NCBI GenBank assembly: GCA_024704765.1
Contig: JAKMXF010000110.1
Coordinates: forward strand, 620,001 to 684,000
Length of the DNA stretch: 64,000 nt
Source: Oopsacas minuta
Lineage: Eukaryota > Animalia > Porifera
Reading direction: 5' to 3'
The position numbers were made by a program, and so were the translations under genes. Below are positions 1 to 64,000 of the stretch, one piece after another (within the stretch, counting starts at the first letter, position 1; every line of letters begins with the position of its first letter). A model generated the notes under the pieces. That model was not told where the DNA came from. It made no database searches and worked only from the letters and a program-made list of their open reading frames with translations.

Positions 1-46
1 CCTTGAATATATTAATTATTATAATTCTATAGAACTCACAAAGAAC

Positions 47-1228
47 ATGGCAGTAGAACCAGATGACAATGAACTTACGCTATACACACAAGTGGAGATC
101 GATGATAAAGAAGAAATCAGCTATCGTGGTTACAAGAAAGACTATTTATCTCAGAATCTAACTGAAATGGAGTATCAGTTAATAATATGTCCATTATGTA
201 AAGGCATAATGAGGGATGCGTGTGCCTATCAAGGAGAAATAACCTGTATGCTCTGTAGCCAAGATAATACTAACCACAACCCTGTTATTCGAATAAGGGA
301 ATTGGTCGCGAAACTAGGTATAAAGTGTCCACTTTTGAGAGAATGTAATTGGACAGGAGAGTTAATTGGAGCGGAGGATCATTTACTTATATGTGAAAGT
401 TCATTAATTTTGTGTCCTCTGGAGTGTAAAAGTGTGGTAAAAAGGTGTGAAATAGATACACATACGGGAGACCAATGTGAACTAAGAAAAGTGGAATGTG
501 AATTTTGTAAGAAAATTCTTCCGTTTCGCGGACTGATCAGCCATCTAGAAATATGTCCCTCTCATCCAATCAAATGCGAGTGTGGTAACGAATTCCAACG
601 TTGCAAACAGGAAGCGCATATTGAGACTGAATGCCCATTGGCTGAAGTGGAATGCCCTTATGCTATTTATAGCTGTGGTGTCGGGAAAATGTTCAGGAAA
701 GAGCTTTTGGCGCACAAAAAAGATTTTTACATCGAGCACCAAGATTTGTTGCAAAGCAAATTTGAAGAAGAAAATCATATTTTAAGGGAAAAGTTGAAAA
801 CGAAAAAAGACCTCGATGGATTTGAATGGGAAATATATAATTTTTCAAATTTTAAATTTGATAAAGACATAGAAGGGCCAACATTTTTCATCGGAAACTA
901 TGAACATGCTTGCGTGTTGCATTTAAGTGAGAAATTAAATATTAAGATCTTGAGGCTGCATTTCAATCCAAAAGAACGAATGGAAATTTACATAATCGAG
1001 TGCAGATTAGTAATCGACAAAACGATCGAAACACAAGAATCATACTTCGAAACGAAAATGTTTACGAAAAGAATTCCAATTGCAAATATGGTTGAGCCAC
1101 TATTCGCGTTAGATAAAACTTTGTATTCAAAATATATTCAAAAAGATGGCTGTCTTCGTATCAAAATGTACTTTGATTATGTCAACAGCATACGAAAGAA
1201 AGACAAGGACAAGATTAAAAGTCTGTAA
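47..1228 (+). CDS. TRAF-like protein (half-RING, TRAF zinc fingers, coiled coil, divergent MATH/TRAF domain)
   Basis: 393 aa single ORF; CPLC-x15-CMLC, IKCPLLRECNWTG..HLLIC, repeated C-x2-C...H-x3-C TRAF fingers, DGFEWEI and GPTFFIGNY MATH-like motifs. Confidence 0.85.
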   Translation: MAVEPDDNELTLYTQVEIDDKEEISYRGYKKDYLSQNLTEMEYQLIICPLCKGIMRDACAYQGEITCMLCSQDNTNHNPVIRIRELVAKLGIKCPLLRECNWTGELIGAEDHLLICESSLILCPLECKSVVKRCEIDTHTGDQCELRKVECEFCKKILPFRGLISHLEICPSHPIKCECGNEFQRCKQEAHIETECPLAEVECPYAIYSCGVGKMFRKELLAHKKDFYIEHQDLLQSKFEEENHILREKLKTKKDLDGFEWEIYNFSNFKFDKDIEGPTFFIGNYEHACVLHLSEKLNIKILRLHFNPKERMEIYIIECRLVIDKTIETQESYFETKMFTKRIPIANMVEPLFALDKTLYSKYIQKDGCLRIKMYFDYVNSIRKKDKDKIKSL

Positions 1229-1286
1229 TTCAGGACTAGTAACTCACAAGAAAACATTTGAGTTTCATAACTGTTAGTTATATATT

Positions 1287-1414
1287 GTGTAAGATAAAGT
1301 TATATACTTAGAGTGTAAGATAAAGTTATATACTCAGAGTGTAAGATAAAGTTATATACTCAGAGTGTAAGATAAAGTTATATACTCAGAGTGTAAGATA
1401 AAGTTATACTCAGA
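1287..1414. repeat. 26-bp minisatellite (GTGTAAGATAAAGTTATATACTCAGA) x5
   Basis: Four 26-bp units plus one 24-bp unit read directly; no spacers. Confidence 0.95.
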
Positions 1415-1577
1415 GTGAATTATCAAAAGATTGCAAAGCTAGTTAAGAAGCTATTTAGGGCATTATGTAATACCCTAAAGGAATATTTAGTTTCACGATA
1501 GTCTTATAAGCTTAGAAAGAGTAGGATTATCATTTTTGATCTGAAATACGAAGGGTGCATATATTTGTACGGCTACT

Positions 1578-2849
1578 ATGGCAGAGAAAATTGACAGCTC
1601 GATCCCTGATGACGTAGACCAAATACTTTATGTTGAGTTTGAATCTGAAAATCAAACATCCTATCGTGGATATAAATTTGATTATTTAGCTCAGAATCTT
1701 ACAGAAATGGAGCAAACTTTTGTGTTTTGCCCTAAATGTTCTGGAATAATTCGAGAAGCATGTTCTATACAAGATTCGAACCTGTGTTTGGAATGTTGCG
1801 AAAACGAGGAAAATCCAAAACCAGCAAATATGTTGAGAAGTTCTGTTTCAACATTATCAATTAAATGTCCTCTTCTGAGAGATTGTGGTTGGACAGGAAT
1901 ACTTATTGATAGTGTCAAACATTTGAAAGAATGTCGTGTTTTCCTTGTGGAGTGTTCTCTGGAATGTGGTGCTGTGATCAAAAGGTGTGAAATTGAAGAC
2001 CACATTCACAATCATTGTCCCAATCGAACTGCAAGCTGTCTATTTTGTGATGAAATACGTCTTCATAAATTCATACCAGGACATCTCATCGTTTGTCATG
2101 CTTATCCGGTCAAATGCATTTGTGGAAGTGAAACACGTCGTGATCAACATGATATACATATTGAGACTGAATGCCCATTGGCTAAAATAGAATGTCCGTA
2201 TGCTAAATATAGCTGCAATATTGGTGCTATTTTTAGAAAAGATCTATTAACTCACAAAAGAGAATTCTTCATAGAACACCAAGACATGATTGAACAGGAA
2301 AACTGTAAGCTGAAAGAAGAACTATATCAGTTGAAAGAAGAACAATATCAGTTGAAAGATAATCACCATAACCTTGAGGGAAGGTGCAATGACCTCTGGA
2401 AACGAGAAAGCGCTTTGAAACAAGAATATTTTCAAATGAAACAATCGTTGAGGCTTAAGAAACAGCTATATGGGATTGAAATCAGTGTTAGGCCAACTCA
2501 ATCGGAAACTACCAGAGAAGTATTCAATATTGGTAGCTACAGATTCAATTGTATTGTGAGTGTCCAAGACTCAATAAATATCGAATTAATGAGGCTATCT
2601 TCAAGTTTTGGTAATGACAAAAATGTCATTTGCATTACTGACTGTGTAGTCTGTCTAAAAGGAACAAAACAGGTGAATGAACCTTTCTCTACCAACATAC
2701 AACTGTCTTCAAGAGCAGTTATTGGAGGAACCATCTCTATTATGGAAATAAGAAGACGCATTTTTTCATTGTTTATCCAACCAGATGGCACACTGGATAT
2801 GAGTGTGTACTTCGACTATGACTATGTAACATACAAGGGATTATTCTAG
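1578..2849 (+). CDS. TRAF-like protein
   Basis: 423 aa; YRGYKFDYLAQNLTEME, CPKC-x15-CLEC, TRAF fingers, coiled coil with a duplicated heptad (ELYQLKE/EQYQLKD), MATH-like C-terminus. Confidence 0.85.
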   Translation: MAEKIDSSIPDDVDQILYVEFESENQTSYRGYKFDYLAQNLTEMEQTFVFCPKCSGIIREACSIQDSNLCLECCENEENPKPANMLRSSVSTLSIKCPLLRDCGWTGILIDSVKHLKECRVFLVECSLECGAVIKRCEIEDHIHNHCPNRTASCLFCDEIRLHKFIPGHLIVCHAYPVKCICGSETRRDQHDIHIETECPLAKIECPYAKYSCNIGAIFRKDLLTHKREFFIEHQDMIEQENCKLKEELYQLKEEQYQLKDNHHNLEGRCNDLWKRESALKQEYFQMKQSLRLKKQLYGIEISVRPTQSETTREVFNIGSYRFNCIVSVQDSINIELMRLSSSFGNDKNVICITDCVVCLKGTKQVNEPFSTNIQLSSRAVIGGTISIMEIRRRIFSLFIQPDGTLDMSVYFDYDYVTYKGLF

Positions 2850-2979
2850 CTGTAATCAATGTTTGATAGAATTATTTATGTTGTTTTGGCACTGATATTT
2901 GTGGGATATATTGTCAAATTCCAAGCAATGCATTACGAATGTATACACACAGCATAGAATCAACTAGTAAGAAAAATGC

Positions 2980-3226
2980 AAATATCACCTTTAGTGGAAA
3001 CATATTTCACACCCTATAATCTAATTATAGAACACTTTCATATGCAAGGTGATATTCTTACGGAGACAGGGTTTGCATATCTTCTCAACCAGCGTGAATA
3101 TAGGCTTGTACTTCCGACTAATGCTATTATTCGCCACCCCTGTTTCAGTGTAGAAATCTTTCTTCTCAGATTGTATTAGCAATTGGTACTGAGTTATGTA
3201 CATATCACCCTCAGCTATCACTGCCA
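2980..3226 (-). pseudogene. Inverted 3' fragment of the TRAF-like gene at 4874-6049
   Basis: IAEGDMYITQYQLLIQSEKKDFYTETGVANNSI..YKPIFTLVEKI..VFYN* is near-identical to the last ~65 aa of 4874-6049, and 3'UTR homology continues; no N-terminal part. Confidence 0.85.
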
Positions 3227-3371
3227 ACATCAATAACTTGTCCGACACGCAACTTACATAATTTGCTCCCTGGTGATTGTCCCAATTTTTATTTAATCCT
3301 GTAATAGACCCTCTCTCGCCCTTGAAAGGTAAAGGAAAACAGATTAAAATATGATAAAATATTAGTGTTAT

Positions 3372-4538
3372 TCACAAGGGAGAATATTTCAGGAGAATAA
3401 ATCCTTTGTAAGTTATATAGTCATGATCAAAGAATAATTTCAAATAAATTTTTCCATCTGGTTGAATGTATCTTCGGTAAATACTTCTTTCCAATGCATA
3501 CAGAAATATACAATCATTTTTTATCATTTGAGAATACAGCCTTTCCTTCCATACGAATGGGTTCTCAGAAGGTGCAGTTTCTTCTAAAAGCATTCTAAAT
3601 TCAGTTATACATATAATGTTGCTGTCATTTCTAAAACTGGAAGCTAACCTTTGTACCCAAAATCTCATTGAATTATAAACAACCACTATACACTCGAATT
3701 CATAGCTACCAATTCGGAACACTTTTTTGTGATTCAATTCATCGTTTGGATCTATCTCGAATTCTACACATTCCAAATCTTTCTTACAAGTCAATTCCTT
3801 TCGTAATCGATTGCATTCTCCTTCCAGCATATCCTGGTGTTCTATGTAAAATTCTTTTTTGTGAGCTAATAAGTCTTGTCTGGGTATTTTACCAATTTTG
3901 CAGCTGTATTCAGCATACGGACATCCAATCTTAGTCAATGGGCACTCAGTCTCAATATGCTCTGCTAGTTGCGAACGACTCTTCATAATTCCACACTTAC
4001 ATTTGATGGGATGGGCAGGACAGACTTTCAAATGGTCTGTTAAACCCTTGAAGAGAATTATAATGTCACAATACTGACACTTAACTTCGCGAAGTGGACA
4101 ATCATGTTTTGTGTGGTTTCCAATTTCACATCTCTTGATGACATGGCCACATTCCAGAGGACATTTGACAAGTAAGCTGCCACATTCTTTCAAATGCTCT
4201 TCACCCTCAAGAATCTTTCCAGTCCATTCACAATCTCTCAAAAGTGGACATTTGATTTTCAAATTAGCTACAGATGCCCTAACTTTAGCAACAGGAGCGA
4301 GAGAAGAATTCCCACAGATTTGACATGTGGTATCACCTTGATTGGAAATAGCGTCTCGAGCTAATCCCAAACACTTCGAACAGGACATTAAACTAATTTC
4401 CATGTCAGTCAAATCCTGAGAAAGATAATCAAGCTTAAATCCAAGATAATTACAACTATTATCCTTCTTTTGTTCCACATAAAGTAGTCGCTGAATATTA
4501 TCTGGTACAAGTTTATCTTCTCCCAATTTTACTGCCAT
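3372..4538 (-). CDS. TRAF-like protein
   Basis: 388 aa; GFKLDYLSQDLTDME, CSKC-x15-CQIC, KCPLLRDCEW, TRAF fingers, MATH-like C-terminus. Confidence 0.85.
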   Translation of the reverse strand: MAVKLGEDKLVPDNIQRLLYVEQKKDNSCNYLGFKLDYLSQDLTDMEISLMSCSKCLGLARDAISNQGDTTCQICGNSSLAPVAKVRASVANLKIKCPLLRDCEWTGKILEGEEHLKECGSLLVKCPLECGHVIKRCEIGNHTKHDCPLREVKCQYCDIIILFKGLTDHLKVCPAHPIKCKCGIMKSRSQLAEHIETECPLTKIGCPYAEYSCKIGKIPRQDLLAHKKEFYIEHQDMLEGECNRLRKELTCKKDLECVEFEIDPNDELNHKKVFRIGSYEFECIVVVYNSMRFWVQRLASSFRNDSNIICITEFRMLLEETAPSENPFVWKERLYSQMIKNDCIFLYALERSIYRRYIQPDGKIYLKLFFDHDYITYKGFILLKYSPL

Positions 4539-4873
4539 TTACAATTATAACAAATACAAATGTAAGCATTATTAAACTCAAATACACATTTATGGTTGCA
4601 ATATATATATTGCAATGCAACTACACTTTCGATATTAGGGCATGAAGTAATACCCTACTTAATGTGATCACATCTAACAAGACGAAGAGCAAGGAAATAT
4701 ATTAAATATCTGAATTAATTAGGAAACTAGCATCACTTGAGTTTGGTGAATAATTAGGAGAAGTTATCATTGATTCTTATCATATAATATATTAATTGAA
4801 ATATAATACAACGAGTTTGCTTACAAATAGCAGCGAGGCATAGTTATATGATTTATTATATTAGAAATCCAAA

Positions 4874-6049
4874 ATGGCTGAATTCGAATTAATCCAAGAC
4901 AATATCAGTGAGATTATGTATCTCTCCAAAGGGGAACGAGGGAAAACGGGGGCATTCGGTTATCGGAGGGATTATCTCAATCAGATTCTGAGTCAAGCGG
5001 AGGAGAAATCACTAATCTGTCCGTCGTGTAAAGGAATAGTAAGAGAGGCTTGCAAGAAAACTGGAGTTACAGAATGTAAAAACTGTGGATGGTATGTGGA
5101 CCTTGATAAAGTGGATGGCGTGCGTGAAAAGGTAGCTAAATTGAGCATAAAGTGTCCGCTTATGAGAGAGTGCGGATGGAAAGGGATGCTGTGTGAAGGT
5201 GAAGCACATTTGAAACAGTGTGACAGTTATTTGCTGACGTGTCGGCTGGGCTGTGGTGGAATTATCAAAAGGTGTGAATTTATTAATCATACAGAAGTTA
5301 TTTGCCCATTGCGAGAAGTAAAATGCGAATTCTGCCAAAAAAAATATCTAGCACAAGATTTGCCTGGACATTTTGAAACCTGTCCCGCTCATCCTATCAA
5401 ATGCAAGTGTGGGGAGGAATACAGTCGCGAAGAAGAGGCTGTACACATCCGCACTGAGTGCCCGTTGGGTAAAATTCAATGTCCGTATTATAAGTACAAG
5501 TGTGACGTGGGTATAATACAACGGAAGGACCTTATGACGCATAAACAAGATTACCTTGTTCAGCATCAAGATTTGGTGATCGCATATTTGGAGAAAGAGA
5601 ACACTGAATTGAAAATGCAAATCCAAAATCTCTCAAGCGAAATGCGATTTAAGAAAGAAATGGATAGCTTCGAATGGATCGTAACTATTAAGAAGAATGA
5701 AGATGAATTCCTCAAAGGGGAATGTGATGTCTCAGAGACAGAATATGTAGGCTCTGTAATCACATCAGGGAGCTCTAGGTTCAGATGCATGTTGCGTGTC
5801 GGACAAGTTATCGATGTGTGTATTTGTAAGCTGAACAATAGCATGGCAATGATAGCTGAGGGTGATATGTACATAACTCAGTACCAATTGCTAATACAAT
5901 CTGAGAAGAAAGATTTCTACACTGAAACAGGGGTGGCGAATAATAGCATTGGCAGGAAGTATAAGCCTATATTCACGCTGGTTGAGAAGATATACAAACC
6001 ATGTCTCCGTAAGAATAACACCTTGTATATAAAAGTGTTCTATAATTAG
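4874..6049 (+). CDS. TRAF-like protein
   Basis: 391 aa; GYRRDYL, CPSC-x15-CKNC, TRAF fingers, coiled coil, DSFEWIV MATH start. Confidence 0.85.
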   Translation: MAEFELIQDNISEIMYLSKGERGKTGAFGYRRDYLNQILSQAEEKSLICPSCKGIVREACKKTGVTECKNCGWYVDLDKVDGVREKVAKLSIKCPLMRECGWKGMLCEGEAHLKQCDSYLLTCRLGCGGIIKRCEFINHTEVICPLREVKCEFCQKKYLAQDLPGHFETCPAHPIKCKCGEEYSREEEAVHIRTECPLGKIQCPYYKYKCDVGIIQRKDLMTHKQDYLVQHQDLVIAYLEKENTELKMQIQNLSSEMRFKKEMDSFEWIVTIKKNEDEFLKGECDVSETEYVGSVITSGSSRFRCMLRVGQVIDVCICKLNNSMAMIAEGDMYITQYQLLIQSEKKDFYTETGVANNSIGRKYKPIFTLVEKIYKPCLRKNNTLYIKVFYN

Positions 6050-6293
6050 ATTATAAGGTGTGAAATAAGATCCCACTTTAGGTGATATTTGTTTATATTT
6101 ATGTTTGGATTACTTTTATACTTTTTGTAAATGTAGTGTCTATCAAGTAATGTTTGAATTCTAGTTAAGTTGGAAACAGCTGATTATTTGTTATTATCTG
6201 ATTGTTTGGGTGAATTAGGTTAATCTTGAATAATTTACAAATTTTACTGATTTTAATGTTTTAAATATCACACAAGTATCAATATTATCAAAG

Positions 6294-7574
6294 CTAAAAG
6301 AATACTCCCGTGTAAGTAACATAGTCATAGTCGAAGTATACTCCGATATTCAGTGTGCCATCTGGTTGGATGTGCCGTGAAAATGTAGAGTATTTTATTT
6401 CCATAATAGCATTCGCTTTTCCAATATCTGATTTTAGAAACAGTTGTTTGTTCGTTGAGAAAGGTTCTTTCAAGACTCCTGTTCGCTCTAGACAGACTAC
6501 ACAGAAAGTTATGTAAATGACATTCCTGTCATTTCCAAAGTCTGTAGTTAGCCTCCTTAAAATGATTTTGATTGAATCAACTACAGTCACAATACAGTCG
6601 AATCTGTAACAACCAACATAGAACTCTTGTTTCTTAGATGGCGATTGTCTCGGTATAACACTGATTACAACCCCGTATAACTGTCTTTTAAGCATCAACG
6701 ATTGCTTCATTAGATAACATTCTTGTTTCAAATCACTTTCTCGTTTCTCGAGGTCATTGCATCTTCCCTCAAGGTTGTTGTGCTTATCTTTCAACTGATA
6801 TAGTTCTTCTTTCAGCTTACAGTTTTCCTGTTCAATCATGTCTTGGTGTTCTATGAAGAATTCTCTTTTGTGAGCTAATAGATCTTTTCTAAGAATAGCA
6901 CCAATATTGCAGCTATATTTAGCATACGGACATTCTATCTCAATCTGTGGGCATTCAGTCTCAATATGTAAACTTATTAGACCACGACGTATTTCAAGTC
7001 CACAAAGGCATTTGACCGGATAAGCATGACAAACGGTGAGATGTCTTGGTATGAATTTATGAGGACGTATTTCTTCACAAAATAGACAGCTTACAAGTCG
7101 ATGGGGACAATGATTGTTAATGTGGTTTTCAAGTTCACACCTTTTGATCACAGCACCACATTCCAGTGAACACTCTACAAGGAAAACACGACATTCTTTC
7201 AAATGTTTGACACTATCAATAAGTATTCCTGTCCAACCACAATCTCTCAGAAGAGGACATTTAATCAGCAAATTAGCAACTGAGTTTCTCACCTTAATAA
7301 CAGGATTTGCGTGGTGTTGAGACATCCTACAAGGAAAACAAACAGTTTCGCCATGGGAAGAGCAAGCATCTCGAATTAATCCAGAACACTTCACACAGGA
7401 CATGAAATTCATTTCCATCATTGTCAAATTCTGAAATAAGTAATCGAACCTATATCCCCTGTATTGGGGCAATTCGTTGCTGTCTTTACCAACTTTTGAT
7501 GAGCGTACATGAACATAAAGTATCTTTGAAATATCATCTGCAAGTAACTGTGTGTTAGAAATATTTTCCGCCAT
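6294..7574 (-). CDS. TRAF-like protein, inverted paralog of 1578-2849
   Basis: ATG at 7574 (MAENIS; the track start at 7613 is TTG); CVKC-x15-CFPC; long identical tracts shared with 1578-2849. Confidence 0.85.
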   Translation of the reverse strand: MAENISNTQLLADDISKILYVHVRSSKVGKDSNELPQYRGYRFDYLFQNLTMMEMNFMSCVKCSGLIRDACSSHGETVCFPCRMSQHHANPVIKVRNSVANLLIKCPLLRDCGWTGILIDSVKHLKECRVFLVECSLECGAVIKRCELENHINNHCPHRLVSCLFCEEIRPHKFIPRHLTVCHAYPVKCLCGLEIRRGLISLHIETECPQIEIECPYAKYSCNIGAILRKDLLAHKREFFIEHQDMIEQENCKLKEELYQLKDKHNNLEGRCNDLEKRESDLKQECYLMKQSLMLKRQLYGVVISVIPRQSPSKKQEFYVGCYRFDCIVTVVDSIKIILRRLTTDFGNDRNVIYITFCVVCLERTGVLKEPFSTNKQLFLKSDIGKANAIMEIKYSTFSRHIQPDGTLNIGVYFDYDYVTYTGVFF

Positions 7575-7771
7575 AGATACTCGTAGATTGCAATAGATAT
7601 TCCATTGCCACAACTTTGATTGGAGTTATATACAAAGATTGTTTACACAATTTTGGGTTCATAATAATTAGTAAACACAAACAATAGTGTAAGAAATTTC
7701 TATCAAAAAGTCAACAAATGCGTGTTTATAGTTCAAAAATAAAGAATTAATGTATTTGGCATTCGAAATAT

Positions 7772-9124
7772 TTATTTAATGTGATTCTTTAGGTCAAAGT
7801 AGATAAACATTATTACTGTGTTGTTCGCTTGGGCATGCTTTGTGAAAATATTCTGTGGCACTGTGAAAAGAGAATTGCTATTTTTTCCAACAACTGCTTT
7901 CAAATCCGGCCAAATCTCCTGGAAATATGACGAACTATCGAACTCATTGTTCCCAATTATTAACCGAATCTCCGTAATATACGTTTCATCTTTATCACTA
8001 CCTTTTGGAACCCCGCTCAATCTTGTGATGAGGAACTCGTGAGGTACACCAACTTTCATGGAGCATTGGAATTTGTAATTGCATATGTAGAAAACTGGGC
8101 TCGTCAATTCGCGCGCAAATGTCAACTGATCGAGTTCAATCTTCCACTCAACGCCTTCAAGATCTTTCTTGATTCTCATCTCTGCTTTTAGAAGACTGAG
8201 TTCAACTTTGATGTCATGGTTATCTTTCACTAGTTTGATTTGTTGCTTCTCAAGTTCAAGAATTCGCTGTGCATCGGAATCCTTACTTTCTGAAGTTGAT
8301 CTGTCCAGAAATGAAAATTTCAAATTTTCTTTTCCAGAAGATTGCGGGGTTTTCATCGCCTCCCGTTCATCCAATTTGGCCAAAATCATATCTTGATGCT
8401 CGACGCAAAATTCTTTTTTATGCGTCAAAAGGTCCTTGCGTGCCATAACGCCAACAGAACATCCATACTTGCCAAAAGGACACCTAACTTGTCCAAGAGG
8501 ACATTCTTTATCCACATGTGACCCCAACATGTCCCGTCTACACTTATTGCCACAACCACATTCAATTGGCGAAGCGAAACACATTTCAGAATGAGCGAGT
8601 AGGTCTTTGTATTGAATCTTAATCCTACAAAATTCGCATTGAGTTATACGAAACAAACAATCGTTTTTAAGGTGTAAATCCATATCACACCTTTTAATCA
8701 CAGCGCCACATTCAAGCTGACACCATAAACGGAAATTTCCACATTCCTTAAGATGCTTTTCAGCGTCAAGGAGCTTGCCCACCCAAGCACAATCCTTCAG
8801 TAACGGACACTTTATACCTAATTTTGCAACTGAATTCCTCACTTGATTCACAGGGTTCGGATTCTTTTGGTTTTGGCTACAAAGCATGCAGGTTGTTTCA
8901 CCTTCGGAAGCAATCGCGTCTCGCATTATTCCATTACAAGTTGGACACACTATGAATTGTCGCTCCATTTCACTCAATTCCTTCACCAAATAACTGTCTT
9001 TGTAACCTCGATATTCCAAGATGTACTCCTCCCCGAATGTTCCCCATAGCTTAACGCCTCTATTCTCGCACTGTACGTACAGTTTAGGATCCAAATCGTC
9101 TGGCGCTTCGAATAGAGAATCCAT
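7772..9124 (-). CDS. TRAF-like protein
   Basis: 450 aa; CPTC-x15-CMLC, TRAF fingers, DLEGVEWKI and SPVFYICNYKF MATH motifs. Confidence 0.85.
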   Translation of the reverse strand: MDSLFEAPDDLDPKLYVQCENRGVKLWGTFGEEYILEYRGYKDSYLVKELSEMERQFIVCPTCNGIMRDAIASEGETTCMLCSQNQKNPNPVNQVRNSVAKLGIKCPLLKDCAWVGKLLDAEKHLKECGNFRLWCQLECGAVIKRCDMDLHLKNDCLFRITQCEFCRIKIQYKDLLAHSEMCFASPIECGCGNKCRRDMLGSHVDKECPLGQVRCPFGKYGCSVGVMARKDLLTHKKEFCVEHQDMILAKLDEREAMKTPQSSGKENLKFSFLDRSTSESKDSDAQRILELEKQQIKLVKDNHDIKVELSLLKAEMRIKKDLEGVEWKIELDQLTFARELTSPVFYICNYKFQCSMKVGVPHEFLITRLSGVPKGSDKDETYITEIRLIIGNNEFDSSSYFQEIWPDLKAVVGKNSNSLFTVPQNIFTKHAQANNTVIMFIYFDLKNHIK

Positions 9125-9323
9125 TTTAGATTTGATGTCCTATTACTTTACTATTGAATTGAATTTTGGGTATTAACTGCAATATATATATATTAGTGAC
9201 TATTACTCCTACATTAGTACATATTGAATTACATTAGTAATACAAACACCAGTCTTTTCAATTAGCCCCCTGAAAGTGTGATTAGCACTTCTGTGAAACA
9301 TTATTGAGTTATATTAAGGTAGA

Positions 9324-9378
9324 CAGTGGTACCCTAGCTGCTTGGTGGCCCACGGACGACAGCAGGGGTCAACAGAAT
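9324..9378. mobile_element. hAT-like MITE fragment with CCACGGACGACAGCAGGGGTC core
   Basis: Starts CAGTGGTACCC (resembles CAGTGGTTCCC hAT ends); same core recurs at 24040, 27675 and 56403. Confidence 0.45.
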
Positions 9379-10002
9379 GTGTCAAAATCTTTAGATACGT
9401 GTATATTATTCACTCAGTTTACAAAATACAAGAATAACATAGGTGTTAAGCAACTAGTCGTACAAGACAAGATAAACTAACAGAACTACTTTTGATAGTA
9501 TATGGTGTCAGTTTAGATGCCATCAATAATCACATACAAATTCAATTAGAAATCCTTAGTACTACATTATTGTATGTTACTTATAGTTCTGTAGAAAATG
9601 TTAATCATTTGATAGAAGTATACCTATACTCTTACTCATTAGTTGTAGTCTGAGAAAGCATCTTCTCTAATAAAGTAACAAGTCACTCACTCTTGTATCA
9701 ACACCTCAGAACTTTACGTATCAAAAGTATTACGTACATGCAAATAATCTACTCAGATAATTAATTGACTGATCAACAAGAATTATTAAATATTATAGAT
9801 AACATGCGAATAAAATCAAAGATGTATTAAGCTAACTAGAATAGACAAGATACCTAACGGAACTATTCAAGGTATATTATTTAAGCTTAGAAGGATTTGT
9901 TATTGGTATTTGTTTGGTAAAGAAGTTTGCCCGAGGTTGCTTAATGAAAGGATCAGATGGTGGTTGACGGGTGGGTCTATTTATATCTTGGTTACAGGAC
10001 CT

Positions 10003-11247
10003 CTATGTTTCCATAGTCTTTTCAGAATTGACTTCAAAGTAGAATCTCAGAAACAAGGAATTATCTGCTGTAATACAATCTCGATAATCAAAGAAATAAC
10101 ATGAGTAGAATATCTCACTGTCTTTACCGATACAAAGCTCATAATTCAGTATTCCATCTTTTATATTTGATTTAGTTATATCTTGTTTGTTAATACTAAT
10201 AATTCTGTATTGAGTTATGTAGGCTTTCCCTAAAAATCTGTCAAAGTCTCCAGGCAACCTTTGTAGATAGAAACGGAGATAAATTTCAGAAAATGTTGTC
10301 TTCTTGGTGAGATAAATTCCAGATAATATTGAGTCCTTGATGAGATATATTCTCAATTTGTAGTTGTTAATATAGACTATCGGTCCTTCTAGATTGCCAT
10401 TAATAAGTAGTTTATAAAAATTCTTTATTTCCCACTCAACTCCATCAAGTTGCTTCATTATCTTTCCTTCTATTTCCATTTTACTTTGTTTCTTCTTAAA
10501 ACTATTATTTTCCTTTCTCAGTTCCTGAATTTCAATTAAGCTCATGTCTGTGTGTTCTATATAGAACTCCTTCTTGTGAGCTAGGAGATCTTTTCTTAAG
10601 ATAGACTTTACTTTACATCCATACTCTGTGTATGGACAGCTAATCTCTTCAAATTGACACTTAGATTTGTGTTTAGACAATTGACATCTTTGAAATTCAT
10701 CTCCGCAATTATTGGGACAAGAAATGGGGTAATCATCGCAAACTTCATTATGTTTTTTCATGTCCTTAGCTTTTACTTGTCTTTCACAAAACTTACACAC
10801 TACCTCGCGGAAAACACATGTATTCGTCTTATGATTATCATATTCGCCTCTAGCAACAAAATCATTACAGTCTGTGCATTCAACTACAAAGCTATTACAA
10901 TTATTCAAATGTTTTTCAGCTTCTGATAATTTACCATTCCAAGTACAATCTCTGAGGAGAGGACATTTAACTTCCAATTGATTGACAGCATTATGCACCA
11001 TTTTAACCGGGTTTAAGTCTTGAGATTCGCTACAAACTAAACAAGTTGTCTCGCCGTTACTAAGAGAAGCTTCCCGCATTATTCCAGAGCAAATCTCACA
11101 AATAACAAGCCCTTCCTCCATTCCAGTCAGGTTCCTAGCTAAATAGTCCCTCTTATACCCACAATGGATTGATTTGGCTTTCTTACATTTCTTAACATAG
11201 AGAAGGTCTTCTCTGTCGTCAGGTAGTGGAACCAGTTTAGATGTCAT
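10003..11247 (-). CDS. TRAF-like protein
   Basis: 414 aa; CEIC-x15-CLVC, TRAF fingers, QLDGVEWEI and GPIVYINNYKL MATH motifs. Confidence 0.85.
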   Translation of the reverse strand: MTSKLVPLPDDREDLLYVKKCKKAKSIHCGYKRDYLARNLTGMEEGLVICEICSGIMREASLSNGETTCLVCSESQDLNPVKMVHNAVNQLEVKCPLLRDCTWNGKLSEAEKHLNNCNSFVVECTDCNDFVARGEYDNHKTNTCVFREVVCKFCERQVKAKDMKKHNEVCDDYPISCPNNCGDEFQRCQLSKHKSKCQFEEISCPYTEYGCKVKSILRKDLLAHKKEFYIEHTDMSLIEIQELRKENNSFKKKQSKMEIEGKIMKQLDGVEWEIKNFYKLLINGNLEGPIVYINNYKLRIYLIKDSILSGIYLTKKTTFSEIYLRFYLQRLPGDFDRFLGKAYITQYRIISINKQDITKSNIKDGILNYELCIGKDSEIFYSCYFFDYRDCITADNSLFLRFYFEVNSEKTMET

Positions 11248-11564
11248 TTAGTAGATAGAAATTCAGTTCACTAATATATTCTAGTTATACTTCTCCAGTA
11301 AATTTGTGTTGCCTACAAATGTAATGTGATATCTATTAGAACAACATTAGTGTAACTCATTGCAGAAAAGCAATAATATTTTATTATTCACAACAAGGCT
11401 GTAGGAGACCGTCCCGTTGGTCAGGTTTCAAACGCACCAATTCCATAAATTTTGTATATGGCGGACAGAAGCGATGTCCCAAATGTGTCAATTATTCTGA
11501 GACTCTAGTGTATACACATACGCACAAGCTTTGTAGATTATTTATTACTTCCAGCGCTGAGGTG

Positions 11565-11705
11565 TCAAAAGGTGTGAAAATATACACAAAAGATAAATTT
11601 CAAATATATGGTATCAATACAAGTATACATACCGAATTTGGTGTCTTAATCTCTAAAGGTGTGAACAGCAAAGCGAAAACATATAAATATATACTAACTA
11701 TACTA
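11565..11705. repeat. Dispersed ~130-bp repeat, copy 1
   Basis: AAAAGGTGTGAAAATAT...AATTTGGTGTCTTAATCTCTAAAGGTGTGAACAG shared with 31045-31190. Confidence 0.7.
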
Positions 11706-11835
11706 AGGCAACCATTCCAGAACTGAGCCACTATTCTATGGAATATTAGTCAATACAGTAAAATGCTAATAAAATCAAAGATGTATTATACTAACTAGAA
11801 TAGACAAGATACCTAACAGAACTATTCAAAGTATC

Positions 11836-13165
11836 TTATTTAAGCTTATAAGGATTTGTTGGTATTTGTCTGCAAAAGATGTCTAGCTGAGGTATCTCAA
11901 TGAAAGGATCAGATGGTGTTTGACGGGTGGGTCTATTTGTATCTTGGTTACAGGACCTCAATGTTTCCATAGTCTTTTCAGAATTGACTTCAAAGTAGAA
12001 TCTCAGAAACAAGGAATTATCTGCTGTAATACAATCTTGATAATCATCGAAATAACCTAAGTAGGATATCTCACTGTCTTTACCGATACAAAGCTCATAA
12101 TTAGTATTCCATTATTTATATTTGATTTAGTTATATCTTGTTTGTTAATAATAATACTTCTGTATTGAGTTATGTAGGCTTTCCCTAAAAATCTGTCAAA
12201 GTCTCCAGGCAACCTTTCTAGACAGAATTGGAGTTTATTTCTATAAAATATTGAGTCCTTGATGAGAAATATTCTCAGTTTGTAGTTGTTAATATAGACT
12301 ATCGGTCCTACTAGCTTGCCATTATTAGGTGGTTTATCAACATTCCTTATTTCCCACTCAACTCCATCAAGTTGCTTCATTATCTTTCCCTCCATTTTCA
12401 TTTCACTTTGTTTCTTCTTCAAGTGTGAATTCTCACTCTCTAGTATTTTCATTCTAGTTAGACTCATGTCTGTATGTTCTACGATATACTCCTTCTTGTG
12501 AGCTAGGAGATCTCTTCTTAACATAGACTCTGCCTTACATCCATACTCTGTGTAGGGACAGCTAATCTCTTCTAACTCACATTCAGACTTGTGTTGAGAT
12601 AATTCTCTTCTTGGAAACTCTTCTCCACAATTATTAGGACAAGAAATAGGATACTCCTTACACACTTCATTATGTATTTCCAGATCTTTAGCCTTTCCTT
12701 GTTTACCGCAGTATTCACATTCTATCTCACGTAAGATACACATATTCACTTTATGGTTATCATATTCACCTTTAGTAACAGTTACTTTACAATATACACA
12801 TTGTAGTACAAAGCTATTGCAATTATTCAAATGTTTTTCAGCTTCTGATAATTTACCATTCCAAGTACAATCTCTGAGGATAGGACACTTTACTTCCAAT
12901 TGATTGACAGCATTATGCACCATTTTAACAGGGTTAAACTTCCTTGGACCACAATTTAAACAAGTTGTCTCGCCGTTATAATAGAAGCTTCCCGCATTAT
13001 TCCAGAACACACTTTACAAACAACAAGCCCTTCCTCCATCTCAGTCAGGTTCCTAGCTAAATAGTCCCTCTTATACCCACAATGGATAGATTTACCTTTC
13101 TTAACAATCTTAACATAGAGCAGGTCTTCTCTGTTATCAGGTTTAAGTTCCAGTTTAGATGCCAT
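11836..13165 (-). pseudogene. Frameshifted TRAF-like tandem paralog of 10003-11247
   Basis: ATG 13165 (MASKLEL); single-base deletions near 12980 (ATTATAACGGC vs CTTAGTAACGGC) and near 12105 (ATACTAATT vs ATACTGAATT) relative to the intact paralog; 3'UTR also duplicated. Confidence 0.8.
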
Positions 13166-13713
13166 GAATACTTTATCAATGAATTTCTTAATTAACATTT
13201 GTTGTATTTGTGTTTATATTATAGTTAGTTATAAATAGCAGACTATTAGTGAGGATATTTACAGCTTCTATTAATCAGTCATTGTATATTTGAATATTTT
13301 CTGAATTCTGTTTATACTAGTTTGTTGCCTAACTTTGTAGTTCAGGCTTCGTGTTACAAAATCCAAGTGTTTCATGCATCAAATTTGCCTCTAAATTTCA
13401 ACTTTCAAAGTTGCTTATAATTTTGTTGCATGGAATATTCTATAATTAACACTCACGACATAACTTTGTGAAAAGAGTTGTATTGTGTATGTTTGTTATG
13501 CATTAGAATATAGCAATAGTTACAACAAAAAGTTGGAAATGTTCAAGTTTAATAATTACGAATAAATAAATGTTTACAAGTGTTAATCTGTAAATAAAAA
13601 GTGATTCAATGCGTAAGAAACTAATTTTGCAAAAATGAAAGTATTTTTAGTAAATATTTAGTAAAAATTATGAAAAATAGCGATTAGAATTGTTAAATAG
13701 TAAACAGAAAGGC

Positions 13714-16700
13714 CTATAAGGAGTAGAGAATCTTATTGGTCAAGAGCTGTTCCCTCTTTATTTGCATACGGATTGTGCGTGGGACATCTGGAATCACCCA
13801 GGCGAGAAAACCAGTCACAATAAATATCAAGTTCTAAAATAGATACAGAGGTGTTAAATGGGATCTTGGTGGCCCAGCGGGCCAAATATAAGTGACACGG
13901 GCCATTATGAGGTGTGAAATCTTACCTCGAAAAGTATAATAAATATTAACTTCCATAAAGCTAATATGAAATAGTATTGATGAGTTTGTAAGTAAGGATC
14001 AGGCGAATATCTACCACGATATCTAAAATATGAGAAATGTATAATATTTTGGCGTCCAAAAGTCCCAGAATGAAAACCTGCATAGCAACAGTATGCTTGT
14101 AATGGTATGTCTATAATTTCCATTCACCTGCAAGTACATTGTGTATCTACGCGCTTAACAAAGCAAGTCTCATTAGCTGAGTAAATCGAGCTGTTCGAGC
14201 TAACAGCTGGAGAAGTGAGGCTATTTATAGATGACCTGTTTGTCGGATTGCCTGCCAGATTCAGCCAGATTGCGTCGCAACATGATTGGTTGAGAGCAGC
14301 ATTAGGTGTCGTATTGTTCCATTTCACACATCCGCTATCGTCATTGTTTGAACAACACTCTATACTAAATAACAACAAATATTAGATATTTATGGGAAGC
14401 TTAACACATTTCAAGCACCGCGCAGGGGTCCACAGAATGTGTTAAAATTGAAATAAGAGGCCAGATATGACAAATCCTGAGACCGCCTCCCTCTGGGTGT
14501 TGGGACACGATGAAGCGTCTCCTTTGGGAATGAACCCCTGTTTCCTTGGTTCACAGATGAGACAAGTAATTACTCATATATACCAACCTTTCAGTATAAT
14601 AAGGCTGATAAAGCTCAGATTCACTGTAAGGAACATCAAAACAATAAGGACCTGTACTAGCATTAGCAACTCCAGCTGATTCAGCACTTAAACAGGAAAT
14701 ACTCTGGAATTCAGCCTCAGGAAGATGATTTGTAAGATTTAGATCTGAGCACGGGATCGATGAAAGTGAAAAATTTGTGTATCCTTCCTGCCACATGTTG
14801 TTGTTTGGTTTGTTTATGCTGTAAACATATTCATCTATTGTTGTTCCAGTGAATGTTATGAGAAATGCCTACGGAAAAATTTATCAAAAATGATCGAAAC
14901 AATAACAAAAACAAATTTTGGCCATTTTAGGAAAATTCAAAATGTTGTTTACTAAAAATATATTAACCAATGAGATTTCATGTTATAATAAAAGCGGACT
15001 ATGGATAATAAATCTGTTCAAAATTAACTTACGTTTGAAAGTACACAAACTTTAGCCATTACATCTAAGAATGTCAACCAAATACCTAAATAAGGGAACA
15101 AGCTAATCTCTAAGACATTTTGAATATGGCTTAAAAGGTGTGAAATATGATTAATCATATGATAAATAAGTGTATGTATATATTCAAAAGAGTTACGAGC
15201 TTACTTACCAATATCAGCCGCTCGGAATGCAACATATCTCCTTGACAACACAAGGAATTTATAAGCATCTAATCGAATTTCAACCACATTATTCAGGAAT
15301 GCGAAAAATGGCGCTAATGGAAAAGCAGCAACGAATAGTGTCACAAATCCGAACTGAATTACAAGCTCAAGATATTCATAGAATAAATAATGAGATCGTC
15401 CTACATCTAAAACATGTTCTCTTTCCCAGCGGGCATAGTAATCGTCCAAGCTTTGCATCTCCACAGATTTATTCCTGTAAGAACTGAACTTCCTGTAGCA
15501 CCATTTTACAATTATCTTCAGTAACCTTGGAAACAATAAATACAATTGGAATTTTATAAGATTTGGGAATAAAAGTCTGTTAACATTCATAAGGCCACTG
15601 TTAGTTGTACTTGTTTCAGCTCCACTACCCACATCACGTTTACCTGCTACCTGAATAGTGCCATTATCTCACCTGTTTATCAGTGAAATTCAATTACACA
15701 ATATATTTACAGTAGAGTCTCCACAGACCTCCTCTAACACGCTTAATTAACATATTTAGAAGTAGAGTCACACGAGATAATGATTATGAAATGCCGCCCG
15801 CCTGCATGCTTGGATGGACACCATGTGGCGCTGAAACAAGGCCAAAAATATAACTCACGGTAATCCCAATTCCATTATATTATTGAATAGTTGTTTGCCA
15901 AGAAATATGACCACAAGTTGGATACACAAATCCAAGAAACATCCATACGTCTCACATTCTTCTAACAGGAAATATGTACCAGTGTCACTCCCAGGGTATT
16001 CCACCAGCACCTTTCCTTTGATGAATGCCACATAGAATATTGAAGAGTAATAGTTAATGCATTGGAATAGGAACATTTTGAGAGTGAAACTGTCTTCATG
16101 TTCACTTTCAGTTCGGTGAAGTTCTAAGGAAATCATCGGGGTAATCAGATCGATGAAAAATGCTACAGTATACTTACTTAACACCTCTTGATTTTCCCGA
16201 TATTTTCAAGATTATTTCTGGAAATCTTTGAGAATCAAGGAATTTTCGAAAACCCATGATTTAGCAAATTTAGTTAAGTTTACGCGGGATATGATCTTAA
16301 AACCTGCCAAAAAGAGCGGGAAAATAAGTCCCGCCAAATTCGTGACATTAAGCTTTGAAAACCCCGCCAATTTAAACCATAATCTATAATTAGAACTTAC
16401 CCCAGTTAGTCAGCCATGTAGCCAGGAATTTGTAAATAATCTGCATTACACCAATGAAAAGCAGGTTAATAACAGCAGCTGTTATTGTCACAATTATTGA
16501 GCCTATTGAAGGACTAATTGGGACATCGTTATTCCTAGCTGCCCTGCCAATCTCTATTGTAAGCAGAGTCTTTACGATTACCTAAATACAATAATATTGG
16601 GAAAGATGATAGAGTGGGAGCTGCGCGGATTCGACCAGGGTCTAAATGGTAGATTGAGAAGTTAGTGGGTTTGCCTAGGTGCTTGGCGGTCACCTAAAAG

Positions 16701-19700
16701 TGTCAGTTTAGCAGCCACGAAGGTCACTAGATCAATATTTTTCCATCCAAAAAAGTGTGATATAACTAAGAGCATGTCCTAATATCTAAGTGAAGATACA
16801 AGAGATGCCCGAAGGGTGTCTTGGGTGGATAGTGTTCGCAAGCCATGTCACGCAAGCAAGCGAAGCGTCTTGTTATTTATGTCATTATATAAATTGGCTG
16901 TCGAAGACCAACTCATTTCTCAAATATCAATACTTCACAGGAAACGTAGGAATGATTAATCATATTCCAAAAAGTATAAATAAGGATTCATAAACATCAA
17001 CAATAGGCATTTATAGTTGTTTTACACAGAATGGAACCAGAAGTAAACACAGAAGAATTATCAGAGGAAAAGGCGATCGATAAAAAAGAAGAATTTTTAT
17101 TTGAGAGAATTCAAGAAAGCGAACTGTTTGGCGGATATAAGCGTGACTATTTAGCACAAAATTTAGACCCCACGTTCAACTGTCCAAGTTGTAATGGAAT
17201 ACCAAGAGAAGCTGTCCAAACTGGAACTGAAACTAAATGTGCCACATGTGCTACACCTGAAGACAATCCAACACCAAACGACACCATAAGAGACACAGTA
17301 TTAAAGCTGGAAGTAATGTGTCCATTATTACGCAGCTGCGAATGGAGCGGTACACTTTCAGAAATAGGCACACACTTAGATGAATGCCTATTTCTCCATC
17401 TTTATTGCCCAATGAAATGCGAGACCGTAATCGCACGTGGTGAATTGGAGGCACACACCTATAGTCAGTGTTTGCAACGTAAGGTACAATGTGAATATTG
17501 TAAACAATTCGGACTAGCGAAAGGACTTGAAAGCCACTATCAAAATTGTAAAGATTTTCCTGTTACGTGCCCGCATGGATGTGGAGAGTGCATTCCAAGA
17601 CGCCAATCTGAGATCCATAACAACACTAATTGTCCTATGGGAGAGGTCACATGCCCTTATAGCAAGTACGGGTGTGTAGTGAGTCGTATGACACGTCGTG
17701 ACCTAATCGGTCATAAACAGGAGAGTATCGCTGAGCATTTGGATATGTCAACTGAATTTCACGCGAGGAAACTTGTGCAGGCCGAGGAAGAGATTCGAAG
17801 ACTCCGCGACGAATTGTCGCATACGAAAATGCAGATTAAATATAAAAAGGATTTGGATGGCGTCGAATGGAAGATCGAAGGAATATCAAGCAAAATGGAA
17901 AAGAAAGGCACTTTTGAAGGGCCAATTTTCTTTGTCGGTCCCTTGAAACTTCAGGGGCTGGTAAGATTTGAGCGTCGGATAAAGTCGAACGCGATCTCAT
18001 TTCACATAAAACGTCTGTCGAAAGGGAAAGACTCTCAAATCCTGGCCGACGCTAGATTCACGTATTGTTGTGTGACTCTTGTAAATTTGAAAAACGAAGC
18101 ACACTCAAAGCTACAAGAAAAGCATGTAAGTTACAAAATAGAAGTTGATCAGTTGAGCGATTGTATAGCACAATTTGGCTATGATGACGTCAAGACTCCA
18201 GATTTTCAGAGGGAAAACAGCATTTTCGTCTGGTTTCATTTCGACCTGGACCCAGAGGTAAGACAAGACGCTTCTGCACCTGTGGTTAACCTACAGTCCC
18301 ATCGGAGATTCTATCATGCAGTTGTAGTGCCGAGAGGAGGAGGGGCACAACCACATATGAGACGAGAAATTAAGAGCTTAGCTTTCTAATTCTTATAATT
18401 ACCCCCCTTCAGCTATTTAGTAACATTCTCTACTTAATGTATTCGAATATTTATCGCGTTAATATATTCCAATATTGCCCCTGTAATATTAGAAACTTGT
18501 TTCAGTTCCAGATGATGTGTCCATCTAAGCATGTGAGCGAGCGTGTTAAAGGAGGTCTGTGAAGATAAATCACTACTATCCACCCGTTAGTTAGTAAATA
18601 TATTGTGGAGTTAAATTTCAAATAATGGCAGTACTCATATGACAGGGAAACTTGATGCGGGCGGTGGAGCTGAAACAAGTTTCAAACTAACAGTGGGCAA
18701 ATATACACACAGTAGGTATGTTTATCGGGCAACACAGAGTTGAATTCCATAGTAAAAGGCGTGAAAATGTGATTATTCACTAATTACCAATTAATATAGG
18801 TTCAAAGGTTAAATAATCAGTTTGAATTTATTAGAATTTCACTAATTATTATTCATCAAATAATCCACAATCTATCCAGATGGCTGAACGCAACACAGCC
18901 AATAACAATATTATCTGTAATAAGATTGTGTCACAAGATCAGAGTACATGGAAGAGGTCACACGACACAAACCACTGATAATTATTCTATTTTAATAATT
19001 GTGTCAGTTCAGCAGTTTTATATTACAAACTATAAAATATTGGAAAATCAAACAAAACTAAACAAATTCAAACTTTACAACTCTCAAAATGGCGACACAA
19101 TTTCCTGAGCCAATCCCAGTTCCAATTGTAGACCCCTTAGAACAAGAAATCAACCAATCAATTGACAGGATGATATTCCTACTCAATCAGAGAAGAATCC
19201 ATCTCTTAACCACTTTAAGAAATAAACGAGAAGAGACAAGAGCTAATCAGGTAGCGTGTCAGCAAATGAAGCAACAACTGGAAGAGACCCGAGCTCTTGT
19301 AGAAGGTAAAATGACACACAATCAACTCCACTCCATTTCGGATAGATTTGTGGCAGAAATGCAAACAAAACTAGCAGAACTCCACCTCAACACACCACCA
19401 CCTCATGTACTGAGGTTCTTGTGTGATACACAAGACCTCGAGAGGAGTATTAACCGTCTAGGAGAGATCAGCCAACAAGAAATCAATCCCATCCCTCATA
19501 TACCAGTAATCCCTAAGTACGCCAAATTCCAACAGCCCATTGTTGCTGTTGGGAAAGAAGGATCAGCTCCTGGGGAGTTTAAAGGGCCAAGAGGTGTCGC
19601 AATTGAACCTGAATCTGGACACATTTATGTGGCAGATAAGAGCAACAGGCGTATACAAATATTCTCTCAGTCAGGAGACTATTTCAACCATTTCGGTAAT

Positions 19701-22700
19701 CAACACCTGAAACAGCCATGGGGTATCCTAATCCATGAGGATAACATTTATGTTACAGACAGAGAACATCACGCTATCTTCTTATTCAAGCTGCCAGACC
19801 TAACTATGATAAAGCGAGTAGGTAAGAGAGGATCTGGTAGTGAAGAGTTCAATGATCCTAGACAACCCGCCATCTCTCCTAATACACGCCTTTATGTACC
19901 AGATTATTTCAACAACAGACTACAAATACTAACAACTAATTTGGTATTTACAGACACGCTACGACACCAAACCATGACTGGACCTAATGATGTTAAATTC
20001 ACAAACAATGAAATGTTTGTGTTGAGCTGTGATGACAATCCATGTATTCATGTGTTTACTCTCTCAGGAGAGAAGTCCCGCTCATTGATTACCGGAGGAA
20101 TAGGAATAGGAATGCAAGTTGAAGTAGCATACTTCTTCTGTCTAGACGGACATAATAACATTATCATAAGCGACTGCTTAACTGACATTATTAAAGTATT
20201 CTCACCAGAAGGAGACCTCCTACACAAGATAGGACAGAGAGGACATAAAGCTGAAATGTTTGTCTCCCCTTCCGGAATTACAATACACAACACAAAACTA
20301 ATTTGTGTTTCTGATAACAATAATTTCTGTTTACAAATATTTTCTGCTTAATACCCGCTAAAAATTATAATATGTATATTTAGTGAATACTTTGGGTTTT
20401 AACTGGGACCTTCGTGAATATTTGTACCGTTGGGGAGGGGATAAGGAGAGGGGGCTAAATCAGGACAAAAGTTTAATTTAGGCGCGTAATATGTACATGA
20501 CATTATTCTATAAATATGAGCTAATATTAATTCTGTAATTTAATACAAACATACATAAGAACCCATATCGATAAATCTTTCTAATTCAGCTAATGGTAAA
20601 TTCACTGTTCTTGAATAAGACATAATTATGGCTGCAAAACCACCTGAAGTAAAAACAGCTGATGACAAAAACGACACATTATTTATAAAGATAGATGGAA
20701 CACATCGAGGGTACAAGAAGGAGTTCCTCTCACAGAATATACCTCCAATGATGGAGAGCATTTTAGTCTGTCCGATCTGTAAAGGAATTATGAATAATGC
20801 TACTGTCTGCCTCGGGTCCATCACATGCGAGACCTGTGCTACTCCAAAAGGCGATAAAAGTAAGGTTACCCAAGTTGTAAGCACCGTGTTAGGATTGGAT
20901 GTAAAGTGTCCACTTTTAAGGCAATGTGAATGGTCAGGAAAACTGTCCGCGACACAGGAACATTTAGATAAATGTCTGTTGTTCAAGTTGAAGTGTCCCC
21001 AAGGGTGCGGGGTGATTATTGAGCGATCCAAAGAGGCGAATCATAAAACGACAGAATGTGTGAAGAGAAAAATAAATTGCAAACACTGTAAGAAACCTTT
21101 CAACTCTGAACAATTGGATGAACACTTGAAAAACTGTGATTCTCAACCCATCAAATGTCCAGATGGTTGCGGGAAGGAAGTAGCTAAAAAGGACGCTGCC
21201 ACTCATAAAAATAATGACTGCCCATTGGCTGATGTAAAGTGTCCATATGATAAATACGGATGCAAGTTGGGTACAATAAAACGAAAGGAATTGATGGCGC
21301 ATAAAACTGGAAATGTGATGGAACATCAAGATTATATTTTGGGAAGTCTAGCAAAATTGGAAACTGAAAATGCAAATTTGAAGAAAGAACTGACAGACAC
21401 TAAAACACAGCTGGCACTGAGGATAACAAATCTTGAAAAAGGTGTCAAGAAATAGTTACATATTATTTTGTGTGAATTTATATTTCGATAATTCTGGTTG
21501 TATCTGACACCTCTATTAGTTGAACAAGGTGTTAAAATAATTAATCACACTATACAAAGCATAATTAAAATTATTGCCCCACAAACAAAAACGATAATAA
21601 GCTTATCAAACTGTCTTTTCAACCCTTGGTGATCTTTCAGAAGTAGGTCTTGGTGCAAAATGTATCTTTCCTTTTGATGGTCCTCGAGTTTACACCTATT
21701 TATGTGCCCAATTGTACAACCTATCTCAGCGTAAGGACACGAAATCTTGACCAATGGACAGTCAGTATTCAAATGCCGCCTTAATGTATTCCGCGGTAAT
21801 TCTTTCCCGCATAAAAACGAGCATTTGATTGGATATAGCTTACAGGAAGTGTTAAAATGTGTATCTAACGTCTTAGAAATGAGCTGAATCCCGCAATAAT
21901 TACATGACACAATGCGATTCTCACATTCATGCCGAATATGGTCAGTTTCATTGCGTCTAATAACGACAGCATTGCATTTGAGAGGACAAGGAATTCGGAA
22001 ATATCCACAGAACCCTAAATGATTTTCAACCCTCGGGAATCTTCCTTTCCAAGGACAGTTCACTAACGGACAATGTATTTCTAAGTTATTTATTGCGTCC
22101 CGTATTGACATCAATTTCCAAGGGAAGGTATCTTTAGTGCAATTGGAACAAGACATACCGTTTCCAGAGGTTACAGCTTCTCGCATAATTCCATGACAAA
22201 TTACACACTTTAAGAGGTTTATTTCAACTGTCTCTAAACACTTTGACAGATAACTAGACTTGTATCCACCATAATGACCTTGTATTCTGACATATAAGAG
22301 AGAACGTACACGTTCATGTGCTGGGGCCAATTCATTAGTAGCCATGAAAACGAAGTGAAAAGAACAAGCACTATTCAAAATATATACAACTCAAGATATA
22401 CATACAGTGAGTTGTTGTGGATTAGATTACACAAATGTATTTTATAGCTTTGCGATATGAACAAAAATGATGCACGTCCCTTGATATATTTCTCGAACCT
22501 GCTAATCTTAGCAAAAGCCCCTTCCGGATTGCATTTAACATGGAGGAGACATTGTGTATTATCTAGGAGATGTTCTCTCTGGAAGTTTGGTAGTGGACTT
22601 CAAACTGAACAAGCTATAGTGCTACTCTCTATCGTGACAGCGTCTCGCATAATACCGTCACATCTACAGCAAATCGCAAGATCAATTCACGACCAACTCA

Positions 22701-25700
22701 AGTTCTGACACAGATAAGTCCATACAAGAGAAAATCTATACTATCAGTCATTTTATCAACAAAAAGTCTCAAATCACAGATATATACATAATTAAGCATA
22801 CTTGCATACCATTTTAGAACCCGGCACAGTAGAAATTGATAGATTCAGATAAAGCTATAGCTAGTACGTTAGTATACGAGCCAGGCCCAAATACTTGTAT
22901 ACTCTGTTGGAATGTCCAACTTCCTTTAATTCAGGGCATTAAGTACACCGGTGGGAGTGGAAGTAGTGAGAGAATACTAAGATGGTAAAATAGGGAACTG
23001 GAATAAACTGAGAATATGATGAAACAAACCTTGTATGCTATTACTCCAATAACAAGTCCCAGAGCTATTATCACGAGTGTAATAAGAGTAACAAATGATC
23101 CCATAACCTTAACAAATAGTTCCCCAGAGGGTTGAAAGAACTCTCCTTCATCAGTGATCGGGTTAACCTTTTGAATTAATTTCTTATACCAATTCATGTT
23201 ACAGCTCTCATATCTGTTACGTAGCTTGTTCTCATACTCAGGTCTAGTGTGTTCCTGAATAGAAAAAATCTCAAATCACCGACATGAATTTCTCAATACC
23301 CATTTTAGAATGTTAAAAACGAATCCTACGTCCCTGTTTATCCCTATTTAACAAGTGGAAGCTAATGTATAGGATAACTTTGAAATGTGTTCATCAAAAG
23401 GTGTGAGAATGATTAATCATATGATAAATCAGTGTGTATATATTTAATAGAATGATTGACCAAGGCACTCACCTCTTCATCTAGGGAAGAGAGATCCCAA
23501 TCGTACTTGAGAGTAGCCACATTCCTTTTCCAAGCTTCTAAAAATAGAATCGCCCAGAATGCTGTGAATATGGAAAATAAAATAGTAGCTTCATTGTCAA
23601 ACAGTTTGTAGAACTAAGAAACAAAAAATATAATAACCGTCCGCACAGCTCAGTGTTCATCTTAAGACGAAGGTTAGAACTTCGAAATATCACAAAAAAT
23701 ATGTAACGGACCCAAGAAGATAAACATGAGCTACTGAGGAACCAGAAATCACATCTATGTTCACATAGAGGACACATGTAGAACTCCACAGGATCAGCTC
23801 CACAAATATCAGCCTTGGCCGGGTTCAGAATTGGGATGAATATGGTCAGTAGACCATAAATGAACACCAGCAGTCCAACGACTGATGCGTAGAATAGCCA
23901 GCGGGTGTATAGGCCTATAGGATTATAATATAACAAAAAAAACTGGTGGTACTGGCAAAAATGTGAAAAATTCAGGCAAATATCGGGGAATCGAGCATTT
24001 TTAGGCAAAATCCCGGAGTCCTTAGAAGGAACACTGACTGGACCCCTTGGTCGTCCACGGACGACAGCAGGGGTCCACAGTTAAATGGCTGGGAACCGCT
24101 TGGATAAATGAATCACGAATTGGTAAGAGCTACAAACTTGAAACTCCCATCATATAGAAACTCAAGGAACCACGATGGATACTCCGATATAACCGAAGTT
24201 TATATGTTACTTTAACAGTTCGAGACCATATTTGTACAATTTAAGATTTATATAAAAGCGGATATTTCCATATATCCATGGTCAATTTAACCGGAGCTAA
24301 CAGTAGCTAATAATGTTATCGAAAAAGCTAACTCAAAGAGATACAAAAAGATACACACAGTAAATATATAGTATAAAGGAAAGGGGGAACTACATCCAAC
24401 TAGAAAAGAAAAGAAAAGTCTTAGTAAACCAATGTTTATTGGTATAACTGGATGAAAAGAAGTAAAAGGAGAGCGAGTATAAGTAGGTTCGTTGGAAGAA
24501 GGGCAGCTCCAGCACTATAGCATCGAGTGCATAGATCGGCATCATCGTCACATGACGGGGGCAAGCGGTACACGGAAAAGTCAGGTGTAAGAAATATGAA
24601 GGTAGTAAAATTAAACTGATGACGAACAAGTATAATATCGTTTTGAAACACGACGTCCAGGTTTATGACAGTATCATTAACTATTGTAGCTGTGTATGTA
24701 ATATTTCCAGTGTATGTCGTGCCTCCAAATGTATAGTTCGTATCAGTTTTGAGGTAAGCATAAACATCGGGAGAAATTTCTGTTGCGAATGCAAGGAAAT
24801 AGAGTATTGGCTCGTCTGTGTCTTCTAAAGTACTGTGGAATTCATTGGGCATATACGTACACGAATCTGGGGTATATATAAATAGTAGGTTATCGTCACG
24901 ACTGGTTAGAAGTGTTTGATCGGGCATGACAGCAAGCCTCAAGCCCTGAGGCACATCCTCCCATTCCTCAATAGGAGTTTGTTGTAAGAGGAATGTCGTT
25001 ACGCTGGTATTCAAATCAGTTGAGTAGAATGTGACATTACCGGTTTGGTAGAAGCTACTATTAGCCAGTTCTGTTATATCATCTCCGTACACGAAAGAGA
25101 GAAAAGAGAAACAAAGAAATGTGGACAAGAGCTTCATTTGCTAATTAAACCACTTTTATTAAATTTATACAAAGTTAGTTGGAAACTTGTTTCAGCTCTA
25201 CTGCCGGCATTAAGTTTACCTGTCACATGAATATTGTTATTATTTCACCATTTTATCAGTGAAATACAACTACACAATATATTTACTAACTAACGGGTAA
25301 ATAGAAGTGATTTTATCCTCACAGACCTCCTTTAACACGCTTAATTAACATATTTACAAGTTGAATCATTGAATTTTCCTGAATTGGACACTTTGCGATA
25401 TGATAACGTCATAAACTGACGAGATATGAAATACCATCTGCCCTCATGCTTAGATGTACATCATGTGGAGCTGAAACAAGTTTCTCATTAACAGGGACCT
25501 AATGGACAACTACTTCAAACAGTAAAAGTATTTTCCAATTGGAAAGGGAGAGAATATTTAGGAGAGGTTTCTTAGACTATTAAACAAATTCACCTTTATA
25601 TAGGCAATCTATGAAGGCGACAGACACTATAATTATTATTGCAGCTCAGCAAAAGAAGATTGAATCAGACAATATGCTAGTCACAAGATATATGGAATCA

Positions 25701-28700
25701 CACGTATTTGAACACAACAACACTTTTATTTCTTAGCGCAGCCCTATAGGGCGATGCCAAAATGGCATGGATGATGTTCAAAGTTCGTATTTAAATTTGT
25801 TGGAAAAGGACAGATCCAGCACTATAACATTCGGGACATAGATTAGTAATTCCATTACATGCAGAGGGCAATTAGAACACAGACAATACGTGTGTAACAA
25901 GTTGGAACGTAGAGTAGGTTAATTGAAAATTGGCGATTAAATAACCTGTCTGAAATAGGAGTTGAACACAGACAACGTCTCGTTAACTAGAAGGGCTGTA
26001 TATGTTATGTTCCGAATTTGCGAGACAGCTTAGTCCTCAAAGGATTATAAACCCTAGTTTACGATATGTGCGGGTTTCTGCGGTCCAAATAAATTGTAGC
26101 TCAGTTTGGTAGAATCAGTTTGGTAGAAACTTCAGTTCGCCAATGTATAGACCATCCATGAGGGCAACAGGTAATGTAATATTTTGCAGGATCAACCAAC
26201 AGACACAACTAAAGAATCAAGCAGACATAATCCATCTGATCAACAGCATACAAAAATACTTGATTGCGTAAAGAAATAGCTTGAAAAGCAATTACAATAT
26301 ATCACCTATTCATGAAATATTGCATACGTGGAGTAAACAACTCTACAATTAATCCTACGTGTATTTGATAATTAATATTAATTTTGTCAGTCAGTAGTGA
26401 ATAGTGACGGAAAATCTATCAGTTTATGACGTCACTAAAGTACTAAAATCTCGATTTGGGTGAAAACGAAGTGGTAAGATTCTAGTGTTCCTTTCTGCAA
26501 CGAACGTAGCAGAAATCGGGTAACGGTTAGATGTATTCTTTAAGTAATCGACAGCTCCCAAACGCTCATAGGCTATAGCCACACTTTTCAGAAATTTTGT
26601 ATAATTACCACGCCCAATTCGATATATTTTGTCAAATTAGTTTTTGGGATCGCGGCCCCCAGTTTGATAACCACTGCTGTATATTACGAAAGCGTTAACA
26701 GTGAGTTGTACGAAAAATAGTGAATGTATTTAGTAGAAAAGCACACAAAGAAGATACAACTAGTAATTCTAAGTCTAAGGGTAAACATATCCAGCGAACA
26801 AATGAGAAGAACATTCTTAAGCAAATGTCTATTAATAGAACTGGATGAAAAGTAAGAAAAGGAGAGTGAGGATAATTAAGTTCGTTGGAAGAAGGACAGC
26901 TCCAGCACTATAGCATTGAGTGCATAGATCGGCTATTTCATCACATTGAGGGGGCAGGGTGAACATGAACAAAGAAAACTCTGGTGTTAGAAGATCGAAG
27001 GTAGAGAAGTTTACTTGAAAATTGGCGTCGAAATATTCGGTCTCAAACTGGAAATTAAACATAGACAATGTCTCATTAACAACACGTACAGTATACGTTA
27101 CGTTCCCATATACCGGAGAATAAAATAAGATCATAGATAAGCAGGTGACGATATACATCCAACTGTCCGAAAGGAACACAAAACTTCGGTTAGAATACAG
27201 TACGCCTGGTTAATCCGCACAGCACTGCTCAAATTACAAAAATAATGTGTTTGAATCAACGGAGTCCGCACGCTTACCAACCTCTTCTAACTATTCCCCA
27301 GAAATTTCAGAATTTTCCCCTATTCTAGTAGAAAATTCCTTGAAAAGACCAAATGTAGCAAGTGGAGGATTTGCACAATCCATATTTTCTTTGCGACAAG
27401 TAATGAGCCATCTGTTTTCACGGTCCCTTAGCTTCGATAAAACGGGAGAAATCTTTAAAATTCTTGAAAGAAACAGACGCTAAATTTCGTAATATTTTCT
27501 AGTTTTCCCTCCACCATATGACTAATTAAGGTATTCATGAACTAACCTTGCGTAAAATTACAGGGCTAATGCCTTCAAGCATTGCCTATTCGAATAGAAT
27601 AAATAGTTTTCGAGCTTTATTATATTCATATTTCAAGAGTACTTTCGTTCACTGTGTAGAGCATCGGTTCCCAAACTGGTCCACGGACGACAGCAGGAGT
27701 TCACCTAGGTGCAGTGCTAGTTCAGCACCCACGAATGACACAAAGTACCAACTGTGAGATTCAAATTTGTGTAGGATTAATATGTTACCGTCCAAAAGTG
27801 CTACCATAAATCCCTAGATAACACCTGCATAAGGCCGTCCATAGGATCTCAAAATATGTATTACAGTATGGGAATGGTACACGTAATGTGTCAATAATGG
27901 TATTTGGGATCTATGGGTGAAAAGCACTTATCCATTAATTCTTCGTAGACAATAAATACTTTTTAGCTGAATTAGTCGATGAAACTCTTGTCAACATTCC
28001 TTTGTCTCGCTTTCGTTGCCTTCGCATACGGAGATCATATCGCAGAACTATCTAACAGTAGCTTCTACCAAACCGGTTATACGACAGCTTATACAGACAT
28101 AGCAAACAATATTACATATATTTACAACAATACTCCTATTTCAGAATGGGACGATGTATCTAAAGGACTAAGACTGACTGTTCTGCCTGATTTTAGTGTC
28201 CTTACCAGTCGTGACGATGAGATACAATATTTTTGGAGCCAAGTTCTCTGCGCTTATAAAAAGAGAGAATTCTACAACCCCTTTGAAGCTAACGATCGCT
28301 CTGTCTTCTATTTTCTTCCAATGGCAAAGGAAGGACCCGATGGTGTTTTCAAATACTCCACGACTGATACGAACTCCTCAATATACTCCGTGTTGCAAGC
28401 TGGAATTATTACGTATACGGCTACCATAATTAACGATACATTGTCCATGTTTGACTTTAAGTTCGAGGACAAGGATTCATACACCACTTATCTAACAAAC
28501 TACTCAACTTTCGAGCTTCTTATGCCGGAATTTTCGGTGTACCGGTTGCCACCACAATGTAGCGAGTCTCGACACCTATGTACCAGTTGTCCAACTCAGC
28601 CACTTACAGAGATTAAGGATTATTCCGCAAGTGGGACTCTCAGAATTACCCGAACCAATTTGACCACAGGTGAGGAACAGACCATCGTGGAAGAAATCCC

Positions 28701-31435
28701 TTATCATATATGGTACACTTTCGATCATAAGTTTACTAGAATCACAATAAATAAGAAAGATTACGTATACAGCGCTAAAGATCATGCACTCTTCAGCTGG
28801 ACACCTACCAAATGCGAATACCAAGAAAAGTCTCATAATTTTGAAGGCGGGCATTTTATAGGAGCTTTATCAAGGGAAGCGGATGAGATTCGCCCTGGCA
28901 TCTACGAATATAAAGGAGTAGACCATTCGTTTCTAATTGGCAGTGACCATCACGATGCAAATGCTACATACACCTTGTATACGCGTGATGGTGTGATGGA
29001 AGAGCTAGTTATTGATACCAAAGGTGAAGAATTAAAGCATACTCTGCTAATTAAGTTTAAAACTTTCAGTACAGCTAAAACAGATCGCGAATTGTTTCAC
29101 TTGCCGTTACAATGTATTGAGTTTATTTTCCTATGCCCTGGGTGTTTTTTCAATGCCGCAACTGCACTCCTTCCAACGAACATTATTGTCCTCGCTCTGC
29201 TCTCCCTTCTCTTCATATTATTCATCTAATAATCATTGGTATAACTTAATTCGCTAGCTAGCTGTAGTTTCCCCTTTTTGGCTTGTATTAGTTTTGCCTT
29301 GAGATGTACTTGAATTATATAATACATGCTTGTTAAGACTAATCTCTAAAATGAATTACTTATTTCATATACGTCAACCAGAGTGAATAAATGACAGAAT
29401 GGAATGCATCTAAGAGGGACATTTGTTATTTCACTGCCTGAACTTAACAATTTGCAAATAGTTATGATTTTCCAATTAATCGACGAATATTTGGATATGT
29501 TTTTCAGAGGGATAGATTGAAGAAATGGTAATAGCTTGAGGTGTGAAATTTGGCATGTGTGTGGAACATGGTGTATCTAGGATTATGTGTTAATATCTAA
29601 GCGATATCTCTCAAATTCTCTGAGGAAAGGTGACAAATGCCTGACTATCAGATTTGACGGTTTAGAATTGGTTGAAATTCTATTGGTTAAATTCAATGAA
29701 TTGCTTGGAAACAAATAACTCACCAAGGAATGCGAAATAAATAGCAATTTTGTCACCAAAATATTCTCTGATTTGGTCCAAAGGCTGAGTCTTGTAGAAA
29801 GCGAAAGGACTAGCCCATTCTTTATAGAGAAATTGTCTGTAACAATCTGGCTGTTTCTGCCCCTTGTTCAGTAAAGCAGGACCGTCATGGATCGGATAGG
29901 CACAACCATAACCGCCACGGGAAAGCAAACGTTCTAAGCCAACTAAATGGAGAGAAAATAATTATTAAGTGTATCCGTAGCTGTTCATTATGAAGTACGT
30001 ATATTCAGAAAGGATAATGATAACTGTCCCGATTATAGCAGGACGTCCCGCTTTCGGAAAAGTGTTGAGGCTAATGTCCCGCCGGAAATTGTCAAAACTA
30101 CAGATTCGAGCGTTTCACCTAGTATGCATATAGTGTTGACCAATAGAATATCAGCCTATACATATGTCTAATATTCTACTAGTCAATTTCAACCAATCAA
30201 TGTAATACAAAAATTCCGTCAGCAAAGGCTATGGAGGAAGGATTAACAACTATACCCAATGGTGTGTGGTTAATAAACCAACCATGTGATTTCTTGCTCC
30301 CTGGTTCATTGAAGGTGACAATGGATAGTATGTAATACATAATCATGCTTCTCTGAGCATCTGAGAATAAGCTCCTAGATGTGGGAGAACCACTCTGGAC
30401 TTGTCCCTCTGTTGGAGGGAGGTATGCTTCTGATAGGAACTTGTCTTGTTTTGATGATGAATAAGGGGAAGTGTAGAAATCACCTACCTGTAAATGATAA
30501 TAATAATAATAAACAAATATCCAGCTGACAGACTGTTCGTGCAGCTCGGGGTCCTGCTATTGTAAAACAAAACGTGTCAAATATGAATAATAAATGACAA
30601 ATATTATTATATATATTTCCAAAACTAACAACAAACCTCAAATTCCTCAGTAACATTAGGTTGAAATAAACTGATCAGTTTATTAATCCTCAGAGTAGAG
30701 AACACTTTATCACTTAGCGAGACTGAATCAGAAGTTTGTCTGCCTATAGGTACTCTTAAAGCCATAAACTCAGCGAACTTTTGAAGGACTGCATCACTTG
30801 CGTGTAGCTTAAGGAAGTAGGTATCTTTGCTTGGAGATAACTAGTGAAAATAGGAATGTTAATACGTGCAATTATGTAAATTAAAAATACACATACGTCT
30901 TTTTCTTGTAACTCTAGTTCGACGCCAATAGCTTTCAAATTAGATTCAAAACTGTCACGTAGATGTTTGTCGTCTGAATCTGAGCCATCTTTGTACACCA
31001 GAATAAAGTCTAAACAAACAAACAGCTGTTTAAGTAATTGGAATAAAAGGTGTGAAAATATTCACATAAGACTTCCAGATGCAAAACTAGAGGTCACTAC
31101 GAGTATACTTGCCAAATTTGGTGTCTTAATCTCTAAAGGTGTGAACAGGAGAGTGAACACGGACAATCGGACATATACACTAATATACTAAGTAATGAAT
31201 GTATTGGTTGGCACAGTATTTATTGCCCAATCAGAATTGAGGGTTACAAGCATATATAACTCACCGATTTTCCTGATTTTGTCATCAAAGTATACATTCC
31301 TCTCAAGCCACTATTAAATAAACAAATACAATAAACATCCCTCCAAACATGTCAAAACACACTTTCACTAGCCTGTTTGTAAGCTGGTCGTGTGGATTCA
31401 GGATCAAGAGTTTCTTGTGGCTGTACCGTTGCCAT
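13714..31435 (-). CDS. ANO: Anoctamin/TMEM16 family protein, 17 exons, 993 aa
   Basis: Exons 31435-31361, 31310-31265, 31009-30897, 30840-30637, 30487-30283, 29942-29724, 23914-23712, 23613-23473, 23254-23030, 16581-16401, 16123-15859, 15525-15209, 15085-15033, 14868-14588, 14364-14128, 14022-13926, 13833-13714; all GT-AG, phases consistent, total 2982 nt; motifs RKIDFILVY, PLDQIREYFG, YFAFLG, EYLELVIQFGFVTLFVAAFPLAP, NNVVEIRLDAYK, DIGIW, CRY, WVIPDVP. The exon 1 donor is the least certain junction. Confidence 0.92.
15593..15843. mobile_element. PIF/Harbinger (Tourist-like) MITE family A copy in an ANO intron
   Basis: TAA then GGCCACTGTTAGTTG..CTTGTTTCAGCTCCAC; right end partly deleted (CTGAAACAAGGCC). 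Confidence 0.7.
17031..18389 (+). CDS. TRAF-like protein nested antisense in ANO intron 9
   Basis: 452 aa; CPSCNGIPREAVQT recalls TRAF6 CPICLMALREAVQT; TRAF fingers; DLDGVEWKI and GPIFFVG MATH motifs. Confidence 0.88.
   Translation: MEPEVNTEELSEEKAIDKKEEFLFERIQESELFGGYKRDYLAQNLDPTFNCPSCNGIPREAVQTGTETKCATCATPEDNPTPNDTIRDTVLKLEVMCPLLRSCEWSGTLSEIGTHLDECLFLHLYCPMKCETVIARGELEAHTYSQCLQRKVQCEYCKQFGLAKGLESHYQNCKDFPVTCPHGCGECIPRRQSEIHNNTNCPMGEVTCPYSKYGCVVSRMTRRDLIGHKQESIAEHLDMSTEFHARKLVQAEEEIRRLRDELSHTKMQIKYKKDLDGVEWKIEGISSKMEKKGTFEGPIFFVGPLKLQGLVRFERRIKSNAISFHIKRLSKGKDSQILADARFTYCCVTLVNLKNEAHSKLQEKHVSYKIEVDQLSDCIAQFGYDDVKTPDFQRENSIFVWFHFDLDPEVRQDASAPVVNLQSHRRFYHAVVVPRGGGAQPHMRREIKSLAF
18492..18696. 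mobile_element. MITE family A copy, internally deleted
   Basis: GAAACTTGTTTCAGTTCCA ... TGGAGCTGAAACAAGTTTC inverted ends; internal sequence shared with other copies. Confidence 0.7.
19089..20351 (+). CDS. NHL-repeat beta-propeller protein with N-terminal coiled coil (TRIM-NHL-like, no RING or B-box)
   Basis: 420 aa; G..G..PGEFKGPRGVAI, HIYVADKSNRRIQIF, PWGI..NIYVTD, EFNDPRQPAI repeats. Confidence 0.85.
   Translation: MATQFPEPIPVPIVDPLEQEINQSIDRMIFLLNQRRIHLLTTLRNKREETRANQVACQQMKQQLEETRALVEGKMTHNQLHSISDRFVAEMQTKLAELHLNTPPPHVLRFLCDTQDLERSINRLGEISQQEINPIPHIPVIPKYAKFQQPIVAVGKEGSAPGEFKGPRGVAIEPESGHIYVADKSNRRIQIFSQSGDYFNHFGNQHLKQPWGILIHEDNIYVTDREHHAIFLFKLPDLTMIKRVGKRGSGSEEFNDPRQPAISPNTRLYVPDYFNNRLQILTTNLVFTDTLRHQTMTGPNDVKFTNNEMFVLSCDDNPCIHVFTLSGEKSRSLITGGIGIGMQVEVAYFFCLDGHNNIIISDCLTDIIKVFSPEGDLLHKIGQRGHKAEMFVSPSGITIHNTKLICVSDNNNFCLQIFSA
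20628..21455 (+). CDS. TRAF-like protein lacking the MATH domain
   Basis: 275 aa; CPIC-x15-CETC, TRAF fingers, ends in coiled coil (LETENANLKKELTDTKTQLALRITNLEK). Confidence 0.85.
   Translation: MAAKPPEVKTADDKNDTLFIKIDGTHRGYKKEFLSQNIPPMMESILVCPICKGIMNNATVCLGSITCETCATPKGDKSKVTQVVSTVLGLDVKCPLLRQCEWSGKLSATQEHLDKCLLFKLKCPQGCGVIIERSKEANHKTTECVKRKINCKHCKKPFNSEQLDEHLKNCDSQPIKCPDGCGKEVAKKDAATHKNNDCPLADVKCPYDKYGCKLGTIKRKELMAHKTGNVMEHQDYILGSLAKLETENANLKKELTDTKTQLALRITNLEKGVKK
21545..22345 (-). CDS. TRAF-like protein with a C-terminal hydrophobic anchor instead of MATH
   Basis: ATG 22345 (MATNEL); CVIC-x15-CSNC, TRAF fingers, C-terminus LIIVFVCGAIILIMLCIV*. Confidence 0.82.
   Translation of the reverse strand: MATNELAPAHERVRSLLYVRIQGHYGGYKSSYLSKCLETVEINLLKCVICHGIMREAVTSGNGMSCSNCTKDTFPWKLMSIRDAINNLEIHCPLVNCPWKGRFPRVENHLGFCGYFRIPCPLKCNAVVIRRNETDHIRHECENRIVSCNYCGIQLISKTLDTHFNTSCKLYPIKCSFLCGKELPRNTLRRHLNTDCPLVKISCPYAEIGCTIGHINRCKLEDHQKERYILHQDLLLKDHQGLKRQFDKLIIVFVCGAIILIMLCIV
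22460..22716 (-). pseudogene. Decayed TRAF-like N-terminal fragment
   Basis: Manual translation YLCQNLSWS*IDLAICCRCDGIMRDAVTIESSTIACSV* matches the family DYLxQNL...CxxCxGIMRDA motif, with two in-frame stops. Confidence 0.6.
24040..24080. repeat. Imperfect 37-bp palindrome, core of the hAT-like repeat family
   Basis: GGACCCC-TTG-GTCGTCC-AC-GGACGAC-AGCA-GGGGTCC; related copies at 9338, 14425, 27675 and 56403. Confidence 0.65.
24436..25137 (-). CDS. Secreted, probably GPI-anchored ependymin-related (EPDR/LolA-fold-like) protein, single domain
   Basis: Signal peptide MKLLSTFLCFSFLSFVYG; C-terminal PDFSVYRLPPSC (EPDR-like F/Y-x-x-P-x-x-C motif); then CTRCYSAGA and a hydrophobic tail; many N-x-S/T sequons. 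Fold call is inference. Confidence 0.6.
   Translation of the reverse strand: MKLLSTFLCFSFLSFVYGDDITELANSSFYQTGNVTFYSTDLNTSVTTFLLQQTPIEEWEDVPQGLRLAVMPDQTLLTSRDDNLLFIYTPDSCTYMPNEFHSTLEDTDEPILYFLAFATEISPDVYAYLKTDTNYTFGGTTYTGNITYTATIVNDTVINLDVVFQNDIILVRHQFNFTTFIFLTPDFSVYRLPPSCDDDADLCTRCYSAGAALLPTNLLILALLLLLFIQLYQ
25174..25499. mobile_element. MITE family A copy, ~37 bp upstream of the 25137 ATG
   Basis: GTTAGTTGGAAACTTGTTTCAGCTC ... GGAGCTGAAACAAGTTTCTCATTAACAG inverted ends. Confidence 0.75.
25790..26150 (-). pseudogene. Decayed ependymin-like family member
   Basis: Manual translation NITYTALLVNETLSVFN, frameshift, ANFQLTYSTFQLVT..SVF*LPSACNGITNLCPECYSAGSVL aligns with 26832-27158; upstream YIGEL..FYQT remnant. 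Confidence 0.7.
26832..27158 (-). CDS. Short (108 aa) ependymin-like C-terminal-half protein or truncated pseudogene
   Basis: ATG 27158; hydrophobic N-terminus ending VYG, then NVTYTVRVVNETLSMF...LPPQCDEIADLCTQCYSAGA and hydrophobic tail. Confidence 0.5.
   Translation of the reverse strand: MYIVTCLSMILFYSPVYGNVTYTVRVVNETLSMFNFQFETEYFDANFQVNFSTFDLLTPEFSLFMFTLPPQCDEIADLCTQCYSAGAVLLPTNLIILTLLFLLFIQFY
27979..29229 (+). CDS. Two-domain ependymin-like, probably GPI-anchored protein
   Basis: 416 aa; same signal peptide family; two units each ending (Y/F)xLPxQC-x4-LCxxC; GPI-like tail NAATALLPTNIIVLALLSLLFILFI. Confidence 0.62.
   Translation: MKLLSTFLCLAFVAFAYGDHIAELSNSSFYQTGYTTAYTDIANNITYIYNNTPISEWDDVSKGLRLTVLPDFSVLTSRDDEIQYFWSQVLCAYKKREFYNPFEANDRSVFYFLPMAKEGPDGVFKYSTTDTNSSIYSVLQAGIITYTATIINDTLSMFDFKFEDKDSYTTYLTNYSTFELLMPEFSVYRLPPQCSESRHLCTSCPTQPLTEIKDYSASGTLRITRTNLTTGEEQTIVEEIPYHIWYTFDHKFTRITINKKDYVYSAKDHALFSWTPTKCEYQEKSHNFEGGHFIGALSREADEIRPGIYEYKGVDHSFLIGSDHHDANATYTLYTRDGVMEELVIDTKGEELKHTLLIKFKTFSTAKTDRELFHLPLQCIEFIFLCPGCFFNAATALLPTNIIVLALLSLLFILFI
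29596..29665. repeat. Dispersed repeat family E (CTAAGCGATATCT...GACTATCAGAT)
   Basis: Similar stretches at about 38630-38695 and 50445-50515. Confidence 0.55.
31045..31190. repeat. Dispersed ~130-bp repeat, copy 2 (in ANO intron 2)
   Basis: Shares AATTTGGTGTCTTAATCTCTAAAGGTGTGAACAG exactly with 11565-11705. Confidence 0.7.
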
Positions 31436-31665
31436 GGTTTCGTCTTCTATATATTTGTATGTAGCCTTTTGTAGATGACAGGGTGAAGGCTCAAAGTTGA
31501 ATAATTCGATACTTTCCGCCGTCGAATATAATCAAAATGATAGCTAATCTCTTTGAAAGAAAGTACTTTTAATACAAATTAGAATTTATAGAATCATGAA
31601 AGAAATTTGTTTGACATTTTTGATAGAACTGAATTTAGGGAAGAAAGTTTCCCAAATATGAGGTA

Positions 31666-31815
31666 CAGTCAACTCGCGTTATATCTAATACCCGCTTATC
31701 TTGAAGTCTTAACTTGCACAAATATGGCCACAAACCGGCAAAGACATATATTCTATCGGATATATCTAAGTAATTATAGCAGTCCCTTGAGCTTCGTTAT
31801 AACAGGAGTTGACTG
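31666..31815. mobile_element. Tc1/mariner (pogo-like) MITE
   Basis: TA-CAGTCAACTC ... GAGTTGACTG-TA: perfect 10-bp terminal inverted repeats with TA duplication; second copy at 51556-51718. Confidence 0.8.
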
Positions 31816-32142
31816 TATTTTAATAAATTTCAGATAATAAGAGCAATATTCGCAAGTCATACTTGTTGATTTGTCCCTCTAAAATATGCCTTGGGTAGAG
31901 GCGAAAGTGAAAATGACAATTAACAACCAAAACTGCCACCATAATTCACTATTATCGAACACTGGCAAGGCATTTACGTCATATTTCTAAATAAAGAAAT
32001 TCAGCTGTGACCCTGTCATCCTATTGGGCAGGAACCACTTAACCTAACCAATAGAATATCAGCCTGTATACGCATAATATATGCTAATACATTATACTCG
32101 TACATTTCTAAATTCTAAACTAACTAATTTTCCTAACCAAAT

Positions 32143-33075
32143 CTATTTCTTGACCTTCTTGCCATAGAACTCTAACTCCTTCCCTTCTAGAACATACCCA
32201 TCACAGCGACCGCATTGTCCAGGGCGGCTTGAGACGCATGCGTATAGTTTCCCAGAATTGAACTGATCAGATATTTGTTGTTCTAACTTGGAAATTAGTT
32301 TTCTTTTAGCTAACTTGTAACGAACATGTTTCGATGGAGCTGTTGTAGCTTTTGTTTCGGGTACTTTCTTCAATTCCTTCGTTTCTTTATTACCTTTTGG
32401 AGATTTTACGTCTTGTTTTAGTTTCAGTTTTGCATCAGCTTTGTCTTTCTCTAAATCTTTTATTGATCTTTTCTTACCAAGAGGAATACCGTAATGAGCC
32501 TCGTACCACTGACGGAAGGGAGTAGCATCGATCTAAATAGAATATTCTAGAGTATGCAAGGCTCAATATTCATTCCTATAAGCCAGCAATTCCCAACCTT
32601 TTTCAACAATGGACCCCTCCGATAGCCTGCAATACAAAATTTGAGATCCTACTGACCCTCAGCTGTCGCCAAGGGGACCTCAATGGTCACGAACCTTATT
32701 AGTAATAAATCGTCCATTTTCGTCCCAGCACAACAATTATAATTCGGTAAAGTCTCCCACACTTACCTGTATAATGCATCCTTTCACTAGTGTCTTAGTA
32801 CTGACTAGCTCATTATTACTAGCATTATACACTACGTCTACAATACGCGTCTTCTTTGTAATAGTCTCACTGCCCCAACTGAAGTTCCCTGAATCCAGAC
32901 GAAGAGCCCTGAATTTCCTGTTGCCCCCTCTGGTCCGGACGGTTCGGACACGTTTCTGTCCAAGCTTCGTATTCGCTGGGGGGCGACCCATCTCGAACTT
33001 CCGTTTTTTTCGCCATAGGGCCTGCTTACCGCCAGTAGAACGCCTCTTGTGCCATTTGTCACGAGAAATACCCAT
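32143..33075 (-). CDS. RPS8: 40S ribosomal protein S8 (eS8), 2 exons, 232 aa
   Basis: Exons 33075-32767 and 32532-32143; [61 protein letters not shown]. Confidence 0.97.
32583..32695. mobile_element. hAT-like MITE fragment in the RPS8 intron
   Basis: CAGCAATTCCCAACCTTTTT...TGGACCCC resembles CAGTGGTTCCCAACC hAT ends. Confidence 0.4.
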
Positions 33076-33147
33076 TTTTGCTAATAGCTAGATTGTATGG
33101 ATAATTATCAAAGTCAGTTAATTTCATAGAAATAGCAATGAGGACAG

Positions 33148-33426
33148 ATGATGTCTATCTAAGCATGCGAGCAGGCTGCTTTCATATCTCTTTATTTGAT
33201 AACATTATCATAACACAAAGTAGACAATTCATGAAAATTCAATGATGCAACTTGTAAATCTGTTAATTAAGCGTGTTAGAGGAGGTCTGTGATGATAAAA
33301 TCACTTCTATTTACCCGTTAGTTAGTAAATATATGTGTATTTGAATTTCAAAATAATGACAATATTCCTGCGGCAGGTAAACTGGATGCGGGCGGTGGAG
33401 CTGAAATAACTACAACTAACAGTCCC
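33148..33426. mobile_element. MITE family A copy upstream of RPS8, left end missing
   Basis: AAGCATGC...GTGTTAGAGGAGGTCTGTG...GATGCGGGCGGTGGAGCTGAAA shared with 41181-41520. Confidence 0.7.
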
Positions 33427-33488
33427 CTAATAAGAAAATATATAAATACATAACTCGAATAAATATACCCAATTTGGATGTAATATAT

Positions 33489-34040
33489 TCAAATAACATT
33501 ATGAGCAGGTCTTCTCATATCCTTGGCAAACCAGAACTCATCAACCATTTGGTATTCCTCCTTCAGGGGTTCCTTCAGGGGCTCCTTTATCCGCTTCAAT
33601 TTTGGTCGATTATTTTCATTGAATTTTACCATTAATTTCGTTAGTTCTGTTTTCGCAGAATTCAAGGACTCTTCTTCCAAATAATGTATTACTAGATTTG
33701 TGTCCATTACTTCTATCATACAATTCGAATTTATTTCTATATTTTCCAAATCATTTTTCAATTTAGTTTTCAGCTCTCTGGCGAAGGTGTTAGAAATTAT
33801 AACCTCGAGTACAAACCCCAAATTTAGCGTATTTTGTATAAGTTTTTTCAGCTCCCGTGTCCCGTATCGGAAGTCTGGATAGAGACCGTGTACAATGATC
33901 GGTTCTTTGGGATTGACAGGGACGTTAATTTGCAAATTGTAATTCTGCAGAACTTCTCTGTAAGCTTTGCCGTGCGGCTTTCCAAATAAAAGATTGCGTG
34001 TATGAATCGGAACGTCAAGTTTCACGCATTTCTGCTCCAT
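33489..34040 (-). CDS. Hypothetical protein, possible degenerate KH-like domain
   Basis: 183 aa ATG ORF; VKLDVP..RNLLFGKPHGKAYREVLQNYNLQINVP..EPIIVHG follows a type I KH beta-alpha-GxxG-alpha-beta-beta pattern (inference). Confidence 0.5.
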   Translation of the reverse strand: MEQKCVKLDVPIHTRNLLFGKPHGKAYREVLQNYNLQINVPVNPKEPIIVHGLYPDFRYGTRELKKLIQNTLNLGFVLEVIISNTFARELKTKLKNDLENIEINSNCMIEVMDTNLVIHYLEEESLNSAKTELTKLMVKFNENNRPKLKRIKEPLKEPLKEEYQMVDEFWFAKDMRRPAHNVI

Positions 34041-34094
34041 CTAGCAGTTCAAATTGGCTTATAGAATGTAGCAATCAATCATGGAATGTAAATA

Positions 34095-34177
34095 CAGTAG
34101 ACTCTCTTAATAGGGTCACATGGGGACCAGGCCATTTTGACCCGATTAACCGGCTGTCTATTCAGCGGAGTCTATTG
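34095..34177. mobile_element. 83-bp pogo-like MITE
   Basis: TA-CAGTAGACTCTCTTAATAG ... CTATTCAGCGGAGTCTATTG-TA imperfect terminal inverted repeats with TA duplication. Confidence 0.7.
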
Positions 34178-34683
34178 TATTATATTGAATGATAATTCTC
34201 GCCAATCTAATCATTAATCAAGTGAAAATGTGTCCTTGTTAAGTGGTTATAGCGTTTGAGTTTGCCGTAAAGTATCATACAAAATCAGCCCAATATTTTG
34301 TCACTAGAAGCCCTGACAAAGACGTCAATAAATTCTGATAAATACAGTGTATACCGGTGTATACCGGATATAAACGCCATCCTTTGGAAAACAACTCTCA
34401 TATATTCCTGTATATTTATACCGGTTATACGAATATGTATAGATACTCCCAAGGGTGATCTTACAACCAGCATACGCTGTATTCCCAACAAAATCCCGCA
34501 GCCCGCCGAGTAAGAAAATAATAAACATACGAAATATGAAATAATTCGAGAAAATACGAAGGTTTGTTGACAATTAATACTAACAAATATGTTTCTATTG
34601 ACAATTCAGAGTTCATCGTTAACAAACCTAATTAGCAATATTGTATTCAGTTGGAAGTGATCTTTACCCAAAGTTTAAGAAAA

Positions 34684-37600
34684 TTAATAGTCAGATTCAG
34701 AGCTTGGTTTATCGATTAAATTCTCATTTTGTAAATCCATAGTTTCAATTTCCATTTCGTTAGTTCCAATATCAGTTACAGTTATAGTTTCATAATCTCC
34801 ACAAGCTTGTAGGTTTACTTTCTCAAGCGTCTCGCGTAAAATGTCTACACGACCTGGTGGGATCAGAATCCCGACCTCCCTCTCCAAATTAGTCGTGTAT
34901 ATTCTGACAACCTGTATATGGAAATTTCCTGTGACGTCGCTTGCTAGTGATTTACATAAATGCGACCACACGCCAAGAACAGACCCACTTAACACGTATT
35001 TAGTTGAGGAACGCAGGCCAACTTCACAAGGACTATTCGTGGAATCTAGTTTGCATTGTCCATGTAGATATCTGTGTTTGCACTTAGTAAGAGATTCTGT
35101 GTATAGATTAATCCAGTGAGGTTTAGCTTCATCGAGAGTGACCTGAAAATTAAAATATTTGATTAAAGTGTCATAAAAGCTGAATTCTATATAAAGTGCA
35201 ATAATATTTGTAAACAAATTCACGTAAATACTATAAAGTATCTAATACAAACAAACAAACAAACAAATAATAAGTGTTTAAGCCATATGAATATTCTAAA
35301 GTATTAATTGAGCTCAAATCTCCAAGCTTCAAACTCTTCGACAGTAATACCGTAAAATAGTTTATTGACACAATTGCCACCAACAAGTGGATCTACATAG
35401 TGGCTGTATGGGTTTGTAGGTGGCAGAATATTGTGGCATAGCCAGCAAAAATGCGTGCCACAATTTGAACAGTGCACTTTTGAACAACCAAATATTTTTT
35501 CGATATGTATCTTGCACTTTGGACACTTTTTCGTATTTTTTTGTAACCATAACTCATCTTCGATATCTGAACTCATCTGCTCTAATACACTTTTGCCATA
35601 TTTCCTTTCCAGAAAAGCTTTTTTCATAGAATTCCCTTGTTTGTATTCTTGTATAATTTCTTTGAATTTGTCCTTACTGAACACACAGGGCGATACTCCG
35701 TGATACACACGTCTACATTTAGGACAGAAACAATATTTGCAAACAAGACAGATCGCCATTGACTTATCTGCCATTTGTAGCTCGGACGGAGAGCCACAAA
35801 TTGTCAGAGGGCAATAGACAATGTCCTCCATTTCCTCAAGGGCCCGTTTAAACAAAAACTCGTCGTATCGGGCGTATAAATCTTTATTGACACTCTGTGA
35901 CAGAATTTGATTGTTTATTAGAGAATTGCAGTTTCCTTGAGGACACTGCAATATTGAAATTGAAAATTCTTGGATTTTTGTTGACAAATATTTTGATAAA
36001 CAAATTTTACAAAATGAATGTTGACACGGCCGTATTTGTAAACATTTTGTGCCCGGTAAATATTCCATACAAATAGCACAATAATGTTGTTGTTGACAAA
36101 ATTCTTCATATAATTTAGAGGTGTTGAAATGTTCAACTATTTCCAAAAGATCTGAAGACAAAATCCCATCTTGGATTGCTCGTAAGTCGTGGCTTTCCTT
36201 TGGGTATTCTAAATTGAGTGTATAAGGGAATTGTATGTCCAGGAATTGGAATAAATCGTTTGTTAAGAACTGGAACCAATCGAAGAGAACTGTGCCACCT
36301 CTGTTCTCATACCAGATTGTGTCGAGTTTGCGACACAGTTTAGAAAGCTGTGAGAAATTCAACCATTTGGAAGTGAGGTGGAATGAAGGACCATAATTTG
36401 ATGGATAGTTATTCGGAAATTCAAATTCCAAAATAATCGGCGGCAAATAGTTGAGTGAAAATTCTGTGAAAATAAAATCCAATTGTAATTTTTCGCTATC
36501 CAAACTGGTTCGGACATACTTTTTGGTGAAAATCCTAATTTTCTGTGGCGTTTGGAAATGACATGGAATTTCTAAAGTGGCTCTAATTGTCGGTGTTAGC
36601 TGTATTATTTTAAGAATATTGTCTTGACCATAAATTGCCTTCAAAGTGTCAAGTTCTGAATGCTGTAATTCAAAATTGCAATCCATATCTCTAATTATTA
36701 ATAAAAATATGATTCAATAGAGTACAACTGGCAGAAGGTACACATGGTCAATTCACTTAACTTACCAAACATTGCAAACAGCAAATATAACCAAGGCAGG
36801 TGGAACAACGACAGCACCTCCCTTCTCACCGCTTCCTAGATTCCCCTGAAGGGGGGGGAATGGATAAGCTGCCATGAGCGGATGGAAGATGACCACGAAA
36901 TGATGCCATGAGTAGACTTTATAGGATGTCACCGATAATAGTGACCGTTATGGACATGTTTGACTGTATTTTATTGTATTAAATGGCCACAAATACGACA
37001 CATTTCGTTACGAACAGTTGAAGTTGAAAAGGAGAAATTATAAAGGATTAAAGTATCAAGTTTCCCACTATAGGCAGATATTTGTAAACACAGACAAATT
37101 GTACATATTTCAATTCTTTCCTCTAAACGGTTGTTATGGACTCTACCAAAAATGTTTACGATGCTATTGTCGTGGGGGCGGGTGTTGAAGGAGCGGCTAC
37201 TGGTCTATTTTTAGCCAAGAAAGGTGTGAAAACGCTCATTCTAGAACAATTCGGCCTATACCATACAAGAGGGAGTTCGTCTGGAGAGACCAGGATTATT
37301 CGAAAGGCATACACCGAAGAGATATATGTTTCTATGATGGCTGAAGCGTACAAACTGTGGGAAGAAATCGAGATGGAATTCGGTGATAAAATATTGAACC
37401 AATGTGGTGGACTTATTGTGGGAATGAGCGAAGCATCGAAAGAGGAAATTATAAGACGATCAGAAACAAATCTTGAAAAATATCGGATACATTATGAAAT
37501 GCTTGATGGGAGAGAAATAAGAAAAAGATGGCCAATTTTGAGGGTCGAAAATGAAGTGTTGGGATTATGGGAACCCACAATGGGAATGCTTTATGCCAAG

Positions 37601-40600
37601 AAAGCAATCAAGGCAATGTTAAGCCAATTTGTAAAGCGAGGCGGGGAAATACAGGAATATAGAAAAGTGGTTAAGATGGAACAAATGGGAGAGAAAATCG
37701 GACAGAATATTCTAAAAATAACTACACATAACAAAGAACAATTTTTCTGCAAGAAGCTAATCCTCTGTACTGGACCATGGACTAACCACGTGCTGTCACT
37801 TGTCAATTTTAAAGTGCCCATATCACCGGAAAAAGTGATTGTACCATTCTGGAAAATTCTAGAACAAAATACTCGCGGAATTTCATTGGCTGAGATTCCT
37901 GTGTTTATATTTTGGGGATCGAAAGATGTCACATTTTTCAATGTTATGCAAGAATACGAATATCCAGGTTATCTTAAAGTGGCATTACGTGGTTCAATAG
38001 CCTGTGACCCAGATAAAAGAGATTCCGTGGATATCGACTCAATAACAGTGCCCAAATTGGCTCAGTTTATTACTAACACCTTTCCATATGGCATGCTCGA
38101 CACATCTTCTCCAGGGATAACGGAACAGTGCATTTACACAATGACACCTGATTCAAACTCAATCATTGACCAACATCCTATTCATAGTAACATCTATATT
38201 TGTTGTGGATTTTCAGGACATGGATTCAAACTGGCGCCTGTTATTGGTCAGCTGATGTCAGATATGCTATATGGAACTGAAACCAAGTTCGATTTGAAGC
38301 ATTTTAGTTTGAAAAGATTCAAGAAGGCTAAGCTATAGTTACAATACTCTCTGTTTTGATTTTAAATTAAACAAGAGGATCATATGATTAAATTACAGTA
38401 AGCTCTTATATGGACAATTTGGCTTATAGTATGTATATGTTAGATCTAGGAACAAGTTCTAAGCTCTAAGCGATAAAATCTTCACAAATCTCCATGAAAA
38501 AGATAACGAAGTGTTCTATCCCATGATAATACATTGGAAATCGCCTAGCGTAGATTGAGGCACTGGAAGGAGCTACAGACTTGAATTTTGGTATGCAGGT
38601 AGGATACCGTATATCAAGATATCACCTCAAACATCTAGGCGAAATCTCAAAAACTCCCAGAGATATGTGGCAAAATATCTTGACCTATCAGATGGGTGCA
38701 TTTCAAATGTACAAGTTACATAGCTGCTGGTATTCATTCTTAATGCCTATTTGAGACTGTAAATTGATTGGTTAGGGAAAATACATTACATTTGGTCCTA
38801 ACAACTAAATATACAATATACCATGTGATTATGGTATAATTGCTACACGAGGGATACCTGGAGTGTTCGATGCCCGCACCGCAAGCAAGGAAAGCATGCT
38901 TGTATTGATAATTTCCTGGAAATTTGTATATATTCATTACTGACATACTAAGATATGTATGTAACTAGAGCATAGAGGATGAGTCGTTTACATCATATTT
39001 GTGTATTCAGTAATTAGTGCAAGGCCAGATGAATTTACATAACACCCCACAGGGCAAGATGATTTAGATGTTTACAATGAGAAATTGGTTAATAGCAAGG
39101 AATTATTATTATTTAGAATTCAACACAATACATTTAAGATAAATCTACATTTTTGAGAATTACATTCTTCTCTAAATCAAATTCTTTGAGGACCAAATGT
39201 TTTGAAAGTACTTCCTTGGCTTTATCGTCATATCTTCTTTGTGAATACTTTGAAAAAATATGTGAACATTTTAGATAAACAAGCAACACAATCATAACAA
39301 AAAAGAATAAACATAATATCGCGAAAAACACAATTGTCGGTATAACAACATATGTAAAAATTTGATTTTTAGCTAAACAATCAACAAATCTTAGCTGAAA
39401 CGCCAAAACAATACTCAAAAACAAGAAAAACTTCATCTCAGAATTGATTCTATAAAGTATACTTTCTGAAAACAGATAATTCTCCTGTTTAAATAGAAAG
39501 CACGCTGGTGTTAATTAATTAAATTTGAAATGAGCATATGCTAAGTTTTTGATAAATATACATAAACTCATCCCACAATGAGTTGGTCTACATCATGAGT
39601 GAACTCAGGAATTCACTTAGTTTAACATTTTAACAGGTAAGATATTCTACGTTAGCTAATATTAAAGTGACAATCTTAACGCTTACAGAAATTTGAATTT
39701 GATATAAGCAAATCATTGAGGTGTTAACTGTAATTATTGTCGATTGAGATTTCGTGAGACACAAATATGATAACAAGAATTGTGTAATTAAAGCGTTAGC
39801 TTATATCATTAATTTGAATGTAATTCAATTAGCGTCTACTAGAATCATTGAATTAATGGAGGGACGAAATATTTAACGTCGTAGCATTAATATTCCTTAA
39901 ATCATTGAATAATAGCTGTCAGTTGTATTTTCTATATTTACGCGCCTAGTTTGGCAACTCTTGGCCGAAATTTCATGCGCCTAAACATCAATTAGGAACT
40001 ATAAACAAGCGCCAAATATGTCTGAATAAATCTTAGTTCCCATTCCAAGGAATTTCCCAAATATACATGAGTATATTATGGATCTAATAATTCTACGGTG
40101 TAACCTCCACAAACGGCATGCCAGGAACGCCGAAAAATGTTTCTCCGTTTCTACCAAATTCTCAGTTTGTAGAGGTTCATTTGTTTGGGGCTAGCAATTC
40201 GCTCAATGTATTTTCAACCCTTTTTCAGAAGTTCCCCGTTTCCAAAGCCCCGTATATGGAAGTTAGATTGTTGTATTAAATATACTGACAGTATTATTGA
40301 AATATCACATCATACATAAACATACACACATACAAGAATTACACAGTTTCCCCAGTATGTTCATTCTCATACAAATCAATAGCAATGCTGTAAGTAGGGG
40401 GTCTTTCCGTCTCGACAGGTTGTTCCTCTGGTTGTTCACTTGTTTGTGTATTTATTTGCATTTCCAGATCTGTGATTTGTCGCTGATACATTTGTCGTCG
40501 TATACACATTAGTTTTGCGACACAAAACACGACAATACAAAGTATAAGAAGAGTTACAAGAGCAATTAATAAGTTGGGGACGGAAGTCGTAATTGCCAGT

Positions 40601-43600
40601 AATTCATTATGAGTGAGAGCGTGGGTGTTTGTCACGATGGTAAATAATAACAATAATGTGACTGTAAACAATGGTTCCATATTGACTTCAATTTTGTATA
40701 TAATAATGTAATTGAGGATGAAATATATATCAAAAGTTATACCTACTTTGGCCACAAACACAGAATTAGTTGAGTAAACAGTTTGTAGGGAAGTTTGATT
40801 AAATATATGGCAATTAATGGATAAGATAAATGGTATAATTAAAATTTGTAGAAAGCACTTTAGATAAAAGCTAAGATTGTTAAAATATCATTTATCAGCT
40901 GACATCGTCTATGGTGACATTTCCTTGTTATTTGTAATAATTACATTACTAAATTCATTGATTATGAAGTAGATTTATTATGGACAAGATTGTTGATCCC
41001 ATGGGGCAGTCGTTCTCAACATTTTACACACGTGGCACCGCTTTGGTCGATTTTATGGGGTCCACGAACTGTATGGGACTGTAATGCGAAACCCCGAGAT
41101 CGCTCATGTTTTGGGAAGTTCGACGGCGAATATCTTCTGCTACTTGTCCTTTTGTAAAAGGAATTTTTGGCTTTACTTTAGGCCACTGTTAATGAGAAAC
41201 TTTTTTCAGCTCCACATTAGATCCACCTGAACATGCATGCGGGCGGGCACTTCATTATCATTATCTCATTATTTTGTGAGTTATCAGCTGGAAAATTGGT
41301 TCATTGACTTTATTCATAGAAATATTCTAATTACTAAAGTCAAATTTGATATGAGAATAGGCTGAAACTATGAAAAGATACTTCTATTGTACCCTACCCA
41401 GTTAATACACCTTGTAGTTGAAATACATTGAGTAAATGGTGAAATATCGACAATAGTAGTGAGGTAGCCAAATCAGATGCGGGCGGTGGAGCTGAAACCT
41501 GTTTCCAACTAACAGTGGCCTTATTTAGGTTATGAAGCCTTACCCCTCAAAAGTAATTACGAATGATACTAGCCTTTAATAACTGTACATACAAATGCAT
41601 GTATGCGTTCATAGTGGCTGTATGCAGAGAGCTAACATACTCAATATAAGTATGATTTACATTGTGTATTAGAAAGAAAGTTTTTCAGAAATATGGCAAC
41701 CGCTTCTACCGTTCAACCGTTCTTTTACGATGAGGATTGTACGTCAACAGTTGAGATATCGATCTCCTGCTCTAATCTACCCAAAATGGACATGTTCTCG
41801 GATTCAGATCCATTTATAACCGTGTACCAAAAGGAGCAGGGAACTTTCAAGAAAATCGGACAAACTGAGGTTAAGCAAAATACGAATAATCCAAAGTTTG
41901 ATAAAGTATTCCAAATGCAGTATCATTTTGAGGAAGAACAGATCCTGAAATTCGTATGTGAGGATCATGATAGAATTGGTAAGCACGATTATATCGGCGA
42001 CGTGCAGGTGCGGTTGGGCGAGATTGCCAGCTCGGGGGAACCGGTCGAGTTTAACTTAAAACATGAAGGAAAACTTCGAGGCAAAATACAACTTTGTGCA
42101 GAGGAAATGAGCGGATTGAAAGCCAAAATAATTTTCAAAGTTCAGTGCCAGAAGTTGGATAAAAAGGATTTTTTCGGGAAATCTGATCCATATTTTCAAA
42201 TTCGTAAGATCCGCGAAGGGAAACACCCTGTGGTTGTATTTACAAGTGAAGTTTATAAGAACACTCTCAATCCGACTTTCAAACCGTTCGAAATTGGCAT
42301 GTTTATACTAAGTTCTGGAGATGTAAATACTCCGTTGAGATTTGATGTTTTCGACTGGAACTTGAATTCCGAACCTGATCCTATCGGTTCATTCACGACT
42401 TCATTATCAGAGATCGGTCGAGGAAAGGAATTTCCAATAATTAACCTTGAAAAACAGCGTAAAAAAGGAACAAAGTATAAAAACTCGGGTATCTTCCAGT
42501 TTTTGGACGTCAAAACAGTGCCAACTCACACATTTATAGAATTCCTAAAAGGTGGCCTTCAAATACAACTCATGGTGGCGATAGATTTCACAGGGTCGAA
42601 TGGTAACCCAGCGGATCCGAGATCCTTGCATTACATTGGTGCTACAGATAACGAATACATAGAAGCAATCAAGAGTGTCGGTAACATTCTTGTGCCTTAC
42701 GATAGCGACCAGAAAATTCCAGTTTTTGGGTTCGGCGCCAAACTGCCACCTCACTATGAAAAAGCTCATCACTTCTTTCACCTGAATGGATGTTCTAATC
42801 CTGAAGTTGAAGGCGTCGAAGGGATTTTAGCAGCTTATAGACAGACACTCGCCATGTGCAGACTGTCTGGACCAACGAAATTTGGTGATATTCTCAAATA
42901 CGCAAAAGACTCAGCGAAAAATCAAGTGGAGGAATACAGTTATACAATATTGCTTATCATCACAGATGGTGTTATTGACGACATGACACTTAGTTCCGAT
43001 TTGATAGTGGAATCATCCACACTGCCACTTTCTATCGTAATAGTAGGAGTAGGTGGCGCCGATTTCTCAAATATGCATAAACTGGATGCAGATGAAATAC
43101 CATTAGTTCATTCGAGAACTGGGATTAAAATGAAAAATGATATAGTCCAATTTGTACCCATGAGAGAGGTCAAAGCGAAGTCACAATATTTCAATCTAGC
43201 CAAAGAGGTGTTGGAGGAGGTGCCAGGACAAGTTACAACCTATATGAGGTGTAACAATGTGGAACCAAGAACATCAATCGCCCGGGTATTCAAAACACCC
43301 TATGGGGAACCCGAAGCTCCTGCATATCCAGTCCCAGGCCCCTATAGTAGTGTGCCGGCGGTTCAGCAGGGTTACGGGACACCTTATCCGCCAGGACCGC
43401 AAGGATATCCACAGGGGTACGGTTACGGTGCTCCGCCGCCCCCTGCCCAAGGGGGAGGATACCCTCCTCATTATGTTACTCCATCTGCACCCCCTTCTAA
43501 TTGATACTATTTATAGATGTGTATATACTAGAAGTATTAATTGAGTTTGAAATGTAATTATTAAACTAATATATACCTGCCAACGTCCCCTATTTTGGTG

Positions 43601-46600
43601 GAAGGTCCGCCTTATCGGACATGTTTTGCCGTCTATTTCCCGCCAAAAAGCTTAATTGTCCCGCATGGTGCATTCTAGACTAATGCTAAGAGATTATTGT
43701 AGATAATAAACAAACGATTTAGATAAACATTTATAAATAGGATATAATCTAAAAATAGTATCAGCAGAGTTCAATATGGAAGTAGAACCTGTTTACAGAA
43801 TCAGTACACTTAGATTGGTATATCGATTCAGTTTCTGCATCTATGTCCAGTCTAAGGTTATGAGTGTTATTGATTGTCTTCTCTTTACCCAGCTGATCAA
43901 TACTGCTATACTTTAGTATGCCAGGTGATATACAGCTGTCAAATTCTCCTGATATCCTACGGACACGGAACAACACCAGGTTATCCTTTACCCATCCTAC
44001 CAGCTGTAAATGGTATCCTTTGATGTAGAAATCAGGTCCCACCATCTCCCCCTTACTCCCCGTGATCTGGTGACCCTTCAAACGCCACTCTGCACCCTGG
44101 AAACACATTTTCAGTGACTCTACGAACTTTGAGATATTAGGTATGAAAACAATCGCGGAGATTTGGCATTTCAAATAATTTTGGATTTCTTTCAGTGCCA
44201 AATTTTCGTTCTCCAAGTGTGCCAGTTTCATTTCAAAGTGCTGTGCTTTACTTTCGATTTTGTGATCGGTCATTTCATTAGTATTTGCTGACTGAAAAGA
44301 ACATCCAAATTTTGCGTAAGGACATTTGGCACTGAATTCGCACTCCGCAATATGAATTTCCAAATTTCCCAGTCCTCCAGTCCAGTCACACCCTGATTTA
44401 CTGAACGGACAATTCCAGGAAAATTTTTCGATACTCTCCCGCATAACAACCGATGGGACAGCTAATTCCTCATTTTCACAACAGTTTCTACAAGTTGTCT
44501 TTCCCTCTAAAACTAGTGCTTCACGCAAAATACCTTGACAGACTGGACATGTGACTAATTCCACTCTAGATGGCAGCTTGTGGAGCATATCTTTCTTATA
44601 CCCCCTAACCGATTTTCTTGTCCCTCTTGTCTCGACAGTTACACAAATAGATTCCTCTATAGGAGCGGCTGAAGCGGATGATTGTTGGTTAGTAGCCATT
44701 TAAGTTGAGGCATAAACTGAGACTGTATTATGCATAATTGCCAAGGTTATATTAGTAATCACTATCACGTGATTCTAATAATACGACTCACAAACAAATA
44801 TGATGTCACTTCAATTTTCCGCAGTATTTATAATATAATAGGCTGATAAAGTCCATAAACCAATTTGGATCTCAGATTTCATATTTGTTCAAACTTGAAG
44901 TCATACCGATTGGAAGATAGCGTGGACTATAAGGTTTGTTGTTGATTTCATAGGGAAATAGTTGGTCCACGGGATTTTTTAGAGTGAAGGTTCGATCTAC
45001 AGTGTACCTGCATAAACGGGTTGACAGCGACGCCGAAAATGCTACCCAATTCTGCCAAATCCGGCCAGGGCTGCCGTGGGAATGGAATGGGAATTGAATT
45101 TCCATTCCCATGACAAGTGTGCAAATCTTCCTTTTGTGGAGGTTCATTTGTATTTTTGATTACAAATATGTATTCATGTTATTTGCATCCAATTACACCC
45201 AAAACTACATAGTTTTCTAATTAAAATCTTTACAAACAAACATACAACAATCCTGTTTTAATTATATAAATATACACTTGTCAATTTCCCCGATTTTGCG
45301 AAGAGTCCCGCTTTTTCGGATATGTTTTGAAGTTTATTTACACCAAAAGTTGCCAAAAAGCTGAAATGTTGTTGTTGCATTCCAGGCTAAAGAAACTTGC
45401 TACGTCCCGCGATGTCCCGTTTTAGGCACAAATTGGATAATGTACAAAGAAAGGTCAACCATTGGTGCCTTCGGATCAAAAATGTCAAAGCGCACTTCTG
45501 AGATTATTGTAGATAATAAACAAACGATTTAGATAAACATTTATAAATAGGATATAATCTAAAAATAGTATCAGCAGAGCTCAATATGGAAGTAGAACCT
45601 GTTTACAGAATCAGTACACTTAGATTGGTATATCGGTTCAGTTAGTACACCTATGTCCAGTCTATGGTTATGAGTGTTATTGGTTGTCTTCTCTTTACTC
45701 CGCTGATCAATACTGCTATACTTTAGTATACCAGGTGATATACAGCTGTCAAATTCTCCTGATATCCTACGGACACGGAACAACACCAGGTTATCCTCTA
45801 CCCGTCCCACTAGCTGTAAATGGTATCCTTTGATGTAGAAATCAGGTCCCACCATCTCCCCCTTACTCCCCGTGATCTGGTGACCCTTCAAACGCCACTC
45901 TGCACCCTGGAAACACATTTTCAGTGACTCTACGAACTTTGAGATATTAGGCATGAAAACAATCGCGGAGATTTGGCATTTCAAAGAATTTTGGATTTTT
46001 TTCAGTGCCAAATTTTCGTTCTCCAAGTGGGCCAGTTTCATTTCAAAGTGCTGTGCTTTACTTTCGATTTTGTGATCGGTCATTTCATTAGTATTTGCTG
46101 ACTCAAAAGAACATCCAAATTTTGAGTAGGGACATTTGACACTAAATTCGCACTCCGCAATATGAATTTCTAAATTCCCCAGTGCTCCAGTCCAGTCACA
46201 CCCTGATTTACTGAACGGACATTTCCCGGGGATGGTCTCGATGCCCTGCCGCATAACAACCGATGGGACAGCTAATTCCTCATTTTCACAACAGTTTCTA
46301 CAAGTTGTCTTTCCCTCGAATACAAGTGCTTCACGCAAAATACCTTGACAGACTGGACATGTGACTAATTCCACACTAGATGGCCGCTGGTGGAGCATAT
46401 CTATCTTATACCCCCTAAACGATTTACTTCTCCCTCTTGTCTCGACAGTTACACAAATCGTTTCCTCTATAGGAGCGGATGATTGTTGGTTAGTAGCCAT
46501 TTGAGTTGAGGGAAAATATCTGAGGTATAAATAAGGCATTATTATGCATAATTACCAAAGAATTACTCATATTAGTAATCAATGCGCATGTGATGCTAAA

Positions 46601-49600
46601 AATACGAACTTAATACTAATATGATGTCATGTCAATATAGAACTTAATACTAATATGATGTCACGTCAATATAGAACTAGCAGTATATATGTATAATAGG
46701 CAAATAAGTTCCATAAACGAATTTGGATCTCAGATTTCATATTTGTTAAAGTAAAATCCTACTGATTGGAAGAAAGCAAGGACTATAAGGTTTGTTGTTG
46801 ATTTCATAGCGAAATTGTTGGTCTACGGGATTTTTCAGAGTGAAAGTTCGATCTAGAATGTAACCTGCATAATGGGTTGACAGAGACGCCTCATAATGCT
46901 ACCCGTTTTTGCCAAATCCCCCACGGCAAGTGTGCAAATCATTCTTTTGTGGAGGCTCATTTGTATGGGACTAGGAATTCGCTCTATTTATTTTTCACTC
47001 CGTTTCCAGAAGTTTCCCATTTCCACAGCTCCGTTCGTGGAGGTTACACTTGTATTTTAGATTTTCGAATATTTATTCTTGTTATTTTCCCCCTATTACA
47101 CCCGAATAGCTAAACTAACATTGACTTATTTTAGCTATAAAATGGATGTCGAATTCAGAGAAATCAGTGATATACAATTCAAAGAGCTGGTATGCGTATC
47201 TAGACAAGATACAGGTCACGGAGGGTACAAGAAAGATCTACTGTGTCAGAATTTCAGTGCCCTAGAAGAATCACTACTCCTGTGTCCGAGCTGTAACGGA
47301 GTAATGCGAGACTCAAGCGTTTGGGAAGGTAAAACAACCTGTCATGACTGCTGTGAGAATACAACCAACTCTGCATGCTCAGTACTGCACCGTAAAAACA
47401 TAAATGAACTTCAAGTAAAGTGTCCCCTTGAAGAAGGAGGGTGTCCTTGGAGTGGCAAACTGTGTGACATCAAGAACCACCTCGCCCTTTGTAAATACCT
47501 CTCGGTTGAATGCCACTATGCTAAATTTGGGTGCCGTTTCAAGTCGGTTATCCCAGGGGAGGTTGCGAGACACGTCACAGATTCGATGTTCGAACATTTG
47601 GAAATGCGAATGAATTTGATCGAATTAGACAACGCACAATTACGTAACCAAAATACCTCGATTAAGCTACAACTCAATGCTCTGATGAAAAAAGCACCAA
47701 TTTCAAAGTTCGTAGAGTCACTGAAAATGTGTCTCCAGGGTGCAGAGTGGAGTTTGAAGGGTCACGAGATCATGGGGAGTAAGGGGGAGATAGTAGGACC
47801 TGATTTCTACATCAGAGGATATCATTTACAGCTGGTAGGACAGGTAGAGGATAACCTGGTGTTGTTCCGTGTCCGTAGGATATCAGGAGAATTTGACAGC
47901 TGTATATCACCTGGTACACTAATGTATAGCAGTATTGATCAGCGGAGTAAAGAGAAGACAACCAATAACACTCATAACCATAGACTGGACATAGGTGTAC
48001 TAACTGAACCGATATACCAATCTAAGTGTACTGATTCTGTAAACAGGTTCTACTTCCATATTGAACTCTGCTGATACTATTTTAGATTACATCCTATTTA
48101 TAAATGTTTACCTATATTGTTTGTTTATTCTTTATAATAGATTATTACATTAAGATCCCCTTTCAATTGTTTTCAACCTCTCCCATTCCAGACCGCCCTT
48201 CGGGTGTGTTAAGAGACCAAATCAATACCTATGTAGTCTGGATTGGGACAATAATAGACACATACTGGGTCCATGTTAACGAGAAACTTGTTTCAGCTGC
48301 ACATGATGCCCATCGAAGCATACGGACGGGTAGCGTTTCTTTATCATTATCTCATCAGTTTATGACGTTATCATAACGCAAAGTAGACAATTCAGGAAAT
48401 TTCAATGATTCAACTTGTAAATATGTGTAATTAAGCGTGTTAGAGGAGATTTGTGAAGATATAATCACTACTATTCACCCGTTAATTAGTAAATATATTG
48501 TGTAGTGAATTTCACTGATAAAATGGTGAAATAATAACAATACTCATGTGACAGGTAAACTTGAGGAATTTGATTTATTTGACACAAATAATGTTACAAC
48601 AAAGATTCATATTTAGCAAGTCGAAGGTCAGACCGTAATATCTCTTCATTTTCAATCTCATTCTCAGTCATCTCAACCTTCTGAACGAACCAACGTAATA
48701 TCTTGTATCTTCTCCCAGATGTAGTCTTACCATATGAATAAATAGCCGCGTACAACAAGCAGAATATTATCGTCCAGAATATACTGCAAATTGGAACTAA
48801 CATGAATACAGCCCAAACTCCATGCATTTTGTATAAGAAGCGTAGATTACGGATAATATATATGGAAAATTATATGACTATAATCTTTTGAAGGGAATCA
48901 TTCGAGGATAACTATTCGTAATTCAATGAAAAATGTAGGGAGAATGGTAACTATGCAAAGATAAAATGGAATGTTTTAACTGAGTAGCCGTATGAATGTA
49001 ATGAAAAAATCCAATCACAGATAGGTGTGAAAAGGTGAATATATACCACACATAATTTGTAGAATATCAGTGTCCGTATATACACACACAGGTTCTGATG
49101 CGATCCTCTAATACGTAAATCTATATACTATATTAGAATATGTATAAGTGCTAATTCATCTAATTAGTTCCATCTAAGATGATATTAATCTGGAACTGTA
49201 ATATTTCAATTTAACTGATGACGTCAGAAAGTGAAAAATTGGTTTATGAAAAGTATAAAATGAAAGAAGTCAAATTCTATAAAGGAATTGAAATTCTGAA
49301 TTTTTAAGGAATATTATTTACAAATATGGATCAACAAAATACTATAAATGAGAATTTAACACCTAAAATTTCCAAAGAAAAATCGGGTAGAGGAAAGAGG
49401 GGAAAGAGTAAATCAAAAAGGAGAATATCTTTACATCCAGTGTCATTTGTATTCATGGCATGTAAGTTATAATTATATCAACAAACAGCTGTGAAAACAT
49501 CACATGTTGATTAGGTTAAAACAGGATTTGATTTGTTTGTTTGTGTTTTTAGGTGTACATCTCTCAGGGGCGATTGTTGATGCAATTACATTTATATAAC

Positions 49601-51334
49601 AGGACAATAACAACAATACCTCAATTATTTAGCATGTCATGAAGTGAATACTTTGAGAATATCTGTTATATGTATTATTTGTTGTTAGATTAAAGTATTA
49701 TGTGAAACAAGCCGCGAATTCAGGGGCGGACCCAGGATTGTTCAGAGGAGACCTGAGTTGAGCGTTACGAGTACTTTAGGGAAGTTCAGGGTAATTTCAA
49801 TATCTCATCACACTTAATAAACATAAGGGGCTTCAGTCCTCATCCTCCACTTAGATCCCACCCCAGAATCTCGAGGCTAAATGTGTTCGCATCATTTGTG
49901 TACCCAATGGCCGACGCCTGCTTCAATCCGTCTATACTAATAGTATATTGTATTATATTAGCTAATATCAGCGCAAGAGACAATGCACAATACTGTACGC
50001 ATAAGCTCAGATAAGCTACATTACATAAATCTATGTGACTGATTAAAGCAATATAGCTAGCAAGTTATGAGTTATAAAATGAATTGAATTTTGATCAAAC
50101 TTTAGAATAATCACATCAATGGCACAAATTTCAAGACAAACGAGTATAACAGTTGCTTCGCCGACACAAAATAGTGGCACAACTCATGTGAGTATCGCCA
50201 TACCACCAGAAAGTGGCACGACTCCAGATGGCAAACAGGTAATTAAAGAGAAAGGCCTTTATGAGAAAGTGAATGATAAAGTTGATTGGGTATTCTACCC
50301 AGTTGATAAAAGTGAGTTAATCTAATTAGACAACTTTTGTTCGATTTTTGTACAGAATTTATTGAGTAAATGATAAGAGCCAGAAGCTTGAAATTTGTAA
50401 CGTATGTGGAATGTGATAAATATAAGAACAAAGTATAAGATCTGAAGCGATATCTAAAAAACTCTTTCAGATAGGTGTCAAAATGTCTTGGCCTATCAGA
50501 TTCGATGGTTTACCAATTGGGATCATTTTGACCAATCAAATTCTAAGCTCTAACACAGCTTAATTAGAACGCAAAAAATGGAAAAATTCCTATTTCGCAG
50601 GTCGCAGTGCAAGTAGCGAAGCTTGCTTGTGTCGATGAAAACGAACGCGGTAATACGATTTTCCGGAAAAGATCATGTCTCTACAATGGTAACGGTATTA
50701 CTCAGGTTAATACGAACCTAAGTTAAAGCGAATACAATTAACCGTCCGTTGATATTCATATTAACGAGGTAATACTGCATGAATATTTACAGGTATGGAG
50801 AAGATGAGAACAGCGCTGAATATCTCAAGATTTTTCACTAAAGCCTTAGCATTAAAAAGATTTCGTACAAAGAAGGGTAAGATTCGGGTAAGGGTAGGAT
50901 TCTATAAGAGTACTGATAATCAGGATAGAGTAGAAGAGCTCCCAGAAGAGGAACAGAGAGAAATGAGCAATACAAGAGCTGGATTAGAATTGTTCACTGC
51001 TTGTAAGTACACTTACAAAGTATAAAAATATGTTAATTGGGATCAGGAAGCTAGGGGTTTATCCAGCTGCTTGGACGGTGAGAATCAAATTAGATTGGGA
51101 CAAGAATTATTATGCTATTGGTTAGTCAGGAACTTGTTTCAGCTCCACAGTCCGCATCAAGTTTACCTGCCACAGGAATATTGTTATTATTTACTAACTA
51201 ACGGGTGAATAGTAATCACAGACTTCCTTTAACACGCTTAATTAACATATTTACAAGTAAAATATTTGTGTGTATTTTTAGGTTTGGAATTCTCGATCCC
51301 TCTCATTGAGCTTCTTCAATCAATTTGACAAGCC

Positions 51335-51415
<81 letters not shown>

Positions 51416-54400
51416 AACAGCCCAGTAATCAATATTTTAGCATCATATATGTCCATAAATTGTAAAATTTGTTTGTAACCTGTACGTAGCTATCTTTGGT
51501 AATAATTATAACTTTAGTTGTATATGATGTGTCATATGACACGTACAGATTACTACAGGCAACTCCTGTTATACCAAACACGGATATATCAGAAATACCC
51601 GCTTATACCGCAGTCTGAAATTGTACAAATAGGGTCCCAAGCGATAATCACTTCGATATCGGTTTTATCGAAGTGAGTATCGCGGTCCCTTGAGCTTCGA
51701 TAAAAAGGAAGTTGACTGTACTTACTTGGCTGTTTTTGACTAAACTGATGTCATTATTAAGTGGATACAAACTTTGTGATTATAGCTTATAATACAACTT
51801 AAGTAATGCTGGTATAGACTATTAGGAGGAGACAATAGGCAATGAATATTGAAACATACTTAAACGTAACGCATATAATGATTTGTTCATATTAGAGACA
51901 CGAGACGTAGAGATATATGAGCAAAGGGAAATAAGGCATTACATGCTAATTATAATATTAGGTCAGAGAGAAAATAGCGATGGAAATTTGATATTTCATA
52001 AGGAATAATCTCAATAGGAGAATGGTAGTGTCTCTTAAATAGAAGTAATTTTAGATACAAAAATTCTCTAAAATACCAGATAATTCAACATAAAAGAAAA
52101 GAAATTAAATCTTTTGTGAGAAACATACCAGAAAAGTATCCAGATAGTTTCTATCGATTTACATTCCATATTCTTTGTTATATGAATGCATAGAGTATAC
52201 AAGGAAATTTAGGGCTATGTTCCTCGCATATGATTGAAAACAAATATATTATCTGGAGCGGATTCGGGGAGGCTAAGGGGGTCTGAATAGAATCATCCTA
52301 GACACCCGTAAAGTGCTCGTAACGCTCAAGCTCAGTTCTCCCCCTTTGAGCAATCCGTCATTGCTTTTCAGGGTCAATTCTGAAATTTTGGGATCCATTG
52401 TTATCATAGGCCTGTCCTTCTCTAATTATATATAACAAGGATGAGATCCCGTAAATAACGACCCGGTAGAAAAGCAATTCACAATTTGATCTAATATTAA
52501 ATATTAGATGGCAGATTCTGACAGAAAGACAGCAGGAGATAGTCCAATCAGTGATCAGCTTACAAACACAGAAGGAACAGCTGATACTAACCCTGGAGAT
52601 TCATTGGTTGAAATCAAGATGGAGGATGTCATTATTTCCACAAATGCTGTAGACAACCCTGTAAATTTATTGGCTGAAGTACAAAAGGAAGAGGTCGTTG
52701 AGCCTAAGGGTGCAGCGACCCCTGAAATCAACCCTGGAGAATCATTGGTTGAAATCAAGATGGAGGATGTCATTGCGGAGGCAGACACACCAAAAATTAT
52801 AAATAGAGAGCAAGAGGTCATTGGAGATGCGAGGAATGAAATACAAGAAGAAGTCTCACATATACTAAATAAAACAGAGAAGTTGAGAGAACAAATTTCA
52901 AATATTAAAGCTGAAGCAGAAATAATAACAAAGAAAGAAGGTAACTTGGTGTAAGAGATAAAATATATTCAACACCTTAACAATTCGTAATATTATAATT
53001 TAGATCCTAAACTATCTGAAAAGAGAAGTAAGAGTTTGGAGGAAGAATTGAATGAGAAAAAAGACAGCAAAGCTGAGGAAAAGTCAAACACGAAAAATGT
53101 AGAAAAAGGACTTGACATAGCTGAAAAAGGTAATTACAACATGAACATAGTGTCGGTTTATAGAGGTGTCTGAAGCAAGCAGGTTCCATTTTAAGTGAAA
53201 TAATTATGTGTATGTAGGTCTAGGGGTAGTAGATGCAGGTGTTACTCTATTGGGGGATATATCAGGGCTGTCAGAAGATGACGGAGGCTTGAAGGGTGTT
53301 AAGGACGTGATAGAACTAGGAAAAGCTACTATAGGCCTTGGAAAAGCTCTCTCCAAAGATAAGGAAAAGGAGGATGAGACGAAAGAAGAAAAGAAAGACG
53401 ATAAAGCTGGGCAAACAGAGAAGGGACTAGACATAGCAGAGAAAGGTAAATACGAAATTTAACACTAGCCAAATAATGATAAATTGTATTTATACATGTG
53501 TAGGACTAGGAGTGGCAGATGCAGGTGTTACTCTAGTGGGGGATATAGGAGGAAAGGAAGGAGGTATGAAGGGTGTTAAAGATGGGATAGGACTAGGAAA
53601 AGCTACCGTAGGCTTTGGAAAAGCTCTCTCCAAAGATTCTAAAGACAAAAAAGAAGACAAGAAAGATGACAAGAATGAAGATAAGAAGGACGATAAAGCT
53701 GAGCAAACAGAGAAGGGACTAGAAATAGCAGAGAAAGGTAAACACGAAATTTATGCAATGCTCAGAATACAATTTACTATACGTTTGCAGGACTAGGAGT
53801 GGCAGATGCAGGTGTTAAACTAGTGGGGGATATAGGAGGAGAGGAAGGAGGTTTGAAGGATGTTAAAGGTGTGATAGGAATTGGAAAGGCTAGCGTAGGG
53901 CTAGGAAAAGCTACTGTAGGCTTTGGAAAAGCTCTCTCCAAAGATTCTAAAAACAAAAACGAAGACAAGAAAGACGACAAGAAAGAAGACAAGAAGGACG
54001 ATAAAGCTGGGCAAACAGAGAAGGGACTAGAAATAGCAGAGAAAGGTAAATATTAATATAGCTCAAGACAGGATGTAAGAATTACTCTCGATTAATAAGT
54101 ACACATATGTATATAGGTTTAGGAGTGGCAGATGCAGGTGTAACTCTGATTGGGGATATAGGAGGAAAGGAAGGCGGTATGAAGGGTGTTAAAGATGGGA
54201 TAGGGCTCGGAAAAGCTGCCGTAGGCTTTGGAAAAGCTCTCTCTAAAGATTCTAAAGACAAAAAAGAAGACAAGAAAGATGACAAGAAAGAAGATAAGAA
54301 GGACGATAAAGCTGAGCAAACAGAGAAGGGACTAGAAATAGCTGGGAAAGCCCTGGACGTAGGAGGTGCTGCTATAGACTTAGCAGGTGACATAGCAGGA

Positions 54401-57400
54401 AATACAGAAGGATTAACTACAGCAAAGGAGACAGTAGGACTAGCTAGTGCAGGTATAGGATTGACGAAAGCTCTGTCAGATGCAAATAAAGAGTCAAGTG
54501 GAGGAGGAGTCTTTGGTAGTTGTCCTTGCAGTATTTTATAAAGAGAACAGAGGTTAATTAATGATTGTATAGTGTTTTTATTTATAGCAGATGCTCTGAA
54601 ATATTTGTATATAAATCATTTGTTGTTGTTTATTAGAGAAAAATAGGAGTCATGATATGATTTATCCAGTAGTTAGCTAATATGTGATAACAATCTTATT
54701 GTGGACACATTTGATTAATCATTTATCACACCCTCAGCATGCTAATTCGGGGTAAACAGGGATCGATTTTGACACTTTCAAATGTCTAACACGAATATTT
54801 ACATTCAATTTGAAATTTGTATGTAAATACCAAATCTAAATATTACCAAACTTGAAATTATAACAAAAAAATAATAACAAGCTTTGAACAGTCAATGAGG
54901 AATCTTTATATCCCATAGTTAGCAACGAAAAATGACAATAGGCATGCCACATATGGTAACATAACCATTAAAACAATCATAAGGTATTGTCTCATAAATT
55001 TCTGGTCATTTAGAAGCCAAAAATAGCTAAATACATTGCAAACTTTACAATAATGGAAATATCATTGGAAGTTCTGGTGAGAAACCTGGCAGTTTGTATT
55101 TGATAAGAATAGTATAAAAGTGGATATATGTACAAGTGTGAAGATTATTAATATGAGTCTAGCTTGTACATATGTTTGTTATTTTGGTATTCCTCTACTT
55201 GTGACGATCATTTGTTTACCATCTTTTGTATTTACTCTATTGTGTATAATTTGTTTAGTTATGAGAAAAAGGATTTTCAAAGCAAACAGCCAGATGAAAA
55301 ATGAGAAGAAGGATCAGGTCTCCGAAGCGGATTCTGAAGATAGATATGTACCTATGTCGAAAATTAGTGTGAAAAAGCCAAAACCTGAGGTTCCAGTAAG
55401 GAAATTCCGTGTTGACAATTCTAAAAGTGGCACAACTGAAGGTGTGAACCACTACGCACCACTTATGATGATTACAAGAGTACAAGGTACACGAATTGAA
55501 AGTAATGAGGTGTATTATGAAGTTATGCGAGGGAGAGTATGAATATTTGATAATGACGATTTGTATTCTTGTATAATTGAGAAATGTAAATAGATTTATG
55601 GTTACAGACTGGATTTATTCGTTCCCCCAGAGGTGTTAAGTGGCTAATTCCATAGTTATGTTTATCTCCATACTTGTGGCAGAATTCATTTCAATATGAT
55701 TATTAGATATTAACCATGGATGGAGGAATTAGTATATTTATATTATTCTTACCAGCAGGGACTAGAACAACATCCAAGCAGATAGACTATATGTGCCATC
55801 CATGGTTACATAACAAATAAGCGTATAGAGGGAACAAAATGCATAAATAAAAATAAATATAAAAGTAAACAAGCAAATAATAAACAACTATTCAAGTAGT
55901 AGAAGTTTGTTGGGTTGTAATAGCCATCGCCTTTTTCTTATGGAAAATGTCCCATAAATATCCGACAATAATTGCAGAACTACAAAGAGTAACTGCAATA
56001 CAAATCAGCACTGATAATGTTATAACAATAGCGAATGCAGGTGTCTGTGTGTAATCAGCTGATTGTGCATGAATGGTTGGGATGGAAGAGAGTAAGAGCA
56101 TGATAATTAGTTCCATAAATACGTGTTTGTTTGTTGATTATATTATTGTATGTATTTGTTTATATTTCTTGTAGTTATGGACAGATGAGAATGAAGTATA
56201 CGAACATATTTTGGCCTTCCGTTGGTGTTCGTATTAACGAGGTTCCTATGGGTACAATTTCGACCCCTTCAGGGGCCGTTTGGGCCAGTTAGTTATTGAT
56301 GGAAGGGGACTAATATTCGGATCAATACGAAATATTTATACAAGTGGTTCACAAGCTTTGTCTTCCGTCGACCCATATATGTACCAATTTAACATATACC
56401 GTGTGGACCCCCTGCTGTTGTCTGTGGATCACCAATGGAGTCATGGACTCAAGGGGAGGAACCATATTAGTATACTATAAAATGTAAACACAATATTTAT
56501 CAACAGACAAAAGATAAAATGCCAAAACACAAACAAACAATCCATGACATCAACAAATAGTTCCTTAAACATTACAATCAGACTTGTTTGAGTTTACACC
56601 TTCATAAGCTGGTGGTGCCTCTTCAATCTGCACGCTGGAAATGATCTTCTCCTGGCCAGCACCGGGGGGAGTTTCCTTCCAAGGGCTTTGTTTATGGAAC
56701 CAGGCACAATACACACATATACATATAACTGGAAGAGAAATCAATCCGATACAGATTAGGATGGGTAACACGAAGTATGTGAAATAACATACCAAACAAA
56801 TATCTCCCGAATAGTCCGCAGAAACTATCCCGGCACTGAACAGGGACAGACATAGTAATATGAATATCTTCTCCATTTTGTGTGTTTTGATTTACTTGTG
56901 TTGATTTTTATAAGCGAAGCTATAAATGCATATTGCACAAGATGGTAGTTATGGCTGGAAAAGAGTTGATGTGTGCAGATGTAGGTTAACGGTTGTATCA
57001 AATTTCTAACATGTTTGTGTCGTAATATTTACATGTAAGACTTCTGTAATTGTGTCTACAGGATGTTTTCTAGACAGAATTTGAGTTAATTTGATTAGCA
57101 ATTCACACCTCTCCCAGGGCGGAAGGAAGGAGTGGGGGTGATAAGAACTTACGCCTATATGCGAGGTATCCTTACACATTCCATTCGACAATTAAATAAT
57201 GGTTATTATTGATAGATAGATAGGCTACCCACCCCTGGATATTGGTCTAGGTCATTTGAGGTACTCCTCGCCGAAGTTGGCTAATTCATTGAAAAATTGC
57301 AAAGAACAATGAATCATTCAAATCATAAATATCTAAAAATTTCTAAAATTACAAGATGTATTAGCTAACATGGCTGTAATATACATCATAACACTTCCAT

Positions 57401-60400
57401 CTACAGTTGGTTTCAGTTTGAAAAGATGTAATGGAATTTATTTCAAATATCGAAATTTGAATTTTCAGTAATTCATGTACAGAGATGAAACCGGTCAGAT
57501 TTCCATTTTTCGACCGGTTCCATCTCTGATTCATTTGTGTACAATCTTCCTTAACTGTAAATAAATCATCCAAAACTGTTTACTATACAAGATAGCATAT
57601 ATTCTTCTTGTTTAGTAAACATATAAATAAACCTTACGTGTAACAACAAACACTCTAAATAAAGCAATAAGCAATATGCTATCTAACACCAATAATGGAC
57701 TATACAATCTCCGCTGTCGTTGCTGGAGTATGTATTTTTGTGACAGGGTTTTGTTGCATGAACTGTATTTTTGTGTGTGCAACACATTATTTGTGTAAAA
57801 AATGTCAAACAGGGAAGGAGAACAAGAGATTGAGGCAGGAAGCAGTAACAAGGGACAAAGAAAAGAGGAGAAGTAGGGTTATAGAGAATGAGAAGAGAAA
57901 CACAGAATACAATCGAGCTCTACAGAATCAGTTTTATACAAGAAATAATGAAGTTGGTAAGTTAAATAATAGAATTTGTCTGTAACTGAGACACAGGCGA
58001 CACAAACGGCCAGTCCTTGGCGTGGCTGTTTATCTTATCCAAGCGAAATAATATGATTATGTTTAATATTTTAGGATGGAGGAGAGATATATCAACGAAC
58101 TCTCAGCACTCTCAGATGGCGTTACCCCCCAGATATGAAGATGCATTACAGATTGATGATAGATTTGAAGAGACCATCTATTTGAAAGTGTAATCTCTGT
58201 TTAATAACTATTCAGATTAAATAAATATACCATTATTGGTAGTAACAGATCAGGGCTCTAGTGTTTATGAAGCAGATCTCTCTGGGTGCAACTAGAGATC
58301 CCAGAGCGAGGAGGCAAGGATGGATATTTGCCTCAATATAATGGTGATTACAATAGGAAGATGAGGCAACTGCATCTTCTGCCTCAATGCTAGTTACGCC
58401 CTAGAACCTGTACCGGTACTTTTTTGGAAATACACTACACAAATCTCCACAAAATTTCGACATTTTTAGATATTCCCAAAATTCCAAACTGTTCGTGTCC
58501 GTATTCGGATAATACGATGGCTTCTGTCGACACAAATAATAAGTGACAGAGGGTGTAGTTAAGTTCCATCACAGGCTATGGTTACATTTATACAGATAGA
58601 ACTCGAAAATGAGACCGGAGAGCCTTTGATAAAGCATTCAATAACTTTTGTAATAAACAGAAATGGAACTCCAACAAACCTTTCTATATGTTTGTTGTAG
58701 ATCAGAATATCTCATTAATGCATTAACTCTCCCAATATTCGGTCTGTACACCACGAAAGCTCCAGGATCAGTTGTAGACAACACAAGGAGACAGTAGAAC
58801 TTCCCCTTGACACCTTTTAAGCTGAGGTACAGTCCCTCGCTCTCTGATACAAGGGTGCTATCCTCCTGATGAGGGAGTCTAGTCAATACTTCCTCCCAGG
58901 ACAAGCCTCTCTGTACCCTGATTGTACTCAATCGTGTCGTGCCTGTCCCAAAAAGAGGGTCTCCTAAAATGTGAGATCATAAATTGGATATAAATGGCAA
59001 TAGCGTCACATTTCAACACCCCCCCCATGGCGTGTTAAGTGGCCAAATGGCTAAATTTCTCCCTCACGGAGGTGTGGACACAATTAAAAGGTGTCAAAAT
59101 ATATAAAGTGATAACTAATAAGAATGTTGTAATTGTCAGCTAAACAACAAAGCACAAAAATCACAAAATCGATTAGAGCTACATAGCTATGCCTCCATGG
59201 ATTCGTCAGGACGATCATGTGGATTAATAATACCCGGAACAGTCAGCTGTAAAGTTCTCTTCTCCTCTTGGGCCTTACGGATCTCCGTTTCCTTCTCTTC
59301 AGTGTAGAGTTGGGAGTCGTCTTCCCCAGAGAACTCTTTGATTTGTACAAGGAAGTCTCTGAGATGGTCTTTGAAGACAGAAACATTACGGTTAAAAGAG
59401 AATAGTCCTTCTATTGTTACTTGTATTTGAGTAGGTTGTAGATGCGAATAAGCTGTTTGGAAGAGATTAGCCAGACGTTCCTTAACAAATCGGACGTTGT
59501 CGATTGAAGGGTCTTGTGTATGCGTTACTGGTTCGTATAACGGGACACGAATAACTCCAGCCTCTACTATATGGAATAAATACGCCAGTATCGTGCATTG
59601 CATTGTTAGACCATGTGCGTGGGAGAGGTCTGTAGCCACAGAGAAGAGATGGTTAAGTAAATCCATATAGTATGTCTGATAGAACGCTTGGCTTGCTTCC
59701 AACGGCTCGACGTTCTTTAGAAGGTCAAATAGGATAGATAGACCTACTTCGGCAACATTACGCATAGTGTGTTTAAAGGCCCAGATAATTGAATCTAAAA
59801 ACAGCTTGAATTGTTGTGGTGGAATGTGTAGAAAAGCTTCAAAGCAATTTTTGTTTATTGAGAACAACATCTTGAAGAAGTTTATTCGATGTTCTGGATA
59901 CTGTTCTAGATCTTTGTTTATCATTTCAAGGGTACATTCAAAAAGGGAGTCAAGGATTTGAGGAATATCTTCCGTCACAGAGGTTTCTAGTTTATCTACA
60001 ATAGCTGTGACACAACTTAACACCTCTGGTTCACGCGCCTCTGCCACATTTTTGTTATAATCAAGAAGAATAGCACTCAAAAGTGGCGGTAGGAAGTTGG
60101 TCCGCACCAGCTGGGGGTCTTCAGCCCTAGACACCCAGGATGAAATCAGTTTAAGCGTTTCCTTCTTAACCGTACGGACGGATCGAATAATAGGATCTTT
60201 CATTATAGAAGGCCCGTTGGCATTAATTGCTAGTGAAATATTCTCACTTAACACCTTATAAATATTCAGCATGTCCATGTATATGCGAGCAAGCTGTGTT
60301 ATAAATGCGTGACCGATTGCAATACACGCTCGGACGTTTGTTTTGAGTATATGAGCGAGTTGTTTGATAATTTCTGCTTCATTCAGTGTCTCTATATCTC

Positions 60401-63400
60401 GGCTAGCCCTGTTGATTATCCCTTCCCATATTTGATTGGGGAGTGACATGTATTTCACGATGAGCTTTTCTTGCGAATCAGGGTCAGTTTGACTTGATAT
60501 CATATAGCCAACAGCTTCATAGAATGTGTGCACTTGCTGAGGTTCAAGATCACAAATGAGTCCAGATATATTATGTAGAATTTCCTCCACGTATGACTCA
60601 GCCTCCCCGCGTTGAACCATTATGAAATGTCTACGACACTTTTGTGCTATTTTTATAAATGTGTCGCATGCCATATCTTGGACACCCTCGTGTGTTTCGT
60701 GCATAAATTCAAACAGTTTGTTCACCACGGTCTTAAGGAACTTCCAATGTGCTTTCAAGAATCTCGGGTATTGACCTACAATGTACATAATGTTCGAGGC
60801 AATTATAGCTTTGTTGTCTTTCCCGCGTTTCATTTCACATAGTGACAACAATTCCTTGATAACTGTCACTAAAAATCTTTTCTCGTCCTCTTCATGCATG
60901 GACCCACTTATTGAACCGATTGCCCAGCATAAAGTATTGAGATTCTTCCAAGACCACTCTGAGCCATCGACCTGTCGTGCTAGTTTCTCAGTCATTATCT
61001 GTTCTGTGTTTATGAAATTAAGATGTGTTAGATACACTAACGTTTCTCGCATAGTTTTGTACATGTTGATAGCGTCAGTGTCCTTCATGAATTCACGTAC
61101 AACCTCACCCTGCTCGTTCTCAACTATCAATACTTCCTCGGGTTTACACATACGACTGATCATGACCTGTCGTATACGTGACAGAATGTCCTCATAGAGT
61201 GCTAGACCTGGGAGACTAGTTGCACTGCCTGTCTGTCCAGAGGCCTGTCCACTAATAGCCCCGAGAGAACGGAACCGGAGTTTGTAAAGATTCTGAGCGA
61301 GAATGCTCCAGTAATCGAGGCATATCTTGAAAATCTCTGTCTCATCAACTTCTGATATCAACACGAGGTAATGCAGAGCTTCTAAAAGAGTATTATGTAA
61401 CTCAGCTTTCAATTCCAATAGTTCACCATGTTCACGGAGGAACGAGCTAAAAAACAGAGCTAGGTTCTGGATAAAATGTTGTTCATCGTCTCTCCCCGAC
61501 TGGTAAGCTTCCCTTATGTTCGTAGACAGAGGCAGAAGTAATTTTAACTGACTCGTAACCAGTGTGAATAGCAGCAAGAATTGTTCATTATAAGTCTCAT
61601 TATTGATACTAGCTATCTCAGTCAAGCATTTCAATGTGACGTTTCGGAAGTGAGGGATTTGAAGGAACTTATATATTAGAGTAGTGAAGAGTTTTGTCTC
61701 AAAGATGTATCCCAATGGAATCCAATTAAGGAATTTTAGGAGTGTCTGGAGAGTGGCTTCAACTAAACCGAATGAAGATGAATTGTCCATTACATACACG
61801 CATAAATTGAAAATCTCAGAGAATTCAGAACACATGGACTCCTTAAGGTGACGCGATTTCGCCTGTGTCATCTGCCCGCTTGAAAAATCGAAAACTTCTT
61901 CAGAGAGTAGTTTCAGAATTATCATGTTATTCTGACAGAGAGACTCGTTAGTCCGCGACGCGCCGACTATGTCTGATATGAAAGTAGGCCAGTTCTTTGG
62001 CCATTCTTGCTTGACAATTTGAACTAGAATAACATTCAACTTGTTGAGATAGAATCTGTGTTTCTCCATTTCTGGTTGCTCACTTGATATTTTAATAATA
62101 AGAGCTACAATATACTTTTGAATACCATCACATTGCTCATGGGGTAATGCTTTCCATTTAGTTTTTATAACACCTTCAAGGATTTGGAGGGCAAAATATT
62201 TGGTCTGTTCGTTGCTGGAGTACTCAAGGATCGCGTCTACTCGTGTCCAAGCGTCTGGATGTTCTTTTAGCCGAGTTAGGAGTTGCTGTGCAAGGTGTTG
62301 ATGTTGTCCGCCACCTTGGAGCATACAAGATATAACTTGATCGAGTAGGTTTACGTCTAATCGTTCTTTGAATTCGAGAAGAGAAGTAGCGTGGTCAGGA
62401 AGATCGTATTGACTCGGTGCAATAGAAACCATATTAATCGTTTGAAATCTAATTTGTTAGTGTTTATTCATAAATTAGTTAAGGAGATCAGGTAGGGCTA
62501 TTGTCCCCTCTCAAAATCAGTGGGTCTCACATACAATTCTGTCCGAAATATGCTACCTACCGCCAAATTCCCCGTCTATGGAGGTTCATTGTATGTAACT
62601 ACTAGCATGAATTCGCTCAATATATTTTCACTCCGTTTCCGGAAGACCACTGTTCCCACAGGTCACGTTTGGTTGTGGAGATTACACAGTCGCGAACGAA
62701 ATTCGTGAATCCAATATTCGTGAAATATTATAGAATATGATAAAACTCTGAAGAAAGGGCATTATAAAGCAGAGAATGGAGAAGAATCCATAACTATTGT
62801 TGGAGAGGAAAATCTTGTAAGTCCAGTTACATTGAAACAATAGTAAAAATGTATCACAGAAAATTCATGAACTGGTAAAACCAGTTTTGCTCTTTCAATT
62901 AGATTTCTACTGCTTCGCTAATTCTAATGCAATTGTAGGAATAATAGGATTCAATATTATATTATTAAAGTGTATGACTATGCATTTGAATGCTAGGAAG
63001 TAGAGTAATATCTTCGAGGTGTGAAAGTGTGAAGTTGCATGTAATAATCGCATATTAACCATGGATAATAGGGTTTTAAGAAAAGTGGAGAGGAAATGGT
63101 GAAGTATGCTAGCCAACTCTGGATTATCCCCTGGGGTTATTGATTTCTTTGCGGGACATAGCGTATAGTATGTCTCGTAGCAAATGAGGACAGGTTTGGG
63201 CACGGTTAGGCGGGATATGATCTCAACAATTGACAGAAAAACAACAGCAAAACAACAACTAACCCAAGAATTCCTCCATCTTGATCCTTTCAACTTCCTC
63301 TCCAGCATTAGTGCCCATCTCTACTATACCATTATCCCAGTTACCTAACCGCTTAGCTTGCTTCACTAGGAAATCAAATGTATCAAGAAACCATTGGAAT

Positions 63401-64000
63401 ATGGTGTTTTGTAGTTGTACTTCTATTCCTAGTGATAAATAAACAAATAAACAAACTGATGAACATACAAACAAACAAACAAACAAACAAACAAACCTAG
63501 TAGTCTATTCAAGAACTTAGATACACTGTTGCTCTCCTTGTCTAGAGTAATCTTCCCTTTAGGAGTTCTAGACAGAATATCAACAGTTATGAGAGCATTT
63601 ATAGCAGCCTGTCTGGTGGATATATCAGCTGATCTGAGCGAACTAGCTAGTGGAGATACTCTCCCTATCAAACAACGGAGAAGAGAATCTAGAGCTAGGA
63701 GGCCGTCTCTTGTATCAAAGTTAAATCTACAAGAATAAAGAGCAAATTGTATTAGCAAGGGAAATTCGTGCAAATATGAATTCTAATTAATCGGAGAAGT
63801 CCAATGGAAAATTCTCTAAATTTTCGGAAGGAAGGGGTTACCTGGAGAAATCATTTGACTCGACACTAGCTGCTTTCCTGTCCCCTCTAGTCAGAGCCCC
63901 CAGACTCTCTAGTCTACGAGCTATGACAGATGCGAACCTCCTCTCACCAGCTAGCTCAGATATTAAGAATAGATATTGAGGGGGCATAGCTTGGTTAGAC
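34684..64000 (-). CDS. SBNO: Strawberry notch (SBNO) protein, 3' exons; gene continues beyond the window
   Basis: Exons >64000-63842, 63726-63497, 63428-63264, 58963-58680, 35142-34684, all GT-AG and phase-consistent; motifs [87 protein letters not shown] match recalled SBNO1 sequence in the right order. Confidence 0.9.
35304..36686 (-). CDS. RNF14: RBR E3 ubiquitin ligase with RWD domain (RNF14/ARA54-like), intronless
   Basis: 460 aa; RWD ([16 protein letters not shown]), RING1 [45 protein letters not shown]2 [24 protein letters not shown]. Confidence 0.88.
   Translation of the reverse strand: MDCNFELQHSELDTLKAIYGQDNILKIIQLTPTIRATLEIPCHFQTPQKIRIFTKKYVRTSLDSEKLQLDFIFTEFSLNYLPPIILEFEFPNNYPSNYGPSFHLTSKWLNFSQLSKLCRKLDTIWYENRGGTVLFDWFQFLTNDLFQFLDIQFPYTLNLEYPKESHDLRAIQDGILSSDLLEIVEHFNTSKLYEEFCQQQHYCAICMEYLPGTKCLQIRPCQHSFCKICLSKYLSTKIQEFSISILQCPQGNCNSLINNQILSQSVNKDLYARYDEFLFKRALEEMEDIVYCPLTICGSPSELQMADKSMAICLVCKYCFCPKCRRVYHGVSPCVFSKDKFKEIIQEYKQGNSMKKAFLERKYGKSVLEQMSSDIEDELWLQKNTKKCPKCKIHIEKIFGCSKVHCSNCGTHFCWLCHNILPPTNPYSHYVDPLVGGNCVNKLFYGITVEEFEAWRFELN
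37136..38338 (+). CDS. PIPOX: Peroxisomal sarcosine/L-pipecolate oxidase, intronless
   Basis: GxGxxG (VGAGVEG), [45 protein letters not shown]-terminal PTS1 AKL. Confidence 0.92.
   Translation: MDSTKNVYDAIVVGAGVEGAATGLFLAKKGVKTLILEQFGLYHTRGSSSGETRIIRKAYTEEIYVSMMAEAYKLWEEIEMEFGDKILNQCGGLIVGMSEASKEEIIRRSETNLEKYRIHYEMLDGREIRKRWPILRVENEVLGLWEPTMGMLYAKKAIKAMLSQFVKRGGEIQEYRKVVKMEQMGEKIGQNILKITTHNKEQFFCKKLILCTGPWTNHVLSLVNFKVPISPEKVIVPFWKILEQNTRGISLAEIPVFIFWGSKDVTFFNVMQEYEYPGYLKVALRGSIACDPDKRDSVDIDSITVPKLAQFITNTFPYGMLDTSSPGITEQCIYTMTPDSNSIIDQHPIHSNIYICCGFSGHGFKLAPVIGQLMSDMLYGTETKFDLKHFSLKRFKKAKL
39134..39436 (-). CDS. Small single-pass membrane protein (signal peptide, tiny ectodomain)
   Basis: 100 aa ATG ORF; hydrophobic N-terminus, one transmembrane segment, charged tail. 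Confidence 0.55.
   Translation of the reverse strand: MKFFLFLSIVLAFQLRFVDCLAKNQIFTYVVIPTIVFFAILCLFFFVMIVLLVYLKCSHIFSKYSQRRYDDKAKEVLSKHLVLKEFDLEKNVILKNVDLS
40170..40250. repeat. Dispersed repeat family F (GAGGTTCATTTGT...AATTCGCTCAA...CAGAAG)
   Basis: Similar stretches at about 45130, 46945-47030 and 62578-62660. Confidence 0.6.
40339..40680 (-). CDS. Small single-pass membrane protein with PPxY motif
   Basis: ATG 40680 (MEPLF); signal peptide, short ectodomain, Cys-flanked transmembrane segment, tail RPPTYS. Confidence 0.6.
   Translation of the reverse strand: MEPLFTVTLLLLFTIVTNTHALTHNELLAITTSVPNLLIALVTLLILCIVVFCVAKLMCIRRQMYQRQITDLEMQINTQTSEQPEEQPVETERPPTYSIAIDLYENEHTGETV
41181..41520. mobile_element. 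Full-length PIF/Harbinger (Tourist-like) MITE, family A type copy
   Basis: TTA-GGCCACTGTTAATGAGAAAC..CAGCTCCAC ... GTGGAGCTGAAACCTGTTTCCAACTAACAGTGGCC-TTA: ~35-bp terminal inverted repeats with TTA duplication. Confidence 0.85.
41693..43504 (+). CDS. CPNE: Copine (C2A, C2B, vWA) with Pro/Gly/Tyr-rich tail, intronless
   Basis: [77 protein letters not shown]. Confidence 0.93.
   Translation: MATASTVQPFFYDEDCTSTVEISISCSNLPKMDMFSDSDPFITVYQKEQGTFKKIGQTEVKQNTNNPKFDKVFQMQYHFEEEQILKFVCEDHDRIGKHDYIGDVQVRLGEIASSGEPVEFNLKHEGKLRGKIQLCAEEMSGLKAKIIFKVQCQKLDKKDFFGKSDPYFQIRKIREGKHPVVVFTSEVYKNTLNPTFKPFEIGMFILSSGDVNTPLRFDVFDWNLNSEPDPIGSFTTSLSEIGRGKEFPIINLEKQRKKGTKYKNSGIFQFLDVKTVPTHTFIEFLKGGLQIQLMVAIDFTGSNGNPADPRSLHYIGATDNEYIEAIKSVGNILVPYDSDQKIPVFGFGAKLPPHYEKAHHFFHLNGCSNPEVEGVEGILAAYRQTLAMCRLSGPTKFGDILKYAKDSAKNQVEEYSYTILLIITDGVIDDMTLSSDLIVESSTLPLSIVIVGVGGADFSNMHKLDADEIPLVHSRTGIKMKNDIVQFVPMREVKAKSQYFNLAKEVLEEVPGQVTTYMRCNNVEPRTSIARVFKTPYGEPEAPAYPVPGPYSSVPAVQQGYGTPYPPGPQGYPQGYGYGAPPPPAQGGGYPPHYVTPSAPPSN
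43574..43685. mobile_element. GTCCCG-rich hAT-like fragment
   Basis: Begins ATACCTGCCAACGTCCC; related stretches at about 45283-45425 and 30025-30085. Confidence 0.4.
43761..44699 (-). CDS. Short TRAF-like protein (half-RING, reduced fingers, compact MATH-like domain)
   Basis: 312 aa; CPVC-x15-[33 protein letters not shown]. Confidence 0.82.
   Translation of the reverse strand: MATNQQSSASAAPIEESICVTVETRGTRKSVRGYKKDMLHKLPSRVELVTCPVCQGILREALVLEGKTTCRNCCENEELAVPSVVMRESIEKFSWNCPFSKSGCDWTGGLGNLEIHIAECEFSAKCPYAKFGCSFQSANTNEMTDHKIESKAQHFEMKLAHLENENLALKEIQNYLKCQISAIVFIPNISKFVESLKMCFQGAEWRLKGHQITGSKGEMVGPDFYIKGYHLQLVGWVKDNLVLFRVRRISGEFDSCISPGILKYSSIDQLGKEKTINNTHNLRLDIDAETESIYQSKCTDSVNRFYFHIELC
45571..46500 (-). 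CDS. Short TRAF-like protein, tandem duplicate of 43761-44699
   Basis: ATG 46500 (MATNQQSS); duplicated unit of about 1.8 kb with near-identical 3' flank (43690 vs 45500). Confidence 0.82.
   Translation of the reverse strand: MATNQQSSAPIEETICVTVETRGRSKSFRGYKIDMLHQRPSSVELVTCPVCQGILREALVFEGKTTCRNCCENEELAVPSVVMRQGIETIPGKCPFSKSGCDWTGALGNLEIHIAECEFSVKCPYSKFGCSFESANTNEMTDHKIESKAQHFEMKLAHLENENLALKKIQNSLKCQISAIVFMPNISKFVESLKMCFQGAEWRLKGHQITGSKGEMVGPDFYIKGYHLQLVGRVEDNLVLFRVRRISGEFDSCISPGILKYSSIDQRSKEKTTNNTHNHRLDIGVLTEPIYQSKCTDSVNRFYFHIELC
47142..48074 (+). CDS. Short TRAF-like protein, inverted relative to 45571-46500
   Basis: ATG 47142 (MDVEF); CPSC-x15-CHDC; last 47 aa identical to the 45571 gene. 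Confidence 0.82.
   Translation: MDVEFREISDIQFKELVCVSRQDTGHGGYKKDLLCQNFSALEESLLLCPSCNGVMRDSSVWEGKTTCHDCCENTTNSACSVLHRKNINELQVKCPLEEGGCPWSGKLCDIKNHLALCKYLSVECHYAKFGCRFKSVIPGEVARHVTDSMFEHLEMRMNLIELDNAQLRNQNTSIKLQLNALMKKAPISKFVESLKMCLQGAEWSLKGHEIMGSKGEIVGPDFYIRGYHLQLVGQVEDNLVLFRVRRISGEFDSCISPGTLMYSSIDQRSKEKTTNNTHNHRLDIGVLTEPIYQSKCTDSVNRFYFHIELC
48267..48564. mobile_element. MITE family A copy, right end missing
   Basis: GGTCCATGTTAACGAGAAACTTGTTTCAGCTGCAC left end plus shared internal sequence. Confidence 0.7.
48594..48827 (-). CDS. Small single-pass membrane protein ending in YESLL
   Basis: 77 aa ATG ORF; N-terminal transmembrane segment, basic juxtamembrane stretch, C-terminal YxxL. Confidence 0.45.
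   Translation of the reverse strand: MHGVWAVFMLVPICSIFWTIIFCLLYAAIYSYGKTTSGRRYKILRWFVQKVEMTENEIENEEILRSDLRLAKYESLL
49326..49599 (+). CDS. Putative 60-aa two-exon protein (basic middle, hydrophobic C-terminus)
   Basis: Exons 49326-49461 and 49553-49599, GTAAGT donor and TTTTTAG acceptor, phase 1; not in the ORF track. Confidence 0.35.
49721..49866. mobile_element. Possible hAT-like MITE
   Basis: CAGGGGCGGACCCAGG left end; degenerate TAGATCCCACCCCAG right end. Confidence 0.35.
50119..51328 (+). CDS. Putative three-exon hypothetical protein, 149 aa
   Basis: Exons 50119-50311, 50793-51002, 51282-51328; GTGAGT and GTAAGT donors, phase 1-1, joins two track ORFs. Confidence 0.55.
51120..51258. 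mobile_element. MITE family A fragment in an intron
   Basis: GGAACTTGTTTCAGCTCCAC...CCTTTAACACGCTTAATTAACATATTTACAAG. Confidence 0.65.
51334..51414. repeat. (CAA)27 microsatellite
   Basis: Perfect trinucleotide run starting 5 nt after the 51328 stop. Confidence 0.97.
51556..51718. mobile_element. pogo-like MITE, second copy of 31666-31815
   Basis: TA-CAGGCAACTCCTGTTATA ... AAGTTGACTG-TA; shares CCCTTGAGCTTCG internal motif. Confidence 0.75.
52508..54541 (+). CDS. Tandem-exon-repeat Gly/Lys/Asp-rich protein with C-terminal CaaX
   Basis: Exons 52508-52940, 53004-53129, 53218-53445, 53504-53737, 53791-54045, 54117-54541, all phase 1; four homologous modules; ends SCPCSIL*. Confidence 0.8.
55153..55542 (+). 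CDS. Small single-pass membrane protein with multiple Tyr motifs
   Basis: ATG 55153 (MSLAC); Cys-rich transmembrane segment, tail YVPM, YAPL, YYEV. Confidence 0.6.
   Translation: MSLACTYVCYFGIPLLVTIICLPSFVFTLLCIICLVMRKRIFKANSQMKNEKKDQVSEADSEDRYVPMSKISVKKPKPEVPVRKFRVDNSKSGTTEGVNHYAPLMMITRVQGTRIESNEVYYEVMRGRV
55892..56116 (-). CDS. Small single-pass membrane protein
   Basis: 74 aa; signal peptide ending IHA, about 10-aa ectodomain, transmembrane segment, HKKK stop-transfer. Confidence 0.5.
   Translation of the reverse strand: MELIIMLLLSSIPTIHAQSADYTQTPAFAIVITLSVLICIAVTLCSSAIIVGYLWDIFHKKKAMAITTQQTSTT
56565..56876 (-). CDS. Small single-pass membrane protein with PPxY motif
   Basis: 103 aa; signal peptide, Cys-rich transmembrane segment, tail EEAPPAYE. 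Confidence 0.6.
   Translation of the reverse strand: MEKIFILLCLSLFSAGIVSADYSGDICLVCYFTYFVLPILICIGLISLPVICICVYCAWFHKQSPWKETPPGAGQEKIISSVQIEEAPPAYEGVNSNKSDCNV
57695..58193 (+). CDS. Two-exon small membrane protein with PPxY motif
   Basis: Exons 57695-57956 and 58075-58193 (GTAAGT/TTTTAG, phase 1); Cys-rich transmembrane segment, charged helix, tail [15 protein letters not shown]. Confidence 0.6.
59187..62432 (-). CDS. XPO1: Exportin-1 (CRM1), intronless, nested in an SBNO intron
   Basis: 1081 aa; [53 protein letters not shown]-type [58 protein letters not shown]. Confidence 0.98.
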   Translation of the reverse strand: MVSIAPSQYDLPDHATSLLEFKERLDVNLLDQVISCMLQGGGQHQHLAQQLLTRLKEHPDAWTRVDAILEYSSNEQTKYFALQILEGVIKTKWKALPHEQCDGIQKYIVALIIKISSEQPEMEKHRFYLNKLNVILVQIVKQEWPKNWPTFISDIVGASRTNESLCQNNMIILKLLSEEVFDFSSGQMTQAKSRHLKESMCSEFSEIFNLCVYVMDNSSSFGLVEATLQTLLKFLNWIPLGYIFETKLFTTLIYKFLQIPHFRNVTLKCLTEIASINNETYNEQFLLLFTLVTSQLKLLLPLSTNIREAYQSGRDDEQHFIQNLALFFSSFLREHGELLELKAELHNTLLEALHYLVLISEVDETEIFKICLDYWSILAQNLYKLRFRSLGAISGQASGQTGSATSLPGLALYEDILSRIRQVMISRMCKPEEVLIVENEQGEVVREFMKDTDAINMYKTMRETLVYLTHLNFINTEQIMTEKLARQVDGSEWSWKNLNTLCWAIGSISGSMHEEDEKRFLVTVIKELLSLCEMKRGKDNKAIIASNIMYIVGQYPRFLKAHWKFLKTVVNKLFEFMHETHEGVQDMACDTFIKIAQKCRRHFIMVQRGEAESYVEEILHNISGLICDLEPQQVHTFYEAVGYMISSQTDPDSQEKLIVKYMSLPNQIWEGIINRASRDIETLNEAEIIKQLAHILKTNVRACIAIGHAFITQLARIYMDMLNIYKVLSENISLAINANGPSIMKDPIIRSVRTVKKETLKLISSWVSRAEDPQLVRTNFLPPLLSAILLDYNKNVAEAREPEVLSCVTAIVDKLETSVTEDIPQILDSLFECTLEMINKDLEQYPEHRINFFKMLFSINKNCFEAFLHIPPQQFKLFLDSIIWAFKHTMRNVAEVGLSILFDLLKNVEPLEASQAFYQTYYMDLLNHLFSVATDLSHAHGLTMQCTILAYLFHIVEAGVIRVPLYEPVTHTQDPSIDNVRFVKERLANLFQTAYSHLQPTQIQVTIEGLFSFNRNVSVFKDHLRDFLVQIKEFSGEDDSQLYTEEKETEIRKAQEEKRTLQLTVPGIINPHDRPDESMEA

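What the first reader, a model, noticed from the sequence alone, without database searches (positions are those of the whole stretch)
47..48074. Expanded TRAF family with an invariant half-RING (CxxC-x15-CxxC)
Seen: all 13 intact paralogs have exactly CxxC-x15-CxxC, then a short linker to the first finger, after a GY(K/R)xxxL-type motif. Established: TRAF RINGs are C3HC4 cross-braced domains (human TRAF6 [24 protein letters not shown]...KCPVD), where ligands 1, 2, 5, 6 form zinc site 1 and ligands 3, 4, 7, 8 form site 2. The copy at 17031 keeps REAVQT but has lost the C-x-H pair and the whole segment carrying the last pair. Inference: only site 1 survives, so this is a conserved one-zinc module, probably unable to bind E2. 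The family would act as scaffold or decoy adaptors with highly variable MATH domains.
Basis: partly seen in the sequence, partly recalled or inferred. Interest (0 to 1): 0.75.

Follow-up and report, generated by a model that had tools for sequence, protein, structure and literature searches.

The report
One-zinc RING remnant in glass-sponge TRAFs
A tandem array of TRAF signalling-adaptor genes in the glass sponge Oopsacas minuta carries a shortened RING domain that keeps four of its eight zinc-binding residues, so the proteins probably cannot act as ubiquitin ligases themselves; the feature is conserved across a large, apparently glass-sponge-specific family that I found described in no paper.

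Summary
The window, a contig of the glass sponge Oopsacas minuta, holds 13 intact intronless TRAF-like genes. All 13 have CxxC-x15-CxxC after a GY(K/R) motif, followed 21-24 residues later by the first TRAF zinc finger. A 14th copy looks frameshifted in the assembly, but short-read contigs contradict that.

The module derives from the RING domain:
- The profile-profile match to canonical sponge TRAF RINGs has probability 95.7% (E 9e-9).
- The predicted fold (pLDDT 89) lies on the TRAF6 RING (Z 7.6, rmsd 1.8 A, 61 residues).
- All 50 listed matches among 48,161 PDB chains are RING, U-box or SP-RING folds.
- Across 135 diverse members only the four Cys are invariant, so there is no second zinc site.
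- About 19 residues are missing: the central helix and one CxxC knuckle.

Whether the surviving second pair is ligands 5/6 or 7/8 cannot be settled. The residues that contact Ubc13 in TRAF6 are deleted or charge-reversed, so loss of canonical E2 binding is a sound inference, but it is untested.

The C-terminal domain has a MATH fold that Pfam does not detect, and it is the most variable part.

The family is large: at least 150 clusters, with spacing of 15 to 18 residues. Its only named members are from Oopsacas.

Verdict: a new variant of a known kind, of moderate interest.

The parts
47..1228 (+). TRAF-like gene, 393 aa: N-module with half-RING (nt 188-256), TRAF fingers, coiled coil, MATH fold
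   Evidence: ORF; motif; Pfam zf-TRAF; AF2 model pLDDT 85; TRAF6 N-terminal region and MATH fold matches
1578..2849 (+). TRAF-like gene, 423 aa; half-RING nt 1728-1796
   Evidence: Mosaic with 6294-7574: fingers dS 0.055, N-module dN 0.43
3024..3227 (-). Fragment of a MATH domain, 90% identical to residues 324-391 of gene 4874-6049
   Evidence: tblastn
3372..4538 (-). TRAF-like gene, 388 aa; half-RING nt 4314-4382
4874..6049 (+). TRAF-like gene, 391 aa; half-RING nt 5018-5086
6294..7574 (-). TRAF-like gene, 426 aa counted from its ATG; half-RING nt 7329-7397
7772..9124 (-). TRAF-like gene, 450 aa; half-RING nt 8879-8947; ortholog in L001 803-2167
10003..11247 (-). TRAF-like gene, 414 aa; half-RING nt 11032-11100
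11962..13180 (-). 14th copy. It reads as frameshifted at about 12978 (inside the half-RING) and about 12102 in the assembly, but is probably intact
   Evidence: tblastn; sequence. An extra base behind 12978 is present in contigs of all four runs; an extra base behind 12102 is present in one contig in one of the four runs
17031..18389 (+). TRAF-like gene, 452 aa; half-RING nt 17181-17249, keeps REAVQT as in TRAF6; ortholog at 81% identity in L001
   Evidence: N-module model
20628..21455 (+). Short form, 275 aa: N-module, fingers and coiled coil, no MATH; half-RING nt 20769-20837
   Evidence: A second species has an ortholog of the same length and the same ending (L001 11903-12724)
21545..22345 (-). 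Short form, 266 aa: N-module and fingers ending in a hydrophobic C-terminal tail (candidate membrane tail anchor), no MATH; half-RING nt 22139-22207
   Evidence: The hydrophobic tail is also present at L001 13058-13810
43761..44699 (-). Short-finger form, 312 aa: N-module, finger 1, last finger, coil, MATH; half-RING nt 44481-44549
45571..46500 (-). Short-finger form, 309 aa; half-RING nt 46291-46359; 89% identical to 43761-44699
47142..48074 (+). Short-finger form, 310 aa; half-RING nt 47283-47351. Its MATH is nearly identical to that of 45571 (dS 0.07) while the N-terminal half has diverged

Best explanation
These genes belong to a glass-sponge lineage of the TRAF adaptor family in which the N-terminal RING has been cut down to a single zinc site. 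Compared with canonical sponge TRAFs, about 19 residues are gone: the central helix and one of the two downstream CxxC knuckles. The Cys-x-His pair is replaced by a tight turn. What remains is knuckle, beta-hairpin, knuckle, which binds one zinc where RING site 1 lies. It still packs with the pre-RING GYK strand and with the linker helix leading to finger 1, as in TRAF6. The fold assignment rests on sequence comparison and a predicted structure; no structure has been solved.

Inferred: two of the three E2-binding elements are deleted and the remaining Ubc13-contact positions are charge-reversed or polar. The module therefore cannot recruit an E2 in the canonical way, and these proteins are not ligases on their own. 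They most likely work as oligomerising scaffolds. The conserved N-module and finger 1 would give a structural or dimerisation platform. The coiled coil and the fast-diverging, recombining MATH domain would select partners. Variants without MATH, or with a membrane tail, would act as modulators or anchors.
For: Homology to the RING:
- HMMER aligns the motif with the TRAF6 RING, with a 17-residue gap.
- Weaker hits are all RINGs: TRAF2, RAG1, RBBP6, BRCA1.
- hhalign of 135 N-modules against 66 canonical sponge and fish TRAF RING regions gives probability 95.7%, E 9e-9.

Fold:
- The AF2 N-module has pLDDT 89 and pTM 0.76.
- VIA gives TRAF6 Z 7.6, rmsd 1.8 A, 61 residues (model 20-81 on TRAF6 54-132), and TRAF2 Z 6.2.
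- In an exhaustive search of 48,161 chains only 65 reach Z>=2, and all 50 listed are RING, U-box or SP-RING.
- The whole-protein model matches TRAF6 RING plus fingers at TM 0.77.

One zinc site only: the four Cys are the only invariant columns in 135 sequences, and 62 of 135 have no Cys or His between the pairs.

Selection:
- Ortholog dN in the half-RING is 0.09-0.11 with saturated dS, giving omega about 0.05.
- The half-RING and finger 1 are the best-conserved parts.

E2 surface, using TRAF6 contacts D57, E69 and P106 (PMC6874479) and the I72/L74 mutant that no longer binds Ubc13 (PMC5702613):
- The D57 equivalent is K or R in 118 of 135.
- The E69 equivalent is I or V in 81 of 135.
- The L74 equivalent is polar.
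- The P106 segment is deleted or not conserved.

MATH: Foldseek matches to SPOP MATH and TRAF6 TRAF-C at E about 4e-5 to 7e-5.
Against: - No biochemical data exist, and no RNA run was available to show expression.
- The structure is a prediction made without zinc, and I could not read its coordinates to check that the four Cys cluster.
- VIA Z values of 6-8 fall in the range the tool calls middling. The case rests on all top hits being one superfamily plus the sequence homology.
- E2-binding surfaces vary among TRAFs anyway (PMC5702613), so changed contact residues alone do not prove loss of every E2.
- U-boxes and SP-RINGs show that RING-like folds with fewer zinc ions can still be active ligases.
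Confidence: 0.65

Rival explanations
1. The half-RING proteins are non-catalytic partners that activate a true RING ligase in trans. They would pair through the RING-like module and linker helix with a complete TRAF or other RING, and would supply finger 1 and the linker helix to hold ubiquitin in the closed E2~Ub state. TRAF5 does this for TRAF6.
For: PMC5702613 shows that a TRAF6 dimer needs only one E2-binding RING and that TRAF5 can donate finger 1 and the linker helix. Its authors suggest that TRAFs which bind no E2 could act this way. Finger 1 and the linker helix are fully retained here and finger 1 is the best-conserved part (52% identity). An Arg sits in the linker helix in 67 of 135 members.
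Against: That Arg lies one residue away (position -10 from finger 1) from the invariant Arg of canonical TRAFs (-9), and position -9 is not basic in most members. No complete-RING TRAF of Oopsacas was found in my searches. Those searches are word-limited, and other windows are only said to hold RING/TRAF genes (s1-237744, s1-257419, unchecked).
Confidence: 0.18
2. The module is still a ligase domain that binds an E2 by a non-canonical surface, as reduced-zinc RING relatives (U-box, SP-RING) do.
For: U-box and SP-RING folds appear among the structural matches. The module is under strong purifying selection, so it does something specific.
Against: U-box and SP-RING keep the full-length fold including the central helix and second loop. 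Here about 19 residues are physically missing: model residues 20-81 lie on TRAF6 54-132. The acidic Ubc13-contact positions are basic or hydrophobic.
Confidence: 0.1
3. The CxxC-x15-CxxC unit is an unrelated zinc ribbon that replaced the RING, so the resemblance is convergent.
For: Two knuckles around a beta-hairpin is also the zinc-ribbon layout. There is a weak hit to ribosomal protein S27 (E 0.35) and a sub-threshold Pfam YdjO hit on one copy.
Against: The flanks are homologous to canonical TRAFs on both sides: the GGY motif before and the 23-residue linker to finger 1 after. The REA(V) stretch after the first pair is also shared. Every top fold match is RING or U-box and no zinc ribbon appears.
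Confidence: 0.04
4. It is a complete two-zinc RING that uses other ligands for the second site.
For: Some copies have an extra Cys eight residues after the first pair (51 of 135).
Against: No further Cys, His or Asp column is conserved. Only four Cys are invariant in 135 sequences, and 62 have no Cys or His in the loop.
Confidence: 0.03

Closest known systems
Canonical TRAF proteins (TRAF2/3/5/6; demosponge TRAF4-like proteins such as Dysidea avara P0215)
   Same: GGY motif before the RING, the first CxxC and the following R-x-A stretch, a 20-24-residue linker helix to a CCHC finger 1, further zf-TRAF fingers, a coiled coil and a C-terminal MATH fold.
   Different: No Cys-x-His pair and only one downstream CxxC. 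About 19 residues, including the central helix, are missing. There are five extra residues between GY and the first Cys (20 against 15). The MATH domain is too diverged for Pfam, whereas demosponge TRAFs score for the Pfam MATH families PF22486 and PF21355.
TRAF1 and other RING-less TRAFs (my own knowledge: vertebrate TRAF1, Drosophila Traf4, C. elegans trf-1)
   Same: TRAF adaptors without ligase capacity of their own that work by hetero-oligomerising and scaffolding (PMC5702613 discussion for TRAF1-TRAF2).
   Different: Those have lost the RING altogether. Here a structured one-zinc remnant is kept under purifying selection across more than 150 clusters.
Reduced-zinc RING relatives: U-box (no zinc), SP-RING of Siz/PIAS/Mms21 (one zinc), PEX12 RING (one zinc; my own knowledge)
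   Same: RING-superfamily fold with fewer than two zinc ions. They appear among the fold matches.
   Different: They keep the full-length fold with the E2-binding helix and loops, and replace zinc by hydrogen bonds. The sponge module is physically shortened and lacks those elements.
RAG1 and LNX RING-plus-zinc-finger dimerisation modules
   Same: A RING followed by a helix and a zinc finger that together form a dimer platform. They match at Z 4.7-5.3 and weakly by sequence.
   Different: Both have complete two-zinc RINGs.

Membership tests
TRAF family | TRAF-type zinc fingers (Pfam PF02176) | tested here: met
   7 of the 10 scanned copies score 37-74 bits over the 27-bit cut-off. The remaining three are 43761 (Sina_ZnF only, sub-threshold), 47142 (16 bits, sub-threshold) and 45571, which was not scanned.
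TRAF family | C-terminal TRAF-C/MATH domain after a coiled coil | tested here: inconclusive
   Foldseek matches the modelled C-terminus of gene 47-1228 to SPOP MATH and TRAF6 TRAF-C (E 4e-5 to 7e-5, TM by target 0.5-0.64). No Pfam MATH family is hit in any copy. Two copies lack the domain.
TRAF family | N-terminal region homologous to the TRAF RING region (GGY motif, RING, linker helix) | tested here: met
   hhalign probability 95.7%, E 9e-9 against 66 canonical TRAF N-termini; the best fold matches are the TRAF6 and TRAF2 RINGs.
RING finger (C3HC4, cross-braced, two zinc) | Eight conserved zinc ligands forming two sites | tested here: not met
   Only four Cys are invariant in 135 sequences and none has C-x-H in the loop. 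No Pfam RING family at E<=0.1.
RING finger (C3HC4, cross-braced, two zinc) | E2-binding surface: first loop, central helix and second loop | tested here: not met
   About 17-19 residues carrying the helix and second loop are absent. The D57, E69 and L74 equivalents are K/R, I/V and polar. Binding itself was not testable.
RING/U-box fold superfamily | Knuckle, beta-hairpin, short helix topology that can be superposed on RING domains | tested here: met
   All 50 listed matches among 48,161 chains are RING, U-box or SP-RING. TRAF6 scores Z 6.5-7.6 at rmsd 1.8 A. This rests on a predicted model.
U-box | RING-like fold stabilised without zinc ligands | tested here: not met
   Four invariant Cys in two CxxC knuckles.
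Zinc ribbon | Two knuckles on a three-stranded sheet, with sequence or fold match to ribbon families | tested here: not met
   Only a chance-level S27 hit (E 0.35). No ribbon appears among the fold matches.

The most novel reading that the evidence does not exclude
Glass sponges as a class may have converted their whole expanded TRAF repertoire to a one-zinc, E2-blind module. If so, the half-RING with finger 1 is a new functional domain, either a dedicated dimerisation platform or a trans-activator of other ligases. TRAF signalling in these syncytial animals would then run without TRAF-intrinsic ubiquitin ligase activity.
Probability: 0.25. Interest if true: 0.65.

Novelty: new variant of a known kind. 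Interest (0 to 1): 0.5.

Why it matters
TRAF RINGs are the catalytic heart of NF-kB-type innate immune signalling. Known non-catalytic TRAFs have simply lost the RING. Here a shortened RING with one zinc is preserved under purifying selection in a very large lineage-specific expansion: at least 150 clusters at 50% identity, in tandem arrays of a dozen or more genes. It is a natural experiment in what the non-catalytic parts of a TRAF RING do, such as packing against the linker helix and finger 1, and dimerisation. It also gives a compact domain for structural work and a sequence signature (profile A3) for annotating glass-sponge immune-type gene arrays, which current Pfam models label only as zf-TRAF. 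It bears on how innate immune adaptor families diversify in early-branching animals.

Tried and rejected
- **Pfam:** a scan of ten copies gave no RING and no MATH family, only zf-TRAF and sub-threshold noise such as YdjO, GRAM and CLZ.
- **Literature:** four searches (TRAF with Amphimedon, Oopsacas, sponge MATH expansion, glass sponge) found no description of this module.
- **Expression:** no RNA run holds the stretch. The four holders are contigs of one sample, so expression could not be assessed.
- **Which CxxC survived:** HMMER (5/6), MAFFT and hhalign (7/8) disagree, and the spacing arguments are symmetrical. I left this open.
- **dN/dS by domain:** ortholog pairs are saturated at synonymous sites. 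Close paralog pairs are mosaics of exchanged segments, so ratios per domain are not clean rates. I used them only qualitatively.
- **Taxon of the unnamed ENA assemblies:** not resolved. One set of contigs is labelled BUSC20-1 with SAMN144229xx. I think these are Vazella pourtalesii glass-sponge metagenomes, but the paper I read gives only the BioProject number, so this is unverified.
- **Canonical RING TRAFs in Oopsacas:** a search seeded with a Dysidea TRAF returned none. That search is word-limited and capped, so absence is not shown.
Full report
**Source and gene content**

The window is AT-rich (GC 0.34-0.40) with no N. One homolog that lies on a contig of the same length as the window's own protein (841,185 bp) is named by NCBI 'TNF receptor-associated factor 5-like [Oopsacas minuta]'. 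The window is therefore from the glass sponge Oopsacas minuta (Hexactinellida).

**Observation**

Thirteen intact ORFs between 47 and 48074 each carry CxxC-x15-CxxC. The motif follows a G-[YF]-[KR]-x-x-[YFLM]-L motif. It is followed 21-24 residues later by the CCHC first TRAF finger.

A tblastn of all paralogs against the window adds two items:
- One full-length copy at 11962-13180(-).
- A MATH fragment at 3024-3227(-).

The extra copy reads as frameshifted in the assembly, once inside the motif and once near the 3' end. Contigs of all four public runs of the same sample carry one more base behind 12978. That restores the frame and an x15 motif. One contig in one of the four runs does the same behind 12102. 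A 14th intact copy is likely, and the shifts are probably assembly errors.

**Architectures**

- Eight genes have the N-module, about five TRAF fingers, a coiled coil and a C-terminal beta domain.
- Three genes (43761, 45571, 47142) lack the middle fingers.
- Gene 20628 stops after the coiled coil.
- Gene 21545 ends in a hydrophobic tail.

Both short forms have orthologs of the same length and ending in a second species (locus L001), in the same order next to an anoctamin exon. They are conserved genes, not decaying copies.

**Family assignment**

Pfam finds only zf-TRAF, with no RING and no MATH family. An AlphaFold2 model of gene 47-1228 has mean pLDDT 85. Its best Foldseek match is the TRAF6 RING-plus-fingers structure 3hcs (E 1.3e-8, TM by target 0.77). 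Its C-terminal domain matches SPOP MATH and TRAF6 TRAF-C (E about 4e-5 to 7e-5). So the C-terminus has a MATH fold too diverged for Pfam. The canonical demosponge TRAFs recovered do score for the Pfam MATH families.

**What the CxxC-x15-CxxC module is**

*Sequence*
- A profile of the 13 paralogs aligns with TRAF6. The first CxxC falls on ligands 1 and 2, REAV on REAV, and the second CxxC on ligands 5 and 6. A 17-residue gap covers the segment holding ligands 7 and 8.
- With the N-terminal profile alone the weak PDB hits are RING domains (TRAF2, RAG1, RBBP6, BRCA1), apart from chance-level hits to ribosomal protein S27 and two nuclear receptors.
- A profile-profile comparison of 135 N-modules (A3) with 66 canonical TRAF RING regions from demosponges and fish (A5) gives probability 95.7%, E 9e-9.

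*Structure*
- The N-module alone, modelled on the 135-sequence alignment, has pLDDT 89 and pTM 0.76.
- VIA-align puts model residues 20-81 on TRAF6 residues 54-132: 61 aligned, rmsd 1.8 A, 31% identity, Z 7.6. TRAF2 scores Z 6.2.
- In an exhaustive comparison with 48,161 chains only 65 reach Z>=2, and all 50 listed are RING, U-box or SP-RING domains.
- The ESM Atlas look-up by features and by structure also returns RING and TRAF clusters.

*Ligands*
- Across the 135 sequences the only invariant columns are the four Cys.
- 62 of the 135 have no Cys or His at all between the pairs.

The module is therefore a RING derivative with a single zinc site, and the two-zinc alternative is rejected.

**Which ligands survive**

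Canonical sponge TRAFs have 17 residues from ligand 2 to ligand 5, then 8-20 from ligand 6 to ligand 7, then 23 from ligand 8 to finger 1. The glass-sponge family has 15-18 and then 20-24. Both outer spacings are kept.

The simplest history is one in-frame loss of about 19 residues that merges the ligand 5/6 and ligand 7/8 knuckles into one, plus loss of Cys3 and His4. HMMER calls the survivor 5/6. MAFFT and hhalign call it 7/8. The data cannot decide.

In the model the second CxxC closes the second strand of the hairpin (strands at 47-50 and 53-56, Cys at 56 and 59).

**E2 binding**

TRAF6 contacts Ubc13 through D57, E69 and P106 plus hydrophobic contacts (PMC6874479). The I72D/L74R mutant no longer binds Ubc13 (PMC5702613). 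Counts are out of the 135 N-modules:

| TRAF6 position | Equivalent in the half-RING family |
|---|---|
| D57 | K or R in 118 of 135 |
| E69 | I or V in 81 of 135; T, S or L in 36 more |
| I72 | K or R in 54 of 135; I or V in 34 |
| L74 | polar |
| P106 segment | deleted or not conserved |

The central helix is reduced to one turn. Loss of canonical E2 binding is therefore a well-founded inference, not a result.

**Selection and variability**

Ortholog pairs between Oopsacas and the L001 species are saturated at synonymous sites. Their half-RING dN is 0.09-0.11, giving omega near 0.05. Mean pairwise identity among the 13 paralogs:

| Region | Mean identity |
|---|---|
| Half-RING | 47% |
| Finger 1 | 52% |
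| Linker | 26% |
| MATH | 26% |

Close paralogs are mosaics:
- Genes 1578 and 6294 share nearly identical fingers (dS 0.055) but very different N-modules (dN 0.43).
- Genes 45571 and 47142 share MATH (dS 0.07) but not the rest.
- Two L001 genes share the N-module but not MATH.

Segments are being exchanged between array members.

**Extent of the family**

A profile of the N-module plus finger 1 against 1.84 billion representatives finds 367 clusters at E<=1e-3 and 205 at E<=1e-10. Of the 149 fetched top hits, 136 show two CxxC pairs spaced 15, 16, 17 or 18 apart, and none of those has C-x-H in the loop. The other 13 did not fit the scan pattern; most are truncated or variant copies.

The named members seen were all from Oopsacas. 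The two full-length word searches also returned two named outsiders, a Dictyostelium and a Dysidea protein, both with complete RINGs. The other members come from unnamed ENA assemblies. These include a 1.64-Mb contig with at least 17 x17-type genes and contigs that I take to be Vazella glass-sponge metagenomes (unverified). Canonical demosponge TRAFs such as Dysidea and Amphimedon keep the full RING. The family looks specific to glass sponges, but its range is not proven.

**Mechanism**

I commit to non-catalytic TRAF adaptors. The one-zinc N-module keeps the structural and probably the dimerisation role of the TRAF RING, linker and finger 1 unit. MATH diversification and shuffling supply specificity. 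The MATH-less and tail-anchored forms act as modulators or anchors.

The main rival is that these proteins donate finger 1 and the linker helix to a catalytic partner, as TRAF5 does for TRAF6 (PMC5702613). Against it, the linker Arg sits one position off the canonical one, and no complete-RING partner was identified here.

**Novelty**

No Pfam family and none of the four literature searches describes this module. It is a new variant of a known kind, a TRAF with a truncated one-zinc RING.

Noticed in passing
window 1578-2849 vs 6294-7574; 45571-46500 vs 47142-48074; L001 2603-3850 vs 4468-5676: Paralog pairs are mosaics: one domain block is nearly identical (dS 0.05-0.07) while the rest is highly diverged (dN 0.4-0.9). 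This points to gene conversion or domain swapping inside the arrays.
   Followed up: partly
window 21545-22345 (-) and L001 13058-13810 (-): A MATH-less member ends in a conserved hydrophobic stretch of 16-17 residues in both species. It is a candidate tail-anchored membrane form of the half-RING and finger protein.
   Followed up: partly
window 12978 and 12102: The assembly lacks one base at each place compared with short-read contigs of the same sample. All four runs show this at 12978 and one contig in one run at 12102. The apparent TRAF pseudogene is probably an assembly artefact.
   Followed up: yes
window N-termini of all copies, e.g. 47-130: A conserved D-x-LLYV-type strand lies 10-20 residues before the GYK motif, and the family has five extra residues between GY and the first Cys (20 against 15 in canonical TRAFs). 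The strand is predicted with confidence but has no counterpart in the TRAF6 crystal constructs.
   Followed up: no
window 17031-22345 and L001 8226-13810: Three TRAF-like genes lie in the same order next to an anoctamin exon in two glass-sponge genomes, so the nested arrangement is conserved.
   Followed up: partly
proteins P0225, P0228, P0257, P0262, P0281, P0287 (demosponge TRAFs, not in the window): Some canonical demosponge TRAF RINGs have Gln, Asn, Tyr or Ser in place of the His ligand, so site 2 is also eroding in other sponge TRAF expansions.
   Followed up: no
window 19089-20351 (+): A 420-aa ORF with a coiled-coil-like N-terminus sits between TRAF-like genes inside the array. It was not analysed.
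   Followed up: no
window 35304-36686 (-): A 460-aa ORF has a complete C3HC4-type RING pattern and a second Cys-rich motif (RWD/RBR-like by eye). The genome therefore encodes ordinary RINGs close by.
   Followed up: no

Follow-up and report, generated by a model that had tools for sequence, protein, structure and literature searches.

Organization of the SBNO locus

The window, by which we refer to the whole stretch of 64,000 nucleotides of Oopsacas minuta DNA that was analysed, contains on its minus strand the 3' part of a strawberry notch (SBNO) gene, whose two last exons, termed exon A and exon B, flank a large intron that is densely populated by other genes (Table 1). The exon at the window edge shows 64-74% identity over about 53 residues to eight of nine full-length SBNO proteins in tblastn searches. 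The following exon (63497..63726) matches positions 164-240 of Helicase_C_4 (PF13871) with 25.4 bits, below the cut-off of 30.5, for a domain of which the last part alone is contained in the window, and Helicase_C_4 ORFs were also called at the orthologous loci L006 and L007. The AAA_34 domain (PF13872), which constitutes the N-terminal P-loop NTPase domain of SBNO, is expected beyond position 64000, outside the window.

An earlier note on this DNA had placed the last SBNO intron between positions 35143 and 58679, and this assignment is borne out by the splice sites, the split of a protein domain, a transcript from a related species and synteny. As that note had described, the donor following exon A reads TAT AGA AAG/GTTTGT at 58680 and the acceptor preceding exon B (35142-34687) reads TTTTCAG/GTC ACT CTC at 35142, both on the minus strand and in phase 0 (slashes within sequences mark exon boundaries). 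The SBNO alpha/beta domain of Pfam (PF25373, 119 positions, cut-off 24 bits) is distributed over both exons, with positions 1-75 residing in exon A (35.2 bits) and positions 76-119 in exon B (43.3 bits), and its two halves abut between positions 75 and 76, at the last residue of exon A and the first residue of exon B, with neither gap nor overlap. In tblastn searches, the nine full-length SBNO proteins gave collinear matches at 63999-63841, 63728-63480, 63462-63262, exon A and exon B with no residues left over, and BLASTP alignments cross the exon junction without a break (e.g. QQTYRK/VTLEEARPHW aligned to KKYKK/VEMEEAESHW), in line with the KKYKK-V continuity of SBNO1 given in the earlier note. 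A second copy of either exon was not found by tblastn (E<=50) in the whole window, where no closer last exon had been noticed before. Since exon B is devoid of an ATG near its start, its translation needs the splice. The intron preceding exon A is likewise delimited by splice sites, and a split Gly codon is restored when the exons on either side of it are joined.

Table 1. Features of the SBNO locus, listed along the host strand. L numbers and ctg83133 denote related loci; percentages are sequence identities.
Feature	Position	Strand	Evidence and remarks
SBNO exon, Helicase_C_4 region, cut by window edge	63842..64000	-	donor CAG/GTAACC; tblastn
SBNO exon	63497..63726	-	115-nt intron before; collinear tblastn; splice sites read
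SBNO exon ending in MEEFLG, phase 1	63264..63428	-	68-nt intron before; matches residues 1-19 of Vazella transcript P0003
SBNO intron carrying exportin-1, 4,300 nt	58964..63263	-	G/GT donor at 63264/63263, TTTTAG/GA acceptor at 58964/58963
Exportin-1/CRM1, intronless, 1081 aa	59187..62432	- (host strand)	six CRM1/exportin Pfam domains, E down to 1.8e-124
SBNO exon A, first part of alpha/beta domain	58680..58963	-	PF25373 1-75
SBNO intron, 23,537 nt, GT…AG, phase 0	35143..58679	-	splice sites, domain split, collinear tblastn
sm58k, small ORF	58017..58193	+ (antisense)	kept beside exon A in L006, L007-L010, ctg83133
sm57k, small membrane-type ORF	57695..57985	+ (antisense)	kept in L006, L007, L008
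sm56k, 103-aa ORF, hydrophobic stretches	56565..56876	-	50-60% in L003, L004, L006, L007; inverted in ctg83133
sm55.9k, 74-aa ORF	55892..56116	-	kept in L003, L004, L006, L007
sm55k, small ORF	55153..55539	+ (antisense)	41-51% in L003, L004, L006, L007
Glycine-rich repeat gene, about five repeat exons	52508..54541	+ (antisense)	repeats kept in L006/L015 and ctg83133, seven there
Spliced orphan, two ORF pieces	50095..51022	+ (antisense)	both pieces 58-60% in L015; one piece in ctg83133
sm48k, small ORF	48597..48827	-	39-43% in ctg83133 (inverted there) and L015
TRAF-like gene 3	47142..48074	+ (antisense)	weak Sina_ZnF match; ctg83133 has four TRAF-like genes at this position, 47-57%
TRAF-like gene 2	45571..46539	-	Pfam search and comparison with related locus
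TRAF-like gene 1	43761..44699	-	Pfam search and comparison with related locus
Copine, two C2 and copine domain	41693..43504	+ (antisense)	Pfam Copine 5.4e-67, C2 3e-33
orf40k, function unassigned	40342..40680	-	45-53% in L005, L011/L012
sm39k, small ORF, hydrophobic N-terminus resembling signal peptide	39137..39436	-	39-49% in L002, L005, L011/L012
FAD-dependent oxidase, DAO family, PIPOX-like	37136..38338	+ (antisense)	Pfam DAO 3.4e-48, full length
RNF14-like RWD-RING-IBR ligase, 460 aa	35304..36686	-	Pfam RWD 2.8e-18, IBR 2.8e-14
SBNO last exon B: end of alpha/beta domain, C-terminal tail and stop	34684..35142	-	PF25373 76-119

Genes nested in the SBNO introns

About 16 genes are located between exons A and B, eight on each strand, a count that for the small ORFs and the spliced orphans refers to ORFs and that agrees with the earlier one. 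The host strand carries the RNF14-like gene, sm39k, orf40k, two TRAF-like genes, sm48k, sm55.9k and sm56k, and the plus strand the DAO/PIPOX-like gene, the copine, one TRAF-like gene, the orphan at 50-51 kb, the glycine-rich repeat gene, sm55k, sm57k and sm58k. The spans of the nested ORFs amount to 51% of the 23,537 nt, and all 16 were matched by tblastn in at least one related genome. Full-length Pfam architectures are found in the RNF14-like, DAO and copine genes and in exportin-1, and homologues of TRAF-like gene 3 at related loci are flagged as zf-TRAF. The copine recurs at this position in L002, L011/L012 and ctg83133 with 68-84% identity, and the DAO/PIPOX-like gene is present in L001 and L011/L012 and was not found in ctg83133 or L002. 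The RNF14-like gene, whose stop codon (35306-35304) is followed by 161 nt to the host acceptor, the same distance as measured before, also immediately precedes exon B in L001, L005 and L011/L012, with 67% identity. Rfam and tRNA scans of the window gave no matches.

The nest in the preceding SBNO intron had been overlooked in the earlier note. Its guest, exportin-1, ends with a stop codon 223 nt before the acceptor of exon A, and an orthologue with 89-90% identity occupies the same place in L006 and L007. Another multi-gene host is found in the same window.

A spliced transcript from Vazella pourtalesii

The predicted join is present in a transcript of the related species Vazella pourtalesii, where the Trinity ORF P0003 combines the exons exactly as proposed (EEFLG/DPLF…QQTYRK/VTLEEARPHW). 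This ORF skips the interval orthologous to 58964..63263, which contains exportin-1, and it is 100% identical to the Vazella genomic scaffold L007 over two exons. On this scaffold, five small nested ORFs are found right after exon A and no exon B within the following 3 kb. The support from spliced transcripts thus consists of one Trinity assembly of a species other than that of the window, and P0003 is equally compatible with splicing in cis and in trans.

Conservation among glass sponges

The same exons and gene order were found upon comparison with related species, a check that the earlier note had suggested. Exons A and B are located on one contig and on the same strand at a distance of 51,110 nt in the assembly ERZ20067936 and of 39,124 nt in ERZ25072730. 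The latter intron, which is fully recovered, harbours nearly the same gene set in the order of the window (sm58k, sm56k, sm55.9k, sm55k, the glycine-rich gene, the orphan, sm48k, TRAFs, copine, orf40k, sm39k and RNF14), and in a third species collinearity extends from exon A as far as sm48k. At both intron ends, gene order is conserved at every related locus with a recovered flank, in five other sources. A donor AAG/GT and an acceptor YAG/GT are found at the same codons in five genomes, with intron sequences that are not alignable by eye. The ORFs of exon A are 74-93% identical in seven related clusters, all ending with QQTYRK or QQAYRK followed by GT, and exon B is 72-79% identical in five related clusters. 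Estimates of dN range between 0.03 and 0.17 for the exons (0.03-0.21 for exon A), and dS is saturated or above 1.2 in all pairs except for exon A of L006 and L007, where it is 0.47. The resulting dN/dS is 0.03-0.14 where it could be estimated and 0.03-0.08 for exon B where measurable. Because gene order is kept while dS is saturated and dN is low, the nest is old and conserved among several glass sponges, and a mis-join or a pseudogene is largely ruled out.

Poly(A) signals and other sequence features of the intron

To see whether poly(A) hexamers are avoided on the host strand, their counts were compared with second-order Markov simulations. On the host-sense strand, AATAAA is found 19 times compared to 19.1 expected in the intron of the window and 40 times compared to 39.9 in the 39-kb orthologous intron, and the corresponding values for ATTAAA are 4 compared to 16.3 (z = -3.2) and 40 compared to 36.2 (z = +0.7). 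With AATAAA at expectation in both introns and ATTAAA low only in that of the window, avoidance is not consistent, and the counts were not accepted as evidence of selection. In total, 23 canonical hexamers are contained on the host-sense strand of the intron, including AATAAA at 58205 and 58067, about 470-610 nt from its start. A strict recursive-splice ratchet site (YAG/GTRAGT) was not found on the host strand of the 23,537 nt. The first 200 nt of the intron RNA pair with the last 200 nt no better than with random internal pieces, with 63% of the controls being as good, and no shared acceptor-like motif was seen by eye upstream of the start codons of the nested genes.

Proposed expression of the locus and alternative explanations

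We consider it probable that exons A and B form the real 3' end of a single functional SBNO gene in a glass sponge (Hexactinellida) and that the large intron is spliced in cis. In the proposed scenario, an otherwise ordinary phase-0 intron inside the C-terminal alpha/beta domain of SBNO would have become a 23.5-kb piece of gene-dense normal chromosome, the host pre-mRNA would be transcribed across the whole interval, with the intron being removed by conventional GT-AG cis-splicing, and the nested genes would act as separate transcription units. Two elements of this scenario are inferred, namely the splicing of SBNO in cis and the passage of host polymerases across eight same-strand 3' ends. 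In light of the poly(A) hexamers in the intron, such read-through needs an explanation beyond what the sequence supplies. The earlier note had proposed that suppression of intronic polyadenylation, trans-splicing or a regulated truncated SBNO might be involved. In animal cells, cleavage sites in transcribed introns can be inefficient or suppressed, as by U1 snRNP, and read-through at this locus would result from inefficient or suppressed cleavage and not from missing sites. The process by which U1 snRNP suppresses premature cleavage and polyadenylation inside introns, termed telescripting, has to our knowledge not been studied in sponges. By analogy, it would allow the polymerase to pass poly(A) signals on the sense strand and would be in keeping with AATAAA not being avoided. 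The nest has probably been maintained since rearrangements in its interior would break SBNO.

Alternatively, the locus might mainly produce a truncated SBNO, either because transcripts are cleaved at the same-strand 3' ends that come first past exon A or because they retain the intron start, with the full join being minor or regulated. Reading past the terminal TYRK of exon A would add 17 codons followed by a stop, and the two early AATAAA hexamers, the total number of such signals and their lack of avoidance on the host strand would all be in line with such an outcome. However, strong purifying selection acts on exon B in every species, and this exon completes a conserved domain and depends on the splice for its translation; the full-length SBNO must therefore matter, and the Vazella transcript carries the join. 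We thus regard a predominantly truncated product as unlikely.

A further reading, which we judge to be very unlikely, departs from the independence of the nested genes. The guests on the host strand (exportin-1, the RNF14-like gene, two TRAF-like and four small genes) might at least in part be made from a long SBNO primary transcript by internal cleavage and spliced-leader trans-splicing, or the last SBNO exon might be supplied in trans from RNF14 read-through, with the conserved nest being a co-transcribed unit in either case and not just a passive group of neighbours.

Intergenic trans-splicing is known from mod(mdg4) and lola of Drosophila. If it operated here, one pre-mRNA would contain the body of SBNO through exon A and a second one the last exon, and this second pre-mRNA might originate from read-through of the RNF14-like gene. 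In four of the five genomes compared, this gene is the immediate upstream neighbour of exon B and has the same orientation, and neither AATAAA nor ATTAAA is found within 600 nt past its stop codon, a span that covers exon B. Moreover, any spliced mRNA taken alone is compatible with trans-splicing, and the machinery exists, since spliced-leader trans-splicing is described for a glass sponge (Francis et al., 2023; PMC10282587). Conversely, ERZ20067936 has no RNF14 within 10 kb upstream of exon B, yet it has retained this exon together with its acceptor. Wherever a genome is resolved, the exons are found on one strand, in order and on one contig, which is required by cis-splicing but not by trans-splicing, and cis-spliced introns of this length are routine in animals. 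Two separate SBNO pre-mRNAs thus appear highly improbable.

Finally, an assembly mis-join or inversion, which the earlier note had considered, or dead fragments accompanied by an intact SBNO elsewhere, could be invoked in view of ERZ25071281, where exons A and B reside on different contigs and that of exon A ends about 4 kb past sm48k, but this explanation is largely refuted and retains next to no probability, since two other species, assembled independently from long reads, show the same split on single contigs, five other sources retain the gene order at both ends of the intron wherever the flank was recovered, the exons are under purifying selection and the Vazella transcript is fully identical to the orthologue of the locus.

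Relation to known nested genes

Multi-gene nests are found in dunce of Drosophila and in intron 27b of human NF1 (EVI2A, EVI2B, OMG), which contain three to about seven genes, mostly antisense, in genomes rich in long introns. The SBNO nest, if spliced in cis as we propose, would resemble these cases as a set of independent genes in a single host intron, with host and guests being transcribed separately, whereas it differs from them as an outlier in a compact genome with half of its guests on the host strand. With the spliced-leader operons of nematodes and tunicates and with mod(mdg4), it would share the presence of several same-strand genes in one transcribed span. In contrast to such operons, the nest is half antisense and its spacers extend over hundreds to thousands of nucleotides instead of about 100. 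With strands distributed 8 to 8, long spacers and no common acceptor seen by eye upstream of the ATGs, the nest does not match a spliced-leader-resolved operon.

The nest represents the same phenomenon, in the same animal class, as the nested genes of the glass sponges Aphrocallistes vastus and Oopsacas minuta (Francis et al., 2023; PMC10282587), for which the part of that report considered here describes mostly single-exon guests in introns, compact genomes with short ordinary introns and conservation between species. For A. vastus, 2432 genes (12.4%) are counted as nested there, 'many of which are conserved', with glassin among the nested genes, along with extensive microsynteny among glass sponges, a mean intron length of 516 bp on one A. 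vastus scaffold and a spliced leader on only 4% of the long reads of this species (PMC10282587). The part considered gives counts for the genome as a whole and is silent on this locus, on how many genes a host intron contains, on the strands of the guests and on any mechanism. The SBNO intron, whose roughly 16 genes are split evenly between the strands, is about 45 times as long as the 516-bp mean of the A. vastus scaffold. The SBNO nest is one large example of the published kind of nested genes in glass sponges and not a new kind of system. Because nested genes have been published genome-wide in these animals and the window itself contains another multi-gene host, the arrangement is less exceptional than the earlier note had assumed.

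The locus illustrates that a 16-gene nest in which every second gene shares the host strand can stay whole over a divergence that saturates synonymous sites. It is a good place to investigate how the compact genome of an early-branching animal keeps the polymerase going past same-strand intronic genes and whether host genes lock their guests into conserved microsynteny. The analysis also documents the gene model of the locus well, which is of use since automatic annotation would probably split it: in all related assemblies that were searched, the last SBNO exon has the appearance of an orphan ORF.

The last two coding exons of SBNO belong to one gene

Exons A and B, the last two coding exons of the minus-strand SBNO (strawberry notch) gene, are parts of one gene. 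The clearest answer in this respect is provided by Pfam, where of the 119 positions of the SBNO alpha/beta domain (PF25373), 1-75 are encoded by exon A through its final residue and 76-119 by exon B from its first residue, with the score of each exon exceeding the curated cut-off. A phmmer search of 1.84 billion representatives using exon B as query returned many SBNO proteins, and in tblastn nine full-length SBNOs are collinear with the segments 63999-63841, 63728-63480, 63462-63262, exon A and exon B, with zero query residues left unplaced. The 23.5-kb intron claimed in the earlier note was reproduced by reading the splice sites, with the same boundaries and phase 0. The SBNO continuity motif given there is recovered in BLASTP, where the alignment continues across the junction (QQTYRK|VTLEEARPHW vs KKYKK|VEMEEAESHW), and the claimed absence of a closer last exon holds, as a permissive tblastn search (E ≤ 50) of the whole window detected no second copy of either exon B or exon A. 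Further upstream, a split glycine codon (G | GA) is rejoined across the 4.3-kb intron.

Stop-to-stop ORFs combined with Pfam yield the claimed set of about 16 nested genes (guests) with eight in sense and eight in antisense orientation. Guest ORF spans occupy 51% of the intron, which thus resembles an ordinary gene-dense chromosome. Runs of GTTT or GTTTGT are found at the start of or within several introns of the window (63496-63470, 35260-35245, 58679-58674); the 68-nt SBNO intron consists mostly of (GTTT)n and the exon A donor is GTTTGT in three of five species.

Features of the SBNO locus and its guests (sm, small guest ORF)
Feature	Position	Strand	Description
SBNO exon	…-63842	-	truncated at window edge
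SBNO intron	63841-63727	-	115 nt; read from sequence 63200-64000
SBNO exon	63726-63497	-	read from sequence 63200-64000
SBNO intron	63496-63429	-	68 nt; read from sequence 63200-64000
SBNO exon	63428-63264	-	ends …MEEFLG
SBNO intron	63263-58964	-	4,300 nt; carries exportin-1
Exportin-1/CRM1	59187-62432	- (host strand)	complete, intronless, 1081 aa; six CRM1 Pfam domains
SBNO exon A	58963-58680	-	
Exon A donor	last exon base 58680	-	…TAT AGA AAG then GTTTGT; phase 0
SBNO gene-bearing intron	35143-58679	-	23,537 nt; both ends phase 0
Exon B acceptor	first exon base 35142	-	…AATTTTCAG then GTC ACT CTC; phase 0
Host-strand guests (n=8)		-	RNF14-like RWD-RING-IBR, sm39k, orf40k, two TRAF-like, sm48k, sm55.9k, sm56k
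Antisense guests (n=8)		+	DAO/PIPOX-like, copine, one TRAF-like, two-piece orphan at 50-51 kb, glycine-rich repeat gene, sm55k, sm57k, sm58k

A Vazella transcript spans both gene-bearing introns

A search of a 5.8-billion-protein collection with exon B led to a 222-aa Trinity ORF (P0003), which EukProt assigns to the glass sponge Vazella pourtalesii and which reads …|DPLF…SDLQQTYRK|VTLEEARPHW…, thus containing both joins predicted for the window. In contrast, the genomic exon A ORF of the same species (P0009), located on a 15.6-kb scaffold of a metagenome assembly (L007), continues into intron sequence. The transcript matches this scaffold with 100% identity in residues 1-17 (5521-5571) and 18-113 (9950-10237), leaving out the interval with a 1079-aa exportin-1. 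The 3 kb past exon A contain homologues of sm58k, sm57k, sm56k, sm55.9k and sm55k but not exon B. In Vazella, a mature RNA thus joins the exons over both gene-bearing introns. We rejected the possibility that P0003 is a chimeric assembly, which would miss the conserved GT/AG sites and the in-frame restoration of the domain.

The nest is conserved in other glass sponges

An assembly artefact as origin of the exon A/B split was rejected, since the same split is found on single contigs in two related genomes. On contig ptg000095l of ERZ20067936, the two exons share a strand, and the end of exon A at 898103 and the start of exon B at 846992 define an intron of 51,110 nt; in ERZ25072730 (ctg83133) the respective positions 321838 and 360963 enclose 39,124 nt. 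The latter intron was recovered whole and its guest order is that of the window, with sm58k, sm56k, sm55.9k, sm55k, the glycine-rich gene, the orphan and sm48k in its first stretch, followed by four TRAF-like genes, copine, orf40k, sm39k, RNF14 and finally exon B; sm56k and sm48k are inverted relative to the window. The synteny proposed as a check in the earlier note is thus preserved in both exon separation and guest order. In a third species (ERZ25071281), the whole stretch that begins with exportin-1 and extends past exon A as far as sm48k is collinear with the window, including strands. The stretch between copine and exon B is collinear as well, but resides on separate contigs. The exon A contig (ctg49395, L015/L006) stops about 4 kb past the sm48k homologue, and exon B is found on two others (L011/L012), which reach upstream by at least 26 kb (ctg49004) and at least 78 kb (ctg49161). 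This separation could be due to a genuine rearrangement, to a break in the assembly or to a TRAF array of very large size.

The donor AAG|GT and the acceptor YAG|GT are located at identical codons in five genomes, whose intron sequences flanking both exons are unalignable by eye. In the SBNO exons, dN ranges from 0.03 to 0.21, while dS exceeds 1.2 or is saturated beyond estimation, except for exon A of L006/L007 (0.47), and dN/dS is 0.03-0.14 in the estimable pairs. There is no start codon near the 5' end of exon B, which, in light of its conservation, indicates that the exon is spliced in.

Transcription through the nest

The structural reading of one SBNO intron with about 16 guests is thus supported. 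In the simplest reading of its expression, the long intron would be removed by conventional cis-splicing and the guests would constitute independent transcription units. Less probably, the last exon might be transcribed separately and joined by trans-splicing, or the SBNO product might be mostly truncated.

For a cis-spliced intron, tests of hexamers, end pairing, recursive-splice sites and acceptor motifs revealed no robust sequence feature that would ease read-through. Host-sense AATAAA is not avoided, with 19 occurrences vs 19.1 expected in the window intron and 40 vs 39.9 in the 39-kb orthologue, whereas ATTAAA is found 4 times vs 16.3 expected in the former and 40 vs 36.2 in the latter. 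Throughout the window, ATTAAA is present 18 times on the minus and 49 times on the plus strand, a bias not seen in the orthologous intron of the other species. Many genes of the window, including SBNO, exportin-1 and RNF14, lack a canonical hexamer in the 600 nt that follow the stop, suggesting that the local poly(A) signal may be non-canonical. Pairing between the intron ends is not better than with random pieces, and we found neither a strict recursive-splice site in the intron nor a shared acceptor motif upstream of guest start codons. U1 snRNP suppresses intronic cleavage in other animals. A similar suppression in trans may let the host polymerase pass the guests.

In the published account of the glass sponge Aphrocallistes vastus, an 80-Mb genome with short introns gives rise to 12,409 single-exon transcripts, 2432 genes (12.4%) are nested, a 37-nt spliced leader is found on about 4% of long reads and the mean intron length of one scaffold is 516 bp (Francis et al., 2023; PMC10282587). 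Relative to this account, the SBNO locus is a large, well-supported case of a published genome-wide feature, to which it adds its size, with 16 guests in an intron about 45 times the mean of that scaffold, an even strand split of the guests, a second host-strand guest in the adjacent intron and the demonstrated conservation of the whole nest.

Variation among the guests

This second guest, exportin-1, was not mentioned in the earlier note. The last two SBNO introns each contain a same-strand gene ending shortly before the host acceptor, the exportin-1 stop being located 223 nt from that of exon A, compared to 161 nt for RNF14 in the long intron. The location of exportin-1 matches in Vazella (L007) and ERZ25071281 (L006). 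In two other glass sponges, the 10 kb preceding exon A lack the gene and show no more than an XPO1-like scrap of 51 aa (L003:2890-3042).

The TRAF label is based on weak Sina-type zinc-finger matches in the window and on zf-TRAF flags of homologues in related loci. The number of TRAF-like guests, which alternate in strand, varies, with three in the window (43761-48074) and four in ERZ25072730 (ctg83133 record 341562-347989). In ERZ25071281, a TRAF-like ORF of 796 aa has a differing location (L015:4974-7364), and many further members of the family are found within the first 22 kb of the window. The glycine-rich gene (52508-54541, plus strand) contains about five repeat units in the window, compared to about six for ERZ25071281 and seven for ERZ25072730, and its repeat number thus shifts between species.

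Both sm57k and PIPOX were undetected in the whole orthologous intron of ERZ25072730, and PIPOX also in that of ERZ20067936. In ERZ25766962, the PIPOX/DAO homologue is split into two pieces (L001:3392-7609) with a MULE-transposase-plus-RING ORF (4186-5787) in between. This guest thus seems to be dispensable. Directly downstream of SBNO, a 183-aa ORF without Pfam family (33492-34040, minus strand) has equally placed counterparts of 56-61% identity in three relatives (L001, L005, L011/L012), where it is followed by exons of ribosomal protein S8e.
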